Part shown: in pieces, positions 1 to 64,000 of the stretch
Layout of the letters: the number at the start of each line of letters is the position of its first letter
Position numbering within the stretch: position 1 is the stretch's first letter
Assembly (NCBI GenBank): GCA_016868035.1
Contig: VGID01000007.1
Span: 5,302 to 69,301, forward strand
Reading direction: 5' to 3'
Source of the DNA: Betaproteobacteria bacterium
GTDB lineage: Bacteria > Pseudomonadota > Gammaproteobacteria > Burkholderiales > SG8-41
DNA: 64,000 nucleotides
Notes under the pieces: model-generated
What the model saw: only the letters and a program-made list of their open reading frames with translations
Databases searched by the model: none
Told to the model about the DNA's origin: nothing
Made by a program: the position numbers and the translations under genes

Positions 1-7
1 GAAGTGC

Positions 8-81
8 TGGAGGCGGGGGTCGGAATCGAACCGGCGTCCACGGCTTTGCAGGCCGCTGCATGACCACTCTGCCACCCCGCC
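8..81 (-). tRNA. tRNA-Cys (GCA)
   Basis: Reverse complement GGCGGGGTGGCAGAGTGGTCATGCAGCGGCCTGCAAAGCCGTGGACGCCGGTTCGATTCCGACCCCCGCCTCCA: cloverleaf, GCA anticodon, TTCGA T-loop, CCA end. Confidence 0.97.
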
Positions 82-103
82 GCGTCGCACAGGAAGAACT
101 AAA

Positions 104-143
104 AAGGGAAAGCGAAGCGAGGTGCCTCGCTTCGCTTTCCCTT
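104..143. repeat. Perfect hairpin in the tRNA-Gly/tRNA-Cys spacer
   Basis: AAGGGAAAGCGAAGCGAGG-TG-CCTCGCTTCGCTTTCCCTT, 19-bp inverted repeat. Confidence 0.85.
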
Positions 144-149
144 GAATTC

Positions 150-225
150 TGGAGCGGGAAACGAGTCTCGAACTCGCGACCTCAACCTTGGCAAGGTTGC
201 GCTCTACCAACTGAGCTATTCCCGC
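150..225 (-). tRNA. tRNA-Gly (GCC)
   Basis: Reverse complement GCGGGAATAGCTCAGTTGGTAGAGCGCAACCTTGCCAAGGTTGAGGTCGCGAGTTCGAGACTCGTTTCCCGCTCCA; canonical Gly-Cys tRNA pair downstream of pgsA. Confidence 0.97.
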
Positions 226-241
226 GTTGCCTGGCCAAAAA

Positions 242-271
242 ATTATAGGTCAGCGCTGCCTGCCCTGGCAA
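242..271 (-). promoter_or_regulatory. Putative sigma70 promoter of the tRNA pair
   Basis: Minus strand TTGCCA-N18-TATAAT ending 16 nt before the tRNA-Gly 5' end. Confidence 0.65.
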
Positions 272-352
272 GTTGCGGCCTGCCCGAGGTCCCGATGCCC
301 GGATTTCGGAGGGGGCACCAAGCGAGTCGCCAACAGCATGAATGCCACGCGC

Positions 353-1312
353 TCACTCGGCCGTCATTCCCGCGAGTTTCGCGATTTTGGTCCACTTGCC
401 GATCTCTTCCTCGATGAACTTGCCCCACTGCGCGGGCGTGCTGCCCACGACATCGGAGCCCATCTTGTTCATGCGCTCCCTGAAATCGGGAGCCTGCACG
501 ATGCGCACGACTCCCCGGTTCAGGCGTTCGATGATTGGCCGCGGCGTGTTGCGCGGCGCGAACATGCCGGTCCAGATCACCGCGTGGTAGCCGGGCACGC
601 CCGACTCCGCGATGGTGGGAAAATCGGGAAGGAACGCCGAGCGCTGCGCGCCGCCGATGCCGAGCCCGCGCAGTTTGCCGGCTCTGATATGCGGCAGCGA
701 GGCCACCGCGCCGGCGATCGCCATTTGCACCTGGCCTCCGAGCAGATCGATGAGCATCGGCCCAGAGCCCTTGTAAGGGATATGCACAATGTCGGCGCCG
801 GTCATCGCCTTGAACAGCTCCATGGGCAGCGCCACCGCATTCGAGCTCGAACCGTAATTCAGCTTGCCGGGGCGCGCCTTGACGTAATCCACCAGCTCCG
901 TCACCGATTTCACCGGCACCGTGGGATGCACCACCAGCAGCAGTTGCTGGCTGGCGGTCTGCGTGATCGGCGCGAAATCCTTCAACGTGTCGTACGGCAG
1001 CTTCTTTCCGAGCGCGACGTTGATCGCATGGCTGCTCGACACGATGATCAGCGTGTAGCCGTCGGGGGCCGACTTGGCCACGATGTCGGAGCCCGCGATA
1101 CCGTCCACGGCGGCCCGATTGTCGACGACCACGCTCTGGCCGAGCTCGTCCGAAAGACGCACCGCGATCATCCGTGCGAGGGTATCGGTACCGCCGCCGG
1201 GCGCGAACGGGACGATGAGCCGCACGGACTTGGTCGGATAACCCTGGGCAAACGCGCCGACATCGGCCAGACAGAATATTCCCAGGAAAGCGCTCAGCAG
1301 GAGACGGATCAT
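353..1312 (-). CDS. Bug/TctC family tripartite tricarboxylate transporter substrate-binding protein
   Basis: Signal peptide, YPTKSVRLIVPFAPGGGTD, APDGYTL, HIPYKGSGP motifs; GAGGAGG RBS before ATG at 1312. Confidence 0.93.
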   Translation of the reverse strand: MIRLLLSAFLGIFCLADVGAFAQGYPTKSVRLIVPFAPGGGTDTLARMIAVRLSDELGQSVVVDNRAAVDGIAGSDIVAKSAPDGYTLIIVSSSHAINVALGKKLPYDTLKDFAPITQTASQQLLLVVHPTVPVKSVTELVDYVKARPGKLNYGSSSNAVALPMELFKAMTGADIVHIPYKGSGPMLIDLLGGQVQMAIAGAVASLPHIRAGKLRGLGIGGAQRSAFLPDFPTIAESGVPGYHAVIWTGMFAPRNTPRPIIERLNRGVVRIVQAPDFRERMNKMGSDVVGSTPAQWGKFIEEEIGKWTKIAKLAGMTAE

Positions 1313-1343
1313 GGTGTCCTCCTCGGCGGAATGTCGCGGACGC

Positions 1344-2777
1344 TCATCGCCCGCACAACGCCCGTGCGAATTCGCGGGCGCTGAGCCGGTCCATATCGAG
1401 CACCGCATCGCGAATCTGTCCGGCGCGGCTGCGCGACACGACGAGCCCGGCGTTTTGCCAGAATTTCGCCGTGATCTCGTCGCCGGTCAGTGCGCGTTCC
1501 CCCGCCCCGCGGTTGACCGGCTCATGGTGCCTGAACTCGCGACCATCCCGGGTGGCGACGACCACGCCGCCGGAGAAATACCTGGGGAAGGTGGCGTGGG
1601 GGTCGACCTGGCACTTCACCTTCTGCGCGAGCCCGAGGATCTCCGCGTCGGCCAGCGCATCGCTTTCCAGCTCGGCCAGCCCGAAACGCCCGCGCACGAA
1701 GCATGCCGCGACCACGAACTGCGCGCTGAACTTGGCATCGTAGCTGCTGGCGGGCTTGAGCTTGTTCGCCTCCGGCTCGGCGACGAGATGCAGCGTCTCC
1801 CGCGGCAGCAGCGCGTGGATGCGCTCGATATCAGCGGCCTTCAGGCCGTGCTTGCGCCCGAGCTCGAGCGCGGAATCCGCGCAAGCATGGAGCAGATGGC
1901 AGATCGGGAAGGGCTTTACCGCAGTCGCGGCGACTTCCCATGTTTCACCAAGGCCCGCGGTGATTTTCGCGTAATCGACTTCGGCCTCCTGCTCGTGCAG
2001 ATGGCTCTTGAACAGCGCAAAGCGGCCCTCGTAAGCGCGCGACGGGCCGATGAAGCCGCCTCTCGCGAGACTCGCCGCGGTGATGCCCGCGACGCCGGCC
2101 CATCCCGGGTGCATGCGCTTGTTCCACGCGCCCTCCTCGAGAAACTCCTGGCTCGCCGCCGCAGTGCTGCCGGCGATGCCCTGCGCCATCATCAGTTGCC
2201 GCGCGCTCAAGCCCTGCAGCCAGCCTGCCTGCAGCGCGCAGGAGAAATGGCCGGCGATACCGGTCGGGTGAAAACCGAATCGGTGGAAGCCGCCCTTTGC
2301 CGCCATGCCCAGGCGGGTGACGACCTCGACTCCCAGGACATAACCGGCGAGGAGATCGCTTCCGCTCGCGCCGACATGCTCCGCGACGCCGAACGCGCAT
2401 GGCAGCGCGCTGGCGGTCGGATGCACGATGGCGTCGATGTGCGTGTCGTCGTAGTCCAGCCCATGCACCAGCACGCCATTCATCAAGACCGCATCGCGCA
2501 ACGGCAGCCGCTGCGTCATGCCGATCACCGAGCAGTTGCCCCCTTCCGCCAGCGTGCTGATCCCGGACAGCGTGCGGTGCGCAAAATCATAGTGCGTCGA
2601 AGCAAGCGCGATTCCCACCGCATCAAGGATCAGGTACTTGGCCCGCTCGCGCGCCTTCACGGGAATCGCGTCATAAGCGAAGCCCGCGGCGAACTCGGCG
2701 AGCCGCAAAGAAACCGGCGCAGCACCGAGCGCATCGGCGGGCTCGTCCCTGGTGACCGTTCTCAGCTGGAGGTTCAT
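1344..2777 (-). CDS. MmgE/PrpD family protein
   Basis: LILDAVGIAL, HGLDYDDTH..HP, GFHPTG, KPFPICH, AKFS motifs. Confidence 0.92.
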   Translation of the reverse strand: MNLQLRTVTRDEPADALGAAPVSLRLAEFAAGFAYDAIPVKARERAKYLILDAVGIALASTHYDFAHRTLSGISTLAEGGNCSVIGMTQRLPLRDAVLMNGVLVHGLDYDDTHIDAIVHPTASALPCAFGVAEHVGASGSDLLAGYVLGVEVVTRLGMAAKGGFHRFGFHPTGIAGHFSCALQAGWLQGLSARQLMMAQGIAGSTAAASQEFLEEGAWNKRMHPGWAGVAGITAASLARGGFIGPSRAYEGRFALFKSHLHEQEAEVDYAKITAGLGETWEVAATAVKPFPICHLLHACADSALELGRKHGLKAADIERIHALLPRETLHLVAEPEANKLKPASSYDAKFSAQFVVAACFVRGRFGLAELESDALADAEILGLAQKVKCQVDPHATFPRYFSGGVVVATRDGREFRHHEPVNRGAGERALTGDEITAKFWQNAGLVVSRSRAGQIRDAVLDMDRLSAREFARALCGR

Positions 2778-2943
2778 CTATCCCTCGTGGGCCCGCCCGA
2801 CAACACAATACCGGGAACGCGGCATATTCGTATCGCTCAAGGTTCCCGCTCGAAAGATTACTCCAACGCGGTACGTTCGGCCAGTCCCTGACGCGCTGTT
2901 TCGCTTGCCGCTTCCCCGGGCCGCAGAGTAAACTGCCGCGTCA

Positions 2944-2964
2944 TCAAGTCCGACAGGCTGCTAG
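2944..2964. repeat. Solo terminal inverted repeat of CTAG-ended MITE family A
   Basis: TCAAGTCCGACAGGCTGCTAG; related ends at 12140-12175 and 32573-32695. Confidence 0.6.
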
Positions 2965-3068
2965 TGCCGTTCCAACTTGTTTCTCCAAGTTGCCGCGGCT
3001 CGGCTCCCGGCAATAATCGGCCCTCGGGGCGACGGTGGGATAGGCACAAATAGTTGGAACGGCACTAG
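2961..3068. mobile_element. 108-bp MITE-like element (family B) with CTAG ends
   Basis: Perfect 17-bp terminal inverted repeats CTAGTGCCGTTCCAACT ... AGTTGGAACGGCACTAG; no coding capacity. Confidence 0.7.
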
Positions 3069-3171
3069 CTGGAAGGTGCGGCACGCTTTTCGCGCCAGCG
3101 TACCCCGAAGTGTCGATGCACGTTCGCCGCTTCCATCAACATCCACGCGCATTCAACAAGGAGCAAGACGC

Positions 3172-4710
3172 ATGGTGCAATACGATGTCATCGTGGTCGG
3201 CGCCGGCAATGCCGCGTTCGCCGCCGCCGTTTCGGCTCGCGAAAATGGGGCTCGCAGGGTGCTGGTGCTCGAGAAGGCGCCGGTCGAGCTGCGCGGGGGC
3301 AATACGCATTACAGCGGCGCAGCGTTCCGGATCGCCTTCAACTCGCCCGAGGACCTGCGGCCGCTCGTACCGGATGCGGAGAAGCATCACCCGGGCTTCT
3401 TCGCCAACGTGGTTCCCTACCCCGCCGAGCTGTTCTGGTCGGACTTGCGCAAGGTAACCGAGAATCGCACCGATGAGCGGCTGGCCGGGATCCTCATCGG
3501 CAAGTCGTATGAAACCGTGCGCTGGATGCGCGATATCGGGATCAAGATGGAGCCGGCGGAAATGCTGGGCGCCATCAAGTTCGGCGGCAAGATCAAGTTT
3601 CTCTCGGGCGCCGTCATCCGGGCACTGGGAGAAGGCGTGGGGCTGTCCAGGATGTGGTTCGCGATTGCCGAGGCCCGTCAAGTGGAGGTCCGCTACCAGA
3701 CGCGTGCCGTGCGTCTGCTCCAGGACAAGTCGGGCCGCGTCAACGGCGTGCTGGCGCAGGGTCCCGGCGGCTTCGGGGAGATCCGGGGCAAGGCGGTGGT
3801 GCTGGCCTGTGGCGGGTACGAATCGAACCCGGAGTGGCGCGCCCGCTACCTGGGGCGGCCGTGGGACCTCGCCAAGGTGCGCGGCACCGCCTTCAACACG
3901 GGCGACGGCCTGAACATGGCGTTCGAAGTCGGCGCGGCGCCTTACGGCCAATATACCGGCCTGCACTCCACGCCCATTGACGCGGCCGCGCCGGCTTTCG
4001 GCGATCGCAGGCTCACCGACAAGACCAACCGCCTGACCTATGCTTACAGCGTGATGATAAACAACCGCGGCCAGCGCTTTGCCAACGAAGGCGAGGATTT
4101 CAACATGCTCACGTACGCGAAGATGGGGCAGATCATCCTCGCTCAACCGGGCGGCGTGGCCTATCAGATCTTCGATTCGAAAGTCACGGAGCTGCTCGAG
4201 CCGCGTTACCAGACTGCCAAGCCCTGCGTCGCCGATACGCTGGAAGGGCTGATCCGCCTGCTGCCCGTGGACCAGGAACAGGCGCTCGCCACGCTGCACG
4301 CCTATCACGCGGCGCTCCAGGGCGGCGAGTTCAACCCGTTGATAAAGGATGGCCTGCGTACGAAAGGCTTGCCCGTGGACAAGACCAACTGGGCACAGCG
4401 CATCGACACACCGCCCTTCTACGCCTATCCGGTTACCGGCGGCGTGACCTTCACATTCGGCGGAGTGCTCGTGAACGACGACGCCCAGGTAATGAGCGTG
4501 GCTTATACGCCGATCCGCGGCCTGTACGCATGCGGCGAAATGGTCGGCGGCTTGTTCCACTACAACTACCCGGGCGGGTCGGGCCTGGTTTCGGGGTCCG
4601 TGTTCGGACGCATCGCTGGAGCCAACGCCGCGCGTGCGGCGAAAACAACCAAGCCGGCGAGCAAGCGCCGCGGTAGCGCGGGCGGGCGCGCATCAAGAAG
4701 GCGGCGTTAG
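3172..4710 (+). CDS. FAD-binding dehydrogenase, TcuA (tricarballylate dehydrogenase)/FAD_binding_2 family
   Basis: YDVIVVGAGNAA, RGGNT, VRGT.FNTGDG, GVTFTFGG, GLYACGEMVGGLFHYNYPGGSGL; AAGGAG RBS. Confidence 0.85.
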   Translation: MVQYDVIVVGAGNAAFAAAVSARENGARRVLVLEKAPVELRGGNTHYSGAAFRIAFNSPEDLRPLVPDAEKHHPGFFANVVPYPAELFWSDLRKVTENRTDERLAGILIGKSYETVRWMRDIGIKMEPAEMLGAIKFGGKIKFLSGAVIRALGEGVGLSRMWFAIAEARQVEVRYQTRAVRLLQDKSGRVNGVLAQGPGGFGEIRGKAVVLACGGYESNPEWRARYLGRPWDLAKVRGTAFNTGDGLNMAFEVGAAPYGQYTGLHSTPIDAAAPAFGDRRLTDKTNRLTYAYSVMINNRGQRFANEGEDFNMLTYAKMGQIILAQPGGVAYQIFDSKVTELLEPRYQTAKPCVADTLEGLIRLLPVDQEQALATLHAYHAALQGGEFNPLIKDGLRTKGLPVDKTNWAQRIDTPPFYAYPVTGGVTFTFGGVLVNDDAQVMSVAYTPIRGLYACGEMVGGLFHYNYPGGSGLVSGSVFGRIAGANAARAAKTTKPASKRRGSAGGRASRRRR

Positions 4711-4854
4711 CGGAAATGCGCGCCGCCGCCACCTGGTGCAGCGGATGTCCAACCGGGCCAGTTGCGCGGAGAAGAAACGCGCCGACGCCTCGGAGCTTGC
4801 CGCAATTGCTGGTCGTGACGTGAAGCCCGCGGCGGCAACGATTCCTCGTGCCCG

Positions 4855-5424
4855 CTACTCCGTGCGCCAAGCAAGCGGCAAGGCGACTTTCAGGTAGTAA
4901 GCCATGGACACCAGCGTGAGCGCCGCGGCGAGGTAGATCAGCCCGGTGCCGACCGCGTGCACCGGGAAGGCGCCGATGTCGTCGTGGTACAGCAGCAGCG
5001 GAATGGCGACCATCTGCAGCGCCGTCTTGAGTTTGCCCAGGAACGACACCGCCACGCTCGTCGCCTTGCCGATCTTCGCCATCCACTCGCGCAGCGCGGA
5101 GATCGCGATTTCGCGCCCGATGATAATGAGCGCAACGATCGCGTCCACCCGCTCGAGCTGGACCAGGATCACCAGCGCGGCCGCGACCATCAGCTTGTCG
5201 GCAACGGGGTCTAGAAAAGCGCCGAAAGCCGAGGTCTGGTTGAGCTTGCGGGCGAGCCACCCGTCGAGCCAGTCGGTGAGCGCGGCCACCGTGAACAGAA
5301 TGGTGGCCACGAGGTTCTGGTTGGGGGCGGATACCCAGCTCTTCTCGAAGTAGAAGATCCCGACGAACAGCGGGATCAGCACGATGCGCAGCCAGGTTAG
5401 GAGATTGGGAAGGTTGGCAAGCAT
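4855..5424 (-). CDS. pgsA: CDP-diacylglycerol--glycerol-3-phosphate 3-phosphatidyltransferase
   Basis: NLPNLLTWLRI, DWLDGWLARK..TSAFGAFLDPVADKL motif; follows uvrC. Confidence 0.97.
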   Translation of the reverse strand: MLANLPNLLTWLRIVLIPLFVGIFYFEKSWVSAPNQNLVATILFTVAALTDWLDGWLARKLNQTSAFGAFLDPVADKLMVAAALVILVQLERVDAIVALIIIGREIAISALREWMAKIGKATSVAVSFLGKLKTALQMVAIPLLLYHDDIGAFPVHAVGTGLIYLAAALTLVSMAYYLKVALPLAWRTE

Positions 5425-5435
5425 GGCGACCGCCG

Positions 5436-7400
5436 TCAGTGCAATTCGTGATAGATCCTCTCCGCCAGCGCGCGGGAGATGCCCTCGACCCCGGCGAGAT
5501 CCTCGATGCTCGCGGCGAGCACCCCCCGCAGCCCCCCGAAGTGGGCGAGCAGGCGCTGCCGGCGCTTCGCACCCACGCCGGAGATGTGCTCGAGGCTCGA
5601 GCTCGCTCGCGCCTTGCCGCGGCGGGCGCGGTGGCCCTGGATGGCGAAGCGGTGCGCTTCGTCGCGGACCTGCTGGACGAGATGAAGCGCCGGGTGGTCC
5701 TTGCCGAGCCGCAAGGGCTCCGCACGTCCGCGCAGCAGCAACTGCTCCATTCCCGGTTTGCGTTCTTCGCCCTTCGCCACGGCTGCCAGCTCCACGTCGG
5801 AGAGGCCGAGCTCGGCGAACACCTCTTCCGCGACGGCAAGCTGGCCGCGCCCGCCGTCGATCAGCACGAGGTCCGGCACCCTGCCCTCCCCCGCGACCAC
5901 CTTGCGGTAGCGCCTCGAAAGCACTTCCCGCAGCGCTGCGTAATCGTCGCCCGGAGTGACGCCGGGAACGGAAGTGACGACTGACGACTGACGACTGACA
6001 GCGGCTGGCCGCTCGTCACCCCGGGCGCGATGAGCGGCGCGTTGCGTCCGTTCGATCGCGCCGAGGTCAGACGGCGATCGATCGTCCGTTCTGACCTGAA
6101 TGTTGTAACGGCGGTAATCGCTCTTCTGCATCGTTGCTTTGTCGTAGACCACGCACGAAGCGACGGTGGCCTCGCCCATAGTATGGCTGATGTCGAAGCA
6201 CTCGATGCGCTGGAGCGGTCCGGGAAGCTCGAGCGAGCGCTGGAGCGCCGTCAGGCGCGCTTCCTGGTTCGCCTGCATCCCGAGCACCTGCTCGGCGCCG
6301 AGCCGCGCGTTCTGCGCGGCCATCTCGAGCCAGGCCTTCTGGACTCCCGCCGGGGACACCGTGATCCGCACCTTCCGCCCGGCGCGCTCGCTGAGCAGCA
6401 TCTCGAGTGCCGACGCATCGGTGCGCGTGCCGATCACGATTCGCGGCGGGGTATCCTGCTCCAGGTAGTGCTGGTGGAGGAACGCCTCGATCACCTGCTC
6501 GGTGCCGCATCCGTCCGCGTTGCGCGGGAAGAAGTTCTTGTCGCCCAGATGATGGCCGCCACGGATCATCACCAGATTCACGCATACCAGTTCCGCCGCG
6601 CGCGCGCACGCGATGACGTCGGCGTCGCCTCCGCCATCGCTGCTCACGAACTGTTTTTCGCGGACCTTGTGCAGCGCCGCGATCTGGTCGCGGATCAGGG
6701 CGGCCTCTTCGTACTCCATGCGCTCCGAAGCCGCGTTCATGCGCGCAACGAGACGGTCGATGACTTCCTCCCCGCGGCCCGAGATGAACAGCTCGGCGCT
6801 CTTGACGTCCTCCGCGTAGGCGCTCTCGCTCACGAGCTTCACGCACGGTCCCGTGCAGCGCCGGATCTGATAAAGCAGGCACGGGCGCGAGCGGTGGCTG
6901 AACACGGTGTCCTCGCAGGTACGGATGCGAAAGACCTTTTGCAGCAGCTGTATGCTCTCGCGCACCGCGCCCGCGTTGGGAAAGGGCCCGAAATAGCGGT
7001 GCCGCTTGTCGCGACTGCCGCGATGGAATCCCAGGCGCGGATACGGGGCGCCACTGAGCATGAGATATGGATACGATTTATCGTCACGAAACAGTATGTT
7101 ATAGCGTGGAGTTAATGTTTTTATTAAGTTATTTTCCAGCAGCAGCGCCTCGGCTTCGGAGCGCGTCACCGTGGTCTCCACGGCGCTCACCTGCGCCAGC
7201 ATCACCCGAATGCGCCGGGCGAGCCCGCTTTGCTTCTGGAAATAGGAGGTCACCCTCTTCTTCAGGTCGAGCGCCTTGCCCACGTAGAGCACTTCGCCCG
7301 CGCTGTTGAGCATGCGGTAGACGCCGGGCAGGTGCGGCAGACCCGAGACGGCCTGGGCGGGATCAAACTCGGGGGCGCCAGCCGTGCGCGCGCTCACCAT
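5436..7400 (-). CDS. uvrC: Excinuclease ABC subunit C, with a 44-aa in-frame insertion
   Basis: GIY-YIG (PGVYRM..LYVGKA), RIECFDISH, DLVLIDGGRGQ, RDEAHRFAI, HhH C-terminus. Confidence 0.97.
   Translation of the reverse strand: MVSARTAGAPEFDPAQAVSGLPHLPGVYRMLNSAGEVLYVGKALDLKKRVTSYFQKQSGLARRIRVMLAQVSAVETTVTRSEAEALLLENNLIKTLTPRYNILFRDDKSYPYLMLSGAPYPRLGFHRGSRDKRHRYFGPFPNAGAVRESIQLLQKVFRIRTCEDTVFSHRSRPCLLYQIRRCTGPCVKLVSESAYAEDVKSAELFISGRGEEVIDRLVARMNAASERMEYEEAALIRDQIAALHKVREKQFVSSDGGGDADVIACARAAELVCVNLVMIRGGHHLGDKNFFPRNADGCGTEQVIEAFLHQHYLEQDTPPRIVIGTRTDASALEMLLSERAGRKVRITVSPAGVQKAWLEMAAQNARLGAEQVLGMQANQEARLTALQRSLELPGPLQRIECFDISHTMGEATVASCVVYDKATMQKSDYRRYNIQVRTDDRSPSDLGAIERTQRAAHRARGDERPAAVSRQSSVVTSVPGVTPGDDYAALREVLSRRYRKVVAGEGRVPDLVLIDGGRGQLAVAEEVFAELGLSDVELAAVAKGEERKPGMEQLLLRGRAEPLRLGKDHPALHLVQQVRDEAHRFAIQGHRARRGKARASSSLEHISGVGAKRRQRLLAHFGGLRGVLAASIEDLAGVEGISRALAERIYHELH
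5964..6095. repeat. 132-bp heptamer-containing palindromic insertion inside uvrC
   Basis: Splits RYNIQ/GVTPGDDY; contains GTGACGA-CTGACGA-CTGACGA-CTGACA; 16-bp identity (GAAGTGACGACTGACG) with 8738-8753. Confidence 0.8.
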
Positions 7401-7467
7401 TCGTGGGGCAGCCGTCCGGCTGGGGTCCGTGCTCGCGCGCGTATGGGGATCTGTGCGACGCGCATCT

Positions 7468-8106
7468 TCAGGCCGGGCATGAGAGCTCTTCGGCAATGGC
7501 GGTGACGACCTTCCGGAACATCTCCGGAGTAAGGCGTCCCGTCTGCGTATTATAGCGGCTGCAGTGATAGCTATCGTAGAGCGTGAGCCCGCGCGCGGGG
7601 ACGTGGCGCGCGCCGTGGCTGAACTTGAAGCGTGTGCCGGGGGTTTTTAGCGCCATCAGCACCGCCCGATGCGCTACCGCTCCCAGCGCGAGGATTACCG
7701 AGCCCTCGGGCAACGCCTCGATTTCATTGCGCAGGTACCCGTTGCAGCGGCGCACCTCGTCGGAGCGCGGCAGGTTCGCGGGAGGCAGGCATTTCACCGC
7801 ATTGGTGATCCGGCATCGGTATAAACGAAGCCCGTCGTCCGCGCTGATCGCTACCGGAGCACTCGAGAACCCGAACCGGTATAGCGTATCGTAGAGCAGA
7901 ATGCCCGCGTGATCCCCGGTGAACGGGCGCCCCGTGCGGTTGGCACCGTGCATGCCTGGAGCGAGCCCGACGACAAGCAGGCGCGCGTGCTCCGGCCCGA
8001 ACGGGGACACCGGCCGGGCGTGATAATCGGGACGCTGCGCGCGCACCCGTTCCAAATGGCGCGCAAGCCGCGCGCACCGGCGGCAGGATTCGGAGAACCT
8101 GGGCAT
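7468..8106 (-). CDS. Uracil-DNA glycosylase, family 5 (UdgB-like)
   Basis: CRRC, GLAPGMHGANRTGRPFTGD, NAVKCLPP, SYHCSRYNTQTG. Confidence 0.92.
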   Translation of the reverse strand: MPRFSESCRRCARLARHLERVRAQRPDYHARPVSPFGPEHARLLVVGLAPGMHGANRTGRPFTGDHAGILLYDTLYRFGFSSAPVAISADDGLRLYRCRITNAVKCLPPANLPRSDEVRRCNGYLRNEIEALPEGSVILALGAVAHRAVLMALKTPGTRFKFSHGARHVPARGLTLYDSYHCSRYNTQTGRLTPEMFRKVVTAIAEELSCPA

Positions 8107-8162
8107 GAGGCGGGACTCTTGGTGTAGAATTACGCGCTTTTCGGGAACGACAGGCAGTTCCA

Positions 8163-8729
8163 ATGGCAAAAGTTCTTGCGACCGAGGTCCGCGCCGGCAA
8201 CCTCATCGAGTGGGAAAAACGCGTCTGGCGCGTGCTCAAATCCTACCATGTCCACGTCGGCGGCCGTGGCGGTGCCTTCATGCAGCTGGAGATGAAGGAC
8301 ATCGAGTCCGGGACCAAGAAGAACGAGCGCATCCGGACCGAGGACAAGCTCGAGCGGGCGTTCGTCGAGCCGCGCGAGATGCAGTATCTCTACCACGATG
8401 GCGACAGCTACGTGTTCATGGACAAGGAGAGCTTCGAGCAGCTCACGCTGTCGGGCGAGTTTCTCGAAGGGCAGACCGGATATCTGATCCCCAACACCGA
8501 CGTGCAGGTCAATTTTCACAACGACCGCCCGATCGGCGTGCAGCTGCCTCCGGCGGTGGTCCTGACGGTCGTGGAAACCGAGCCCAACCTCAAGGGCGCC
8601 ACCGCGACGGGCTCGTTCAAGCCCGCGAAGACCGAGGCCGGGCTTACCGTGCTGGTGCCCCAGTTCGTGACGGGCGGGGTCAAGATCAAGGTCAATACCG
8701 ATACCGGCGAGTATATCGAACGTGCGTAG
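8163..8729 (+). CDS. efp: Elongation factor P (atypical loop HVGGRGG)
   Basis: 188 aa; QYLY.DG..YVFMD.ESFEQ, KPA..E.G..V.VPQFV, NT.TGEYIERA. Confidence 0.9.
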   Translation: MAKVLATEVRAGNLIEWEKRVWRVLKSYHVHVGGRGGAFMQLEMKDIESGTKKNERIRTEDKLERAFVEPREMQYLYHDGDSYVFMDKESFEQLTLSGEFLEGQTGYLIPNTDVQVNFHNDRPIGVQLPPAVVLTVVETEPNLKGATATGSFKPAKTEAGLTVLVPQFVTGGVKIKVNTDTGEYIERA

Positions 8730-8737
8730 CGCCGCAA

Positions 8738-8907
8738 GAAGTGACGACTGACGCCGCTATCGCTGCTGACGACGGACGGCGCAAGGGTGACGACTGACGC
8801 CGCTTCGCTACTGACGAGAGACGAGAAGTCCGCATGGGTCGGTGGAAAACTCCTTACGTTGCAAAGGAGTTTCGGCTGCCGTCAGTTGTCAGTCGTCAGT
8901 TGTCACT
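8738..8907. repeat. Heptamer-arm palindromic element between efp and the CDF gene
   Basis: Left GTGACGA/CTGACGC/CTGACGA units; right CCGTCAG-TTGTCAG-TCGTCAG-TTGTCAC. Confidence 0.8.
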
Positions 8908-9825
8908 CATTGGCCTTTGTATTCCCCGGTGGAGCCGGACAACGGCGCTTTGCGGCGCCGCGGTGGATCCGCGGATCTCGGGCTGCAAGGTAGCGTGCTC
9001 TATGCCGAAGCGCCCGCGCAGCATCTCGCTCGCAGCGGCAAGGATTACCGGCCAGCGCTGCAGATCTTCCAGCTCGACGTGCGCCGAAAGCGCGACGCTG
9101 TCCGGAGTCAGGCTCCACACGTGCAAATCGTGCACGGAAACCACTCCGGGCACGGTCGCGAGCGCCTTCCCGATGGCGCCCAGCTCGACCGAGGGCGGCA
9201 CGCCCTCCATCAGCACGTGCAACGCATCGCGCAGCAGCTTGAGCGTCGTAGCCAGGATCAGGGCGCAGATCACCAGCGAGAGGATGGGGTCGATCGGCAG
9301 CCAGCCGGTGGCATAAATCACGGCTCCCGCGATCAGAACGGCGAACGAGCTCACCAGATCTCCGATGACGTGCAGCAGGGCCGCGCGCGCGTTGAGATCG
9401 GGCTCGCCGCGGCTCAGCAGGTAGGCGCAGACTCCGTTCACCAGCATGCCGATGAGTGCGATCACGATCACTCCGGAGGCCATGATCTCCCGCGGGGCAA
9501 TCAGGCGCTGGACCGCTTCGACCGCCAGCAGGACGATGATGGCCAGCATCAGCAGGCTGTTGAGCAGTGCGCCGATCACCTCCGCGCGCTGCCAGCCGTA
9601 GGTATGTCTGGCGCCGGGAGGGCGCCGCGCGAGCCGCGCCGCGAGCGCCGCTACCGCCAGCGCGCCCGCGTCGGAGAACATGTGGCCCGCATCGCCCAGC
9701 AAGGCCAGCGACCCGGTCCATAAACCGCCGACCAGCTCGACCACCGCGTAGCCGGCCGTCAGGGAGAGCGCGAGCACGAAGGCCGGCCGGCCGCGCGCGA
9801 TGCGATGGCTCGGGTGGGGGCTCAT
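8896..9825 (-). CDS. Cation diffusion facilitator (CzcD/ZitB-like) transporter
   Basis: SLALLGDAGHMFSD, TYGWQRAE, LHVIGD, VHDLHVWSL. Confidence 0.92.
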   Translation of the reverse strand: MSPHPSHRIARGRPAFVLALSLTAGYAVVELVGGLWTGSLALLGDAGHMFSDAGALAVAALAARLARRPPGARHTYGWQRAEVIGALLNSLLMLAIIVLLAVEAVQRLIAPREIMASGVIVIALIGMLVNGVCAYLLSRGEPDLNARAALLHVIGDLVSSFAVLIAGAVIYATGWLPIDPILSLVICALILATTLKLLRDALHVLMEGVPPSVELGAIGKALATVPGVVSVHDLHVWSLTPDSVALSAHVELEDLQRWPVILAAASEMLRGRFGIEHATLQPEIRGSTAAPQSAVVRLHRGIQRPMSDN

Positions 9826-10889
9826 CAGCCCAGCGGCAGCTCGCCGTCGCGCATGCCGATGCCGCTGATGGCGTGCAGCGCGCCGGCGTACTGCGCGTCC
9901 TCGCGCAGCTTGACCATGGTCTCCGCGTGCGAGCGCCCGTGCATGCGCGCTAGACGCGCGAGCCCCACCGCCGGCATCGCGTATTCGAACCCCGAAAACA
10001 GTTCGTCCACGGATTGCGGGCTGTTGCACACGAGCACCATGTCGCAGCCCGCGGCGACCGCCGCCTGCGCACGAGCCACCATCCCGCCGGCGACCGCCGC
10101 ACCCTCCATCGACAGGTCGTCGCTGAACACCACGCCGTCGAAACCGAGGTCGCCGCGCAGCACCTGCTTGAGCCACACGGGGGAGTAGCCCGCCGGGCGG
10201 CTGTCCACCTTCGGATAGATCACGTGTGCCGGCATGATCCCGCCCAGCCCGGACGCGATCAGCCGCCGGAACGGCACCAGGTCGTGCGCTTCGATGTCCG
10301 CATACGGCCGGTCGTCCACCGGCACTTCGTGGTGCGAGTCCGCGCGCACGTAACCGTGCCCCGGGAAATGCTTGCCCACGGCATTCATGCCGGCCTGCCG
10401 GAAGCCCTGCACCAGGGCCCGCGCCAGGTCCGCGATCGCGCGCGGGTCCGAATGCAACGCTCGATCGCCGATGACGCTGCTCGCGCCATGGTCGACGTCG
10501 AGCACCGGCGCAAAGCTCAGGTCCACCCCGTTCGCGCGCAGCTCCGACGCGAGCACGAAACCCACTTCGTGCGCGAGTTGCTTCGCCCGCTGAGGGTTCC
10601 CGTTCCAGGCTCGCCCGAGCTCGCGCATCGGCGGAATCGCGGTGAACTCCTCGCGGAAGCGCTGCACGCGTCCGCCCTCATGGTCGACCGCGATGACGAG
10701 CGGAGGATTACGCAGGCCGTGTATTTCCGCCGTGAGGCGGGAGAGCTGCTCGGTGCCGGTGTAATTGCGCGAGAACAGGATCACTCCGCCGGCGAGCGGG
10801 TGCAGGAGGCGGTGGCGATCCGTCTCGGTCAGGGCAGTGCCCGCGATGTCGAGCATGACCGGGCCGAGCGTCATTCTTTCCGCGTTCAT
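9825..10889 (-). CDS. nagZ: Beta-N-acetylhexosaminidase
   Basis: DHEGGRVQR, KHFPGHG...DSH, FSDDLSM. Confidence 0.96.
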   Translation of the reverse strand: MNAERMTLGPVMLDIAGTALTETDRHRLLHPLAGGVILFSRNYTGTEQLSRLTAEIHGLRNPPLVIAVDHEGGRVQRFREEFTAIPPMRELGRAWNGNPQRAKQLAHEVGFVLASELRANGVDLSFAPVLDVDHGASSVIGDRALHSDPRAIADLARALVQGFRQAGMNAVGKHFPGHGYVRADSHHEVPVDDRPYADIEAHDLVPFRRLIASGLGGIMPAHVIYPKVDSRPAGYSPVWLKQVLRGDLGFDGVVFSDDLSMEGAAVAGGMVARAQAAVAAGCDMVLVCNSPQSVDELFSGFEYAMPAVGLARLARMHGRSHAETMVKLREDAQYAGALHAISGIGMRDGELPLG

Positions 10890-11263
10890 CTCTCGAGCAC
10901 CACGCACGCGCACGCGAGGTTCGCTTCATCGCTGATCGTCAGGTGATGATTCACGATGCCCCTGCTGCTGACGAGCTGCTCCAGATTGGGGTGGAACGCG
11001 AGGCTCGGTCTTCCGGCCGCGTTCTGCACCACGCTGATGCATTGCAAGGTCACAGGATAGCGGAAACCGGTACCCATGGCCTTGGAGAAGGCTTCCTTCG
11101 CGGCGAACCGGTTGGCGAGGAACAGCACGGGGCGGACCGTGCGCAGGTAGGCGGGCCACTCGAGCGGCGTCAGCACGCGCCGCGCGAAGCGCTCGCCGTA
11201 TTTCTCCACCAGACGCGAGATACGCCGCGGCTCCACCACGTCGATGCCGATGCCGTAGATCAT
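10886..11263 (-). CDS. acpS: Holo-[acyl-carrier-protein] synthase
   Basis: [22 protein letters not shown]. Confidence 0.96.
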
Positions 11264-12054
11264 CGGGCCGCGCTGATGAGCGCCTTCATTTCGCGCACCG
11301 CTCCGGCGAGCCCGACGAACACGGCGTGCGCCACGATGGCGTGGCCGATGTTGAGTTCCCGGATCTGCGGAATCGCGGCGACGGGCAGCACATTGTCATA
11401 ATTCAAGCCATGACCGGCGTTCACGTGCAGGCCCTTGCCCGCGGCGTAGTGCGCCGCGCTGCGGATCGTGTCGAGCTCTCTTTTTCGCTCCGCCTCCGTC
11501 TCGGCCTCGGCATAGAGCCCGGTATGCAGCTCGACCACGGGCGCTCCCGCTGCCAGCGCCGCGTCGATCTGGAGCGCATTCGCGTCGATGAACAGCGACA
11601 CGCGCACGCCCGCATCGGCGAGATCCCGGCACGCCCGCTTCACGTGCTCGAGATTGCCCGCCACGTCGAGCCCGCCCTCGGTGGTGAGCTCGGCGCGCTT
11701 CTCCGGAACCAGGCACGCGTCGTGGGGCTTCACCTTGCGCGCGAAGGCGATCATTTCCGGCGTCACCGCCGCCTCCAGGTTCATGCGGGTCTTGAGCAGG
11801 GAGCGCAGTTCGACGACATCGCGATCCTGGATGTGGCGGCGGTCTTCCCTGAGGTGCAGCGTTATGTAGTCCGCGCCGGCGGCCTCCGCGGCGAGCGCCG
11901 CCTCCACCGGGCTCGGGTAGCGCGTGCCGCGCGCCTGCCGCAGGGTCGCGACGTGATCGATGTTGACGCCGAGGAGTTTGCCGGACCCTGCCCCGGCAAA
12001 CTCCTGAGGCAAAACCGCCTGCACAAAGACGCGGGGAATCACCGAAAAGCTCAT
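11260..12054 (-). CDS. pdxJ: Pyridoxine 5'-phosphate synthase
   Basis: [35 protein letters not shown]. Confidence 0.96.
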
Positions 12055-12139
12055 CTCGTCCCTACCCTCATGTACCCTTGCAGGCCTGCGGCAATCGTTA
12101 GGCTCACCTTCATCCAAGATCCGCAGGCGGTTTTGCGTT

Positions 12140-12175
12140 AGCAGCCTGTCGGGCCGCCGACTCCGACAGGCTGCT
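12140..12175. repeat. Minimal family-A element (two inverted ends 10 nt apart)
   Basis: AGCAGCCTGTCGG-GCCGCCGACT-CCGACAGGCTGCT at the recO stop. Confidence 0.7.
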
Positions 12176-12906
12176 CATAGGTCCTGGAGGTCGCGCAGCA
12201 GCTGCCGCGTGTGCAGGACCTGTTTGCCGAGGTAGTGATTGATCAGCATGCGCATCAGCGCCTTGCTCTGCTGCAGCGTGACGGCGCTGGTGAAATCGCC
12301 CGATTGCATGTCGAGCAGCGTCTGGCCGGACAATTCTACCCCGTTTTCCGGAGCATCACCGGTGACGGAGACCGGTCCGCGCTCCATGACGTAGACATAG
12401 CGCCGGGCGCGCGAGATGGGCTCGCCGTCCTCGGCGTCGCGGTCGAACGTGACTGCGTAGCCCAGCTCCCGCAGCAGCCCGATTTCGAAGCGCCGCAGTA
12501 TGGCCGCGTGATCGGGCTCCCGCGCCAGGGCCGCGAGCGTGTCCTGGTAGGTCGCAAACAACTTCTCGTGCGGGTCGTCACGATGCAGCAGCTTGAGCAG
12601 CAATTCGTTGAGGTAGAAGCCGCACGCAAGCGCCCCGCCCTTCAGCGGAGCGTACGGCCCCTGCCACTCGGCCCGGATCAGGGTCCGCAGCTCGGCCTTT
12701 CCCGACCACGATAGCAGCAGCGGCTGGAACGCGAGCAACACCCCGCGCAGCGCCGATTTCGGGCGGCGCGCGCCACGCGCGACCAGCGCGACCCGCCCCA
12801 GGTTCCGCGCGAAGGTTTCCACCACCATGCTGGTCTCGCGGTACGGGTAGCTGTGCAGCACGAAAGCCGGCTGCGAGTCCTGACGGGATCTATCGGCTGA
12901 CGTCAT
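12175..12906 (-). CDS. recO: DNA repair protein RecO
   Basis: AFVLHSYPYRETS, GFYLNELL; position between era and pdxJ. Confidence 0.95.
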   Translation of the reverse strand: MTSADRSRQDSQPAFVLHSYPYRETSMVVETFARNLGRVALVARGARRPKSALRGVLLAFQPLLLSWSGKAELRTLIRAEWQGPYAPLKGGALACGFYLNELLLKLLHRDDPHEKLFATYQDTLAALAREPDHAAILRRFEIGLLRELGYAVTFDRDAEDGEPISRARRYVYVMERGPVSVTGDAPENGVELSGQTLLDMQSGDFTSAVTLQQSKALMRMLINHYLGKQVLHTRQLLRDLQDL

Positions 12907-12926
12907 CGAGCTCTGCGGAAGGACCT

Positions 12927-13838
12927 CTACTCGAAGCCGAGCCGATTCAGCATGGCCTCGCTGTCGGTCCAGCCCCGGCGCACCTTGACCCACACCTCGA
13001 GATAGACCTTGCCTCCGAAAAGTGCCTCCATGTCCTGGCGCGCCTGGCTGGCGATCAGCTTGAGCTTCTCCCCGCCCCTGCCGATCACGATCGGTTTCTG
13101 CGTCCGGCTGGCGACGAGGATGATGGCGTTGATCCGCCGCACGCCCCGGACGAGCTTGAACTGCTCGATCTCGACGGTCGTCGCGTACGGCAGCTCGTCA
13201 CCGAGCAGGCGGAACAGCTTTTCGCGCACCAGCTCGGCCGCGAGAAAACGCTCGCTCATCGTCGTGACCTCGTCCTCGCCGTACAGGGCGGGGCCCCGCG
13301 GCAGCAGCGGCACGAGCGTATCCAGCAGCTCCCCGACCTGGGTGCCGCGGCCGGCTGACAGCGGCACGATCGAGCTGAACTCGCGGCGCGCGGACATTTC
13401 CGCAATGAACGGCAGAAGCAGTCTCTTGTCGCCGATGCGGTCGATCTTGTTGATGGCAAGCACTACCGGGACACCGGCCGGCAGCAGCTTCTCCACTGCA
13501 CGGTCTGCCGCATTGCACACCAGCGCTTCGATCATCCAGACGATGATGTCCACGCCCTCGAGGCTCGCCGCGACGCTGCGATTCATCAGCCGGTTCAGGG
13601 CCGAGCGGTGCACAGTCTGATACCCGGGGGTGTCCACGAACACGATTTGCGCGTCCGCGCGCGTGATGATCCCGGTCACGTGCTGGCGCGTCGTCTGGGG
13701 CTTGCGCGAGGTGATACTGATCTTCTGGCCCACGACGCGGTTGAGCAGCGTGGACTTGCCGACGTTGGGGCGTCCGACGATCGCGACCTGGCCGGCGCGG
13801 AAAGCCGGCGCCCGCTCAGTCACGGTTTGCAAGCTCAT
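12927..13838 (-). CDS. era: GTPase Era
   Basis: GRPNVGKSTL, QTTR, DTPG, NKID, KH domain. Confidence 0.97.
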   Translation of the reverse strand: MSLQTVTERAPAFRAGQVAIVGRPNVGKSTLLNRVVGQKISITSRKPQTTRQHVTGIITRADAQIVFVDTPGYQTVHRSALNRLMNRSVAASLEGVDIIVWMIEALVCNAADRAVEKLLPAGVPVVLAINKIDRIGDKRLLLPFIAEMSARREFSSIVPLSAGRGTQVGELLDTLVPLLPRGPALYGEDEVTTMSERFLAAELVREKLFRLLGDELPYATTVEIEQFKLVRGVRRINAIILVASRTQKPIVIGRGGEKLKLIASQARQDMEALFGGKVYLEVWVKVRRGWTDSEAMLNRLGFE

Positions 13839-14487
13839 AGGCTTGCCGGGCTGCCTCCTGCTCGGCGGTGCGCCGGCTGCTGCCCTCGCCCAGGGTACGG
13901 ATACCGAGCTGGGGAATCACGCACTCGACCTGGAACACCTGCTCATGAGCCTCCCCTCGCGTCGAAACCACCGCGTATTGCGGCAGCGCGATCTTGCGAG
14001 CCTGCAGGTGCTCCTGGAGCGAGGTCTTGGGATCCTTCCCGCTGGTCCGTGGGTCTATGGTATCGATCGCCTCGCCCAGCAGCACCCGGACTGTCCGGCA
14101 TGCGGCGTCGAAGCCTGCATCGAGGAACACGGCGCCGACCACCGCCTCGACCGAGTCGGCGAGGATCGAAGGCCGCTGCGCGCCGCCGCTTCTCACCTCG
14201 CCTTCCCCGAGGCTCAGCTGGTCCCCGAACGCAAACCGCTGCGCGACTGCAGCAAGCGACGGCTGGTTGACCAGGTTGGCACGCAGCCGCGACAGCTCGC
14301 CTTCCGTCAGCTGGGGAAACCTGCGGTAGAGCTCGAGTGCAACAGCGCAGTTCACCACGCTGTCTCCGAGAAACTCGAGGCGCTCGTTGTTTGCGGCGCC
14401 GTGGCTGCGATGCGTCAGCGCCCGGCGCAACAATTCTGGATCGTTGAAGCGGTGGCCGATCCGGAGGGCGAAATCCTCGAGGACCAT
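13816..14487 (-). CDS. rnc: Ribonuclease III
   Basis: ALTHRS..NNERLEFLGD, dsRBD with DPKTSLQE. Confidence 0.97.
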   Translation of the reverse strand: MVLEDFALRIGHRFNDPELLRRALTHRSHGAANNERLEFLGDSVVNCAVALELYRRFPQLTEGELSRLRANLVNQPSLAAVAQRFAFGDQLSLGEGEVRSGGAQRPSILADSVEAVVGAVFLDAGFDAACRTVRVLLGEAIDTIDPRTSGKDPKTSLQEHLQARKIALPQYAVVSTRGEAHEQVFQVECVIPQLGIRTLGEGSSRRTAEQEAARQAYELANRD

Positions 14488-14517
14488 CAGCGCTCGGACA
14501 CTGTGGGCGCGCTTTCG

Positions 14518-14874
14518 CTAGTTCCTGGAGCTCGGATAGAAATCCATGCAAGCGCTCAGATTCCCGACGAGAGGCACACGCACCGAGTATTCCGCGCTGA
14601 TCACGATCCTGTCGCCTTCCTTCGCGATCTTGAGATCACTCGGGCTGACCGACCGGAGGTTCTCGATGACCGCCCGCCGGCTGTATGCCGCCTCGACTTC
14701 CCTGCGCATGCCGGCCCGCAAATCGGGATCCGACGCGACGACCTTGAACTGCTTCTCGATGGCGAAGTTTTCCAGGTACGGCGGTCCGATCTTGAATCCG
14801 AGCAACAGCGCAAAGATCCCGACAATCGCCCACAGGATGAACCCCGAAACGGTCACCCCCGTCTGCCGCTTCAT
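14518..14874 (-). CDS. DUF4845-type membrane protein
   Basis: Pilin-like N-terminus KRQTGVT; usual position between lepB and rnc. Confidence 0.8.
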   Translation of the reverse strand: MKRQTGVTVSGFILWAIVGIFALLLGFKIGPPYLENFAIEKQFKVVASDPDLRAGMRREVEAAYSRRAVIENLRSVSPSDLKIAKEGDRIVISAEYSVRVPLVGNLSACMDFYPSSRN

Positions 14875-14885
14875 GATCGAACGCT

Positions 14886-15689
14886 TCAGTTGATCCACCG
14901 GCCGATCCTCCCGAAATCGTCAAAATTCCACCAGATCAGGAACGCCTTGCCCACGATATTCGCCTCTGGCACGAATCCCCAGTAGCGGCTGTCGCTGCTG
15001 CTGTCCCTGTTGTCGCCCATCAGGAAATAGTGGCCCGGCGGTACCGTGCAGGAAAAGCCCGCTTCATTGTAGGCGCAATTGTCGCGAAATGGAAACCACC
15101 GGACCCCGGGCAGATGCACGCTTGGAATTTCCGGCTGCACCAGTATCGCGTGCCGGTGCTCGCCCAGCGTCTCCCGCAGCCGCCGCGCGGAAACGAAGTT
15201 CAGGCCGGACTCCACGTAGTTGTATTCGCCGTCGGGGGTCGCCTGGATCTCCTTGCCGTTGATCCACAGCCGCTTGTCGCGGTAGGCGATCTGGTCCCCC
15301 GGCAATCCGACCACGCGCTTGATGTAGTCGAGCGAGGGGTTCTCCGGGTAACGAAACACCATGATCTCGCCGCGCCGTGCCTGGCTCACGTCGACGAGCT
15401 TCACGTTGATGATCGGCAGCCGGATGCCGTAGGTGAACTTGTTCACGAGGATGAAGTCGCCCACGAGCAGCGTCGGCAGCATCGAGCCGGAAGGGATCTT
15501 GAACGGCTCGACGAGGAACGAGCGCAGCAGGAACACGACCAAAATCACCGGGAAAAAACTCTTCGGGTATTCGACCCACCACGGCTCGTGGCGGCCCGCC
15601 CCGCGGCGGTGGCGCAGCCAGTAATGGTCGAGCGCCCACACCGCACCGGTCGCGACCAGCAGCAGGAACATGATCATCGCGAAATTCAC
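14886..15689 (-). CDS. lepB: Signal peptidase I
   Basis: EPFKIPSGSM.PTL, YIKRVVGLPGD, GDNRDSSSDSRYWG. Confidence 0.97.
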   Translation of the reverse strand: MNFAMIMFLLLVATGAVWALDHYWLRHRRGAGRHEPWWVEYPKSFFPVILVVFLLRSFLVEPFKIPSGSMLPTLLVGDFILVNKFTYGIRLPIINVKLVDVSQARRGEIMVFRYPENPSLDYIKRVVGLPGDQIAYRDKRLWINGKEIQATPDGEYNYVESGLNFVSARRLRETLGEHRHAILVQPEIPSVHLPGVRWFPFRDNCAYNEAGFSCTVPPGHYFLMGDNRDSSSDSRYWGFVPEANIVGKAFLIWWNFDDFGRIGRWIN

Positions 15690-15704
15690 GCAACACCCGT
15701 GCAC

Positions 15705-15761
15705 GGCAAGCAGTGAGCGGTGAGCGGAAAGAACCGCTTACCGCTTAGCGCTTGCGGCTTG
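15705..15761. repeat. Heptamer-arm palindromic element between lepA and lepB
   Basis: GGCAAGC-AGTGAGC-GGTGAGC-GG loop CCGCTTA-CCGCTTA-GCGCTTG-CGGCTTG. Confidence 0.8.
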
Positions 15762-15768
15762 TCGATGC

Positions 15769-17559
15769 TCATTTCTCCACCTGCAAGATGGCGAGAAACG
15801 CTTCCTGCGGTATCTCCACGCTGCCCACCTGCTTCATCCGCTTTTTCCCCGCCTTTTGCTTCTCCAGGAGCTTCCTCTTGCGGGTGATGTCGCCCCCGTA
15901 ACACTTGGCCAGCACGTTCTTTCGCATCGCCTTTACCGTCTCGCGCGCGATGATGTGCGATCCGATGGCCGCCTGCACGGCGACGTCGAACATCTGGCGC
16001 GGAATGAGCTCGCGCATCTTGACCGCCAGCTCGCGCCCGCGGTTTTGCGCGTTGTCCCGATGCACGATCAGCGACAGCGCATCCACCCTCTCCTCGTTGA
16101 TCAGGATGTCGAGCCGCACCAGATCGCCGGCCCGGTATTCGAGGAAATCGTAATCGAGGGACGCGTAACCGCGCGATACCGATTTGAGCCTGTCGAAGAA
16201 GTCCATCACGACCTCATTGAGCGGCATCTCGTACGTCAGCATGACCTGCCGTCCGATGTACTGCAGGTTGCGCTGAGCCCCGCGCTTCTGGTTGCAAAGC
16301 GTGATCACGGGCCCGACGTACTCGTGCGGGACGAGGATCGAGGCCTTGATGACGGGCTCGCGGATCTCCTCGATCCTGGTCAACTCGGGCAGCCGCGAGG
16401 GATTCTCGATCTCCAGCACCGAGCCGTCGCGCAGCAGAACCTGGTAGACCACGGTCGGGGCGGTGGTGATGAGATGCATGTCGTACTCACGCTCCAGGCG
16501 CTCCTGGACGATGTCCAGGTGCAGCAGCCCCAGGAACCCGCAGCGGAAGCCGAACCCGAGCGCCTGCGAGGACTCCGGCTCGAAGCGCAGCGAGGCATCG
16601 TTGAGCTGCAGCTTCTCCAGGGCATCGCGCAACGCGCCGTACTCCCCCGTGTCCACCGGATAGAGTCCGGCGAAGACCTGGGGCTTGATCTCCTTGAACC
16701 CGGGAAGCGCCGCCGCCGCGGGGCGATCCGCGAGCGTCAGGGTGTCTCCCACGCGCGCGGCCTTCAGTTCCTTGATGCCGGCCGTCACGTAGCCTACCTC
16801 GCCCGCGCTCAGGCTATCCTTCATGCGGGCCTTGGGCGTGAACACGCCCACCTCGTCGCACAGGTAGGCGGCGCCGCTCGACATCAGCCGCAGACGGTCC
16901 TTCGGCTTCAATTCCCCGTCGACCACGCGCACGAGCATGACCACGCCCACGTAGTTGTCGAACCACGAGTCGATGATGAGCGCCTTGAGCGGCTGCATGC
17001 GCTCGCCCCTGGGCGGCGGAATGGTGCGAATCACCGCTTCGAGGATCTCGCCGACACCCTCCCCGGTTTTCGCGCTCACGCGCAGCGCGTCGCCGGCCGG
17101 TATGCCGATGATGTCCTCGATCTCGGAGGCCACCCGCTCGGGGTCGGCCTGGGGAAGGTCCATCTTGTTGAGCACCGGGACCACCTCCACCCCCTGCTCG
17201 ATGGCGGTGTAGCAATTCGCGACGGTCTGCGCCTCGACGCCCTGGGACGCGTCCACGACCAGCAGCGCGCCCTCGCAAGCGGCAAGCGAGCGCGACACCT
17301 CGTAGGAGAAGTCCACGTGTCCCGGCGTGTCGATCAGGTTGAGCAGGTAGATGCTCCCGTCGCGGGCCCGGTACTCGAGCGCCGCAGTCTGGGCCTTGAT
17401 GGTGATGCCGCGCTCGCGCTCGAGCGCCATCGAGTCGAGGACCTGCTCCTCCATCTCGCGGTCGGTGAGCGCGCCGCACAGCTGGATGAAGCGGTCGGCG
17501 AGCGTGGACTTGCCGTGGTCGATATGCGCGATGATGGAAAAGTTGCGGATATGCTGCAT
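15769..17559 (-). CDS. lepA: Translation elongation factor 4
   Basis: [38 protein letters not shown]. Confidence 0.98.
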
Positions 17560-17632
17560 GGAAAAGGTCCCCCGCGCGGGCGTTCAGGAGGCCGTCTTGC
17601 GGGTGCCCTTCCTTCGTCTAAAGGCGCGTAGT

Positions 17633-17884
17633 TTATAGGAATTTCTCGAGATGCGCAGTAACGGCGCCGGGGTCGAGAACGAAACGGCACAGCTCGCGTT
17701 CTCCGTGCACAAGCACCGGCACGTGCTCGCCGTAGCGCTCCCCGAGCGCCGGGTCGGAGTCGACGTCGGTTACGACCAGCCCGAAATGAAAGCGGGCCTG
17801 CAGTTGACGCAGGCCCGCGATCATTTCCTCGCAAAGGTGGCAGCGTTCGCGGCTGTACACCGTGAGGGTGACGGGATCAGCCAA
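17633..17884 (-). CDS. Glutaredoxin-like protein (DUF836)
   Basis: YSRERCHLC, VPVL; usual position between degP/mucD and lepA; start uncertain. Confidence 0.8.
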   Translation of the reverse strand: MADPVTLTVYSRERCHLCEEMIAGLRQLQARFHFGLVVTDVDSDPALGERYGEHVPVLVHGERELCRFVLDPGAVTAHLEKFL

Positions 17885-19259
17885 CTTCGACGCGAAACGG
17901 GATGTAGAGGGAGTTCGCACCCCGCCGCACGAGCAAAGCGACGACGCGGCCTTTGTCGAACTGGCTCATCATCTGGTTGAACTGCTCGACCGTCTTCACG
18001 TCCTGATTGTTGATGGCGACGATCACGTCGCCGCGGCGCACGCCCGCGCGTGCGGCGGGCCCTTCCACGTTCTCCACGAGCACCCCGCCGGGGAGCTTCA
18101 GTTCGCTGCGCTGGGCGTCCGTGAGCTCGGAGAGCGCCATGCCGTACTGGCTCGGCGCGGCCGCCGGCGGCTTGCCACCCCGCCGGGCCTGGCGCGCGGC
18201 GCGGTCATCCTGCATTTCGGCAATCACCACCTGCACATCGCGCGGCTGCTTGTTGCGCCAGATCTGCATGGTCACCCGGTTGCCCGGTTTCGTCGCCCCC
18301 ACGATGCGCGGAAGATCCTCGGATGAATTCACCGACTTCCCGTCGAATCTCAGGATCACGTCCCCCGGTTCGACGCCGGCTTTCTCCGCCGGTCCGCCCT
18401 TCTCCACCGAGTTGACCAGCGCTCCCTGCGGCTTGGCGAGCCCGAAGGACTCGACGAGCTCCTTGCTGAGCGGCTGGATCACGACGCCGATGCGACCGCG
18501 CGTGACTCTGCCCGCGGTGCGCAGCTGCTGCGCGATGTCATTTGCGACATCGATCGGTATCGCGAAGGAGAGCCCCATGAAGCCGCCCGTGCGGCTGTAG
18601 ATCTGCGAATTGATGCCGATCACCTCGCCCCTCAAGTTGAACAGCGGCCCCCCGGAGTTTCCGGGGTTGACGGCGACGTCGGTCTGGATGAAAGGCACGT
18701 AATTTTCCTGCGGGAGCGAGCGCCCTTTGGCGCTGACGATGCCCTTCGTGACCGTCTGCTCGAATCCGAACGGCGAGCCGATCGCGACCACCCATTCTCC
18801 GACCTTGAGCCGGTTGGGGTCCCCGAACCGGACCGCCGGCAGCCCCGTCGCCTCGATCTTGATCAGCGCGATGTCCGTGCGGCGATCGGCGCCGATCACC
18901 TTGGCCCGGTACTCGCGCTTGTCCTGCAATCTCACGGTGATCTCGTCCGCGGCATCCACCACGTGCGCGTTGGTCAGGATGTAGCCGTCGGGGCTGATGA
19001 CGAACCCGGATCCCAGCGACTGCGTCTGGAACTCGCGCGGACCGGGATTGGGCGCGAAGCGCCGGAAGAACTCGTAGAACGGGTCGTTTTCCTGCAGGTT
19101 CGGAGCCTGCGGAGAAAGCGGATTGCGCACCGACTGCGTGGTGCTGACGTTGACCACCGTCGCTCCCTGTTTCTCCACGAGCTCCGTGAAATCGGGGAGC
19201 TGGGCGGAAGTCGCAAGCGGCAGCGCGAAGGTCAGCGCGACGAGCAAATGCCTGAGCAT
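17877..19259 (-). CDS. Periplasmic serine protease DegP/DegQ (MucD-like)
   Basis: GSGF, TNAHV, QTDVAVNPGNSGGPL, two PDZ domains. Confidence 0.95.
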   Translation of the reverse strand: MLRHLLVALTFALPLATSAQLPDFTELVEKQGATVVNVSTTQSVRNPLSPQAPNLQENDPFYEFFRRFAPNPGPREFQTQSLGSGFVISPDGYILTNAHVVDAADEITVRLQDKREYRAKVIGADRRTDIALIKIEATGLPAVRFGDPNRLKVGEWVVAIGSPFGFEQTVTKGIVSAKGRSLPQENYVPFIQTDVAVNPGNSGGPLFNLRGEVIGINSQIYSRTGGFMGLSFAIPIDVANDIAQQLRTAGRVTRGRIGVVIQPLSKELVESFGLAKPQGALVNSVEKGGPAEKAGVEPGDVILRFDGKSVNSSEDLPRIVGATKPGNRVTMQIWRNKQPRDVQVVIAEMQDDRAARQARRGGKPPAAAPSQYGMALSELTDAQRSELKLPGGVLVENVEGPAARAGVRRGDVIVAINNQDVKTVEQFNQMMSQFDKGRVVALLVRRGANSLYIPFRVEVG

Positions 19260-19327
19260 GGATAGTCCTCTGTTGCTACGGGAAAGGGTATGGAGCAGGG
19301 GGTGTTGCGAAATCGGGGTGCGGCGGG

Positions 19328-20314
19328 TCATCTTGCGTCTGCGGTACCCCTGAATTCGAGGGAATTGGCGATCTGCATCACGGTCTCGATCGGTGCCTCG
19401 CCGAGCACCGTCACCATGTAGTCGGAGAGCGGACGGGTGTAGATATTCACCGCTCCCTGGTGCGTCAGGCTCTGCGCCGGCCGGCTCTTGGGCAGCGGCT
19501 CGATGAATACCGAGATCGCGGCGAGGCCGTCGGAAAACACGAGATGCGACACCGCGCTCGAACGCCCGGCGATAAAGCGCTTGAGCTCGGTCAGTTTGCG
19601 GAAACCGCGCGGCTGGCTGGTCAGCACCCAGCCCTTGTCTCCGTGGACCTCGGTCGCTGCGAGAGCCGAGCGATCGACCTTCCAGTCTTGGCTCCTGTGC
19701 GCATACCGCGATTTCACGTCCTCGTGCCGGAAACGCCCGCCGATCTTCAGGGCCGTGAACGCAAACGCCTCGACCAGCTGGTTCTTCTCGCCGAACGTAC
19801 GCGCGCGCAGCGGCAACCCCGAGCCTGCGTCGACGCAGAAGTCGTGCCCGTAGCGCAGTTTGTCCTTGGGCTCGAGCACGACGAGATGGCAGTTGTAACC
19901 GGCTACGCGGTCCATGCCGCCCTTGCGCACCACGTAGTTGTCGGAAATCTCGCTAAGCTGGTCCGGCAGCGACAGCGGGAAACGCCGCCTGCTGCGGCGC
20001 TCGATGAGGATCGTCTTCGATTCCGGCAGGTAGCACGTGACCTGGTCGTTCGTGCGGATGATCTCACGCCGAGGACCGTCGAGCGTTTCGAGCTTCTCGA
20101 ACTCCCCCCCGGCCGGATTGACGTAATGGACGATGCGCGAGGTCTCGCTCTGGTGGGAATTGCGGTAGACGAAAGTGCCGCTGTAATTGAGCTGACGGGA
20201 GGCATTCGCCATCCTCTCCAGCCAGATGAGCCCGTCCTGCGGCTCACCCGTGCCGGCGGACGCGCCCCCCGGCACCGACAGCCAGAGGGCGAAGATCAGC
20301 CACCGCGCCTTCAC
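19328..20314 (-). CDS. rseB: Sigma-E regulator RseB/MucB
   Basis: LNYSGTFVY, LDGPRREIIR, FSDGLAAISVFIEP. Confidence 0.92.
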   Translation of the reverse strand: MKARWLIFALWLSVPGGASAGTGEPQDGLIWLERMANASRQLNYSGTFVYRNSHQSETSRIVHYVNPAGGEFEKLETLDGPRREIIRTNDQVTCYLPESKTILIERRSRRRFPLSLPDQLSEISDNYVVRKGGMDRVAGYNCHLVVLEPKDKLRYGHDFCVDAGSGLPLRARTFGEKNQLVEAFAFTALKIGGRFRHEDVKSRYAHRSQDWKVDRSALAATEVHGDKGWVLTSQPRGFRKLTELKRFIAGRSSAVSHLVFSDGLAAISVFIEPLPKSRPAQSLTHQGAVNIYTRPLSDYMVTVLGEAPIETVMQIANSLEFRGTADAR

Positions 20315-20830
20315 TTAACGTCCCTTGGCCGGTTGCCCGCTCGAAACGGTCCGGATGTAGGGAGCAAGCCCCTGGATCGAGGTGCTGGGGGAGAATTCCT
20401 GATGGGCGATCAGGTACTCGCTCATCTTCCCGTCACTCGGAACGCTCGCGAGCTGTGCGGTGGGCGCTGGCGATGCCACCGCCGGGGCTTTTGCCAATTC
20501 GGTGCTCGGCCCCGGAGCGGTGACGGACAACACCACCCACCCCACGAGCGCGACCGCCGCGAGCGAGGCGGCGGCGGACAGCCCGTACCTGAGAAGCCGC
20601 GTGCCCATCCTGTACTGCGGCGCGACCACGGTCGGCTCCTGCGCGAGCCGCTGGTTCAGCCGCTGCTGGAACCGCGGCGAGAGCATGCGCTCCCCGCGCA
20701 GCGCGTCTCCTACGACATGAAACTCGTCCCAGCGCTCGCGCAGCTCCTCGCTGTCCCGCACGCGGGCAAGCTCCCGGCGCGACTGCCGTTTATCGAGTTG
20801 TCCGTCCATCCATGCCGATATCTCGTCCAT
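20315..20830 (-). CDS. rseA: Anti-sigma-E factor RseA/MucA
   Basis: ISAWMDG, W..FHVVGDALR, TM helix, YLIAHQEFSP. Confidence 0.92.
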   Translation of the reverse strand: MDEISAWMDGQLDKRQSRRELARVRDSEELRERWDEFHVVGDALRGERMLSPRFQQRLNQRLAQEPTVVAPQYRMGTRLLRYGLSAAASLAAVALVGWVVLSVTAPGPSTELAKAPAVASPAPTAQLASVPSDGKMSEYLIAHQEFSPSTSIQGLAPYIRTVSSGQPAKGR

Positions 20831-20831
20831 C

Positions 20832-21431
20832 TCACCATCTCCTGTCCTTCCGGGTGCCGAGCAGCGGTCTCAACTTCTCCGCAATTGCCTCGCGCGCCCG
20901 GAAAATGCGCGACCGGACCGTGCCGATCGGGCAGTTCATGATGCTGGCGATTTCCTCGTAGCTCAGCCCCTCGATCTCGCGAAGCGCAATTGCGGTCCTT
21001 AATTCCTCTGGCAACTCTTCGAGCGTTTGGTTCACCGTCTGCGCGATCTGCCGGCTCATCAACTCGTTCTCCGGCGTGTTCAGATCGCGCAATAATTCAC
21101 CGTTGTCGAACCCTTCCGCCGCCTCCGCGTCGATGTCGGTCGCGGTGGGAGCCCGCCGGCCCATCGCCACCAGGTAGTTCTTGGCGGTATTGATGCCGAT
21201 ACGGTACAACCACGTGTAGAACGCGCTGTCACCCCGGAACGAAGGCAACGCCCGATAGGCCTTGATGAAAGCCTCCTGGGCCACATCCTCCACCTCGTTC
21301 GCATCGCGGATGAACCGCGACAGCAGGCGTCCGAGCTTGCGCTGGTACTTGCTCACCAGCAACCCGAATGCGTGCTTGTCGCCGCGCTGCGCGCGCTCGA
21401 CCAGTTGCTGATCGACTTCGCGATCGCTCAT
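20832..21431 (-). CDS. rpoE: ECF sigma factor RpoE
   Basis: DQQLVERAQRGDK, FYTWLYRI, CPIGTVRSRIFRAR. Confidence 0.97.
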   Translation of the reverse strand: MSDREVDQQLVERAQRGDKHAFGLLVSKYQRKLGRLLSRFIRDANEVEDVAQEAFIKAYRALPSFRGDSAFYTWLYRIGINTAKNYLVAMGRRAPTATDIDAEAAEGFDNGELLRDLNTPENELMSRQIAQTVNQTLEELPEELRTAIALREIEGLSYEEIASIMNCPIGTVRSRIFRAREAIAEKLRPLLGTRKDRRW

Positions 21432-21549
21432 AGAGCCCGTCCCTGAACTTGAAATCGTTTTCCAAGTCGAGCGGCCTTGCCGGTTTAACAAAGGGCAGAG
21501 TATACCCGCCCGCCCGGCATCCGAGGAACGCGAAGTTCATCGTAATTGC

Positions 21550-21576
21550 ACTGACAGGCAGGCAAAACATTAGTTC
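21550..21576 (-). promoter_or_regulatory. Putative sigma-E autoregulatory promoter
   Basis: Minus strand GAACTA-N16-TCAGT upstream of rpoE, resembling GAACTT-N16-TCnnA. Confidence 0.45.
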
Positions 21577-21690
21577 ACCCGCCCTTAAGGGCATTGTTCC
21601 CGCCCTGCCCTCTGCCCGGCGCGGACCGGCCCGCACGGCAGGCCCTGCGGCGTAGGGTCCGGAGCGCCGTCATGGGCTCCCCGTGCCCGC

Positions 21691-23217
21691 TCATCGTGCG
21701 TTTTTGCCATCCCCGCCGGAGCGCAGCCCGGGCGACACCACGACCCGCTCCAGGCCGTCGAATGCCCATTGCACCCCGATCGCCATGGCGGCAGCGGGCA
21801 CGGCCCCCGCCAGCAGCAGGGTGTGGTCGTTGACGGCCAGCCCGGCGACGATGCGCTCCCCGTAGCCCCCGGCGCCGATGAACGCGGCGATGGTGGCGGT
21901 GCCGACATTGATCACCGCGGAAGTCTTGACTCCTGCGAGGATGGTGCGCGCAGCGAGCGGCAGCTCGATCAACCGCAAGCGCATACCGGCGCGGATACCC
22001 AATGCGGTCGCCGACTGCTTAAGGGTATGCGGGACCCCCGCGAGACCGGCCTCCGTGTTCCGCACCACCGGCAGCAGCGCGTAGAGAAAAAGCGCGATGA
22101 TGGCCGGCACCGTGCCGATGCGGTCGAGCAACGCGATCAGGAAGGCGAGCAGCGCGAGAGACGGGATCGTCTGCAGCACGCCTGCCGCGCCGAGGATCCA
22201 CGGGCGCGCCCTGTGCACCCGGTCCGCGAGGATGCCCAGCGGCACGCCCAGCGCCACGCTGAGCAGCAGCGACACGAAGACGAGCGCGAAATGCTGCACG
22301 GTGAGACGCCAGAAGTCCGCGCCGAACAGCGCGCCGAGGAAAGACCGCCGCGCGGGCGGTGGGCCGGGTCCGTCCGCCGACGCGTAGCGCCCCGCGAGAA
22401 AATCCTCCGCAACCTTGTGGAACGGGACTGCCGCGAGTTCCGCGGCGGCATTCATCGCGATCATCCGCTCCGCGGGGATTTGTCCCTGAAGAGCCTGCAG
22501 CGCCCGCCACGAACCGGGGTATCGCTGCGGCAATTCCGCGCGGTGGAGCAGGACCGCCTCGTAGACCGGGAAATATCCACGGTCGTCGTCCAGCACGCGC
22601 AGCCGGTAGCGGCCGATCTTCGCGTCGGTCGTGTACACGTCCACGACGTCCACGTGCCCGGCTGCGATCGCTTCATAGGCGAGCCCATGGTCCAGGCCGC
22701 GCGGCGCATCGAACGGCAGCCCGTATGCCTGCTGCAGCGCGGGCCAACCGTCACGCCGGTTCAAAAATTCCTGGGACAGTCCCAGCTGCAGCCGTGGATG
22801 CCGGGCGAGATCCGAGAGGCTGCGGATGCCGAGCGCGCTCGCCCGTTCCTCGCGCATTGCCAGCGCATAGGTATTGTTGAACCCGAGCGGCACGCCCACG
22901 GCCAACCCGTGTCGGGCCAGCTCGCGGTTGAGCTCCTCTTGCCCGGGCACGCGCTGCAGTCCGAGCAACTCGAGAGCGATGGTGCCGGTGTACTCCGGGT
23001 AGACGTGAATCGCCCCGCTCTTCAGCGCGGCAAACAGAATGGCCGTATTCCCGAGCCCCGGACGATGCGCGGCCCGCGCCTCTCCTGCTGCATCCACCGT
23101 GCGCGCGAGGATTTCGCCGAGCACGTAGGATTCGGTAAAGCGCTTGGAGCCGACATGGACGGTCGGCTGGGCAAAGCCCAGTGCCGGCAGTAGCAGCAGA
23201 AAGATCAGACGCAACAT
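21691..23217 (-). CDS. Fused glycine-betaine-type ABC substrate-binding protein and permease
   Basis: VGSKRFTESY, YPEYTGT, FNNTYA, then permease QTIPSLALL, TIAAFIGAGGYG. Confidence 0.9.
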   Translation of the reverse strand: MLRLIFLLLLPALGFAQPTVHVGSKRFTESYVLGEILARTVDAAGEARAAHRPGLGNTAILFAALKSGAIHVYPEYTGTIALELLGLQRVPGQEELNRELARHGLAVGVPLGFNNTYALAMREERASALGIRSLSDLARHPRLQLGLSQEFLNRRDGWPALQQAYGLPFDAPRGLDHGLAYEAIAAGHVDVVDVYTTDAKIGRYRLRVLDDDRGYFPVYEAVLLHRAELPQRYPGSWRALQALQGQIPAERMIAMNAAAELAAVPFHKVAEDFLAGRYASADGPGPPPARRSFLGALFGADFWRLTVQHFALVFVSLLLSVALGVPLGILADRVHRARPWILGAAGVLQTIPSLALLAFLIALLDRIGTVPAIIALFLYALLPVVRNTEAGLAGVPHTLKQSATALGIRAGMRLRLIELPLAARTILAGVKTSAVINVGTATIAAFIGAGGYGERIVAGLAVNDHTLLLAGAVPAAAMAIGVQWAFDGLERVVVSPGLRSGGDGKNAR

Positions 23218-23345
23218 GGCCGCCGCGCCAGCACGGTTTCACTCCGGATCGGCGCCCGCCCGCCGGGCACGCCGGATGCAGTATGGCCGAAGAACCGCGG
23301 TGCTGGCAAAATAGCACCTTCCACAACCCGGCCGCCGATCTGCAA

Positions 23346-24680
23346 ATGCCTCCGCGCGATTACCCGCTCGAACCGTTCTGGATTCCGTTCACCGCCAACC
23401 GGCAGTTCAAGGCCGCGCCGCGCATACTGGTTTCGGCGAAAGACATGCACTACGTCGCCGAGGACGGCCGCGCGGTCCTCGACGGTACCGCGGGCCTGTG
23501 GTGCGTGAACGCGGGTCATTGCCGGGAGCGGATCACGGAGGCGATCCGGAAGCAGGCTGCCGAGCTCGACTACGGGCCGATCTTCCAGATGGGGCATCCC
23601 GGACCGTTCAAGGTTGCGGAGCGCGTAAAGAAGCTCCTGCCGGGCGACCTCGAGCACGTGTTCTTCACCAATTCCGGCTCGGAATCGGTGGACACCGCCC
23701 TGAAGATCGCCCTCGCCTACCACCGCGCGCGCGGCGAGGGGCACCGCAGGTGGCTGATCGGGCGCGAGCGCGGATATCACGGCGCGGGCTTCGGCGGGAC
23801 CTCGGTCGGGGGCATCCCCGCGAACCGCAGGGCATTCGGGAATCTCCTGCCCTATGTTGACCACCTGCCGCACACGCATGACCTGGAGCACAACTCGTTT
23901 TCACGCGGCCAGCCCGCGTGGGGCGCGCACCTTGCCGAGGAGCTCGAACACCGCATCATCGCGCTGCACGACGCGTCCAACATCGCGGCGGTCATCGTCG
24001 AGCCCGTCGCCGGCTCGACCGGCGTGCTGGTACCCCCGAAAGGCTATTTGGAGCGGCTGCGAGAGCTCTGCGACAAGCACGGGATCCTTCTCATCTTCGA
24101 CGAGGTGATCACCGGTTTCGGGCGCGTCGGCGCGCCGTTTGCCGCCACCCGCTTCGGCGTCGTGCCCGACATCATCACGATGGCAAAGGGCATCACCAAC
24201 GCCACGGTGCCGATGGGCGCGGTGGCGGTGCGCCGCGGCATCTACGAGTCGGTCGTGAACGGCGCCGCGGAGAACGCGATCGAGCTCGCTCACGGGTACA
24301 CCTATTCCGGGCACCCGCTAGCGGCAGCAGCGGCCCTCGCAACGCTCGATCTCTACGAGGAGGAGCGCCTGTTCGAGCGCGCCGCGTCACTCGCGCCGCA
24401 TTTCGAGAACGCGGTGCATTCCCTGCGCGAGGCTCCGCACGTCGCCGACATCCGCAACTTCGGCATGATGGCGGCCATCGAGCTGGAACCCATCCCGGGC
24501 AAGCCGGGCGCCCGCGGCTATCAGGCGCTGGTGCGCGCATTCGAGCGTGGCGTGCTGGTGCGCACGACCGGCGACGTCATCGCCATGTCGCCGCCGCTCA
24601 TCATCAGCAAGGAGCAGATCGACGAGCTCGTCGGCACGCTCGCGTCAGTGCTGCGCGAGATGGCCACGCAGAATCCGTAA
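23346..24680 (+). CDS. Omega-amino acid (beta-alanine)--pyruvate aminotransferase, class III
   Basis: FWIPFTANRQFK, DGTAGLWC, FDEVITGFGR, MAKG, HGYTYSGHP. Confidence 0.93.
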   Translation: MPPRDYPLEPFWIPFTANRQFKAAPRILVSAKDMHYVAEDGRAVLDGTAGLWCVNAGHCRERITEAIRKQAAELDYGPIFQMGHPGPFKVAERVKKLLPGDLEHVFFTNSGSESVDTALKIALAYHRARGEGHRRWLIGRERGYHGAGFGGTSVGGIPANRRAFGNLLPYVDHLPHTHDLEHNSFSRGQPAWGAHLAEELEHRIIALHDASNIAAVIVEPVAGSTGVLVPPKGYLERLRELCDKHGILLIFDEVITGFGRVGAPFAATRFGVVPDIITMAKGITNATVPMGAVAVRRGIYESVVNGAAENAIELAHGYTYSGHPLAAAAALATLDLYEEERLFERAASLAPHFENAVHSLREAPHVADIRNFGMMAAIELEPIPGKPGARGYQALVRAFERGVLVRTTGDVIAMSPPLIISKEQIDELVGTLASVLREMATQNP

Positions 24681-24993
24681 CCGCAAAGACGCTAAGAGCC
24701 TCTATCACAAAGATCCAAAGAGCATGAAACCGCCGATGAACGCAGACGGACGAAGATAAGATCAAGACCAATATAGACAGGATTAACAGGATGAAAACAG
24801 GATTTACAGGATTATTTGCTCGAGTCTAATCCTGTTAATCTTGTGAAATCCTGTAAATCCTGTCCATTTCTTATCGGCGTTTATCGGCGGCTAATATTTC
24901 TCGATTTTGTTGCCAGCTCTAAGGGATCGCCAGGGGATCAAGAATCAGATCTCGATGCTTTGCGGGCTCTTTGCGCCTCCGCGTCTCCGCGGT
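24680..24993. repeat. Nested palindrome with 8-, 10- and 9-nt periodic arms
   Basis: Outer CCGCAAAG/ACGCTAAG vs CTTTGCGC/CTCCGCGT/CTCCGCGG; middle CGCCGATGAA-type x3 vs TTATCGGCGN x2; inner NACAGGATN x4 vs NAATCCTGT-type x4. Confidence 0.85.
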
Positions 24994-25007
24994 CCGGCCC
25001 CCCCGGC

Positions 25008-28000
25008 CTAGACCCGCGGCAGGTCGCGTGCGGCAAGCTGCGTGAGGCAGTGATCCACCCACTCCGCGGTGAGCTTCTCCTGCATCGAATTCTGCCGCAG
25101 CCGCGCGTCCAGGGCCGCGAAATCCACGCGGTCGAGCGGCTGGTCCTGGTTGAAGCACGAGAAGACGTAGGTCACCTTCCCCGTGGCAGCATCCACGTGC
25201 GGCTGCAGGCACTGCGCGCAGATCTCCTTCATCATGCACTGCATCGGGGAATTGATGGACCCGATGCCGCGATGGCGCGCCTTGAGGTAGGGCTTGAGCA
25301 CGTCGTGACGTGCGTGCGCGACCGCGGCCATCATCTTGTTCGACCCGATCGCCATGATCCGGTCCGCGTCGCCGAACGGAATCGGCTGCTCGCCGAGCGC
25401 GCCGCTCGCGTACGCATGCATCCCCTGTACGATGTTGCCGACGAATCTCTTGTCCTGCGGCCGCTCCGGGGTGAATCCGGGCTCCTCGTCGCAGCACCAC
25501 ACGACCGCGTCCGCCGCCGCCTCGATGTCAGCGACCTTGTAGCGGTCCGTCATGTGCTTGTAGCCGGCGAAATACAGAACCCGGCTGCCAGCGCGGCGCA
25601 TCGCCTGGCCGATCGAGAGCAGCACGGCGTTGCCCAGTCCGCCGCCTGCAAGCACCACGGTCTCTCCGGACGGGATCTCGGTCGGCGTGCCGGTCGGGCC
25701 CATCAGGACCACCGGCTCCCCGGGCTTGAGAAGCACGCACACATCCGATGATCCGCCCATCTCGAGCACGATCGTCGAGATCAGCCCCCGCGCGCGATCC
25801 ACCCAGGCGCCGGTGAGCGCGAGCCCTTCCATTGCGAGCCGCGTGCTGTCGGCGCGCGCCGCGTTCGCCTCGTAGTTCTGCAGGCGGTAGAACTGCCCGG
25901 GACGGAAGCGTCGCGCAGCCGCCGGGGCGCGGACCACGACTTCCATGATGAGGGGGGTCAACCGTACCACGTCGTGGACGGTGGCGCGCCACTCGTCGTT
26001 GAGGCGGACGAAGAACTCGTCATCGCCCAGCCGCGAAGCCGGACGCACACGCCCGAGCACGGCGCTGACGGTTGGATAGCCCTGCTTGGCGCTGCCGATC
26101 GCCTTGACCACGTTGCCGAAGTACGAGGGGTGAACGTCGCCGAAATAGCTCATGAAGCGGCCATCGGGCGACCGCGACAGCAGCACGCGCGCACGCGCCG
26201 GCTTGGAGATGGCTTTTTCCGGCACAACCGGGTTGCCTTCCTCGTCGCACGCCTGGAAATAGCGTCCGTCCAGCGTGAAGTGCGCGGGATCCTCGCGCGC
26301 GAGGATCGTGTTGGGCTGGGTGCCGGCCGCGATCAGGATCGTCCCCGCCCGCAGCTCGGCGCGCCCGATTTCGGCCCAACGGGCGTCCTCGCCGCGCCGC
26401 TGCACCGACACCCGCAGAGCGCGGGCGTGGCCGTATTCGTCCACCTCGATCGCAAGCGGCGTAAGGCCCTCGGCAAAGCGCACGCCCTCCTCCAGCGCTT
26501 TCTGCACTTCCTCGTGGTTCAGCACATAGGACGGGCTGTCGATCATCCGCTTTCGATAGGCGATCGTGACCCCGCCCCACGACTGCAGCAGCTCGAGGAT
26601 GCGCGGCGCGCGGCCTTCTGCCCGTGCGGCCGAGCGCTCGTCGCGGATCGCGCGCGCGTGCGCGAGAAACTCGTCGGCGATGGCGCGCTCCTCCTCGTAC
26701 CATGCGACCCGCGCCGCGCTCTCTCCGTGCTCGCGCGCGAGCTGCTCATAGCGCTGCAGAAATTTCTCGACCTGCACCGGGTAGTAGGCGAGCGACTCGG
26801 TGGCGGTGTCGATCGCGGTCAAACCTCCTCCGACCACGACAATCGGCAGGCGCACCTGCATATTGGCGATCGAGTCCGCCTTTGCGGCTCCCGTAAGTTG
26901 CAGCGCCATCAAGAAGTCGGACGCAGCGCGCACGCCGCGTGCGAGCCCGTTCGGAAGGTCGAGCACGGTCGGACGCCCCGCGCCGACCGCCAGCGCGACA
27001 TGGTCGAAGCCCAGCGCAAACGCTTCCTCGGCCGTCACCGTGCCGCCAAAGCGCACGCCGCCGAACAGCGCGAACTCGCGCCGGCGCTCGAGCAGCAGGC
27101 GCAATACCTTGAGGAAGTTCTTGTCCCAGCGCACGGTGATGCCGTACTCGGCCACCCCGCCGAATCCCGCCATCACGCGCCTGTCGAGCTCCTCGTAGAG
27201 TTCCTTCACGTCGCGGATCGGACGGAACGCAACGCGTGCGCCGCGCGCATCCACTCCCGAGAGCTCCGCCGGCAGCGGCTCGATCTTCAACCCGTCGATG
27301 CCGGCCACCGCATGCCCCTCGTTCATCAAGTAGTGTGCGAGCGCGATGCCCGCGGGCCCCATGCCCGCGATCAACACTCTCTTGCCCGTCGCCGGCTTCG
27401 GGTACGGCGCGCGCAGGTTGAGCGGATTCCAGCGCGTGAGCAGCGAGTAGATCTCGAAGCCCCACGGCAGCTCCAGCACGTCCTTCAACGCGCGGGTTTC
27501 GACCTGCGGGATGTTGACCGGCTCCTGCTTCTGATAGATGCACGACTTCATGCAGTCGTTGCAGATCCGGTGTCCGGTCGCCGCCACCATCGGGTTGTCC
27601 ACCACGATGATCGCGAGCGCGCCGACTGGAAGCCCTTGCGCCTTGGCCTGCTGGAATTCGGAGATCTTTTCCTCGAGCGGGCATCCCGCGAGGATCACGC
27701 CGAACGGGCTCTTCTTGAATTGCGCCGCGCCCGTCGCAGCGGGCGCCTTCTCCATCAGGCCCTTCGAGCAGGAGTCCTTGCCCTGCTCGTGGCACCAGAT
27801 GCAGTAATGCGCCTGGTCGAGCGCGCCGACGAGGTCGGTGCCGCGGTCGCTCAAGCCGAAGCCTTCACGCCGGCGCAGGTGCGCGCCTTCGATGACGTGT
27901 GCCTTGTAGCCCTGCGCGTCATCCGTGGCAACCGGGATCAGGCGCTGGTAATCGAGCTTGGCGGGCAGCTTGAAGAGGACTCCGGCGTGGTGCCGCGCCT

Positions 28001-28538
28001 TTCCCTCTCGCGACCAGAGGGCCCACGCCGCATAGCGCAGCGCAACATCGAGTTGGGCGGCGTGCGGTGCCTCGTCCTGTTGCCACGCAGTCACGTGCCG
28101 GGCGAACGCGATCTCGCTGAACGGCTCTCCGAAAGCCTCCACCAGCGCCTGTTCCAGCGCCGGGCCGTCGAATCCTTCGGCTTCTGCCGGAGTGAAGCGA
28201 TGCGCCGCCCTGCGCTGCACGAAGGCCCGCTTCACGCGATACAGCGGGGTGAGCGCCCGATGTCCGGACGCGAGCGCATCGAGCTCGGCTTCGATCCCGA
28301 ACAGCCACGCGATGAAGCGCTCGAGATGCGGCGAGAGCGCGGGCAACAACTCCGATTCCTGCCTTGCGCTTAACGCTTCCGGATGTTCGCGCGCGTGCAC
28401 GAGCCGCTCGCGCAGGGCGGCATCTCCGTGCGCCAGCGCATCGAGAAAAAGCCGATCGAGCCGGACCAGCCCTTCGCGCTGATAGAGCGCATCGAAGGTG
28501 AGCCCGGACTCAGGAACGGGGATGGTCTTCGCAGCCAC
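25008..28538 (-). CDS. Large FAD/Fe-S oxidoreductase: GltD/NfnB-like domain fused to PyrK/NfnA-like domain
   Basis: CIWC..C, GCP, ICNDCMKSC, GMGPAG and GGGLTAID Rossmann motifs; C-terminal PGQFYRL, GPTG, GGGLGNA, MQCMMKEICAQC. Confidence 0.8.
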   Translation of the reverse strand: MAAKTIPVPESGLTFDALYQREGLVRLDRLFLDALAHGDAALRERLVHAREHPEALSARQESELLPALSPHLERFIAWLFGIEAELDALASGHRALTPLYRVKRAFVQRRAAHRFTPAEAEGFDGPALEQALVEAFGEPFSEIAFARHVTAWQQDEAPHAAQLDVALRYAAWALWSREGKARHHAGVLFKLPAKLDYQRLIPVATDDAQGYKAHVIEGAHLRRREGFGLSDRGTDLVGALDQAHYCIWCHEQGKDSCSKGLMEKAPAATGAAQFKKSPFGVILAGCPLEEKISEFQQAKAQGLPVGALAIIVVDNPMVAATGHRICNDCMKSCIYQKQEPVNIPQVETRALKDVLELPWGFEIYSLLTRWNPLNLRAPYPKPATGKRVLIAGMGPAGIALAHYLMNEGHAVAGIDGLKIEPLPAELSGVDARGARVAFRPIRDVKELYEELDRRVMAGFGGVAEYGITVRWDKNFLKVLRLLLERRREFALFGGVRFGGTVTAEEAFALGFDHVALAVGAGRPTVLDLPNGLARGVRAASDFLMALQLTGAAKADSIANMQVRLPIVVVGGGLTAIDTATESLAYYPVQVEKFLQRYEQLAREHGESAARVAWYEEERAIADEFLAHARAIRDERSAARAEGRAPRILELLQSWGGVTIAYRKRMIDSPSYVLNHEEVQKALEEGVRFAEGLTPLAIEVDEYGHARALRVSVQRRGEDARWAEIGRAELRAGTILIAAGTQPNTILAREDPAHFTLDGRYFQACDEEGNPVVPEKAISKPARARVLLSRSPDGRFMSYFGDVHPSYFGNVVKAIGSAKQGYPTVSAVLGRVRPASRLGDDEFFVRLNDEWRATVHDVVRLTPLIMEVVVRAPAAARRFRPGQFYRLQNYEANAARADSTRLAMEGLALTGAWVDRARGLISTIVLEMGGSSDVCVLLKPGEPVVLMGPTGTPTEIPSGETVVLAGGGLGNAVLLSIGQAMRRAGSRVLYFAGYKHMTDRYKVADIEAAADAVVWCCDEEPGFTPERPQDKRFVGNIVQGMHAYASGALGEQPIPFGDADRIMAIGSNKMMAAVAHARHDVLKPYLKARHRGIGSINSPMQCMMKEICAQCLQPHVDAATGKVTYVFSCFNQDQPLDRVDFAALDARLRQNSMQEKLTAEWVDHCLTQLAARDLPRV

Positions 28539-28784
28539 GTACTACGCTCAACACATTGAAAATTCTAGATTATACCCGCGCCGCCCGGTACGCCTCATCG
28601 CTTTGCGTTCCATGGATACGGGCGGAGGCAATATATTGGGCACGCAACATGGCCGGCTCCGTCGGCGAACGACCGCCATGGCGGGGCATGCGATAATGAC
28701 CGGGCGGATTTCCGCCTTGCTTCATGGCCTTTTCGCCACTGCGAGCAGGCCTGTGCGTGGCCAAAAGTGGAGCGGGATGACAGT

Positions 28785-28916
28785 ATGACGCAAACCGTGC
28801 GAACGCTGATGTGGCTGATGCTCGCCGTGCTGGCGGCGCTGGTGAGCTATAGCGGTTTTCGCGGCTATCTAGGCCCCGAGTTGCTGCTCAATTTCGCCAA
28901 TACGGTTTACTGCTAG
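28785..28916 (+). CDS. 43-aa small membrane protein
   Basis: MTQTVRTLMWLMLAVLAALVSYSGFRGYLGPELLLNFANTVYC*; hydrophobic helix; below the ORF-track cutoff. Confidence 0.6.
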   Translation: MTQTVRTLMWLMLAVLAALVSYSGFRGYLGPELLLNFANTVYC

Positions 28917-28951
28917 CAAGTCCCCGTCGCATCCGATCCGAAGGAGCGTCC

Positions 28952-29707
28952 TTGCCGGAACTGTTATGGTTGTTCGCGGCTGCGCTCGGCGTCGGCTTCC
29001 TGATCGGCGCGTCCAGTATCGGCGGCATCCTGCTCATCCCCGCACTCTCGGCCATCGCCGGTCTGACCCTGCATCAAGCGATGGCGACCGCGCTGTTCAC
29101 TTTCATTTTTACGGGAATCGCGGGCAGCATTGCCTTCCAGCGCCGCCGCACCATAGATTGGGAATTGACGATCCCCCTCTGCCTCGGGGCAGCGCCGTTC
29201 GCGTTCGCGGGCGCATGGCTCAATTCGCGTGCTCCGGCTTCGGTGCTGGCCTTGCTGCTCGCCGTGATCATCATTTTTGCCGGCGTCTATGCGCTTGCAA
29301 ACTCGCGCGGCCTCGGCAATCCCGTTTTTTCCGGACAGCCGCGGGCCCGCCGTGCCCTGCTCGCTGGGTTCGGAGCGCTGGTCGGCCTCGGCGCCGGTTT
29401 GACTGGCGTGGGCGGCCCCGTGCTGTCGGTTCCCCTGATGGTCGTTGCTGGCTTCCCCGTGCTCGCCTGTATCGGAGCCGGGCAAGTCATTCAGATCGTC
29501 GCCGCGGGTATGGGAACGATTGGATTCCTCCAGTTCGGCACGATCAACTTTGCGATCGGGGTGCCAGTACTGATCCTTCAGGTCGGCGGAGTATTGGCCG
29601 GCGTCCATCTCGCGCATACGATGAACCCGTTGCCGCTGCGGCGCTTCGTTGCGCTTCTTTGCATCACCGTCGGGGTGTTTCTTCTCGCGCGACCTCCGGC
29701 CGCGTGA
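28952..29707 (+). CDS. Sulfite exporter TauE/SafE family protein
   Basis: Duplicated GxxxIGG / GLTGVGGP motif, about 8 TM helices. Confidence 0.85.
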   Translation: MPELLWLFAAALGVGFLIGASSIGGILLIPALSAIAGLTLHQAMATALFTFIFTGIAGSIAFQRRRTIDWELTIPLCLGAAPFAFAGAWLNSRAPASVLALLLAVIIIFAGVYALANSRGLGNPVFSGQPRARRALLAGFGALVGLGAGLTGVGGPVLSVPLMVVAGFPVLACIGAGQVIQIVAAGMGTIGFLQFGTINFAIGVPVLILQVGGVLAGVHLAHTMNPLPLRRFVALLCITVGVFLLARPPAA

Positions 29708-29772
29708 TAAGCAGCATCCGCTAAGAACCCTGCGCCGCCGCGCGGGAGAAACGACGCGGTGTAAGGATGTAT

Positions 29773-30627
29773 CTAAGCGCGCAACGTGCGTTCCGCGGCC
29801 TGCACCGTATTGGCTAGCAGCATCGCCACCGTCATCGGTCCGACTCCGCCGGGCACCGGCGTGATCCACCCCGCGACCTCGCGCACCGGGGCGAAATCCA
29901 CGTCTCCCGTGATGCCTTTGCCCTCCACGCGGTTGATGCCGACGTCGATCACCGCAGCCCCCACCTTCACCATATCCGCGGTGATCAGCCGCGGACGCCC
30001 GGTCGCAGCCACCAGGATGTCGGCCCGCCGCGTATGCTGTCCGAGGTCCGGAGTGCGGCTGTGGCACACGGTGACGGTCGCGCCGCGAGCCATCAGCATG
30101 AGCGCCATCGGCTTGCCGACGATCGCGCTGCGCCCGACCACGACGGCTTCACGGCCGTCGATCGAGATGCCCGCGTGGTCGAGCATCGCAACGACTCCGC
30201 GCGGCGTGCACGGCTCGAAGACCGGGCGCCCGGAGACGAGAGCGCCCAGGTTGACCCAGCTCAACCCGTCTACGTCCTTCTCCGGGGCGATCGCTTTTGC
30301 CACCAGCTCCGGGTCGAGGTGCGCCGGCAGCGGAAGCTGCACGAGGATGCCATGCACCCGTGGATCGCGGTTGAGCTTGTCGAGGGTGGCGAGCAGCGTT
30401 TCCGGCGTCGCGCCCGCATCCAGCAGGTGCTCCTCGTTATGGACGCCGACCTCGTTGCAGGCCCGCATCTTGTTGCGGACATAGATCCTGGATGCCGGGT
30501 TGTCTCCCACCAGCACCGCGGCGAGGCCCGGTCGCACGTTCGAGCGCCCGAGGCTCGCCGTTCGCTCCTTCAGGCGGCCATAGGTGTCGCGGGCAAGCGC
30601 CGCGCCGTCGATCACGTGGGCAGGCAT
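29773..30627 (-). CDS. folD: Methylene-THF dehydrogenase/methenyl-THF cyclohydrolase
   Basis: YVRNK, GILVQLPLP, KDVDG, PCTP, GRS.IVGKP, TPVPGGVGPMT. Confidence 0.96.
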   Translation of the reverse strand: MPAHVIDGAALARDTYGRLKERTASLGRSNVRPGLAAVLVGDNPASRIYVRNKMRACNEVGVHNEEHLLDAGATPETLLATLDKLNRDPRVHGILVQLPLPAHLDPELVAKAIAPEKDVDGLSWVNLGALVSGRPVFEPCTPRGVVAMLDHAGISIDGREAVVVGRSAIVGKPMALMLMARGATVTVCHSRTPDLGQHTRRADILVAATGRPRLITADMVKVGAAVIDVGINRVEGKGITGDVDFAPVREVAGWITPVPGGVGPMTVAMLLANTVQAAERTLRA

Positions 30628-30885
30628 CGATCAGCCGTTGGTACTGTGCGAGGATCGCGCCTCGGAGAGCGCTTTTCTTGTCAGCATGCTGTGCGGCCTT
30701 GTTGCATCGTGGCGCGAGCGCGATTATTGCACGGGCACGCTGGAACTGTCATTCGATTCGCCCGCATCCGGACTCGTGATGGCCTTCCGGGCAGGCATGC
30801 GAACGTGAAGTTGGCGCGCCCTGCCAACTTGCGTAAAATTTACCATTTCTTCGCAACGATTCTCCGGATCGGGTGAAGTCCTCCG

Positions 30886-31377
30886 ATGGCTCCGAAACGC
30901 GTGTCGCTATGGGATAAGGAACGTCGCGAGCGCTACCTTGCGGAAAGCGACGACGCCCGGGCTCGTGCGAACGCACGCCACGACGGCGAGCATACCGCGC
31001 GGGATCTGCCCCGCGTCTGGCAAGGCCTGACGCGCGACGAAAGATCCGTCATGGAATACCTTTTGCTCGTGGGCAGCCCCACCGTCGTGGCGCTTCACGA
31101 TGAAGGCCTGCTCGACGGGCTGGTCGCCAAAGGGCTGCTTCGGAGGCCCCCCGGTGTCGGAACGCTGTTCATGAGTCACTACGAGACCACCTACGATGTG
31201 CCGGCTGCGGTGTGGCAATCCATGAATGACGGCCGGAAGCGCTATTTGCCCTACGCCGGCGCGCAGCTCGAGGCGCAACGCCGGCAAGCACGCGAGCGTC
31301 TGCACGCAAAGATCCTAGTGCTGGAGCCCTCGAGCGGGCCGGCGCGCCGCTCCAGCCGGAAAAAACGGCACGCCTGA
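30886..31377 (+). CDS. Hypothetical protein (possible winged-helix)
   Basis: 163-aa ORF whose stop overlaps the next start (TGATG); LTRDERSVM...GLVAKGLL helix pattern. Confidence 0.65.
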   Translation: MAPKRVSLWDKERRERYLAESDDARARANARHDGEHTARDLPRVWQGLTRDERSVMEYLLLVGSPTVVALHDEGLLDGLVAKGLLRRPPGVGTLFMSHYETTYDVPAAVWQSMNDGRKRYLPYAGAQLEAQRRQARERLHAKILVLEPSSGPARRSSRKKRHA

Positions 31378-32576
31378 TGAGCGTTTCCACGATCCCGGGT
31401 CCCGAAACAATAGCAACACTGCTTCTTTGCGGGCGATTCGGCCCGACGCGCGACGGAATCAAGCTGTTGTCGCCGTCCGAATATCACGATCTGGCGCAAT
31501 GGCTTGATACCCACCGTCTCGCTTTCGGCGATCTCATCAAGCCGGACGCGAGACCGATTCTCCAGGCCTATGCGGGCCGCGGCTCGGGGCGGGAACGCCT
31601 GCTTGCTCTCCTGAAGCGGACCGACGAGCTGGTGCTCGCGCTCGAGGGGTGGTCGCAGATGGGAATCTGGGTCGTGGCCCAGACCGACCCGCAGTATCCG
31701 CGGCGCTTGCGCCAGCGGTTGAAGCGCGCGGCCCTGCCGCTGCTGTTCGGCGCGAGCTCGCGGTCGTTGCTCGACGGCGGAGGCGTCTGCATCGTCGGTT
31801 CCCGCGACAGCCCCGAGGCAGCACTTCAGTTCGCGCAGGCCATCGGAGGGCGGTGCGCCCGCGAAGGCATGACCGTGGTTTCGAGCGACATGCGCGGCGT
31901 GGACCGCGAGACCGTGAATGCGGCGCTCGATGAGGGCGGAAAGGCGATTTGCGTGCTCTCGGGCTGCCTGGAGAAGGCGATCACCGCGAAGCGGCACCGC
32001 TCCACGCTCGCCGCGAACGCCCTCGCCATGGTGACGCCGTTCTCTCCCGACACCCGTTTCAAGGCAGCGAACGCCATACGTGTGAACAAATACCAGTACG
32101 CCCTTTCGGATGTCGCCATCGTCGTCGAGACGCGCGAAAAAGGGGGCGTCTGGCTGGGTGCCGAGGAAAACCGCCACAAGGGCTGGGTGCCGGCCTTCAT
32201 CCGCACCGGAGAGACCATGTCCCCGAGCAACCACGCCGCGCTTCACCTGGGCCTGCTCCCGATCACGCTCCAGGATGTCGAGCGCTCCGAGAGTCTGCGC
32301 GACTTCTTCGTCACGCACGGCCTGTCGGCCTGGAGCGCGGGCACCGAGGCGAAGCAACCCTGCGCGCCCTCCTCCAGACCGGGGCCGTCCGTGGACTTGT
32401 ACTCGATCTTCGTGACCGAATTGCGGACGGTGGTCGCGGCCGCGCCGCGCTCCGAGACCGAGATCGCCGAGCATTTCAAGATCGAACGCACCCAGGCGCG
32501 CGAGTGGCTGGCCCGCGCACTCGCGAACGGCGTCGTGCGGAAAGCCGATGACGCGAATCGCTACATGGCGCCCTAG
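31377..32576 (+). CDS. DprA/Smf (SLOG)-like protein with C-terminal HTH
   Basis: D.QYPRRL, IVGSR, RGVD, NKYQYALSD, VVE..EKGG. Confidence 0.82.
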   Translation: MSVSTIPGPETIATLLLCGRFGPTRDGIKLLSPSEYHDLAQWLDTHRLAFGDLIKPDARPILQAYAGRGSGRERLLALLKRTDELVLALEGWSQMGIWVVAQTDPQYPRRLRQRLKRAALPLLFGASSRSLLDGGGVCIVGSRDSPEAALQFAQAIGGRCAREGMTVVSSDMRGVDRETVNAALDEGGKAICVLSGCLEKAITAKRHRSTLAANALAMVTPFSPDTRFKAANAIRVNKYQYALSDVAIVVETREKGGVWLGAEENRHKGWVPAFIRTGETMSPSNHAALHLGLLPITLQDVERSESLRDFFVTHGLSAWSAGTEAKQPCAPSSRPGPSVDLYSIFVTELRTVVAAAPRSETEIAEHFKIERTQAREWLARALANGVVRKADDANRYMAP

Positions 32577-32695
32577 CAGCCTGCCGGATTTGATTCCGAC
32601 CGGATGCGAACAGCAAAATCGCCGGCGGATTCCGAATTCACTCAGGCGGTCTTGCATAAAGGAGCATGTCGGCCTCAAGTCCGGCAAACTCCTGG
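32573..32695. mobile_element. ~123-bp MITE-like element (family A), right end degenerate
   Basis: CTAGCAGCCTGCCGGATTTGA ... TCAAGTCCGGCAAACTCCTGG; its CTAG contains the dprA-like stop codon. Confidence 0.6.
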
Positions 32696-32704
32696 CGGGA
32701 AGCG

Positions 32705-34603
32705 TCAGGCGCTCCCGGACATCGTTACCGTCGGCCCGTCGGCGGCGAGGTTGCACGCGTTGACGAAAATCTCCTGGAACTCGGGCCGGGTCGCGAGCGC
32801 GACATGCTCGATCTGGCGCGCAATCGTCTCGGCCCGGCGCCTTTCCGTCTCGGACAATAGCGCCATCTGTGCGCCGAGATGGGCGGCGTTCCCAACGTAG
32901 CGGATCCGGTCCAGCGGCAACGCAGGCAGCAGGCGGATTCGCACCGCGCTCTCGATGTTCACGTAGTTGCCGAACCCGCCCGCCAGGAGCAACTCGTCGA
33001 TGTCCTCGTCCGCAACGTTCATCAGCCTCTGCAGCATCAGGATGCCGGCGTAGATCGCCCCTTTCGCGAGCTGGAGCTGCCGGCAGTCGATCTGGGTCAG
33101 CACGATGTCCTCGGGCTTGCCAGCCTTCGCCGCGGGCACGAGGACGAAAGCGCGGCTGCCCTCGTGCGCGACGATCCGCTGGCGAATCAGCGGGGGCAGC
33201 GCCGCCAGGTCGTTATGGCGCAGCCGGCCCGCCGCGTTCAGCACCTTCGCGTCCAGCATCTTGGCCACCGCGTCGATTAGCCCGGACCCGCAGATGCCGA
33301 TCGCGGGCACCTCTCCGATGACCTGGCACTCGACGTCGTCGCCGATGCGGATGCGCTCGATCGCGCCGATCGCGCCCCGCATCCCGTGCTTGATCTGCCC
33401 GCCCTCAAAGGTCGGCCCCGCGGGCGCCGAGCAGGCCATCAGCTTGTCCTTCGATCCCATGACCACTTCGCCGTTGGTTCCGATGTCGACCAGCACCCGT
33501 ATCTTTTCGCTGGCGTACAGGCGCGTCGCGATGATCGCCGCCACCGTATCGGCACCGACGAATCCCGCGACGATGGGCAGAAAGCACACGCGCGCATGGG
33601 GCGTTTTCTTGAGCGGCAATGCGGAGGCGGGAACAACGATCGGATAGCGGGCTGTCGGAGCATAAGGCGCGAGACCGACATAGCTCGTGTCGATGCCGAG
33701 GAACATGTGGTGCATGCACGTATTGCCCACGATCACGATCTTGTAGATGCGCTCCGGCGCTATACGCGCCTTTGCGCAGGCTTCCTCGATGAAATCGTTG
33801 ATCGCGGTGAGAATGCGTCCGCGCAACGAGGCGAGTTTCTTCGCGTCGAATTGCGCGTAGGCGACGCGGGACATCAGGTCGCCTCCGAACACGGCCTGGG
33901 GATTGATGCCCCCCACCGTGGCCAAGGGCTCGCCAGTCGCGAGGTCGAGCAGGCTGCCGACGATACTCGTCGTTCCGATGTCGAAGGCCATGCCGTACAT
34001 GCGTGTGCCCTCGGAACCCGCATCGATCGCGATGATCCGCTTGTTGAACGTCGTGACCGTGAGCTGGCCGTTCCGGGAGCGCAGCGCCTCGGGCACCTTG
34101 CGCAGCACGTCGAGCGCGACCTCCGGATCCGTGCCGGGGGGGAGTTGCAGAAGAATTTCCTCGATATCCGAGGTGAGGTGGTTCTCGTCACTCGGTGCCG
34201 TAGCCACGATGATGTGCTGCTCGACCCCGCAATCGAGCGCTGCGCCGTCGAGGGCATCGGACTCGCCGGCGCCCAGGATCTTGTGCCCCGCCTCCCCCCG
34301 CAAAGACGCCGGCATGATGGCGCAGTCGGCGATCACGGCAGTCTGGCACGACAAGCGGAAGTTTTCGTGCACCGCGTCGTGCCCGAGCTGGATCGTGTCC
34401 TGCACCGTGGGCGGCGGAATATCGCCGCTCAACACCTTGACCCGGCAGCTCCGGCAGCGGCCGCGCCGGCCGCACGTGGCCGTGATGTCCACGCCGGCAT
34501 CGAGCGCGGCCTGCAGCATGGTGATCCCGGCGGCGACCTCGACGCTCCTCGACTCGCCGCGCTGGGCGCCGTCGACCAGTGTTACACGGAACGTCTTCGA
34601 CAT
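32705..34603 (-). CDS. ASKHA-type reductive activator of corrinoid proteins (RACo/DUF4445) with N-terminal 2Fe-2S domain
   Basis: CGRRGRCRSC..RLSC, DIGTTS, GFVGAD, DIGTNGE, AGPTFEG, GICGSG, QLAKGAI, AGGFG. Confidence 0.93.
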   Translation of the reverse strand: MSKTFRVTLVDGAQRGESRSVEVAAGITMLQAALDAGVDITATCGRRGRCRSCRVKVLSGDIPPPTVQDTIQLGHDAVHENFRLSCQTAVIADCAIMPASLRGEAGHKILGAGESDALDGAALDCGVEQHIIVATAPSDENHLTSDIEEILLQLPPGTDPEVALDVLRKVPEALRSRNGQLTVTTFNKRIIAIDAGSEGTRMYGMAFDIGTTSIVGSLLDLATGEPLATVGGINPQAVFGGDLMSRVAYAQFDAKKLASLRGRILTAINDFIEEACAKARIAPERIYKIVIVGNTCMHHMFLGIDTSYVGLAPYAPTARYPIVVPASALPLKKTPHARVCFLPIVAGFVGADTVAAIIATRLYASEKIRVLVDIGTNGEVVMGSKDKLMACSAPAGPTFEGGQIKHGMRGAIGAIERIRIGDDVECQVIGEVPAIGICGSGLIDAVAKMLDAKVLNAAGRLRHNDLAALPPLIRQRIVAHEGSRAFVLVPAAKAGKPEDIVLTQIDCRQLQLAKGAIYAGILMLQRLMNVADEDIDELLLAGGFGNYVNIESAVRIRLLPALPLDRIRYVGNAAHLGAQMALLSETERRRAETIARQIEHVALATRPEFQEIFVNACNLAADGPTVTMSGSA

Positions 34604-34657
34604 TAGGGTCGCCTCACGCCCGGCGGGAGCCCGGTACATCGCTTTGCGCCATGATCC

Positions 34658-35629
34658 TCAACGCCGGGAATACGCGATGTAGCGCATGGCGAAATCGTCC
34701 TTGCCGAGGAGCACGTCGGCGGCGAGCCGGAATTCGACGTACTGGATCGGCGGATTCATGATCGGGTCGATCATCAGCGTGTCGCATCCGGCCAGGATCG
34801 ACAGGATGATGAACGCATTGTTGATCACCTTGCGGTCGGGCAGCCCGAACGAGGTGTTGCTGTGGCCGCCGAAGATGTGCACTTCCGGGTACCGCGCGCG
34901 TATCTCCCGGACCGCGTCCAGGTAATGATTACCGTACTCCGATCCCGCGCCGACGGGAAACGCGAGCGGGTCGAGATAGCGGTCGCCCATCGGCACGTCG
35001 GCGGCGTCCATCAACTCCATGATCTGGCCGAGGTTTTCGACCCGCTGGGCCGCGTCCTGCGGCATGTTGTCGCGTCCGCTGGCGTTGCCGAACAGGAGCG
35101 CATTGTATTTCTTCGCCAGCCCGATCAGCACCTGGCGTCCGTCCTCGAGGTTCACCGAGTTGATCGCCGGGCGGCTCGTCGCCACGTCGTATACCTCCAG
35201 GCCGGCGATGATGGTATCCGGGTCCGAGGAATCGATGGACAGCGTGGTATCGGTCATCGACTGCACAACCGGCACGAGCCAGCGCATCCACTGGTGGCGC
35301 TCGTTCGGATCCACGGATATCTCGTCCACGCACAGATCGATGATGTTCACGCCGGCCTGCACCTGGGAGCGGATCAGCCAGGCGATGTAGTCCGTGTTCT
35401 TCGTTCGCAGCGCGTGCGCGATGTGGGGGATCTGGTACTTGCGCACCTCCGCGGGATCCTTCGGGAAGATGCTCGTGATGTCGAGTACCTGTGTGCCGCC
35501 ATCCGGTCCCGGGAAAGACACTCCGATCTTGCCGTCGCTGCGCACGACCCGGGGGCTGCTGGGCTTCAACCGCCGGGTGGAATTGAAGTTTTCTCCGATA
35601 ATATCCAGGATTTTTTCACTTGCTCCCAT
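34658..35629 (-). CDS. Pterin-binding methyl-THF:corrinoid methyltransferase (AcsE/MeTr-like)
   Basis: IIGENFN, LSIDS, INSV, YLDP, GGHSNTSFGLPDRKVIN. Confidence 0.88.
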   Translation of the reverse strand: MGASEKILDIIGENFNSTRRLKPSSPRVVRSDGKIGVSFPGPDGGTQVLDITSIFPKDPAEVRKYQIPHIAHALRTKNTDYIAWLIRSQVQAGVNIIDLCVDEISVDPNERHQWMRWLVPVVQSMTDTTLSIDSSDPDTIIAGLEVYDVATSRPAINSVNLEDGRQVLIGLAKKYNALLFGNASGRDNMPQDAAQRVENLGQIMELMDAADVPMGDRYLDPLAFPVGAGSEYGNHYLDAVREIRARYPEVHIFGGHSNTSFGLPDRKVINNAFIILSILAGCDTLMIDPIMNPPIQYVEFRLAADVLLGKDDFAMRYIAYSRR

Positions 35630-35726
35630 TACCTGCTCCGTCCTTTCGAAAAAAGTAACCTGCCTTTGCGACAACGAAGTCGCCGCCCGGTTGCGGCCGC
35701 CCGCGCGCCGGTGTTGCGTAACGCCG

Positions 35727-36503
35727 TCATGAGGCTTCCGCAGGCGTCGGGCGCAGTCCGTAGAGCCCCGAGCGCGACATCTTCGGTACCATGCCGCCGC
35801 TCTCCAGCAGGCGCACCGGAAGCTCGACGTCACGGAAGATGCCGAACAATGCGGGTTGCTCGAACAGAGACCAGTCGCATTTTCGGCCACCCACGCTGAA
35901 GCTGTATCCGGGCGCCATGCGGCGGGTGAGCACAAGCCCCTCGGGCCCGACGAGTTCGCCCAGATGCCGCAGCAGGCGCTTGGTCGCCTGCTCGACCGCC
36001 ATCCAGCCCACCGTCTCCAGAAACAACGACTCGAGCACCTGTTTGCTGGCCGAGAGGTTGCTGCCGACCTGGTCGAAACCCCCGCCGAGGGTCAGCACGA
36101 AAGCGATGATCTCGCGGCATCCGGAAAGATATCTGTCGAAAGCATCGCAGCGTACCCGTGTGCCGTCGACCAGCGTCAGCACACCGCCGGCGCAATCGGC
36201 GATGCCCACGCGCCGATAACGCGCATCCGCTGCGAGCATGCGGTTGGCCATGGTCGTGACCGTTTCGGCGGCGTTTCTCACGGCCGGCCGCACCCGGGCA
36301 AGGTCGGTATACCCCTGCAATCTGAGGATCTGCTCGACGCTCACCCTCAGGTCCTTCGGAGCGTAGGTTCCGCACGCGCCAGCCATGGAAGGTTCCGGCG
36401 CCCGCCGGCCAGACGCTTCCGGGGCGGTGCCCGACGCAGGCGGATCCACGGAACCCTTGGCAGCGGAAACCATCTTGCCGGAGCGCTCCTGCACTATGGA
36501 CAT
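35727..36503 (-). CDS. Stand-alone B12-dependent methionine synthase activation-domain protein
   Basis: AFVLTLG, RMAPGY..DWSLFEQ, LLESGGMVPKMSRSG; start uncertain. Confidence 0.75.
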   Translation of the reverse strand: MSIVQERSGKMVSAAKGSVDPPASGTAPEASGRRAPEPSMAGACGTYAPKDLRVSVEQILRLQGYTDLARVRPAVRNAAETVTTMANRMLAADARYRRVGIADCAGGVLTLVDGTRVRCDAFDRYLSGCREIIAFVLTLGGGFDQVGSNLSASKQVLESLFLETVGWMAVEQATKRLLRHLGELVGPEGLVLTRRMAPGYSFSVGGRKCDWSLFEQPALFGIFRDVELPVRLLESGGMVPKMSRSGLYGLRPTPAEAS

Positions 36504-36621
36504 CCTCGACGCCTCGTCGTTTTCGGGAGAGTATGTGCGAGTGGCGCACTGCAAGTCGAGCGCGAGCCGCCGGACCGGGCCGACGAGCTACCCGCATGAC
36601 AAAGCGATGCTTCGCGAGTGC

Positions 36622-37686
36622 TCACACGCCGTGGTGCGCCGGCTGGGCCATGGGGAGCTGCGGATCGCCCCGGCAAAACGGGCGGCGCCCGCCCAGCACA
36701 CCCGATTCCTTGACGATTTCCCCCAGGTATTGCTCCTGGCGCGGGGACATCACATGGATCCCGGAGACTCCCCGGGTCTCTTTGATCTGCTGCATCAGTT
36801 CCACGCACAGCTTGCGCCCTTCCGCCGCCGGATTCTGCGCCTGCTCCAGGCGCCGGACGCATTCTTCGGGGATGTGCACGCCCGGCACGTGCGATCGCAC
36901 CCAGCGCGCGGTGCGCGCCGATGGCAGCGCCCCGACCCCGACCAGGATGAACACCTTCTCGTGCAGGCCCATGTCGCACACCCGGTCCATGAAGCGCCGG
37001 AACAGCGGTATGTCGAAACAGTACTGGGTCTGGATGAACTGGGCGCCCGCCTCGACCTTCTTCTTGAGACGCAGCGGGCGGAACTCGTAGGGCGGGGAGA
37101 ACGGATTCTCGGCCGCGCCGAGAAAAACTTCCGGTCCCTTCGTGAGCGGCCGCCCGGACAGGAACCGCTTCTCGTCGCGCATGTAGCGGATCATCCGCAG
37201 CAGCGACACCGAGCCGAGATCGAACACGGGCTTGGCGCCCGGCTGGTCGCCGACCTGTACCCCGTCCCCGGTGAGGCACAGGATGCAACCGACTCCCATG
37301 GCCGCAGCGCCGAGGACATCGCCCTGCATCGCGATGCGGTTGCGGTCGCGGCACGACATCTGCATCACGGGCGAGTAGCCGGCGCGGGTGAGGAGCGCGC
37401 AGATGCTGACGGCCGACATGTGGACGTTGGCGCCGGAGCCATCGGTCGCGTTGATGGCATCGACCCACCCGTCGAACACGGCGGCGCGCCGGTAGACCTC
37501 GTCCGGATCGACGGAATCCGGCGGCGCAAGCTCGGCGGTGACCGCGAAATGACCGGCTCGCAGCACCCGTTCGAAGCGGCTGCGCGAGTAATGGCCGGCG
37601 GGTTTCTCGGGCGGAGTGTCGTGGTCGAAAGGACCGCTCGCGCCGCCGTTCGCGGAGAGCATCGCCGGTGGCGTTCCCGCGTACAC
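36622..37686 (-). CDS. metF: Methylenetetrahydrofolate reductase
   Basis: VTAELAPP, DAINATD, CRDRNRIA, LCLTGD, KKVEAGAQFIQTQ, GIHVM. Confidence 0.92.
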   Translation of the reverse strand: MYAGTPPAMLSANGGASGPFDHDTPPEKPAGHYSRSRFERVLRAGHFAVTAELAPPDSVDPDEVYRRAAVFDGWVDAINATDGSGANVHMSAVSICALLTRAGYSPVMQMSCRDRNRIAMQGDVLGAAAMGVGCILCLTGDGVQVGDQPGAKPVFDLGSVSLLRMIRYMRDEKRFLSGRPLTKGPEVFLGAAENPFSPPYEFRPLRLKKKVEAGAQFIQTQYCFDIPLFRRFMDRVCDMGLHEKVFILVGVGALPSARTARWVRSHVPGVHIPEECVRRLEQAQNPAAEGRKLCVELMQQIKETRGVSGIHVMSPRQEQYLGEIVKESGVLGGRRPFCRGDPQLPMAQPAHHGV

Positions 37687-37688
37687 GG

Positions 37689-38198
37689 TCAGTTCCTCCC
37701 GCGCACGAGGTCGGCCGCCGACGCCTCGCGCAACCCTCGCCGCGCTTCCGCCGCTTCGTGCGTCACCCGCAGCCACGACGAGCGGTTCTTGAAGGTCTCG
37801 TCGATGTGCCCGTTGATGGTTTCGATGTTGCCGGGATTGCGCATGCGCAGGCTGCCTTCATAGGCCTCGATCCACACGCACCGCATCTCCGGCTCGATCT
37901 CGCACATCCCGTCCGGCCGCACCCCTCCGCACGGACCGTTACGCAACGCTTTCGGACAGTTCATCGGGCACGACATCCCCGTGTGCGACAGGACGCAATG
38001 CCCGCACATCCGGCAGTCGAACAGGAACCCCTTGACCGCCTTTTCGACCGTCGCGGCCGGCCCCTCGAGCCGCTCGTACCCGATACGCCGCCAGAGCGGG
38101 TCGAGCATCAGCATGAACGCGGCGAAGGTGTCGTACAGCCATTCGAGGCCACGGGCATGGCGCACGGACCACCGTCGCATCGCATACATGACCGTCAC
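37689..38198 (-). CDS. MTHFR C-terminal/MetV-like Cys-rich subunit
   Basis: FDCRMCGHC..TGMSCPMNCPKALRNGPCGG...CE...CVW. Confidence 0.9.
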   Translation of the reverse strand: MTVMYAMRRWSVRHARGLEWLYDTFAAFMLMLDPLWRRIGYERLEGPAATVEKAVKGFLFDCRMCGHCVLSHTGMSCPMNCPKALRNGPCGGVRPDGMCEIEPEMRCVWIEAYEGSLRMRNPGNIETINGHIDETFKNRSSWLRVTHEAAEARRGLREASAADLVRGRN

Positions 38199-38288
38199 CC
38201 TCCCGTGCCGCGTGTCACGCCCGTCTCCACGCGCGGCACCGAGCGCCCGCAGCGCGCGTCACGGGCGGCGGCGCGCTCCGCGCCCGGG

Positions 38289-40151
38289 TCAGGCTGCGAC
38301 CTCCGCCGCGCTCGTCACCAGCTGCTGGCATACCTCCACCGCCTCGGGGGCGTTGTCCGCATAGCCGTCGGCGCCCACTTCCTTGGCGAATTCCCGCGTC
38401 ACCGGCGCGCCTCCCACGATCACCGGGATCTTCAGCCCTTCCTGCTTGATCTTCTCGATGATCAGCTTCATGAACGGCATCGTGGTCGTGAGCAGCGCGG
38501 AGAGCCCGATCACGTCGGCATTCACCTGCTTCGCGGTCTCGATGATCTTCTCGGCCTTGGTGTTGACGCCGAGATCCACAACCTTGAACCCGGCCCCCTC
38601 CAGCATCATGCCGACGAGATTCTTGCCGATGTCGTGGAGATCGCCGAATACGGTGGCCATGACCACGGTTCCCTTGGGCTTGGATTTCCTCTGCGTCAGG
38701 ATCGGCTTCAGGACCTCGAGGCCGGCCTTCATCGCCTTCGCCGCCATGAGCATCTCGGGCACGAAGAACTCGCCCGCCGCGAACAAATCGCCGACCCGGC
38801 CCATCGGCGGGATCAACCCCTGGTCGAGTATGTCCTGGACCGGCTCGCCGGCCGCGAGGGCGTCCTTGACGAGCTGGGTGCAGCGGTTGCCGTCGAACTC
38901 CATGACGGAGTCGTAGATGTCCTGGTAAATCTGCTTGCGCCCGGCTCTTTGCTGGTCCTCTTCCAGCGACTTCACCCCCATCCCCATGAAGCCCTTTCCG
39001 CCCGCGGCCTCGGGCGCGATGCTGTCGGGTCCGCTGAACACCTGGCCGGCATAGGGCCGGTCCCCCTCCCGGAAGCGCTTCACCGCTTCGACGGCGATCC
39101 GCACGTGCTCCGCCGGTGTCTGGGCGCTGAAGCTGCAGAAATAGAGGAAGAACTTCTTGCCGTGCGGACCGCGGCTGCCGACCTCCATGTATTCGTGGAT
39201 GCGCTGCGTGATCTGCTCGGGCGTGCCTTTCTGCAGGATCAGGGTGCCCACGCCGAAGCTCAGCGCGCAGCCTTTCTTGTCCGCGTACGCGCGGGCGCGC
39301 TCGGTGCCGACGCGAAAGCAGTCCGGGTCCTGGATCTTGAGGTATTGCGGCGTCACTTCCAGCTTCGTGTCCCAGAACTTCTCGGCCTCCGCGGCGAAGG
39401 AATCGCCCCACCAGTTGTCGCAACGGATTCCCGGCCCGTTCCCGCACAGCTTGCGCAGCTTCATCAGGTACGGCACCGAGAATTCGTAGAGCATGTCCTC
39501 GGTGATGAAGGGCAGCGAGCCGACCGCGTCCTTGCCGTTGGCAATCGTCGCGTCGGGAAGAACCTTGAAATAGGCCTGGATGTAGGGTGCGAGCACCTCC
39601 TCGACGATGAAGTCCATCAGCTTGTGGACGAACTTCGGATTCTCCTGAATCGCGACCACCAGCTTTTCGAACTGCAGGAGCTGGGCCGCCAGGTTGATCG
39701 GCGCGCAATAGTGGATGTGGTGGGTGAATCCGCTCAGTTCCTTGCAGATCTGCAGCGCCTCGAGAACCCATGGCATGCGGCCGGCCTTGAACGGGTCGGG
39801 CGCCTTGAGCCGCGCGAGGTCCTTCTCGTCACGGATGACCGGATGGGTGTTGTCGAGCGCGGGATAGAGTTCGTCGAACCAGGCCATCTGCCCGCCGAGG
39901 GCCTCGGCCTCGACCGAATAGACGTCCCAGACGAGATCGGGGACATCGAGCCCGAATTCCTTCTGCACGCTCAGGTTGCCGCGCACGAACACCTCCGGGT
40001 CGCTGAAGAACTTGCGCCCGTTGATCCCGCGATGCTTCATGCAGAACTCGGCCATCTGCGTGGTGACGGGAATGAAATCCGCGTCGCCGCCGTCCATGAT
40101 GGTCTTGTACTGCCTCACGCCTTCGCTGAAATCGAACTCGTACCCGGACAT
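38289..40151 (-). CDS. Fusion of a UroD/MtaA-fold methyltransferase and a corrinoid-binding protein (CmuA-like architecture)
   Basis: N-terminal VEAEALG, PDP.KAGRMPWVLEA, TP.EH; C-terminal M.RVGDLF.AGEFFVPEM, GDLHDIGKNLV, GLSALLTTT, VGGA; GAGGAG RBS. Confidence 0.88.
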   Translation of the reverse strand: MSGYEFDFSEGVRQYKTIMDGGDADFIPVTTQMAEFCMKHRGINGRKFFSDPEVFVRGNLSVQKEFGLDVPDLVWDVYSVEAEALGGQMAWFDELYPALDNTHPVIRDEKDLARLKAPDPFKAGRMPWVLEALQICKELSGFTHHIHYCAPINLAAQLLQFEKLVVAIQENPKFVHKLMDFIVEEVLAPYIQAYFKVLPDATIANGKDAVGSLPFITEDMLYEFSVPYLMKLRKLCGNGPGIRCDNWWGDSFAAEAEKFWDTKLEVTPQYLKIQDPDCFRVGTERARAYADKKGCALSFGVGTLILQKGTPEQITQRIHEYMEVGSRGPHGKKFFLYFCSFSAQTPAEHVRIAVEAVKRFREGDRPYAGQVFSGPDSIAPEAAGGKGFMGMGVKSLEEDQQRAGRKQIYQDIYDSVMEFDGNRCTQLVKDALAAGEPVQDILDQGLIPPMGRVGDLFAAGEFFVPEMLMAAKAMKAGLEVLKPILTQRKSKPKGTVVMATVFGDLHDIGKNLVGMMLEGAGFKVVDLGVNTKAEKIIETAKQVNADVIGLSALLTTTMPFMKLIIEKIKQEGLKIPVIVGGAPVTREFAKEVGADGYADNAPEAVEVCQQLVTSAAEVAA

Positions 40152-40923
40152 CTCGACTCTCCTCACAGACATATACCCGGCCGTGCAAGCGCGGGCCGCA
40201 CGCGTGGCGGCGCGCCAGCTGGCATCGGAAAGTATGCGGTTACGGGAATGCAGGCTTTCGGCATGCACAGCCCTCTCGTCCCCAAAGGAACCGAACCAAG
40301 GAACGAAAGGGCTGGGACGGAGAACCGTCTTCGGAAAGCCCGTTAAGCGCGCTTTGTATCGGGATCGGGCCGGAAAATCACCTGACTTCCGGCGCGTCCA
40401 AGCCGCTTCGGCAACTGGAATCATAGGTTAGTGGATCGGCCTGGTTCCGTCAAGAGACCGGCGACACGCGGCCTCGAAGCGCGCGCGTGCCGCGACCGAA
40501 TTCACGGACTTCCCCGCATGGGCAGAATCGTCCGCCGCGCCACGCGGATCGACTTCCCAATTCCGTTCCTTGGCGCAATCGCGGACCCGTGAACGCGATC
40601 GCGGTGCGCCATCCTTGCCCCGGCCCGATAATACCCTTGACCGTGTCAGGGGTTGTTGCCTAGAATCCAATCACTCCCCAGGATCGCTGCCGCGTTTGCG
40701 GCATGTCCGGCGGAAGTTACGGGCTCTTCCAACGCGGCGCCGCCGCTCCAGCCCTGTTTCAAATCATTCCGTACGGATCGGGCCGTCCATTGGCTGCGTC
40801 GCGCGTGAGTCACCGCGCGGCACGAGCGTTGTAACGAGGCGAGATCGTGCCGGGCGAAAGAAAAATGCGTGATCGGCCGTGTGAGGGTGCCACGAGCATC
40901 AGGGACGGAAGCGTCGAGAAAGG

Positions 40924-40947
40924 GCGGTTGCAACCGTGCGGTTGCAA
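40924..40947. promoter_or_regulatory. Candidate operator upstream of phnC
   Basis: TTGCAACCG-TG-CGGTTGCAA palindrome; GCGGTTGCAA repeated at a 14-nt period. Confidence 0.4.
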
Positions 40948-40983
40948 GCACACCGAAAACAAGGCGCCGAGGAGGAGCCGTTG

Positions 40984-41808
40984 ATGTTACGCATCGAGGG
41001 GCTGACAAAGAAATTCGGCGAGCTCGTTGCCGTCGACAACCTGTCTTTCGAGGTGCCGACGGGACAGATGCTCGGGATTATCGGCCGCTCGGGCGCCGGC
41101 AAGTCCACGCTGCTCCGCATGATCAACCGGCTGGCCGACCCGACCAGCGGCCGCGTCCTGTGCGACGACGCTTTCGAACGCGAGGTCGACGTCTCCGCCC
41201 TCAAGGGGCGCCAGTTGACCTTCTGGCGACGGAAGTGCGCGATGGTGTTCCAGCAATTCAACCTGGTCGCTCGCCTCGATGTCCTGACGAATGTGCTGAT
41301 GGGACGCCTCAGCTATCAGCCGACCTATCGCTCGCTGCTGAAGATGTTCACGCCGCAGGAGCGCGCGCTCGCGGTCATGACGCTGGACCGGGTGGAAATG
41401 GTCCCTTTCATCCTGCAACGCGCGGACACGCTTTCGGGCGGCCAGCAGCAGCGCGTCGCCATTGCGCGCGCGCTGGTGCAGGAGCCGAGAATCCTGCTCG
41501 CAGACGAGCCGATCGCCTCGCTCGATCCCCGCAGCGCAGCGCGGGTCATGGACATACTGCGCAGCATCAACCGCGAAGACGGCATCACCGTGATCTGCAA
41601 TCTGCACACCATCGATACGGCGCGCACCTATTGCGACCGGCTCCTCGGGATGCGCACGGGCCGGATCGTGTTCGACGGCCTGCCCGCGGCACTGGACCGG
41701 GATCGCATCCAGGAAATCTATGGTCGGGAAGGCGACGAGGAGGTTGACGAGACCGTCACCTCGACGGCCCTGCCTGGCAGCCGGATCGCACGAGCCGGGA
41801 CGCGATAG
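40984..41808 (+). CDS. phnC: Phosphonate ABC transporter ATPase
   Basis: [44 protein letters not shown]. Confidence 0.92.
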
Positions 41809-41932
41809 CGCAAGCCGGGACCGGCCCAATCCGCACGCGCGAGGAGAGACGAACATGAGAACTTGAGAGCGATCGGGAAAGACGGCAGCGCAAGATGTGC
41901 AACGATCACCTGTAGCACAGACGCGAGGAGAA

Positions 41933-42883
41933 ATGACAATGAGACCTGCAAAGACATTGATGTTGGTCCTGGCCTTGGCGATGTTCGTCGGCGGCAGCCT
42001 GTTCGTCAGCGACAGTGCGACTGCCCAGACGGCGTCCGACTGGCGCAAGCAATTCCCGAAATTCCGCTACGGCGTGCAGGCTGTCGAGACACAGGTGGCG
42101 GCCATGACGCGCTACAAGGGATTCGGGGAATACATAAAGAGGAAGTTCGGCCTCGAGCTCGAGCTCTTCCTCTCCGCGGAATACGCGGGCGTCATCCAGG
42201 CGATCGGCGCCAAGCAGCTCGAGGTGATGGACATGGGAGCCGCAGGCTACGCTGCAGCCTGGATCGAAACCAAGGGCGCGGTCGAGCCTCTGGTCGTTCC
42301 CACGAATCCCGATGGCACGATCGGGTACTACGCGGTTGCATTCGTGCGCTCCGACAGCCCGTTCAAGAGCCTCGACGATCTGAAAGGCAAGGTCTGGGCC
42401 TGGGTGGAGCCGAACTCTTCGTCCGGCTACGTCTTTCCTCTGGTGGGCTTCCGCAGGATGGGGCTCGAGCCCGAAAAGCATTTCGGCAAGGTCGTCTTTT
42501 CCGGGGGACACGAGCAAAGCATCATCGGCGTGCTCGACAAGGCCTACGATGGCGCCATCACCTGGACCAACGATGTCGAGAAGCACACGCGGGGCGGTCT
42601 GCACATGATGTTGAGCCGCGGCGTGCTCAAGAAGGAGGACATCCGGATCATCTGGGTCTCCGATCTCATCCCCAACCCGGTAATCGCGATCCGCTCCGAT
42701 CTGCCGAAGGAGATGAAAGACGAACTGCGGAACATGTTCCTCAACCTGCACAAGGACGACCCGAAGGTGTTCCGCGAGGTCGTGCGGGGCGAGTCGCAGG
42801 GCTACCGCGTGGTCGAGCATAAGGTCTATCAGATCGCGGTCGACCTGCGCCAGCAGCTCGCCAAGGAACGCCGCAAGAAGTAA
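41933..42883 (+). CDS. phnD: Phosphonate ABC transporter substrate-binding protein
   Basis: Signal peptide, YAGVIQA, GYYA, NSSSGY..P, SGGHE, IPN. Confidence 0.88.
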   Translation: MTMRPAKTLMLVLALAMFVGGSLFVSDSATAQTASDWRKQFPKFRYGVQAVETQVAAMTRYKGFGEYIKRKFGLELELFLSAEYAGVIQAIGAKQLEVMDMGAAGYAAAWIETKGAVEPLVVPTNPDGTIGYYAVAFVRSDSPFKSLDDLKGKVWAWVEPNSSSGYVFPLVGFRRMGLEPEKHFGKVVFSGGHEQSIIGVLDKAYDGAITWTNDVEKHTRGGLHMMLSRGVLKKEDIRIIWVSDLIPNPVIAIRSDLPKEMKDELRNMFLNLHKDDPKVFREVVRGESQGYRVVEHKVYQIAVDLRQQLAKERRKK

Positions 42884-42908
42884 CGGGGCGAGCGGCGAGC
42901 AACCATCG

Positions 42909-42952
42909 CGGCAGGGCGCGCAGCGTCGACGGGTGACGCTCGCGCCCTGCCG
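42909..42952 (+). other. Stem-loop after phnD (mRNA stabiliser or attenuator)
   Basis: CGGCAGGGCGCG.AGCGTC ... GACGCT CGCGCCCTGCCG. Confidence 0.55.
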
Positions 42953-42965
42953 GGAGTAACGGTTT

Positions 42966-43841
42966 ATGCAGGCTGAGGCATCCAGCGCCCAGGTCAAGCG
43001 GTTCGAGGAGGAGTTCGCGCGCCTGCGCAAACAGCAGCGTCTCCAGCTGATCGGCTTTGCGATCGTCTTCCTCGTCGTATTCAAGTTCGCGGCCGATATC
43101 AGCAACTTCACGCCGCAACGGCTTGCCGCCGGCCTGCCGCGGATTGGCGAATACCTGAGCTTCACGCTGCCAGAGATCCGGCTCACGAGCCTGTTCGGCG
43201 ATGTCGCTTACTGGTATTACGGGTTTTTCCGCTGGCTGGGGCTCCTGTTCGACACCATTTTGATCGCGCTGATGGCGACCATCTTCGGCGCGATCGGCGG
43301 GTTCATTCTTTGTTTCGCGGCATCGCGCAACCTGGCTCCGCATTTCTGGGTGTATTTCGTTTTCCGGCGCCTTGCGGAAATCGCGCGCACCGTGCCGGAA
43401 ATCGTCTATGCCCTGATCTTCGTCGTCTCTTTCGGCATCGGCCCGTTCGCCGGCTTTCTTGCGCTCAGCGTGCACGCGACCGGCGCGCTCGGAAAACTGT
43501 TCGCCGAAGCGAACGAGAACCTCGATGAGCGCCAGCTCGAAGGGGTGCGGGCCACGGGGGGTAACTGGTTCGAGGTCATCCGGTTCGCGGTGCTGCCCCA
43601 GGTCCTGCCCAATTTCATTACCTACACGCTGTGGCGCCTGGAACTCAGCATCCGCTCCGCGGCCATCGTCGGATTCGTGGGCGCGGGCGGGATCGGACAG
43701 GAGCTCTATCACGCCATCAGCTTCAATTACTACGAGGACGTGAGCGCGATCGTGCTGATGATCATCCTCACCATCACCATGATCGATCTCATCTGCGAAA
43801 AGATACGGCATCGCATCATCGGCAAGGAGAGCCTCCATTGA
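42966..43841 (+). CDS. phnE: Phosphonate ABC transporter permease
   Basis: RTVPEIVYALIF..FGIGP.AG, LGKLFAE, R.AAIVGFVGAGGIG. Confidence 0.9.
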   Translation: MQAEASSAQVKRFEEEFARLRKQQRLQLIGFAIVFLVVFKFAADISNFTPQRLAAGLPRIGEYLSFTLPEIRLTSLFGDVAYWYYGFFRWLGLLFDTILIALMATIFGAIGGFILCFAASRNLAPHFWVYFVFRRLAEIARTVPEIVYALIFVVSFGIGPFAGFLALSVHATGALGKLFAEANENLDERQLEGVRATGGNWFEVIRFAVLPQVLPNFITYTLWRLELSIRSAAIVGFVGAGGIGQELYHAISFNYYEDVSAIVLMIILTITMIDLICEKIRHRIIGKESLH

Positions 43842-44758
43842 GCCTGAGCGCGGCTGCTATTGATACCGGGCAACTCTCGGTGCTGCGCGAGCGCCACCCG
43901 CGCGCTTTTTCGCTAACGCCGCGCGAGCGCGCGATCCGGCTCGCGCTGTTGCTCGGACTGCTCGCGTTCGTGCTGTTCTGTCTGTATCGCTTCGACGTCA
44001 CGCCGGCCCGGATCATGAACGGCATGGACCGGTTCGGCAAGATCGCGGGAGCTCTGTTTCCACCGACGGCGAGGGATGTCTTCTGGGACTTGTTCAAGGC
44101 GATGATGGAAAGCGTCGCCATGGCCTTTCTCGGCACGCTGATCGCCGCCATCATCGCCGTGCCGCTCGGGTTTCTCGGCGCGCAAAATGTCCTGCCGATC
44201 CGGCTCCTGCGCTTTCCGATCCGCCGCTCGTTCGACTTCCTGCGCGGGACGGACGCCCTCGTCTGGGCGCTCGTCTACGTGCGCGCCGTCGGGCTGGGTC
44301 CGCTCGCCGGAGTGCTCGCGATCGCGACCACGGACATCGGCATCTTCGCGAAGCTCTTCGCGGAAGCGATCGAGAATGTCGAGCGCAAGCAAGTCGAAGG
44401 CGTCCGCGCAGCCGGCGGCAGCGCGGTGAAGACGATGCGTTTCGGGATCCTCCCCCAGGTGCTTCCGATCATGCTGTCAAACGTGCTCTACATGTTCGAA
44501 TCCAACACCCGCTCCGCGACGATACTCGGGATCGTCGGGGCGGGCGGCATCGGCTTCGCATTGTCGGACCGCATCCGTGCCCACCTTTGGGACGAGGTCG
44601 GATTCATCATCATCATGATCATCGTCGTCGTCGCGCTGATCGATTTTCTCTCGCACATGCTGCGCACCAAGGTGATCAAGGCCGGCACCAACCGCCCCCT
44701 GGTGCTGACCGAGGATGCGCCTACCTTCTCGGACGCCGATCGCGGAAAATCAAGGTAG
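43838..44758 (+). CDS. phnE: Phosphonate ABC transporter permease (second copy)
   Basis: VGLGPLAG, KLFAEAIEN, FESNTRSATILGIVGAGGIG; TTG start overlapping the previous stop. Confidence 0.9.
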   Translation: MSLSAAAIDTGQLSVLRERHPRAFSLTPRERAIRLALLLGLLAFVLFCLYRFDVTPARIMNGMDRFGKIAGALFPPTARDVFWDLFKAMMESVAMAFLGTLIAAIIAVPLGFLGAQNVLPIRLLRFPIRRSFDFLRGTDALVWALVYVRAVGLGPLAGVLAIATTDIGIFAKLFAEAIENVERKQVEGVRAAGGSAVKTMRFGILPQVLPIMLSNVLYMFESNTRSATILGIVGAGGIGFALSDRIRAHLWDEVGFIIIMIIVVVALIDFLSHMLRTKVIKAGTNRPLVLTEDAPTFSDADRGKSR

Positions 44759-44792
44759 ACTAAAGGAATCCTGCGCGGGGAAGGAAACGAAC

Positions 44793-45455
44793 GTGGCCGT
44801 ACCCAGGGAATTCGCGCTGTTCCGCCGCACGAAGGCGCTCGAGAACGAGATCGACGAGTTTCTCGACAAGCTCTCGGAAGGCGCGCTCTCGTTCCGGATC
44901 GCCGTGCAGACCTATCTCGCGCACGGCCGGACCCCGGCGTTCGAGGAAAAGCTCGCCCAGGTCAACGCGCTGGAGAGCAGCGCCGACCACCTGCGGCGCT
45001 CGATCGAGATCAAGCTCTATTCGCAGACGCTCATCCCCGAATCACGCGGGGACGTGCTCGGGCTTCTCGAGACGCTGGACTCGGTCATGAATCTGATGGA
45101 AGGCGCCCTGTGGGCGTTCTCGATCGAAACTCCGGAGATTCCCGAGCCGTTCCGGGCCGACTACAACAACTTGACCGACATGACGGTCCATTGCGTGGAT
45201 GCGCTGACGCAGAGCGCGCGCGCCTTCTTCCGCAATATCGAGGCCGTTGCCGATCACAACCACAAGGTCATGTTCTTCGAGAAGGAAGCCGACAAGATCA
45301 GCACCAAGTTGAAGCGCGCGGTCTTCGAATCGAGCCTCGCCTTGCCGGCCAAGATGCAGCTGCGCTATTTCGTCGAGAAGATCGACGACATTGCCGACCG
45401 CGCCGAGGACGTGGCGGACCGGCTGGCGATCTACACCATCAAGCGCACGGTATGA
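44793..45455 (+). CDS. DUF47 (PhoU-like) phosphate transport regulator
   Basis: LES.AD.LRR, IPESRGD, EKEAD, IADRAEDVADRL; precedes PiT. Confidence 0.88.
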   Translation: MAVPREFALFRRTKALENEIDEFLDKLSEGALSFRIAVQTYLAHGRTPAFEEKLAQVNALESSADHLRRSIEIKLYSQTLIPESRGDVLGLLETLDSVMNLMEGALWAFSIETPEIPEPFRADYNNLTDMTVHCVDALTQSARAFFRNIEAVADHNHKVMFFEKEADKISTKLKRAVFESSLALPAKMQLRYFVEKIDDIADRAEDVADRLAIYTIKRTV

Positions 45456-45470
45456 CCGGGCACCGCGCCC

Positions 45471-46562
45471 ATGGACATATCGGCCTTCATCTTCCTCAGC
45501 AGCGGACTGTTTTTCGGCTGGGCCCTCGGCGCCAATAATCTCGCCAACGTATTCGGCACGGCCGTCGGCACGCGCATGATCCGTTTCACCACGGCCGCGG
45601 CGATCGGCGCCGTATTCGTGGTGCTCGGCGCAGTCATCAGCGGCAGCGGCACTTCCGAGACGGTGGGAAAACTGGGTTCGATCGACGCCCCCGCCGGCGC
45701 CTTCATGGCCGCGCTGGCGGCGGCCGTCGCGGTGTTCATGATGACGCGCGCCGGCTTGCCGGTCTCGACCACCGCGGCGATCGTCGGGGCGGTCGTCGGC
45801 TGGAACCTGTTCAGCGAAACCTGGCCTGATCTCGATTCACTGAGGAGCATCCTGATCGGACTCGTCGTGGGCCCGGTGCTGGCCGCGGGATTCGCGATGG
45901 TTCTCTTCGTCGCCACCCGGGCGGCTCTGGCGGCGGCGAAGGTTCATATGGTGCGCCTCGACATGTACACCCGCCTGGGACTGATCGTGGCCGGCGCCTT
46001 GGGGGCCTACAGCCTGGGAGCGAGCAATGTCGCCAATGTCGTCGGCGTATTCATCGAGACCTCGCCCTTCACGCCGTTCACCATCGATGGCTTTCTGACC
46101 ATCACGCCGGCGCAGCAGCTGGCCGTGCTGGGCGGGCTGTCCATCGCAATCGGCGCCTGCACCTATTCCGGCAAGGTCATGCACACCGTGGGCGCGGGGC
46201 TGTTCACCCTTTCCCCGGTCGCTGCCTGGGTGGTGGTGATGGCGCACTCGATCGTGCTCATCCTGTTCGCATCGAGGAACCTCGAAGCGGTGCTCGCGGG
46301 CCTGGGCCTGCCGACGATCCCGCTGGTGCCGATCTCGAGTACGGAGGCCATCATCGGCGCCGTGATCGGTGTCGCGCTGGTCAAGGAAGCCCACAACATC
46401 CGTTGGTACGTGCTGGCGCGGATCACCGTGGGCTGGGTCATGACCCCGGTGATTGCCGCGGTCATCTGCTTCGTGGGCCTGTTCTTCCTGCAGAACGTGT
46501 TCAACCAGGAAGTCTACCTTCCGGCCGTCGGCGACGCGGTCGAGACGCACCAGCCCGGCTGA
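45471..46562 (+). CDS. Inorganic phosphate transporter, PiT/PHO4 family
   Basis: GANNLAN.FGT, GLPVSTT, GASNVANV, PISST. Confidence 0.9.
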   Translation: MDISAFIFLSSGLFFGWALGANNLANVFGTAVGTRMIRFTTAAAIGAVFVVLGAVISGSGTSETVGKLGSIDAPAGAFMAALAAAVAVFMMTRAGLPVSTTAAIVGAVVGWNLFSETWPDLDSLRSILIGLVVGPVLAAGFAMVLFVATRAALAAAKVHMVRLDMYTRLGLIVAGALGAYSLGASNVANVVGVFIETSPFTPFTIDGFLTITPAQQLAVLGGLSIAIGACTYSGKVMHTVGAGLFTLSPVAAWVVVMAHSIVLILFASRNLEAVLAGLGLPTIPLVPISSTEAIIGAVIGVALVKEAHNIRWYVLARITVGWVMTPVIAAVICFVGLFFLQNVFNQEVYLPAVGDAVETHQPG

Positions 46563-46652
46563 CCTCCGCGCGGCGCAGCACTTGCGACCGCTACCGTCAG
46601 AGGCTGTTCAGTCCGGTCCGGTCCGGTACCACGCGCTCGGCAACGGCGAATG

Positions 46653-46955
46653 TCAAGGCTTGCCCCGCTCCCGCAGCGGCGCCTCATCCACGATCTGGAA
46701 GAAGACTTCGTCGTGCTTGACCATGCCAAGTTCGCTCCGGGCCCGCTCCTCGATCGCATCGAGCCCGGTCTTGAGATCGCGCACCTCGGCATCGAGCGCG
46801 TTGTTGCGCGCCCGCAGCTGGCGATTGATTTCGCGCTGCCCCTGGATCTGCTGCTCCACCTCCCACACCCGCAGCCAACCGCCCTTTCCAAACCAGAGGG
46901 GATACTGGATCAGCAGGACCAGCGCCGCGAGCACGAGGCCAAGCAGCCGCATCAT
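46653..46955 (-). CDS. ftsB: Cell division protein FtsB
   Basis: [20 protein letters not shown]; follows eno. Confidence 0.95.
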
Positions 46956-46971
46956 GAATGCGGGCGGCCGA

Positions 46972-47079
46972 CAGACGAGGCGAGAGAGAGGCTACCCAAC
47001 CTGACACGAGAACCGCAATTCGGTGCCACGCCTCTCTCCTCTCCGCTGTCTCCTCTCCCTTCTCTTTCGTCGCCTTTCC
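46972..47079. repeat. Degenerate heptamer purine/pyrimidine-arm element between eno and ftsB
   Basis: AGACGAGGCGAGAGAGAGG ... CCTCTCT-CCTCTCC-GCTGTCT-CCTCTCC-CTTCTCT-TTCGTCG-CCTTTCC. Confidence 0.6.
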
Positions 47080-47082
47080 GCG

Positions 47083-49246
<2,164 letters not shown>

Positions 49247-49508
49247 CGGCCCCGTCCCCGCCTAGCCGCGGGCCTCGCGCTGCTGCCCGCCCCCGGCGCT
49301 GCGCGCCCGCCGAGTCCGCAGCGCCCCGCTATCAGGAACAGGGGCTGATCCAGTCCCGCCTGGAACCCGCAGAGCTTCATCGGCCCCGTCCCCGCCTAGC
49401 CGCGGGTCTCGCGCTGCGGCCCGCCCCCGGCGCTGCGCGCCCGCCGCGCTCCGGCGGCGACGGAGTCCAGGAGGTTCGTCGCGGGCGCAGGGGCATGATT
49501 CGAGGTCC

Positions 49509-53754
<4,246 letters not shown>

Positions 53755-53829
53755 GATGGACGCTTATGATTTGTGCCGGTCGCCAAAACACGTTATTTTA
53801 CCGGCAAACTTCATTGCTGGCAGTTCTCG

Positions 53830-54651
53830 ATGCGCAAGCGCACCGCGTTCTTTGTTTCCGACCGCACGGGCATCACGGCGGAAATGCTGGGGCACAGCCT
53901 GCTCACGCAATTCGACGACGTGCAGTTCAACGAAGTGACGCTGCCCTTCGTGGATTCCATCGAGAAAGCGCACGAGACGGTCTCGAGGATCAACCAGCAG
54001 GGAGCCGCCGACGGCGTGAGACCGATCGTGATCAGCACGCTTGCGAGGACCGAGATCGCGCAAGTCATCGGGCAGGCGAACGCGCTGTACCTCGACTGCT
54101 TCGAGATCTTCATCTCGCCGCTGGAGCGCGAGCTCGGGTTGCACGCGTCGCACGCCATCGGGCGCTCCCACCGCGTATCCGACTTCGTCGACTATCATCA
54201 CCGGATGGAATCGGTGAACTACACCCTCTCGCACGATGACGGGTCTTCGACGCGCGATCTGTCCGACGCCGACGTCATACTGGTCGGGGTCTCGCGCTGC
54301 GGAAAGACGCCCACCTGCCTGTACCTTGCCATGCAGTACGGCATCCGCGCCGCCAACTATCCATTGATACCGGAAGATTTCAGCAGCATGGGACTCCCGA
54401 GCCACTTGCGGCCGCTGCGAACGAGGCTCTACGGGCTCACCATCCTTCCGCACCGCCTGCAGCAGATCCGCAACGAGCGCCGGCCGGGAAGCAAATATGC
54501 GACTCTGGAGAACTGCGAGCTCGAGGTGCGCGAAGCGGAAGCGCTGATGCGCAGGGAAGGTATCCCCTATCTTGACGCGACCAGCAAATCAATCGAGGAG
54601 CTCGCCACCACCATCCTGCAAGAGGCGAAGCTGCTGCGACGGATCTACTGA
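53830..54651 (+). CDS. ppsR: PEP synthase regulatory kinase/pyrophosphorylase
   Basis: [23 protein letters not shown]; divergent from ppsA. Confidence 0.93.
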
Positions 54652-54658
54652 GCCATTT

Positions 54659-54761
54659 AGTAAGCGGTGAGCAGTGAGCGGTAAACAGCAAGCGATGCGC
54701 GGGAGCTGTCCGAAATAGGCGAGTCCAATGCAACCGCTTACCGCTTACCGCCTACCGCTAA
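54659..54761. repeat. Heptamer-arm palindromic element between ppsR and the TrmH-family gene
   Basis: AGTAAGC-GGTGAGC-AGTGAGC-GGTAAAC-AGCAAGC ... CCGCTTA-CCGCTTA-CCGCCTA-CCGCTAA; same unit as 15705-15761. Confidence 0.85.
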
Positions 54762-55529
54762 CTGTCGTACGCGCTCGAACAGGCAGACGGCAACCGCAGC
54801 GGCCAGGTTGAGTGAATCGCCGCCGCCCGGCATCGGGATCGACACTTCCGCGTGCGCCGCCTTCTTCAGTTCGGGCGATACCCCGCCGCCTTCGCTCCCG
54901 AACAGAAGCGCCGTCAGCCCCGTGAGGTCCGTCTCGTAGACGGAGCGCGCTCCATCCCGGACCGTCGCGAGCACTCTCCCCTTGTAGCCGCGGATCGCTT
55001 CCCGAAGATCGACTTGTTCGTACACACTGAGCATGAAATGGGCCCCCATCCCGGCGCGAAGCACGCGCGGAGACCAGGCATGAGCCGAGGTTTCCGATAG
55101 CAGCACATCGCGCACTCCGGCCGCCGCGGCCGAGCGCAGGATCGAGCCCAGGTTGCCCGGATCCTGCACACCGTCGAGCATGATGCAGGCGCTCATTCCG
55201 TCGCTCGGCCGCTGCAGTCGTGGCGTCCTGATCACGGCCATGACTCCCGTGGGCGTCACCACCGGAGAGATCTCATTGAACAAGGCGTCGCTCAGCAGGA
55301 CGGGCGCGATCTCCTTCATGCTCGCGAGTATCGCCTTCACTTCGGCCTTGTCTACACCGGTTTCGCTCACGATGAGCTCCTCCGGCGCGCCCACGCAGTC
55401 CCGATAGGCGCAGACGAGGTGAGGACCGTCGAGCACGGACCGCCCGGACTTCTTGCGCTCGCGGGAAGAATGCGTGAGCTCGCGCAGGGAGCGAAACCTG
55501 GCGTTCGCCGCAGAGGTGATCCGCTTCAT
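54738..55529 (-). CDS. TrmH/SpoU family RNA methyltransferase
   Basis: VQDPGNLGSILRSA, FGSEGGG, SLNLA. Confidence 0.92.
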   Translation of the reverse strand: MKRITSAANARFRSLRELTHSSRERKKSGRSVLDGPHLVCAYRDCVGAPEELIVSETGVDKAEVKAILASMKEIAPVLLSDALFNEISPVVTPTGVMAVIRTPRLQRPSDGMSACIMLDGVQDPGNLGSILRSAAAAGVRDVLLSETSAHAWSPRVLRAGMGAHFMLSVYEQVDLREAIRGYKGRVLATVRDGARSVYETDLTGLTALLFGSEGGGVSPELKKAAHAEVSIPMPGGGDSLNLAAAVAVCLFERVRQLAVGGKR

Positions 55530-56830
55530 GCGGCGCAGGTCCGGAAGCCCGCGTACACGTCGCGACGGTCGGGTGTATAAAAATTTCGCCACGTGTTCCG
55601 CAACAGCCCGCCGCGCGTCGCGAAACAGCCGCCCCGCAACACCTTGTGGTCACCAAACCACGGCTCCGAGTATTCGCGATAGGGATCGACAACGTAACCG
55701 GGATACGGGCCGAACCAGTCCGCGGTCCATTCCCACACGTTTCCCAGCATCTGGCGGCATCCCCAGCCGCTGTCGCCTGCGGCGAACGCACCGGCATCGG
55801 CGCAGCCTCCGCCCGCGCCGTAGAGGTTGGCGCGTTCCGCGGTAGGCTCGCCGCCGCCCCACGGATACCGTCGCTTGAGCGGCGACCCGGGTGCGGTCGC
55901 CGCCGCGAATTCCCACTCGCCTTCGGTCGGCAAGCGGCGTCCGGCCCAGCGGCAGTAGGCATCGGCTTCATACCAGTTGACATGGATGACCGGTGCATCC
56001 CGCTGCAGCCGTTCGCGCCGGTCATAAAGACGCCGTACCCACCCGGCGCCGTCTCTTTCCCAGTAAACGGGCACATCGGCATGAGCGCCCTGGCGCCAGT
56101 TCCAGCCCGCCTCGCTCCACAACTCGCACCGGAGATAACCGGCGTCTTCCACGAATGCCGCAAACTCGCCGTTCGTCACCGGAGCGCGCGCGATCCGGTA
56201 GGGAGCGATCTTCACGGCGTGCGCCCATTTCTCATTGTCGAACGCGAAGCTGTCGTCCGAGGACGCGGCGCCGAGCATGAAATCGCCGCCTGCGATCGCG
56301 GCATCGCCCGCGCATGGCCCGGCTTCGTTCGGGCCTGACGCAGCTCCGCGCGCAGCGGGCGCCGGATAGGCCAGGGTTTGCCGCGTGTAACTGAACGCTT
56401 CGTTATGCATCTCTTCGTGAAACGCTGCAAGCTGCACGAAATAACGCAGATGCCTCGTTGCCCCTTCCCTCTCCAGGCGCTCGACGGCGCGCTCGAGCAC
56501 GTGCTCGAGATAGGCAAGAGTCTCGTCGAAGCTTGGCAGCGGCAGGTCCCAGCGCGCGCCATGCGGAACTTTGGACGAGTCATAGAGCTGATCGGCGTGT
56601 GCGACGCTCGACGCCAACAGTTCCGCGCCCGGACGATGACGCAGGCACCAGTATTCCTGGAACCATGCCAGGTGGCCGATCTCCCACAGCGGAGGATTCA
56701 CGATGCGCAGCCGCGGACCGAGCAGCCGCTCGCCCGTAAGGTCATGCGCGAATTCCAGCGTGCGGGCGCGCGCCTCCATCAGCATGCGTTGCAAGGCTGC
56801 GGAACCCGAAAGTGTGCTTGGCTCGCTCAT
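55526..56830 (-). CDS. senA: Selenoneine synthase SenA (EgtB-like DinB + FGE-sulfatase domains)
   Basis: NPPLWEIGH, HEEMHNE iron motif, RLPTEGEWE, GNVWEW, RNF; adjacent to senB. Confidence 0.82.
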   Translation of the reverse strand: MSEPSTLSGSAALQRMLMEARARTLEFAHDLTGERLLGPRLRIVNPPLWEIGHLAWFQEYWCLRHRPGAELLASSVAHADQLYDSSKVPHGARWDLPLPSFDETLAYLEHVLERAVERLEREGATRHLRYFVQLAAFHEEMHNEAFSYTRQTLAYPAPAARGAASGPNEAGPCAGDAAIAGGDFMLGAASSDDSFAFDNEKWAHAVKIAPYRIARAPVTNGEFAAFVEDAGYLRCELWSEAGWNWRQGAHADVPVYWERDGAGWVRRLYDRRERLQRDAPVIHVNWYEADAYCRWAGRRLPTEGEWEFAAATAPGSPLKRRYPWGGGEPTAERANLYGAGGGCADAGAFAAGDSGWGCRQMLGNVWEWTADWFGPYPGYVVDPYREYSEPWFGDHKVLRGGCFATRGGLLRNTWRNFYTPDRRDVYAGFRTCAA

Positions 56831-56879
56831 CCGGGATCGTGAGAAAATGGATTCTAGAGTTTAGCCTCAACGCCACGCC

Positions 56880-57827
56880 GTGAAAATCGTCATCGTCACT
56901 CCCGCCAAGGCCGGCTCGCGCCATGGCAACCGCAATACTGCCGCCCGCTGGGCGAGCCTGTTGCGGGCGCTCGGCCATCGCGTGACGGTCGCGGTTTCGT
57001 GGGACGGAACCGCGGCGGACCTGATGATCGCGCTGCACGCGCGCCGCAGCTACGATTCGATAAGGCGCTTTGCCGCGGCCTGCCCCGAGCGTCCGCTCGT
57101 GGTCACGCTCACCGGAACGGATCTGTACCGCGACATCGCGCTCGAGCCCGACGCCCGGCGGTCCCTGCAGCTCGCGACCCGCCTGGTGGTGCTCCAGGAT
57201 AGGGCGCTCGCGGAGCTAGCACCGCCCTTGCGCCGCAAAACGCGGGTCATCTATCAGTCGGCCCGTGTGCCGGCAGCGGCCACGCCGCTCAAGACCCGCT
57301 TCGAGATCGTGGTGTGCGGTCACCTGCGGGAGGAAAAGGACCCGTTTCGCGCCGCCGCTGCTCTCGCTTTTCTGCCGCCGGACAGCCGCATCCGCGTCAC
57401 CCATCTCGGCGGGGCCATGACCCCGGATATGGCTCACGCAGCGCGGGCCTGGGCCGCGCGCGAGCCACGTTATCGCTGGCTCGGCGAGCTTCCCCACTGG
57501 AAGGCCATGCAGCGGCTCGTACGCAGCCGCCTGATGGTAATCAGCTCCCGCATGGAAGGCGGCGCCAACGTGGTTTCGGAGGCGCTCGCCGCCGGAGTGC
57601 CGGTCATCGCATCGCGCATTTCGGGCAACATCGGCATGCTCGGCGCGCGATACGCGGGCTACTACCCAGTGGGAAACGAGCGCCCTCTCGCCCGCCTGAT
57701 GCGGCGAGCCGAAAGCAAGCCGGCGTATTACAGCGCGTTGAAGGCCCAGATACGCAAACGCCGCCACCTCGTCACGGTACAGCGCGAGCGCGACTCCTTG
57801 CGCAAGCTCCTGGCCGAACTCGGCTAA
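56880..57827 (+). CDS. senB: Selenosugar synthase SenB (glycosyltransferase)
   Basis: GNRNTAARW, ALHARRS, LTGTDLYRD, HLREEKDP, SRMEGGANV. Confidence 0.88.
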   Translation: MKIVIVTPAKAGSRHGNRNTAARWASLLRALGHRVTVAVSWDGTAADLMIALHARRSYDSIRRFAAACPERPLVVTLTGTDLYRDIALEPDARRSLQLATRLVVLQDRALAELAPPLRRKTRVIYQSARVPAAATPLKTRFEIVVCGHLREEKDPFRAAAALAFLPPDSRIRVTHLGGAMTPDMAHAARAWAAREPRYRWLGELPHWKAMQRLVRSRLMVISSRMEGGANVVSEALAAGVPVIASRISGNIGMLGARYAGYYPVGNERPLARLMRRAESKPAYYSALKAQIRKRRHLVTVQRERDSLRKLLAELG

Positions 57828-57837
57828 CCGGCTTTCC

Positions 57838-58284
57838 TCAGCTCCCGCCCGCCGTTGCCACCACGATGGTGAGCAGGCCCAGCGCCAGGTTCACCGCGAC
57901 CGCGATGCGGACCTGGTTCAGCGCACGGGCGCCGGCCTGCCAGTCCTGCGCGGCGACCGCTCGCCGCAGCGTGGGAAAGGGCGAGAAATAGACGTAAGCG
58001 AAGATCAGCGTCATGACGATGCCGATGTAGAGCATGAGATGGACATGGAGCGGCACCCGGCCCAGCTCCGCGATTATCGCCACCATGTAGAAACCGCTTG
58101 CGAGTATCAGCGCGATGGCGGCCCACACCCACCGGAAGAATCGCTCCAGCGTCGCGGCCCACAAGGGCAGGCGCTGCGGGGGCTCGAGGCGCGAAGCCGC
58201 GGGCCGCAGCGCGAGATACGCGAAGAACATCCCCCCGATCCATACCACCGCGCCTAGCAAGTGGAACATGACCGCGAGTTTCAT
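57838..58284 (-). CDS. CopD-like 4-TM membrane protein
   Basis: [14 protein letters not shown]...LRP, four hydrophobic segments. Confidence 0.75.
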
Positions 58285-58859
58285 GCTTGGCTTTCCACCT
58301 CGAGCAGGGCGCGCACCGGAGCGAAAGTTCTCCGGTGCACGCAGGATACGCCGTATTTGCGCAGCGCCGCGAGATGCGCGAGCGTCGGATAACCCTTGTG
58401 GCGGTCGAACCCGTACTGCGGATGGAGCCGATGCAGCGAGACCATCTCCGCGTCGCGCGCAACCTTCGCCAGTATGGACGCAGCCTGAATCGCAGCAACG
58501 GTCTGGTCACCGCGCACGATCGCGTGCACCGGCATCGGCAGCCGCGGCCGGTGCGTTCCGTCTACGAGCGCCTCGCGCGGAGCGATCGCGAGTCCGTTCA
58601 CCGCGCGGGTCATCGCCAGCAGGCTTGCCTGCAGGATGTTGATTTCGTCGATTTCCTCGACGGTGGCGTTTCCGACCGCCCAGGCGACCGCGCACGCCTT
58701 GATCTCGTCGCTGAGCTCGGCGCGCCGTTGCGGACCGAGCCGCTTCGAATCCGCAAGGCCGTCCAGGCGCAAACCGGCATCGAGGATGACGGCTGCCGCG
58801 TACACGGGCCCGGCGAGCGGGCCCCTTCCGGCTTCGTCGATGCCGCACACAAGATTCAT
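58281..58859 (-). CDS. rnhB: Ribonuclease HII
   Basis: [31 protein letters not shown]. Confidence 0.96.
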
Positions 58860-60019
58860 CGCGCGCCCGCGCCATCTACCATGGGAAGCAGCGCGTCCAC
58901 CAGCCGCTTTGCGCTGTTCTGCCTGAGTTCCCGCGCCATTGTGGAAAAACGCGCCTCCACACGGTGCCGCACGCCCATATCGTACATCAGGTTGAGCACG
59001 GCCTGCGACAGATTTTCCGGCGTGGCATCGTCCTGCAGGAACTCCGGCGCGACGAATTCCCCCGCAAGAATGTTCGGCAGGCCCACGTAGGGCTGGTAAT
59101 GCTTGCTCTTCATGATCCACCAGCTCAGGCGCGGCATCCGGTAGGTGATGACCAGCGGCCGCGCAAGCAGCGCCGCCTCGAGCGTCGCCGTTCCCGACGC
59201 GGCCAGCACGACGTCGGCCGCAACCATCGCCTCGTGGGCATGCCCGAACAAAATCGTCAGATTGAGCTCGCCCGTCCGGCGCCGATATAGCGCCGATTCG
59301 AACGCCGCGCGCGTGGCACGGTTCACCATCGGGACCAGAAACAGGACATCCGGCGCCGCGGCGGCGATCTGCACGGCGGTATCCACGAAGAGATTCGCCA
59401 TCTGCTCGACCTCGGTCACGCGGCTTCCGGGCAGCAGCGCGATGATCTTTGCCGCACCCGACAGCCGCAGCTGCTCGCGGATCTCCGCGCGGCCTGGCAG
59501 CTGCGCGAGCATGTCCGCCAGCGGGTGACCGACGTAGCTTACGGGAACGCCGGCCTGCTCGTACAACGCCTCCTCGAACGGAAACACCACCAGCATTTTC
59601 GATACTGCGCGCCGGATCTTGCCGATGCGGCCGCCGCGCCACGCCCAGAGCTGCGGGCTCACGTAATGCACCGAGGGTATCCCAGCGGACTTGAGCTTGC
59701 GCTCCAGATCGAGATTGAAATCCGGAGCGTCCACCCCGATGAAGAGCGCGGGCGGCTCGCGCCGGAAATGTGCGGCGAGCTTGCGCCGTATGCCGACGAT
59801 CTCGGCGTAGTGGCGCAGCACCTCCACGTATCCACGCACGGCGAGCTTCTCGAGCGGAAACAGGATCTCCATGCCCGCCGCCTGCATCTTGGGCCCGCCC
59901 ACGCCGGCAAAACGAAGGTGTGGCCGCCGCGCACGCAGCGCGCCGATGAGATGCGCGCCCAGCGTATCTCCGGACGCTTCGCCGGCGACGATACCGATCG
60001 AAAGGGGCGCGCCCGGCAT
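58856..60019 (-). CDS. lpxB: Lipid-A-disaccharide synthase
   Basis: [34 protein letters not shown]. Confidence 0.96.
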
Positions 60020-60021
60020 CG

Positions 60022-60792
60022 TCAGCGCACGATGCCGCGGACGGAATTCGACAGGAACTCCGAAAAAGCCCGCACCTCCGGGCACTCCTTCGCCTGGACC
60101 GCGAGCTCTGCCTTTGCCTGCTCGAGCGTCAGACGCGACTTGTAGAGCGTCTTGTACGCGCGCTTGAGGCGGGTGATGGTGTCGGCGCTGTAGCCGCGCC
60201 GTTTCAGCCCTTCCGAGTTCACACCAAAGGGCCTGGCGGAATTTCCCGAGGCCGTGACGAACGGAGGCACATCCTGGAGCACGATCGTGCCCAGCCCGGT
60301 AAGACTGTGCGCCCCGATCCGGCAGCGCTGGTGGACCACGGTGAACCCGCCGAGGATCGCGTAATCTCCGACCTGCACGTGCCCGGCAAGCTGCGCGTTG
60401 TTCGCAAACACGGTGTGGCTGCCGATCTGGCAGTCATGCGCCAGGTGCACGTAGGCCATGATCCAGTTGTCGTCCCCCATCCGCGTCACCGTCGCATCCT
60501 GGACCGTGCCGCGGTTGAACGTGCAGAACTCGCGGATCGTGTTGTTGTTCCCGATCTCGAGGCGCGTTGGCTCGCCGCGGTACTTCTTGTCCTGCGGCGC
60601 CTCCCCGAGCGAGACGAACTGGGAAATCCGGTTGTCGCGGCCGATCCGGGTGTGGCCGGTGATCACGGTGTGCGCTCCGATCCAGCAGCCGGGCTCGATT
60701 TCCACGTGCGGGCCGATCACGGTGTACGGCCCGATCTCGATGTCCGCGGCGAGCTTCGCGCCGGGATGCACAATCGCGGTGGGATGGATCAT
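60022..60792 (-). CDS. lpxA: UDP-GlcNAc O-acyltransferase
   Basis: IHPTAIV, PQDKKY, HLAHDC, hexapeptide repeats. Confidence 0.97.
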
Positions 60793-60852
60793 GTCGGGGG
60801 CACGTTCCTCACCGCTCGCAAGCGCGCGCCCGACCGCGCACGACCCCGGAGC

Positions 60853-61308
60853 TCATTTACCGCCCGCCGCCTCTTCGATCGAGCGTATCGTGCACATCAG
60901 CTCGGCCTCGGTGACCACCGCGTCGTTGACGCGCGCCTTCGCGCTGAAGAACCACATGTTGCGCGCGTAGCGCTTGAGCTCAACCGCGAGCGCAAGCGTG
61001 TCTCCCGGAACAACCGGCCGCTTGAAGCGCGCCTTATCGATGCCGACGAAGTAGTACACCGACTTCTCGTCGGCCTTGTGGTTCATCGTCCGGAACGAGA
61101 GGATCGCCGCGGTCTGCGCCAGCGCCTCGATGATGAGCACGCCCGGCATCACCGGATGGTGCGGAAAATGCCCGCTGAAGAACGGCTCGTTGATCGTCAC
61201 GTTCTTCACCGCGCTGATGCTCTTGCCCGGCTCGCACGCAACCACGCGGTCCACAAGCAGGAAAGGATAGCGATGCGGGAGGTACTCGAGAACCTCGTGG
61301 ATGTCCAT
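60853..61308 (-). CDS. fabZ: 3-hydroxyacyl-ACP dehydratase
   Basis: [29 protein letters not shown]. Confidence 0.97.
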
Positions 61309-61313
61309 GCTGC

Positions 61314-62411
61314 TCAAGGCTTGCTCCTTTCCAGGCGGGCGAGTGTTTTCTCGAGCTCCCGGACGCGCTCCGCAAGCTCGTTCAGGTGCCGCAGCTGCGC
61401 CGCATTCTTGCGCCACTCGCTCTGCGCGCCGAACGGGTAGGCCCCGGCATAGGCACCCGCGCGCTCGATCGACTTCGTGATCAGTGTGTGGGCCGAGATC
61501 TCGACATTGTCGCCAATCGTGAGATGCCCGGCGATGCCCGACGCCCCGCCGATCCGGCAATGACGCCCGATCTTGGCGCTGCCGGCGATGCCTGCGCAGG
61601 CGGCGATCGCCGTGTGCGCACCGATGCGCACGTTGTGGCCGACCTGTATCTGGTTGTCGAGCTTCACTCCGTCCTCGATCACGGTGTCCTCGAGCGTGCC
61701 GCGATCGATGGTCGTATTGGCCCCCACCTCGACGTCGTCCCCGATCACCACGCGCCCGATCTGGGGCACTTTGCGCCAGCGTTCGTCTTCCATCGCGATG
61801 CCAAATCCATCCGCTCCCACCACGACCCCCGAGTGCAGTATGACGCGATCTCCGAGCACGCACCCATGATAGACGGTGACGTTCGGATAGAGCCGCGCGC
61901 TGCGACCGATCACCGCATCTTCGCCAACGTAGCATCCAGCTCCGATAATGCTCTGGGCGCCGATACTCGCGTTGCGCCCGACGACGGCGTGGGGCCCGAT
62001 CTCCACGCCAGCCTCGACCGTGGCGGTACGGTCGACCACGGCCGTGTCGTGCACGCCTGGCTGCGGCGCCGGCTCGGGATTGAGCAATGCCGATACCCTT
62101 GCGAAATACGCGTACGGGTTGGTGCACACGATCCGCGGGATCTCCGTGGCTTCGTGCGCCGTGCGGCTCACGATGACGGCGCCCGCCCGCGTGCTCTTCA
62201 GCTGCGCAAGATAGCGATCGTTCGCGAGAAAGCTGATGGTGTCGCCGGTGGCGTTCTCGAGCGTGGCAACCTGCCGCACGCGGACTTCAGGGTTGCCGGA
62301 AATCTCCCCGCCGAGGCGCTCCGCGATCTCGCGCAGAGTATAGGACGTGCGTTCGTCGGGTGCCATGGCCGGAAAACCGGGAACTCCGCTTGCCTCCGGC
62401 GCGCCGGACAT
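61314..62411 (-). CDS. lpxD: UDP-3-O-acylglucosamine N-acyltransferase
   Basis: [33 protein letters not shown]. Confidence 0.96.
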
Positions 62412-62440
62412 GCGATGGCCGCAGCCGCGCCGGGTTCTGC

Positions 62441-62944
62441 TTATTTTCCTTCGGCGAGCGCCTTGAGCACCCGGTCGGTGATGTCTATTCGCGGGCTGCG
62501 ATAGACTGCATCCTGCACGATGAGGTCGAATTTTTCGGCTTCCGCGATCTGCCGGATCACGCGATTCGCGCGCTCGAGCAGGCCCGAGAGCTCCTGGTTG
62601 CGGCGGATGTTGAGGTCTTCGCGGAACTCCCGCTGCATGCGCTGGAAGTCGAGGGTGAGCTTGGCGAGCTCCTGTTCCTTCGCCCGGCGGTCGCCTGCGC
62701 TCATCGTGAGCGCGTCCTTCTCGAGCTGGCCCTGCAGCGCCTTGATCTGGGCCTCGCGCCGCTCGAGTTCCTTTCCCCGCGGAGCGAACTCCTTCTCCAG
62801 CTGCTTGCTCGCGCGCTCGGCCGGAACGGACTCGCGGTTGATCCGGTCTCCGTCGACGTAGCCCACCTTGATGTCTGCCGCCTCGACCGCCACGATGCCG
62901 AACGAGAGCGCCAGAGCCGTGAATGTCGAGTATAAGAACTTCAA
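62441..62944 (-). CDS. skp: Outer membrane chaperone Skp/OmpH
   Basis: Signal peptide, KVGYVD, coiled coil, DITDRVL; between bamA and lpxD. Confidence 0.9.
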   Translation of the reverse strand: MKFLYSTFTALALSFGIVAVEAADIKVGYVDGDRINRESVPAERASKQLEKEFAPRGKELERREAQIKALQGQLEKDALTMSAGDRRAKEQELAKLTLDFQRMQREFREDLNIRRNQELSGLLERANRVIRQIAEAEKFDLIVQDAVYRSPRIDITDRVLKALAEGK

Positions 62945-62993
62945 TGGAATCTCCTTGCCGTTGAACCTGACCCTAGAACGGCGGCGTGCATGA

Positions 62994-64000
62994 CTAGAAC
63001 ACGCCGCCAAATGTGAACTGGAACGGCTGCGTCCGGTCCCCGGGCTTGTCGCGCAGCGGCACCGCGGCACTCACCTTCAACGGGCCGAACGGGGACACCC
63101 ATAGCACCGACATGCCCGCAGAATAGCGCAGGTCCCCGCCACTGAACGTGTCCCCCACGGTTGCAGCATCGAGGAATGTAGAGACCCTCACCGAGCGGTC
63201 GTGCCGCAGCCCCGGGAAAGGAAAAAGCAGTTCGGCGTTGCCGAGGAGCCTGCGGCTGCCACCGCGCGGATCGTTGTGTTCGTCCTTCGGACCGATTGTA
63301 TAGGCCTTGAACCCCCTCACCGAGTTCACTCCGCCGGCGTAGAAATTCTTGAAGAACGGCAGTGGCTTGCCGTCGTAGCCGTCGCCGTAACCGAATTCGC
63401 CGTTGAGCATGAAGGTGAGCGTCTGCGTCAGCGGAAAGTAGCGTTGGTACTGATAGTTCAGCTTGTAGTACTTGAGGGTGCCGCCCGGCACTCCGGTCTC
63501 CACACCGGCCCGGTGCAACGCACCTTCGGTAGGATAAATCAAGCTATTGCGCCCGTCCCGCGTCCAGCCCGCGGTGAGCAAGATCGTCGAGTTGCTCTTG
63601 CCAAAGGTGCGCACGTAGTCGCGATAGATGAGCGGGCTGTCCGCGAAGGTCGTGATGTCGGTGTCCTCGTAGCCCAGCCCGTAGTGGATCGTATCGCGCT
63701 CGGTCACCGGAACGCCGAGGCGTAATTGGCCGCCTGCGGTCTTGGTCTGATAGCGCCCCAGCTGATTGCTCGCGGGGTCGACTTCACGATGGTAAAGATC
63801 GAAGCCGCGGCTCACTCCGTCTATCGTGTAGTACGGGTCGGTGAACGATAAGGAGTAGGTCGTGTTGATCTTGCTGCTGTTGACCGCCACCGAGAGGTGC
63901 CGTCCCGAGCCGAAGATGTTCTGCTGCGCGACGGAACCGGAGAGCACCACCCCCTCGCCGCTGCCGAAGCCGGCCCCGAACAGCAGCTGCCCGGTCGGCT
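62994..64000 (-). CDS. bamA: Outer membrane protein assembly factor BamA (3' part; begins beyond the window)
   Basis: N.FGSG, FYAGG..SVRGF, SPFGPL, FQF C-terminus. Confidence 0.95.
   Translation of the reverse strand, partial: PTGQLLFGAGFGSGEGVVLSGSVAQQNIFGSGRHLSVAVNSSKINTTYSLSFTDPYYTIDGVSRGFDLYHREVDPASNQLGRYQTKTAGGQLRLGVPVTERDTIHYGLGYEDTDITTFADSPLIYRDYVRTFGKSNSTILLTAGWTRDGRNSLIYPTEGALHRAGVETGVPGGTLKYYKLNYQYQRYFPLTQTLTFMLNGEFGYGDGYDGKPLPFFKNFYAGGVNSVRGFKAYTIGPKDEHNDPRGGSRRLLGNAELLFPFPGLRHDRSVRVSTFLDAATVGDTFSGGDLRYSAGMSVLWVSPFGPLKVSAAVPLRDKPGDRTQPFQFTFGGVF

Follow-up and report, generated by a model that had tools for sequence, protein, structure and literature searches.

Hairpin-forming heptamer repeats in a betaproteobacterial genome and their likeness to four-helix-bundle cassettes

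The window analysed here, a stretch of 64,000 nt from contig VGID01000007.1 of a Betaproteobacteria bacterium, carries genuine members of a family of small repeats, made of 7-base units and able to form hairpins, that occurs throughout the genome. In our preferred reading, to which we assign a probability of about 0.6, its seven sites belong to a population of miniature fold-back repeats with which the intergenic DNA of this genome is filled: most would be hairpins resembling rRNA intervening sequences (IVSs), the gene-less form of four-helix-bundle cassettes, one (24680) would be a MITE with the same kind of periodic centre, and they would spread as whole hairpins, with slippage in the arms and cutting by RNase III. 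The layout proposed for the IVS-like hairpins is a series of G-rich tandem heptamers, a short core or loop, and a complementary C-rich array.

All seven sites flagged in the initial annotation are present, each with the units claimed for it (Table 1). The 7-nt period holds by TRF at most of them, the exceptions being the period of 9 at 24680 and the poorly matching tract at 46972. When each site was folded on both strands and compared with 200 dinucleotide shuffles, five of the seven proved to be significant hairpins, while 5964 and 46972 are essentially one-sided arrays. The proposed location at gene junctions fails for 5964, which lies inside the uvrC reading frame, and the supply of stop codons can be demonstrated at one of the seven sites only, 54659, where the SpoU-type methylase ORF ends at 54738, within the array. 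Just two window arrays pass the stricter genome-wide cut; as a sample of the genome, the window is poor in repeats and degenerate.

Table 1. Repeat elements of the window, with TRF tracts and fold z-scores (two strands).
Element	Position	Strand	Context or basis	TRF tracts (period)	Folded interval, z
60-nt heptamer array, TGACGAC x3.6 + short stem	5964..6023	-	in-frame in uvrC, translated as RGDERPAAVSRQSSVVTSVP	5975-5999 (7)	5960-6030, -1.1 / -1.3 (non-significant)
Composite hairpin element downstream of efp (site 8738)	8741..8906		sequence, TRF, fold	8881-8905 (7)	8775-8910, -3.2 / -3.2
Heptamer hairpin: GGTGAGC arm, AAAGAA loop, ACCGCTT arm	15705..15757		between lepA and lepB	15709-15727, 15733-15753 (7)	15698-15765, -5.6 / -4.6
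Complete MITE copy (site 24680)	24695..24920		TIRs 24695-24710 and 24905-24920, flanking TA	24777-24814, 24828-24863 (9)	24765-24872, -8.6 / -7.9
Weak element, ftsB / eno gap (site 46972)	46970..47079		purine run GACAGACGAGGCGAGAGAGAGGC, then pyrimidine-rich degenerate CCTCTCT array	47031-47065 (7; 67% matches only)	46965-47080, -0.9 / -0.7 (no better than shuffles)
Heptamer hairpin, GTTCAAG/GTTCCAG family	51257..51343		between pyrG and ppsA	51256-51293, 51312-51342 (7)	51245-51345, -3.3 / -4.3
Heptamer hairpin: GGTGAGC-type arm, diverged family core, ACCGCTT arm	54659..54761		between convergent ppsR and SpoU-type methylase gene	54733-54759 (7)	54655-54765, -5.4 / -5.3

Alignment of orthologous junctions, a check suggested in the initial annotation, found the elements mostly missing in six congeners, in which most of the six junctions compared are short gaps free of arrays, and no proto-unit was seen in the empty ones. 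Judged from these alignments, the elements are lineage-specific additions to otherwise tight junctions. The 60-nt insert in uvrC (ORF 5436-7496, minus strand), which splits the Pfam UvrC domains, occurs in this genome (G000) only among seven aligned genomes, and the array is identical in a ~95%-identical soil-metagenome strain. The gap between efp and the cation-efflux gene measures 166 nt here against 17-41 nt, array-free, in G001, G002 and G013; the efp element contains two direct GTGACGACTGACGCCGCT-type copies of 33 nt (starting at 8741 and 8787), an inner 10-bp hairpin (~8844-8874) and the C-arm CGTCAGTTGTCAGTCGTCAGTTGTCAC (8880-8906), and all seven occurrences of its 18-nt composite motif are on the window's contig. 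The 15705 hairpin sits in the lepA-lepB-rnc-era operon (rnc and era identified by NCBIfam); lepA and lepB abut or overlap in G001, G002, G004, G006, G008 and G012, G011 and G013 have related, decayed AAGCGGT-type hairpins at this junction, and G009 has a different array. The gap orthologous to 24680 is 12-60 nt in G001, G002, G004 and G009, with unrelated gaps of 134 nt in G013 and 358 nt in G006. Between ftsB and eno there are 127 nt here against 9-97 nt, array-free, in six congeners, the pyrG/ppsA hairpin is missing from all five congeners having that junction, and the ppsR/methylase gap is 5 nt in G001 and G004, with a decayed related hairpin in G013.

A lag-match scan of the 3.92-Mb genome, with the search for inverted repeats that had also been suggested, returned 341 period-7 arrays against 1, 2, 5, 5, 7, 11, 2 and 10 for periods 4, 5, 6, 8, 9, 10, 11 and 12, respectively, and none in each of three fifth-order Markov simulations, so that chance is excluded genome-wide. 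A looser cut gave 658 arrays; for 186 of these an inverted partner lies no more than 200 nt away (controls: reverse 37, complement 16), and for 472 none was detected. As the initial annotation had proposed, architecture is conserved over sequence, since period, inverted arms and polarity stay constant across 110 canonical units. These arrays could still be ordinary simple-sequence repeats (SSRs) made in place by replication slippage, with 7 nt favoured by the replicative polymerase and inverted pairs arising by template switching, implying neither an element nor mobility. A heptamer SSR excess in many bacteria and a polymerase-footprint explanation have been published (Mrazek 2007, via PMC4692102), and the number of unit types, the partnerless arrays and a copy number that varies strongly among copies with an identical core are in line with this explanation. 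Because most arrays have no partner and the loops within one family are mostly unrelated, in-situ slippage may explain many of them.

Other properties argue against SSRs as a general account. One family, (AAGCGGT)n-ATTGGAC..GAAGTTCCC-(GCTCACY)n, has ~26 dispersed copies with arms of ~3 to >17 units and a 29-nt core identical at five unrelated loci; the core of 54659, ..GGGAGCTGTCC..GAGTCCAAT, is the reverse complement of this family core, and the GTTCAAG family also has a common core. The G-rich arm is 5' in 44 of 46 same-unit inverted pairs, and adjacent pairs are ordered (G,C) in 87 of 130 cases and (C,G) in two, counts that are non-independent if families descend from one another. This G-then-C polarity persists from one gene orientation to another and extends across phyla: among 69 scored (GGTTCAA)n loci (80 of 122 stretches examined), an inverted arm lies downstream at 19 and upstream at none, and is absent at 50. 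Distribution inside the genus is of the have/have-not kind, with 86-365 (GGTTCAA)3 hits in 11 of 33 genomes and 0-21 in the other 22; no exact match occurs in 400 other genomes of the phylum. Together with the empty junctions devoid of a proto-unit and the association of arrays with four-helix-bundle genes, these features make the SSR explanation unlikely. Many adjacent pairs in (G,C) order combine unrelated units. Polarity with two-fold symmetry would also result from break-repair scars, in which G-rich repeats are added to the two 3' ends at a double-strand break, as in telomere healing, before the ends are joined, and this would account for unrelated units adjoining in (G,C) order, 87 against 2; nevertheless, neither conserved cores nor gene-bearing cassettes are predicted by it, a candidate enzyme is missing (the only RT gene, C9:86291-86983, is on a contig without a PF05635 match), and we regard it as extremely improbable.

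The published accounts of bacterial heptanucleotide SSRs, such as Xanthomonas GGGAATC and Nostoc GGGGA(C/T)T (Rehm 2015, PMC4692102), resemble our arrays in the excess at period 7 alone, the intergenic position, some inverted pairs, length and sequence that vary between close relatives, and a function described as unknown. There they are treated as SSRs or G-quadruplex formers, whereas most units here have GG runs only, and fixed arm polarity, conserved cores and a four-helix-bundle link are not described in the passages of PMC4692102 on which we draw. The TAACTGA direct repeats of Beggiatoaceae, cyanobacteria and Bacteroidetes (MacGregor 2015, PMC4679880) are likewise identical heptamers in the intergenic DNA of distant phyla, patchy and with no evident transfer mechanism; in the parts of that paper used here, 169 are direct and one inverted, nearly all just upstream of start codons, whereas at least a quarter of ours form inverted pairs and unit types are many.

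On a crude gene map, from our own GC3-based caller with over-extended ORF starts, 452 of the 658 arrays are fully intergenic and 39 lie in frame within proteins. Rickettsia palindromic elements likewise interrupt protein-coding genes while keeping the reading frame; ours share this habit in that minority and differ in sequence and architecture. Divergent regions hold 46 of 560 assigned arrays, though they make up 20% of intergenic bases, and convergent regions 126, though they make up 16%. Such enrichment downstream of genes and depletion at promoters, together with stable stems and the decayed element retained at two junctions in G013, would suit structures that the host has selected for regulation, not selfish DNA: they might terminate transcription in both directions, stabilise mRNA 3' ends or separate cistrons in operons. 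However, purifying selection on neutral insertions yields the same positional bias, most congeners do without elements at the same junctions, some arrays are in frame within proteins, and neither a T-run behind the window's stems, on inspection of the sequence, nor an Rfam family matching the hairpins was found. A regulatory origin is distinctly unlikely.

At 24680 the initial annotation's reading as a non-autonomous element is borne out by a bona fide MITE, and its statement that target duplication is missing fails, a TA duplication being visible after family alignment. At least 30 copies in the genome are complete, 133-230 nt in length, with ends and TA that align, and the TIR pattern occurs twice in the window against 0.03 expected. 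Subterminal GATGAACGCA-type repeats surround a central hairpin of 9-10-nt ACAGGATTN units (24776-24864) that is common to 22 loci. Heptamer hairpins are found inside at least 13 of 30 MITE copies, and the subterminal motifs of MITEs bracket 20 of 523 heptamer loci, compared with 0.3% of positions chosen at random. Bacterial TA-duplicating MITEs include Correia/NEMIS of Neisseria and IS630/Tc1-type MITEs; 24680, alone among the sites, is like them in its TIRs, TA flanks, size, dozens of copies, lack of an ORF and presence or absence between relatives, and differs in the periodic hairpin at the centre of its family, a module that can be swapped. No transposase cognate to this MITE turned up, the sole DDE_3 fragment having no matching end. 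For the heptamer elements, searches for a transposase, target duplication or excision found none, and contig-level metagenome data revealed no array polymorphism.

REP/REPIN-RAYT systems are high-copy extragenic palindromes, often inverted doublets, clustered at 3' gene ends, all of which applies here, whereas tandem heptamer arms of many families replace the single 20-40-nt REP. Mobilisation by a RAYT (Y1 HUH transposase) might be suggested by the three Y1_Tnp genes of this genome, one of which (C7:4037-4792, just upstream of the window) has on both sides CGTCAGTCGTCAC arrays of the family of 5964 and 8738. Yet those arrays belong to a four-helix-bundle gene interrupted by the RAYT unit, whose immediately flanking repeats are of a different, GGGTCTGTCCCC type; the array-rich G008, G026 and G030 have no homologue at E<=1e-10; and three genes for >20 unit families are incompatible with the one-RAYT-one-REPIN rule of the REPIN literature. 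As homologues in seven other genomes have GGGGACAGACC / GGGTCAGAGTCAC repeats on their flanks and never heptamer arrays, the cognate-repeat test failed and we rejected RAYT as the mobiliser, this origin being very improbable. The initial annotation would have been contradicted by a match to a published REP/STRR family whose mobiliser is known; heptamer repeats and IVSs are published types, but neither is known to have a mobiliser, and the RAYT candidate failed.

The window elements are best read as gene-less cassettes because a small four-helix-bundle gene (23S_rRNA_IVP / S23p / Avd-like) is enclosed by arms of this layout elsewhere in the genome. There are seven PF05635 (23S-rRNA-IVS/S23p/Avd-like) genes, and the five whose flanks are both intact all have a G-rich tandem array on one side and a C-rich one on the other, each with its own unit family (GAGGATT, GGTGAAC, GGAAATA, GTGACTG-type and GTTCAAG), so that the flanking of four-helix-bundle genes by similar arms, which the initial annotation mentioned for other genomes, holds here as well. 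The cassette genes match TIGR02436, and the GTTCAAG/GTTCCAG cassette is at C49:12268-12579. Only four inverted pairs are spaced 395-449 nt apart, two of them PF05635 cassettes, and arms never enclose genes at kilobase range. The parts of PMC4990558 considered here describe S23p-encoding IVSs in the 23S rRNA of Coxiella burnetii, as well as Leptospira, Brucella and Salmonella types; that of Coxiella has an S23p ORF, a 28-bp terminal stem and tandem GACAGAT heptamers, two or three depending on the strain. RNase III excises it at the first of these repeats, and it is termed a selfish element of unknown origin. In both cases complementary ends, pairing into a long stem, enclose an ORF of the same Pfam family with tandem heptamers next to it, but the published IVSs occupy helix 25 or 45 of 23S rRNA, whereas our cassettes and their gene-less forms are found in the gaps separating protein genes, within a protein gene or within a MITE, at hundreds of loci and with many unit families, and RNase III excision would apply here by analogy.

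Because the gene-bearing cassettes match the Coxiella IVS, the earlier view of the elements as cargo-less forms is partly supported; that support does not extend to a descent of gene-less hairpins from such cassettes. Cassette interiors match each other only (69-81% identity) and no gene-less loop, and by sequence comparison no link beyond the arms joins the two. The families of 15705/54659 and of 46972 have no cassette in the assembly. Six genomes of the genus have no PF05635 match and none of them is array-rich; G027, G032, G035 and G038 have 7-8 PF05635 genes and zero GGTTCAA arrays, and the number of PF05635 copies does not follow the abundance of GGTTCAA. The order of events could also be the reverse, hairpins that already existed having received the genes.

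Heptamer-repeat excess and IVSs are each already in print, and we found no paper linking the two. In the fold-back repeat reading that we prefer, whole hairpins, or the genes inside them, would be copied to new sites that tolerate them, probably the 3' ends of genes, operon junctions, flexible linkers in proteins (UvrC being an example) and the middle of other palindromes. The arms may then lengthen or shorten through slipped-strand mispairing, and in transcripts RNase III would cut the long stems, as it does for the rRNA intervening sequences of other bacteria.

Tandem units occur at all seven elements of the window, as the initial annotation had described, both on reading of the sequence and by Tandem Repeats Finder, and six of the elements lie, as it also held, between core genes (Pfam and NCBIfam; see the table). 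The exception to this siting is 5964 (elements are named by their start in the window), which is found within the uvrC frame, where bases 5964-6023 encode RGDERPAAVSRQSSVVTSVP, flanked by the conserved YRRYNI and GVTPGDDY motifs. In contrast to a CRISPR array, from which the annotation had already set them apart, the unit copies at these sites abut head to tail, without unique spacers. No ORF was found inside any of the seven elements, and Rfam, at the gathering threshold, returned only two tRNAs from the window. When both strands of each site were folded and compared with 200 dinucleotide shuffles, five sites gave strong hairpins, and 5964 and 46972 gave none.

Coordinates of the window elements, four-helix-bundle loci and in-frame array hosts (C followed by a number denotes a contig of the genome of the window, G000, C7 being the contig that holds the window)
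Feature	Location	Tandem repeat (period)	Fold z, two strands	Setting or remarks
Element 5964	window	5975-5999 (7)	-1.1 / -1.3	within uvrC frame
Element 8738	window	8881-8905 (7)	-3.2 / -3.2	efp / cation-efflux gene; strong hairpin
Element 15705	window	15709-15753 (7)	-5.6 / -4.6	lepA / lepB, in lepA-lepB-rnc-era operon; strong hairpin
Element 24680	window	24777-24863 (9)	-8.6 / -7.9	class-III aminotransferase / large oxidoreductase; strong hairpin
Element 46972	window	47031-47065 (7)	-0.9 / -0.7	ftsB / eno
Element 51257	window	51256-51342 (7)	-3.3 / -4.3	pyrG / ppsA; strong hairpin
Element 54659	window	54733-54759 (7)	-5.4 / -5.3	ppsR / SpoU-type methylase; strong hairpin
Cassette	C47:15239-15553			GAGGATT arms
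Cassette	C32:20658-20954			GGTGAAC arms
Cassette	C32:16093-16374			GGAAATA arms
Cassette	C2:2111-2413			GTGACTG-type arms, 14/28-nt unit
Cassette	C49:12268-12579			GTTCAAG arms
Incomplete sixth PF05635 copy	C7:4933-5142			N-terminus lost to RAYT unit; CGTCAGT arm kept, ends one base before the window
Incomplete seventh PF05635 copy	C68			AAGTCGA arm, then contig end
In-frame array host	C1:176323-182328
In-frame array host	C9:71235-74762
In-frame array host	C20:26332-28611
In-frame array host	C21:21102-24590
In-frame array host	C28:1180-4752
In-frame array host	C44:25888-27927
In-frame array host	window 5436-7496

The operon hosting the 15705 hairpin (window 12927-17559) reads lepA-lepB-(126-aa ORF)-rnc-era, with rnc at 13816-14487 (NCBIfam), and the mRNA for RNase III thus carries, in this hairpin, a candidate substrate of the enzyme. 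Elsewhere in the window, about 18 kb (28539-46652) separates the large oxidoreductase gene from ftsB, which are neighbours in all six congeners compared. Between eno and pyrG lies a gene whose upstream end contains two copies of a 134-nt unit (49183-49446, 93% matches); a comparable duplication is seen in the congener G006.

We compared the junctions over 54-kb syntenic stretches of six same-genus genomes, an alignment that the initial annotation had proposed, and found the orthologous junctions mostly without arrays. The gap at efp is 166 nt in G000 versus 17-41 nt in the three congeners having the junction, the ppsR/methylase gap is 86 nt versus 5 nt in G001 and G004, and in six genomes lepA runs directly up to lepB or overlaps it (ATGA), whereas a hairpin of 64 nt lies between the ORF calls in G000. 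Decayed, evidently orthologous AAGCGGT-type hairpins are found only in G013 and, at lepA/lepB, also in G011; the array of G009 at the latter junction is unrelated. In uvrC, five congeners have in common an older insert of 18-29 aa, absent in G013, but the 20-aa array-encoded piece is found only in G000 among the compared genomes, and its array is unchanged in a ~95%-identical soil-metagenome strain. Metagenome contigs over window 5800-25000 from four DNA runs (the same strain in three lake runs, the ~95% strain in the soil run) contain no joints at the elements, a result for which 8738 is bridged by no long piece among those listed and 15705 only by same-strain contigs (X6 and X9). Host-selected RNA structure, as an explanation for part of the arrays, has the strong folds to be set beside these largely array-free junctions, and we consider it unlikely.

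Among the lepA/lepB stretches fetched for comparison (L001 against L002, L005 and L007), the empty sites are the ATGA stop/start overlap, and the filled site reads ..AAATGA, insert, ..GCGTGAATTTC, with TGA or (A/G)TGA on either side of the insert. This could reflect either duplication of 3-4 nt or a need imposed by selection.

Across the assembly (3.92 Mb, 66% G+C, 127 contigs), the genome-wide periodicity scan suggested by the initial annotation, performed by lag matching, returned 341 period-7 arrays, compared with 1, 2, 5, 5, 7, 11, 2, and 10 arrays for periods 4, 5, 6, 8, 9, 10, 11, and 12, and none of period 7 in each of three genomes simulated with a fifth-order Markov model. A looser cut (score of at least 10) gave 658 arrays of 110 canonical units at ~520 loci; the window is repeat-poor, with two arrays clearing this cut. 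An inverted partner within 200 nt accompanies 186 of the 658 arrays, versus 37 and 16 in two controls, and 452 are fully intergenic by our crude GC3-based gene map. Arrays are over-represented in convergent regions (126 of 560 assigned, versus 16% of intergenic bases) and under-represented in divergent ones (46 of 560, versus 20%). Sharing of a unit family between neighbouring loci is modestly more frequent than after permutation (62 versus 43.7 +/- 5.9).

The sections cited here of Rehm et al. (2015, PMC4692102) describe heptameric simple sequence repeats (SSRs) as over-represented in many bacteria, found in 2007, variable between close species and including inverted pairs in Xanthomonas, with polymerase slippage as the proposed cause. 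As far as these sections go, the arrays of G000 resemble the heptanucleotide SSRs of Mrazek 2007 and Rehm 2015 in their excess at unit length 7 (341 versus 1-11 for periods 4-12), in being mostly intergenic and in varying among relatives. Part of the arrays could thus be plain SSRs formed in situ. We regard this origin as unlikely; the empty orthologous sites of the six congeners show no proto-unit.

Heptamer arrays also occur deep inside the long ORFs of 14 host genes, with in-frame read-through (counts without length correction). Seven of the 14 are repair or replication genes, namely a duplicated UvrA (7 arrays), UvrC, UvrD, Mfd, DnaE, the error-prone DnaE2 and RecJ, and the others are MurE, Lnt, GlcF, HemW, RfbB, TilS and one unknown. 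Separately, an 80-nt identical IS-like end (GCGAATCTCAGCGTTCGCAGAACAC...) adjoins heptamer arrays at four contig ends (C100:126, C64:99, C64:16997 and C74:85), which suggests an IS landing in heptamer arrays. A 67-nt sequence, located at C68:60-130 and ~30 other loci (~30 copies at 95-100% identity on many contigs), adjoins the divergent four-helix-bundle gene of C68 and is another high-copy repeat or IS end.

The hairpins have a marked polarity. Inverted pairs of one unit with a spacing below 150 nt number 46, and 44 of them have the G-rich (purine-rich) arm 5' (one opposite, one neutral); 87 of 130 adjacent array pairs of any unit are ordered G-rich then C-rich, with two reversed. These counts are non-independent if the unit families share descent. 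The polarity is kept in all four gene-orientation classes, so that each strand reads G-arm and then C-arm. Visual inspection finds it at five or six of the seven window sites; 51257 is G/C-neutral, as arguably are the CTGACGA-type arms. The arms of the AAGCGGT family differ systematically, GGTAAGC versus GGTGAGC (for example C13:28052-28200, and window 15705-15757 and 54659-54761), so that these hairpins can pair fully, with G.U wobble, on one strand and have A.C mismatches on the other; at both 15705 and 54659 the wobble-paired strand is the + strand, the sense strand of ppsR and the antisense strand of lepA/lepB.

Loops are often unrelated even inside one unit family, but some families have a shared core. 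The clearest, (AAGCGGT)n - ATTGGAC..GAAGTTCCC - (GCTCACY)n, is present in ~26 copies with arms of ~3 to >17 units. Its 29-nt core is the same, base for base, at five loci, and 54659 is a diverged reverse-complement copy of the element; a second shared core is that of the GTTCAAG family. The element at 24680 is of another kind, a complete copy (ends at 24695-24710 and 24905-24920) of a MITE with at least 30 full copies of 133-230 nt in the genome, with ends (A)GAGCC(C/G)GTA(T/A)CA and GATGAACGCA-type subterminal repeats. Its terminal inverted repeats, TA target-site duplication and many non-coding copies are those of a TA-duplicating MITE; the initial annotation's description of a non-autonomous form thus holds here, but not its absence of target duplication. 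The centre is swappable: it may be empty or hold a hairpin, either the ACAGGATTN one (22 loci) or one built of heptamers (at least 13 of 30 copies), and 20 of 523 heptamer loci lie between the subterminal motifs, versus 0.3% of random positions. In a search of this fragmented assembly for an autonomous partner, the one match was a DDE_3 fragment; the contig that holds it, of 2.2 kb, lacks the TIR pattern.

The initial annotation had read the elements as cargo-less forms of a mobile or RNA-processing system. Forms with cargo do exist: G000 has seven PF05635 four-helix-bundle genes, matching TIGR02436, and all five with intact flanks are cassettes, the gene preceded by a G-rich array and followed by its C-rich complement, of a different family each time. 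Together with the MITE, these cassettes bear out part of that reading; mobility and RNA processing we infer. A gene-bearing copy is known for four of the seven commonest unit families (AACCTTG, AATCCTC, AAAGTCG, and AACGGTG), and none of the seven PF05635 loci belongs to the AAGCGGT family. At C7:3700-5300, a four-helix-bundle gene is interrupted by a Y1 (RAYT-like) gene, which has GGGTCTGTCCCC-type repeats of its own; the remnant of the interrupted gene (C7:4933-5142) keeps a CGTCAGTCGTCAC arm.

Of four inverted pairs spaced 395-449 nt, two are four-helix-bundle cassettes; in a third the arms surround ybaB, a core gene, and the fourth contains no clear ORF. At 0.5-10 kb, same-unit inverted pairs are no commoner than direct pairs and have no polarity, and the tabulation of cargo that the initial annotation had recommended gave no genes enclosed by arms at this distance. 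We considered whether the gene-less hairpins descend directly from cassettes by internal deletion, and found this unsupported: the cassette interiors match only one another (69-81%) and no gene-less loop. It is possible that the four-helix-bundle genes landed in pre-existing hairpins.

REP/REPIN elements with a cognate RAYT were rejected as the mobiliser. Three Y1_Tnp genes are present in G000, with their own flanking repeats in 4-10 copies; one, just upstream of the window, has CGTCAGTCGTCAC arrays on both sides, but the repeats directly beside it are of a type other than heptamer arrays. Its homologues in seven other genomes carry repeats of that other type and no heptamer arrays, and three array-rich genomes gave no homologue at E<=1e-10. 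A REP family with a known mobiliser, which the initial annotation had named as a finding contrary to its reading, therefore does not account for the elements. The one reverse transcriptase gene (RVT_1) is on C9, a contig without a PF05635 match.

Of 33 genomes of the genus, 11 have 86-365 matches to (GGTTCAA)3 with up to two mismatches and the remaining 22 have 0-21, and the array-rich genomes are no closer to G000 in LepA identity (86-87%) than the poor ones (85-89%). None of the six genomes without a PF05635 match is array-rich, and four with 7-8 PF05635 genes have no GGTTCAA arrays, the only family counted. These tallies include the unpublished G010 (no arrays, no PF05635 match), on which no conclusion rests. 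Across the rest of the phylum, an evenly drawn sample of 400 genomes contained no exact (GGTTCAA)3. (GGTTCAA)4 was found in at least 122 stretches of MAGs and isolates that carry the labels of many phyla, as well as in 12 stretches of IMG/VR viral contigs (L194-L205). Arms were scored at 80 of the at least 122 loci; at the 69 with both flanks, the inverted arm was downstream in 19, upstream in none and undetected in 50. Loops are mostly unrelated, with a TTGGAC..GAAGTTCC core recurring in three.

Among the closest known systems is the intervening sequence (IVS) of the Coxiella 23S rRNA, a selfish element according to the cited part of Warrier et al. (2016, PMC4990558). In that description it contains an ORF for the four-helix-bundle protein S23p, ends in a 28-bp stem, carries GACAGAT heptamers in tandem, two to three of them depending on the strain, and is excised by RNase III with a cut at the first repeat. 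Compared with the IVS so described, the window elements share the complementary stem with a tandem-heptamer arm (fold z -3.2 to -5.6 at four heptamer sites), and all five intact cassettes have tandem-array arms, one with a 14/28-nt period. In contrast, the window elements have no 23S_rRNA_IVP ORF, the seven PF05635 genes being elsewhere in G000, and all seven sites lie between or inside protein genes rather than in helix 25 or 45 of 23S rRNA; by location, they are not of the rRNA-IVS class. Taken together, the IVS and hairpin features suggest that the window elements work like gene-less IVS stems between protein genes. In our view, the window sites probably belong to a superfamily of selfish IVS-like fold-back elements (a probability of about 60%), the arms of which would change by slippage. 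Our search, with subscription journals mostly outside it, found no paper joining four-helix-bundle or IVS genes with genome-wide heptamer hairpins, and none quoting GGTTCAA tandem arrays.

The diversity-generating retroelement (DGR) accessory protein Avd belongs to PF05635, according to the cited part of PMC10053308. Under a wider proposal, which we hold to be doubtful, the bacterial heptanucleotide-repeat excess (STRR, the Xanthomonas/Nostoc repeats and others) would be what is left of selfish IVS-like cassettes that form a single class across bacteria. An Avd-like four-helix-bundle protein would help to copy a hairpin-ended unit, and the G-arm-first polarity and 7-nt step would be signatures of this copying and not of polymerase slippage or selection.

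The practical effects of the arrays include broken assemblies, ORF calls extended or truncated, and peptide inserts in DNA-repair proteins. To our knowledge, neither an origin nor a function has been given for the heptamer repeats that have been on record in bacterial genomes for decades, and rRNA intervening sequences and S23p/Avd-like proteins are equally unexplained. G000 combines hundreds of polarised heptamer hairpins with five intact gene-enclosing cassettes, and because a single genus is divided into genomes with and without arrays, the responsible factor can be sought by comparing them. If the link is true, it would offer a whole class of bacterial repeats an origin open to testing, and would predict RNase III processing sites inside core operons.

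Follow-up and report, generated by a model that had tools for sequence, protein, structure and literature searches.

Why should the genes of a corrinoid (B12) methyl-transfer module lie back-to-back with those of a phosphonate-type importer? The question is raised by a stretch of 64,000 nucleotides from a betaproteobacterial genome (GCA_016868035.1, VGID01000007.1:5302-69301), called the window hereafter. A B12 module in such company points to some methylated compound of phosphorus that would serve as a nutrient or supply methyl groups. Our main reading, to which we give a probability of roughly 0.55, is that the region encodes a corrinoid methyl-transfer module working together with a special clade of PhnCDEE-type importers.

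Layout of the locus

The original prediction, made from the sequence of the window, had described six co-oriented corrinoid-cluster genes with folD nearby, and the series phnC-phnD-phnE-phnE-DUF47-PiT. All of these were recovered at or near the expected places, and the divergent region, put at about 830 bp, measures 832 bp (Table 1). In the window, the B12 module and the importer genes are divergent and not co-transcribed, and the DUF47 and PiT genes are appended to the importer operon. A generic sigma-70 scan of the 832-bp spacer returned one sigma-70-like site, at 40637-40666 on the plus strand, and no Rfam match was found within 28500-47500. Internal starts were retained for two genes: the MeTr start is preceded by a GGAG-type site, and the GTG start of metF abuts the metV stop. 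The second phnE probably also begins later than its ORF.

Table 1. Features of the locus, with positions counted from the first nucleotide of the window.
Feature	Position	Strand	Evidence or remark
folD, bifunctional methylene-THF dehydrogenase/cyclohydrolase	29773-30627	-	PF02882 E 5e-70, PF00763 E 2e-37
163-aa protein, no known family	30886-31377	+	conserved partner of DprA-like gene
DprA-like (Rossmann/SLOG) protein, weak C-terminal HTH	31377-32576	+	PF02481 E 8e-25, residues 93-269
RACo-type ATP-dependent reductive activase of corrinoid proteins	32705-34639	-	Fer2, RACo_linker, Raco_middle, RACo_C_ter
MeTr/AcsE-like pterin-binding methyl-corrinoid:THF methyltransferase	ORF 34658-35935, likely start ATG 35629	-	PF00809 E 3.5e-18
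Stand-alone MetH activation-domain-like protein, 275 aa	35727-36554	-	orthologue profile vs PDB 1j6r
MetF (MTHFR), MetF/MetV type	ORF 36622-37776, likely start GTG 37686	-	PF02219 E 1e-29
MetV-like (DUF5981, MTHFR C-terminal-type)	37689-38198	-	PF12225 E 5e-26
URO-D + B12-binding_2 + B12-binding fusion, 620 aa	38289-40151	-	PF01208, PF02607, PF02310
Divergent intergenic region, 832 bp	40152-40983		between fusion gene and phnC
phnC, ATPase of phosphonate-type ABC importer	ATG 40984 to 41808	+	TIGR02315 316 bits vs cut-off 266
phnD-family substrate-binding protein	41897-42883	+	PF12974 E 9e-52
Two phnE permeases	42966-43841, 43631-44758	+	TIGR01097 268, 280 bits vs cut-off 217
DUF47 (PhoU-like)	44715-45455	+	PF01865 E 7e-25
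PiT-family phosphate transporter	45471-46562	+	PF01384 E 2e-52

A methyltransferase fused to its corrinoid domain

Judged from its sequence, the fusion protein is a substrate:corrinoid methyltransferase, made of an MtaA/URO-D-fold domain (residues ~1-365) followed by a B12 cap and a B12-binding domain (~405-615). It passes the Pfam URO-D cut-off (90.5 bits vs 23.9) and does not reach that of TIGR01463, the MtaA/CmuA subfamily model (48.4 bits vs 235.4). The predicted model of residues 1-400 has a pLDDT of 91.6, and the closest PDB fold is that of MtaA (4ay7), with TM-scores of 0.70 and 0.82. The corrinoid part matches PF02607 (E 7e-22), PF02310 (E 6e-30) and PDB corrinoid proteins (E 1e-51), and it has the features of a cobalamin domain of the MetH/MtaC type, namely the B12-binding_2 cap, the Rossmann-like B12 domain and the DxHxxG motif, here D-L-H-D-I-G at residue 504. 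Zinc alkyltransferases of the MtaA/MetE type bind the metal through H-x-C together with a distal Cys, or with Glu and Cys. Candidate metal-site residues of the methyltransferase domain (H147-x-C149, E170, C278, C295 and C339) are invariant in 25/25 fusions; the Cys at positions 236 and 244 vary, and the His of H-x-C is not kept in the wider stand-alone family.

To place these genes, we used 27 genome loci encoding a URO-D/corrinoid fusion, 71-83% identical. RACo, whose gene is present in 13 of them, has all four expected Pfam domains above cut-off (2Fe-2S ferredoxin, linker, middle and ASKHA ATPase) and scores 409 bits with the NCBIfam AcsV model, below its cut-off of 800. MeTr, found in 12 of the 27, likewise stays below the NF005719 cut-off (190 bits vs 259). 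The 275-aa protein had no Pfam match even at E 1 and no NCBIfam match. One orthologue matched the MetH activation domain (PF02965) at E 0.0045, below cut-off, and a profile built from nine orthologues matched 1j6r, a stand-alone MetH activation domain, with an E-value of 2.9e-9, the match covering positions 45-254 out of 255. Its gene, common to 12 loci, immediately precedes MeTr and RACo in related loci.

The folate genes behave differently from what had been proposed. MetF is the sole MTHFR match in the genome and folD, by tblastn, the sole copy, so both are probably housekeeping genes and cannot be counted as dedicated pathway genes, as the original prediction had done. Their linkage to the fusion gene is rare, with MetF in 4/27 loci and FolD in 1/27; MetV is linked in 3/27.

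The importer travels with the fusion gene

A complete importer set (phnC, phnD and two phnE) lies within 10 kb of the fusion gene in 16 of the 27 loci, and at least one such gene in 19; the three loci that make up the difference (L008, L009, L024) hold an incomplete set where the contig or locus ends. In 14/27 loci, the importer starts directly downstream of the fusion gene and in its orientation, the gap being estimated at -3 to 330 nt. Several loci have it between the fusion gene and MeTr/RACo, and L006, L009, L022 and L026 each show phnE, then the activation-domain-like gene, MeTr and RACo, on one strand. The linkage extends to many other uncultured Proteobacteria. Given 16/27 loci with the full importer and 14/27 co-directional, the adjacency of B12 module and importer is not due to chance, a possibility that the original prediction had left standing; the co-localisation it proposed to look for among fusion homologues is real, and often takes the form of a single operon, so that the first of its refuting conditions does not apply. 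Five genomes whose fusion locus has no importer were searched for one elsewhere. Three of them hold a PhnD-clade orthologue of ~500 bits, on the fusion contig in two cases, 16 and ~30 kb off; a close PhnD was not found in the other two, G002 and G005 (MAGs of 2.7 and 2.4 Mb).

Other neighbours are less constant. The DUF47/PiT pair is near the fusion gene in the window and in 3/27 loci (L005, L013, L019), so that the link to PiT on which the original prediction drew is a rare one. In L003 and L004, PhnY-like and PhnA-like genes immediately precede the activation-domain-like gene, MeTr and RACo; HAD hydrolases occur in 4 loci, and EamA proteins in many related loci. No sulfite- or selenium-handling gene was found among the families that were annotated. 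A 2-hydroxyacid dehydrogenase of L003 was considered as a PtxD and rejected: it scores 198-185 bits as phosphoglycerate dehydrogenase/glyoxylate reductase vs ~118 as PtxD.

As to phosphorus genes elsewhere in the genome, PhnJ was not found (98.3% completeness) when C-P lyase was searched for, as had been suggested. The window itself is free of phnG-M, phnX, phnA and phnYZ, as predicted; PhnA and PhnY are nevertheless encoded on another contig (C38), above curated cut-offs, and the genome is thus not devoid of C-P cleavage.

A particular clade of binding proteins

The PhnCDE/PhnT family (TC 3.A.1.9) comprises E. coli PhnD, the binder of 2-aminoethylphosphonate, together with PtxB, HtxB, marine PhnD and the glycerol phosphate binder GpxB, and its binding proteins accept both phosphonates and phosphate esters (PMC12718374, excerpts). 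As in this family, PhnC and PhnE of the window pass the phosphonate-transporter equivalog models TIGR02315 and TIGR01097. Window PhnC shares 59-67% identity with its counterparts in 17 related loci, and window PhnD only 34-42% with the PhnDs of other loci. The latter passes TIGR01098 (193 bits vs 112) and fails the PhnD equivalog TIGR03431 (237 bits vs 261). In a quick tree it falls within a clade of 37 rows (SH-aLRT 99), on a long branch that makes its exact placement unsure. From its sequence, we take window PhnD to belong to the clade that accompanies the fusion gene, as a divergent and deeply branching representative.

Conserved Tyr, Tyr, Ser-x-Ser and His residues align with those that bind the phosph(on)ate head in E. 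coli PhnD. In the latter protein, Glu177 and Asp205 bind the amine of 2-aminoethylphosphonate, the Asp205 position being a steric Tyr in PtxB (PMC12718374, excerpts). The Asp205 position is Pro in 16/16 aligned clade members, the alignment at Glu177 is ambiguous, and a Thr-Trp-Thr motif that E. coli PhnD lacks is invariant throughout the clade.

Other partners of the same importer clade

The association was also examined in reverse, in 16 metagenome loci with the same close PhnD clade. The B12 module was present in 0/16, which shows that this importer does not serve the module exclusively. MobA-like nucleotidyltransferases act on phosphoryl or phosphonyl groups, and one adjoins the transporter genes in 8 of the 16 loci; 6 of these 8 also encode a MetE-like zinc methyltransferase that keeps H-x-C, E and the PDCG zinc motif. 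A Rieske oxygenase is found in L005, L023, L100, L101 and L102, and its PDR-type reductase in L005, L024, L100 and L101; the O-/N-demethylases DdmC and NdmA are among the distant solved relatives of the oxygenase. One importer clade is therefore partnered with three kinds of methyl-handling enzyme: B12 module, MetE-like protein and Rieske oxygenase. In the tree, MetE-linked PhnDs are nested among B12-linked ones. Another deep-branching PhnD relative, that of L055, is encoded beside a gamma-glutamyltranspeptidase and an aminotransferase, with no methyltransferase among its neighbours.

Comparison with known systems

CmuA/CmuB is the chloromethane:THF methyl-transfer system of methylotrophic Alphaproteobacteria. 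Both systems combine an MtaA-like methyltransferase domain and a corrinoid-binding domain in one protein, use a separate pterin-binding enzyme to pass the methyl to THF, have MTHFR and FolD nearby, and belong to aerobic hosts. However, identity to annotated cmuA (tblastn) is 27%, over residues 203-616 only (E 9e-27), which does not indicate close full-length kinship; RACo and the MetH-activation-domain-like protein are extra parts of the window module, which is moreover linked to an ABC importer, unneeded for a gas such as chloromethane.

MtgBCD(E), the cobalamin-dependent glycine betaine demethylase or split methionine synthase of aerobic marine bacteria, resembles the window module in performing B12-dependent demethylation to THF in aerobic Proteobacteria with separate corrinoid-binding and methyl-corrinoid:THF methyltransferase modules (PMC12478193, excerpts). 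In the window, however, the corrinoid domain is joined in one protein to a substrate-side enzyme of MtaA/URO-D fold, the scanned cluster proteins gave no match to the MttB family, to which the Mtg substrate methyltransferase belongs, and the transporter is of PhnCDE type. Type 1 mlp clusters, uncharacterised and found outside methanogens, also associate MtaA-like proteins with a corrinoid protein and a reductive activase (Ram/RACE), but are described for anoxic habitats, with sulfur or selenium gene neighbours, and the paper that describes them does not mention "phosphonate" (PMC10418091). As to the alternative partner, the MetE-like protein resembles the core folate-independent methionine synthases MesA-D (PMC7857596, excerpts) in consisting of a short MetE catalytic domain that bears the zinc motif. 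It differs by its score (113 bits with the best methionine synthase model, cut-off 406) and by its pairing with a nucleotidyltransferase and the importer; "phosphonate", "nucleotidyl" and "ABC transporter" are absent from PMC7857596. Our literature search found no described system that pairs a B12 module with this type of importer.

Proposed pathway and alternatives

The domains fit the logic of the original prediction, from methyl-X to corrinoid, MeTr and CH3-THF, and together with the linkage they lead us to infer a substrate class, a direction of transfer and a product fate. The importer would take up a small, negatively charged methyl compound whose head group resembles phosphonate or phosphate. 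The MtaA/URO-D-fold domain would then move its methyl to Co(I) on the B12 domain of the same protein, and the MeTr-like enzyme would hand it on to tetrahydrofolate; CH3-THF may be oxidised via MetF/MetV and FolD, or used by MetH. RACo and the MetH-activation-domain-like protein would rescue oxidised Co(II). The demethylated product could be phosphate, handled by PiT where present, or otherwise an organic phosph(on)ate that is degraded or leaves the cell through the EamA proteins. A phosphorus head group is supported at the sequence level by the PhnC/PhnE equivalogs, the PhnD head residues, and the PhnY/PhnA, DUF47/PiT and HAD neighbours. From chemical reasoning and by comparison with URO-D-type MT1 enzymes, our best guess for the substrate is an O-methyl ester of phosphate or phosphonate, an N-methyl or S-methyl phosph(on)ate being the next option. 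Weighing against the main reading are the metagenome loci that have the importer clade but no B12 module, the low identity and long branch of window PhnD, the neighbourhood of L055, the divergent layout in the window, the single copies of MetF and FolD, the two MAGs in which a close PhnD was not found, and the unconserved His of H-x-C in the stand-alone family.

The same B12 demethylation might act on an imported methyl compound without phosphorus, such as methanesulfonate, methyl sulfate, a methylated selenium oxyanion or methylarsonate. The PhnD family includes the arsenate and arsenite binders ArrX and AioX, both among the PDB matches, and window PhnD is matched by the putative selenate-binding NCBIfam model TIGR04553 (E 1.7e-16); H-x-C MtaA-like enzymes typically act on methyl-sulfur or methyl-selenium compounds, and type 1 mlp clusters were proposed to serve methyl-S/Se metabolism (PMC10418091, excerpts). 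We nonetheless hold such a substrate to be unlikely, in view of PhnC and PhnE scoring above the phosphonate-transporter cut-offs, of the MobA-like partner, of the PhnA-like, PhnY-like, HAD and DUF47/PiT neighbours, and of annotated families among which sulfite and selenium handling do not appear. A little less probable again is that two independent sets share a genomic island, phnCDEE-DUF47-PiT scavenging phosphorus and the B12 module serving a membrane-permeant methyl halide or thioether. The divergent arrangement in the window, its atypical PhnD, the CmuA-like fusion architecture and the importer clade without B12 module in 16/16 metagenome loci would suit this. But in 14/27 loci the importer comes next after the fusion gene in the same orientation, in several it is inserted between that gene and MeTr/RACo, and where the B12 module is missing it again neighbours methyl-handling enzymes; CmuA, too, is a distant and partial match.

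Methyl flow could also run the other way, CH3-THF made by MetF/MetV passing through MeTr to the corrinoid so that the URO-D domain methylates an imported phosphorus-containing or other nucleophile, as in MetH. The module does match the parts list of MetH (pterin-binding, B12 and activation domains, plus a barrel carrying a candidate metal site), the alternative partner is MetE-like and MetE enzymes methylate a thiol, and in the aerobic Mtg system MtgD reportedly works in both directions (PMC12478193, excerpts). Yet ATP-costly import just to methylate would bring no evident benefit, the Rieske oxygenase/PDR-type reductase partner, with its relatives DdmC and NdmA, fits methyl removal rather than addition, and a MetH-like locus exists apart from the module, on contig C20 of the genome; we regard this reversal as doubtful, slightly more so than independent sets. 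Methylphosphonate occurs in natural waters, and Co(I) taking the methyl off its phosphorus, with release of phosphite, would agree with the phosphonate-type importer and with a genome in which PhnJ was not found. This appears very improbable, as no linked phosphite dehydrogenase was found and cleaving CH3-P to give P(III) and a methyl cation equivalent should, judging from redox potentials, be strongly uphill. Uptake and demethylation of a methylated phosphorus compound thus remains our preferred reading.

A candidate regulator

Between folD and RACo lie two plus-strand genes that the original prediction had not mentioned, the 163-aa ORF and the DprA-like/HTH gene. The 163-aa protein had no Pfam or NCBIfam match; its ORF has a homologue in 15/27 loci, and gene-family clustering groups 16 loci including the window. 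Residues 353-399 of the DprA-like protein give weak HTH-type matches (E 8e-4 to 0.17), and its gene adjoins the fusion gene in 20/27 loci, which makes this protein a candidate ligand-sensing regulator of the B12 module.

Gene content of the window

The window corresponds to positions 5302-69301 of contig C7 in G000, a metagenome-assembled genome (MAG) of 3.9 Mb in 127 contigs that is 98.3% complete. Its GC content is about 65%, and lake water metagenomes contain the stretch; no RNA dataset is listed among the sequencing runs that contain it. The genes named in the original prediction were each borne out by Pfam or NCBIfam scans. The window copy of the 275-aa protein, taken alone, had no family match in these two databases. 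A profile of nine orthologues matched 1j6r, a stand-alone MetH activation-domain protein, over nearly its full length (E 2.9e-9), and the MetH activation domain label therefore holds at the profile level.

Features of the window and of related loci
Feature	Location	Strand
OpuAC-permease fusion, class III aminotransferase, 1176-aa oxidoreductase	window 21691-28538	
folD	window 29773-30627	-
163-aa ORF and DprA-like/SLOG-domain gene, between folD and RACo	window 30886-32576	+
RACo	window 32705-34639	-
Pterin-binding MeTr	window, ORF 34658-35935, likely start ATG 35629	-
275-aa MetH-activation-domain-like protein	window 35727-36554	-
MetF	window 36622-37776, likely start GTG 37686	-
DUF5981/MetV-like protein	window 37689-38198	-
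URO-D + B12-binding_2 + B12-binding fusion	window 38289-40151	-
Sigma-70-like site (TTGACC, 18 nt, TAGAAT)	window 40637-40666	+
phnC, phnD, two phnE, DUF47, PiT	window, beyond 832-bp spacer	+
EgtB-like protein	window 55526-56830	-
PhnA, HpnZ-like alcohol dehydrogenase, PhnY (L104, L109)	G000:C38:10148-14201	
2-hydroxyacid dehydrogenase, PhnY-like, PhnA-like	L003:1446-5150; L004:1583-6533	
CobW/metallochaperone-type GTPase	L003:11904-13634	
Rieske oxygenase unit	L005:16911-20616	
MobA-like nucleotidyltransferase/MetE-like module	L052:12641-14459	

The 163-aa ORF belongs to no known family, and the DprA-like protein has a weak C-terminal HTH. The two form a candidate small-molecule-sensing regulator pair; to our knowledge no pair of this kind has been described. 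Of 27 related loci, 20 have the DprA-like gene along with the fusion gene (tblastn). The divergent spacer has a single sigma-70-like site, some 320 nt ahead of phnC, a distance that would imply a long leader without an Rfam match: no riboswitch was matched across positions 28500-47500 at E values up to 0.1. A conserved leader RNA between fusion gene and transporter was also considered, and dropped because the gap between them varies from about 0 to 330 nt among loci.

The fusion methyltransferase

The fusion protein contains the DxHxxG cobalamin motif. It has its architecture in common with CmuA, but the identity is merely 27% (residues 203-616). Residues 1-400 were modelled from an alignment of 30 sequences with a pLDDT of 91.6, and the closest solved fold to the predicted N-terminus was that of MtaA from Methanosarcina mazei (4ay7, TM-scores 0.70 and 0.82), followed by uroporphyrinogen decarboxylases, with MetE far behind. 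H147-x-C149 and E170 were unchanged in all 25 fusion proteins compared, but the His of H-x-C is not conserved among the stand-alone homologues of the broader family; a metal site is therefore possible. The fusion family is small, with 816 representatives (E up to 0.001) among 1.84 billion, and the close relatives examined all came from MAGs or metagenomes, under generic names alone.

Linkage of the fusion gene to the importer

One genome per species was scanned for the fusion gene. This gave 27 loci, all in MAGs of Alpha-, Beta- or Gammaproteobacteria, whose fusion proteins were 71-83% identical to that of the window; by record titles, the samples were hydrothermal, marine, soil or wastewater. 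Neighbours were counted by tblastn (coverage at least 50%, E up to 1e-10). Of the transporter genes, phnC (59-67% identity) and each phnE were present in 17 loci and phnD in 16. RACo was found in 13 loci and MeTr in 12, MetF in 4, MetV in 3, FolD in 1, and DUF47 with PiT in 3. Parts of the transporter were at a contig or locus edge in L008, L009 and L024. The transporter begins downstream of the fusion gene, in the same orientation, in 14 loci, at estimated gaps of -3 to 330 nt. Four loci (L006, L009, L022, L026) had phnE, the activation-domain-like gene, MeTr and RACo in this order on one strand. The adjacency of the fusion gene and phnCDE, which the original prediction allowed could be fortuitous, is thus not due to chance. 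Co-localisation was borne out for phnCDE; for PiT it was rare.

Five genomes without a transporter at the locus were searched further. Three of them had a PhnD-clade orthologue elsewhere (about 500 bits), in two cases on the contig of the fusion gene, 16 and about 30 kb away; the other two, both small MAGs, gave no match to a close PhnD.

In one related genome, G001, phnCDEE and the B12 genes form a single island, which comprises phnCDEE, a reductase, a LysR regulator, a Rieske oxygenase, an EamA protein, a 2-hydroxyacid dehydrogenase, the activation-domain-like gene, MeTr, RACo, the DprA-like pair and the fusion gene. For the aldehyde dehydrogenase of this island the best model was PhnY, under the cut-off, and its PhnA-like hydrolase was also under the cut-off. 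In loci L003 and L004, genes for a 2-hydroxyacid dehydrogenase, a PhnY-like and a PhnA-like protein, all three under equivalog cut-offs, directly precede the activation-domain-like gene, MeTr and RACo; they may encode a variant route for a hydroxyalkylphosphonate. PtxD was rejected as the identity of the L003 dehydrogenase, which more closely resembles phosphoglycerate dehydrogenase or glyoxylate reductase, and no PtxD-like gene was linked to the module. Both loci also have the CobW-type GTPase gene after the fusion gene; its stop-to-stop frame in L003 has a phage-integrase match at the end and may represent two genes. A Thiodictyon plasmid with split homologues (H10) was looked at for substrate clues, and its neighbours were uninformative.

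Elsewhere in G000, MetF is the sole MTHFR match and FolD has no second copy. Both are therefore probably housekeeping enzymes and do not count as dedicated to the pathway. A MetH-like locus is present on contig C20. As for C-P lyase, PhnJ was absent from this 98.3% complete genome, and PhnX gave nothing above cut-off, yet PhnA (537 bits) and PhnY (843 bits) are found on contig C38, in a row with the HpnZ-like alcohol dehydrogenase. This set looks suited to the breakdown of 2-hydroxyethylphosphonate.

Other partners of the importer clade

Reciprocally, metagenome contigs were searched with the PhnD clade, which yielded 16 loci with PhnDs 51-85% identical to that of L016, a member of the main clade. 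Fusion gene, MeTr and RACo were absent from all 16. A MobA-like nucleotidyltransferase gene adjoins phnCDEE in eight of them, the remaining eight being on contigs of at most 4.6 kb or cut at phnC. In six of the eight (L039, L040, L043, L046, L050, L052), phnCDEE is flanked by the nucleotidyltransferase (250 aa) and by a MetE-like protein (365 aa) that retains an H-x-C, E, PDCG pattern, which we take to be the MetE zinc site. Both genes are missing from the 27 B12 loci and from G000. The arrangement looks like a conserved, uncharacterised module, in which a thiol may receive its methyl group from the imported compound. PhnDs linked to MetE-like genes were nested among the B12-linked ones in a quick maximum-likelihood tree.

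A third partner is found beside the same clade of importers in L005, L023, L024, L100, L101 and L102: a Rieske oxygenase unit, which in L005, L100, L101 and L102 recurs as Rieske oxygenase, PDR-type reductase, LysR regulator and EamA membrane protein. The closest solved relatives of the oxygenase are phthalate-family enzymes of uncertain substrate, so that it allows no firm substrate call; O- and N-demethylases are among its distant solved relatives. One importer clade thus travels with three unrelated kinds of enzyme able to take or move a methyl group, and this is our main argument that the importer ligand is a methyl compound.

Nature of the ligand and proposed route

In the window, PhnC and PhnE exceed the phosphonate-transporter equivalog cut-offs, and PhnD clears the cut-off of the broader phosphate/phosphite/phosphonate model alone. 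In all 16 aligned members of the clade, the positions corresponding to those with which E. coli PhnD binds the head group (Tyr, Tyr, Ser-x-Ser, His) are conserved. At the position of Asp205, which together with Glu177 holds the amine of 2-aminoethylphosphonate in E. coli PhnD (PMC12718374), the clade has Pro, and it has an invariant Thr-Trp-Thr motif that E. coli PhnD lacks. As that paper shows, phosphate esters are also taken up by this transporter family. Neighbouring nucleotidyltransferase, PhnA-like, PhnY-like, HAD hydrolase and DUF47/PiT genes support a phosphorus head group. Another oxyanion is a possible ligand and is kept in play, since the PhnD family includes arsenic binders and putative selenate binders. 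The window PhnD is itself divergent (34-42% identity to other clade members, against 52-97% among those); its branch in a quick tree is long and lies deep within the clade (SH-aLRT 99), with unsure placement, and is separate from both other PhnD-like genes that G000 carries. L055 holds another deep-branching PhnD relative, with unrelated neighbours.

As to the methyl group, the known substrates of URO-D-type MT1 enzymes have good leaving groups (halide, thiolate, phenolate). By reasoning from such leaving groups, from the chemistry of nucleotidylation and from the demethylases related to the Rieske oxygenase, we favour an O-methyl ester. On the same kind of reasoning, nucleotidylation would greatly improve methyl phosphate as an alkylating agent for a MetE-like enzyme. 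An N-methyl substrate, such as phosphocholine or trimethyl-2-aminoethylphosphonate, is a possible alternative. Direct loss of methyl from methylphosphonate as a cation equivalent appears energetically implausible to us. In the likeliest route, a methylated phosph(on)ate-type anion would be imported and would methylate Co(I) in the fusion protein; MeTr would then pass the methyl group to THF, RACo and the activation-domain-like protein would repair Co(II), and phosphate or a demethylated organic product would be released.

A broader reading covers all three partners: simple O-methyl phosphate or phosphonate esters, for instance methyl phosphate, would be natural methyl donors, widespread in soils and sediments as well as in lakes and the sea, taken up by Proteobacteria through one dedicated PhnCDEE clade and harvested in three independent ways. 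The methyl group would be attacked by Co(I) of a CmuA-like B12 enzyme that feeds THF, passed to homocysteine by a MetE-like enzyme after nucleotidylation, or stripped oxidatively by the Rieske oxygenase. We give this tentative reading about one chance in four. If true, it would add a new class of methylotrophy substrates and connect the carbon and phosphorus cycles in a new way.

The substrate of the module is potentially important. Should it be a methylated phosphorus compound, an unknown pool of metabolites would be revealed, there would be a route using organophosphorus compounds for carbon, energy or methyl groups beyond phosphorus alone, and some "orphan" phnCDE operons without C-P lyase would be explained. 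An importer clade that swaps B12-dependent, B12-independent and oxygenase partners also gives a concrete handle on the ligand.

B12-dependent demethylation was long regarded as a trait of anaerobes. Two systems are known in which aerobes pass methyl groups from a corrinoid to THF, and CmuAB is one of them. The other, MtgBCD, is described in PMC12478193, which recently established that B12-dependent demethylation of glycine betaine is of importance to aerobic bacteria. The B12 module of the window is a different one, is tightly conserved and is linked to an importer of the phosphonate type. Surveys already exist of MtaA-like clusters from outside the methanogens (PMC10418091), and the HIMB59 methyltransferases (PMC10734472) are unrelated to our question. 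In literature outside subscription journals, we found no description of the module, and nothing on a corrinoid methyltransferase linked to a phosphonate-type importer, on partner swapping, or on methyl phosphate as a bacterial methyl donor.

Other features of the window

Upstream of folD, the OpuAC-permease fusion belongs to a betaine-type ABC transporter, and the 1176-aa oxidoreductase matches Fer4_20 and Pyr_redox_2. Farther along, the EgtB-like protein combines DinB_2 and FGE-sulfatase domains, which suggests genes for ergothioneine synthesis.
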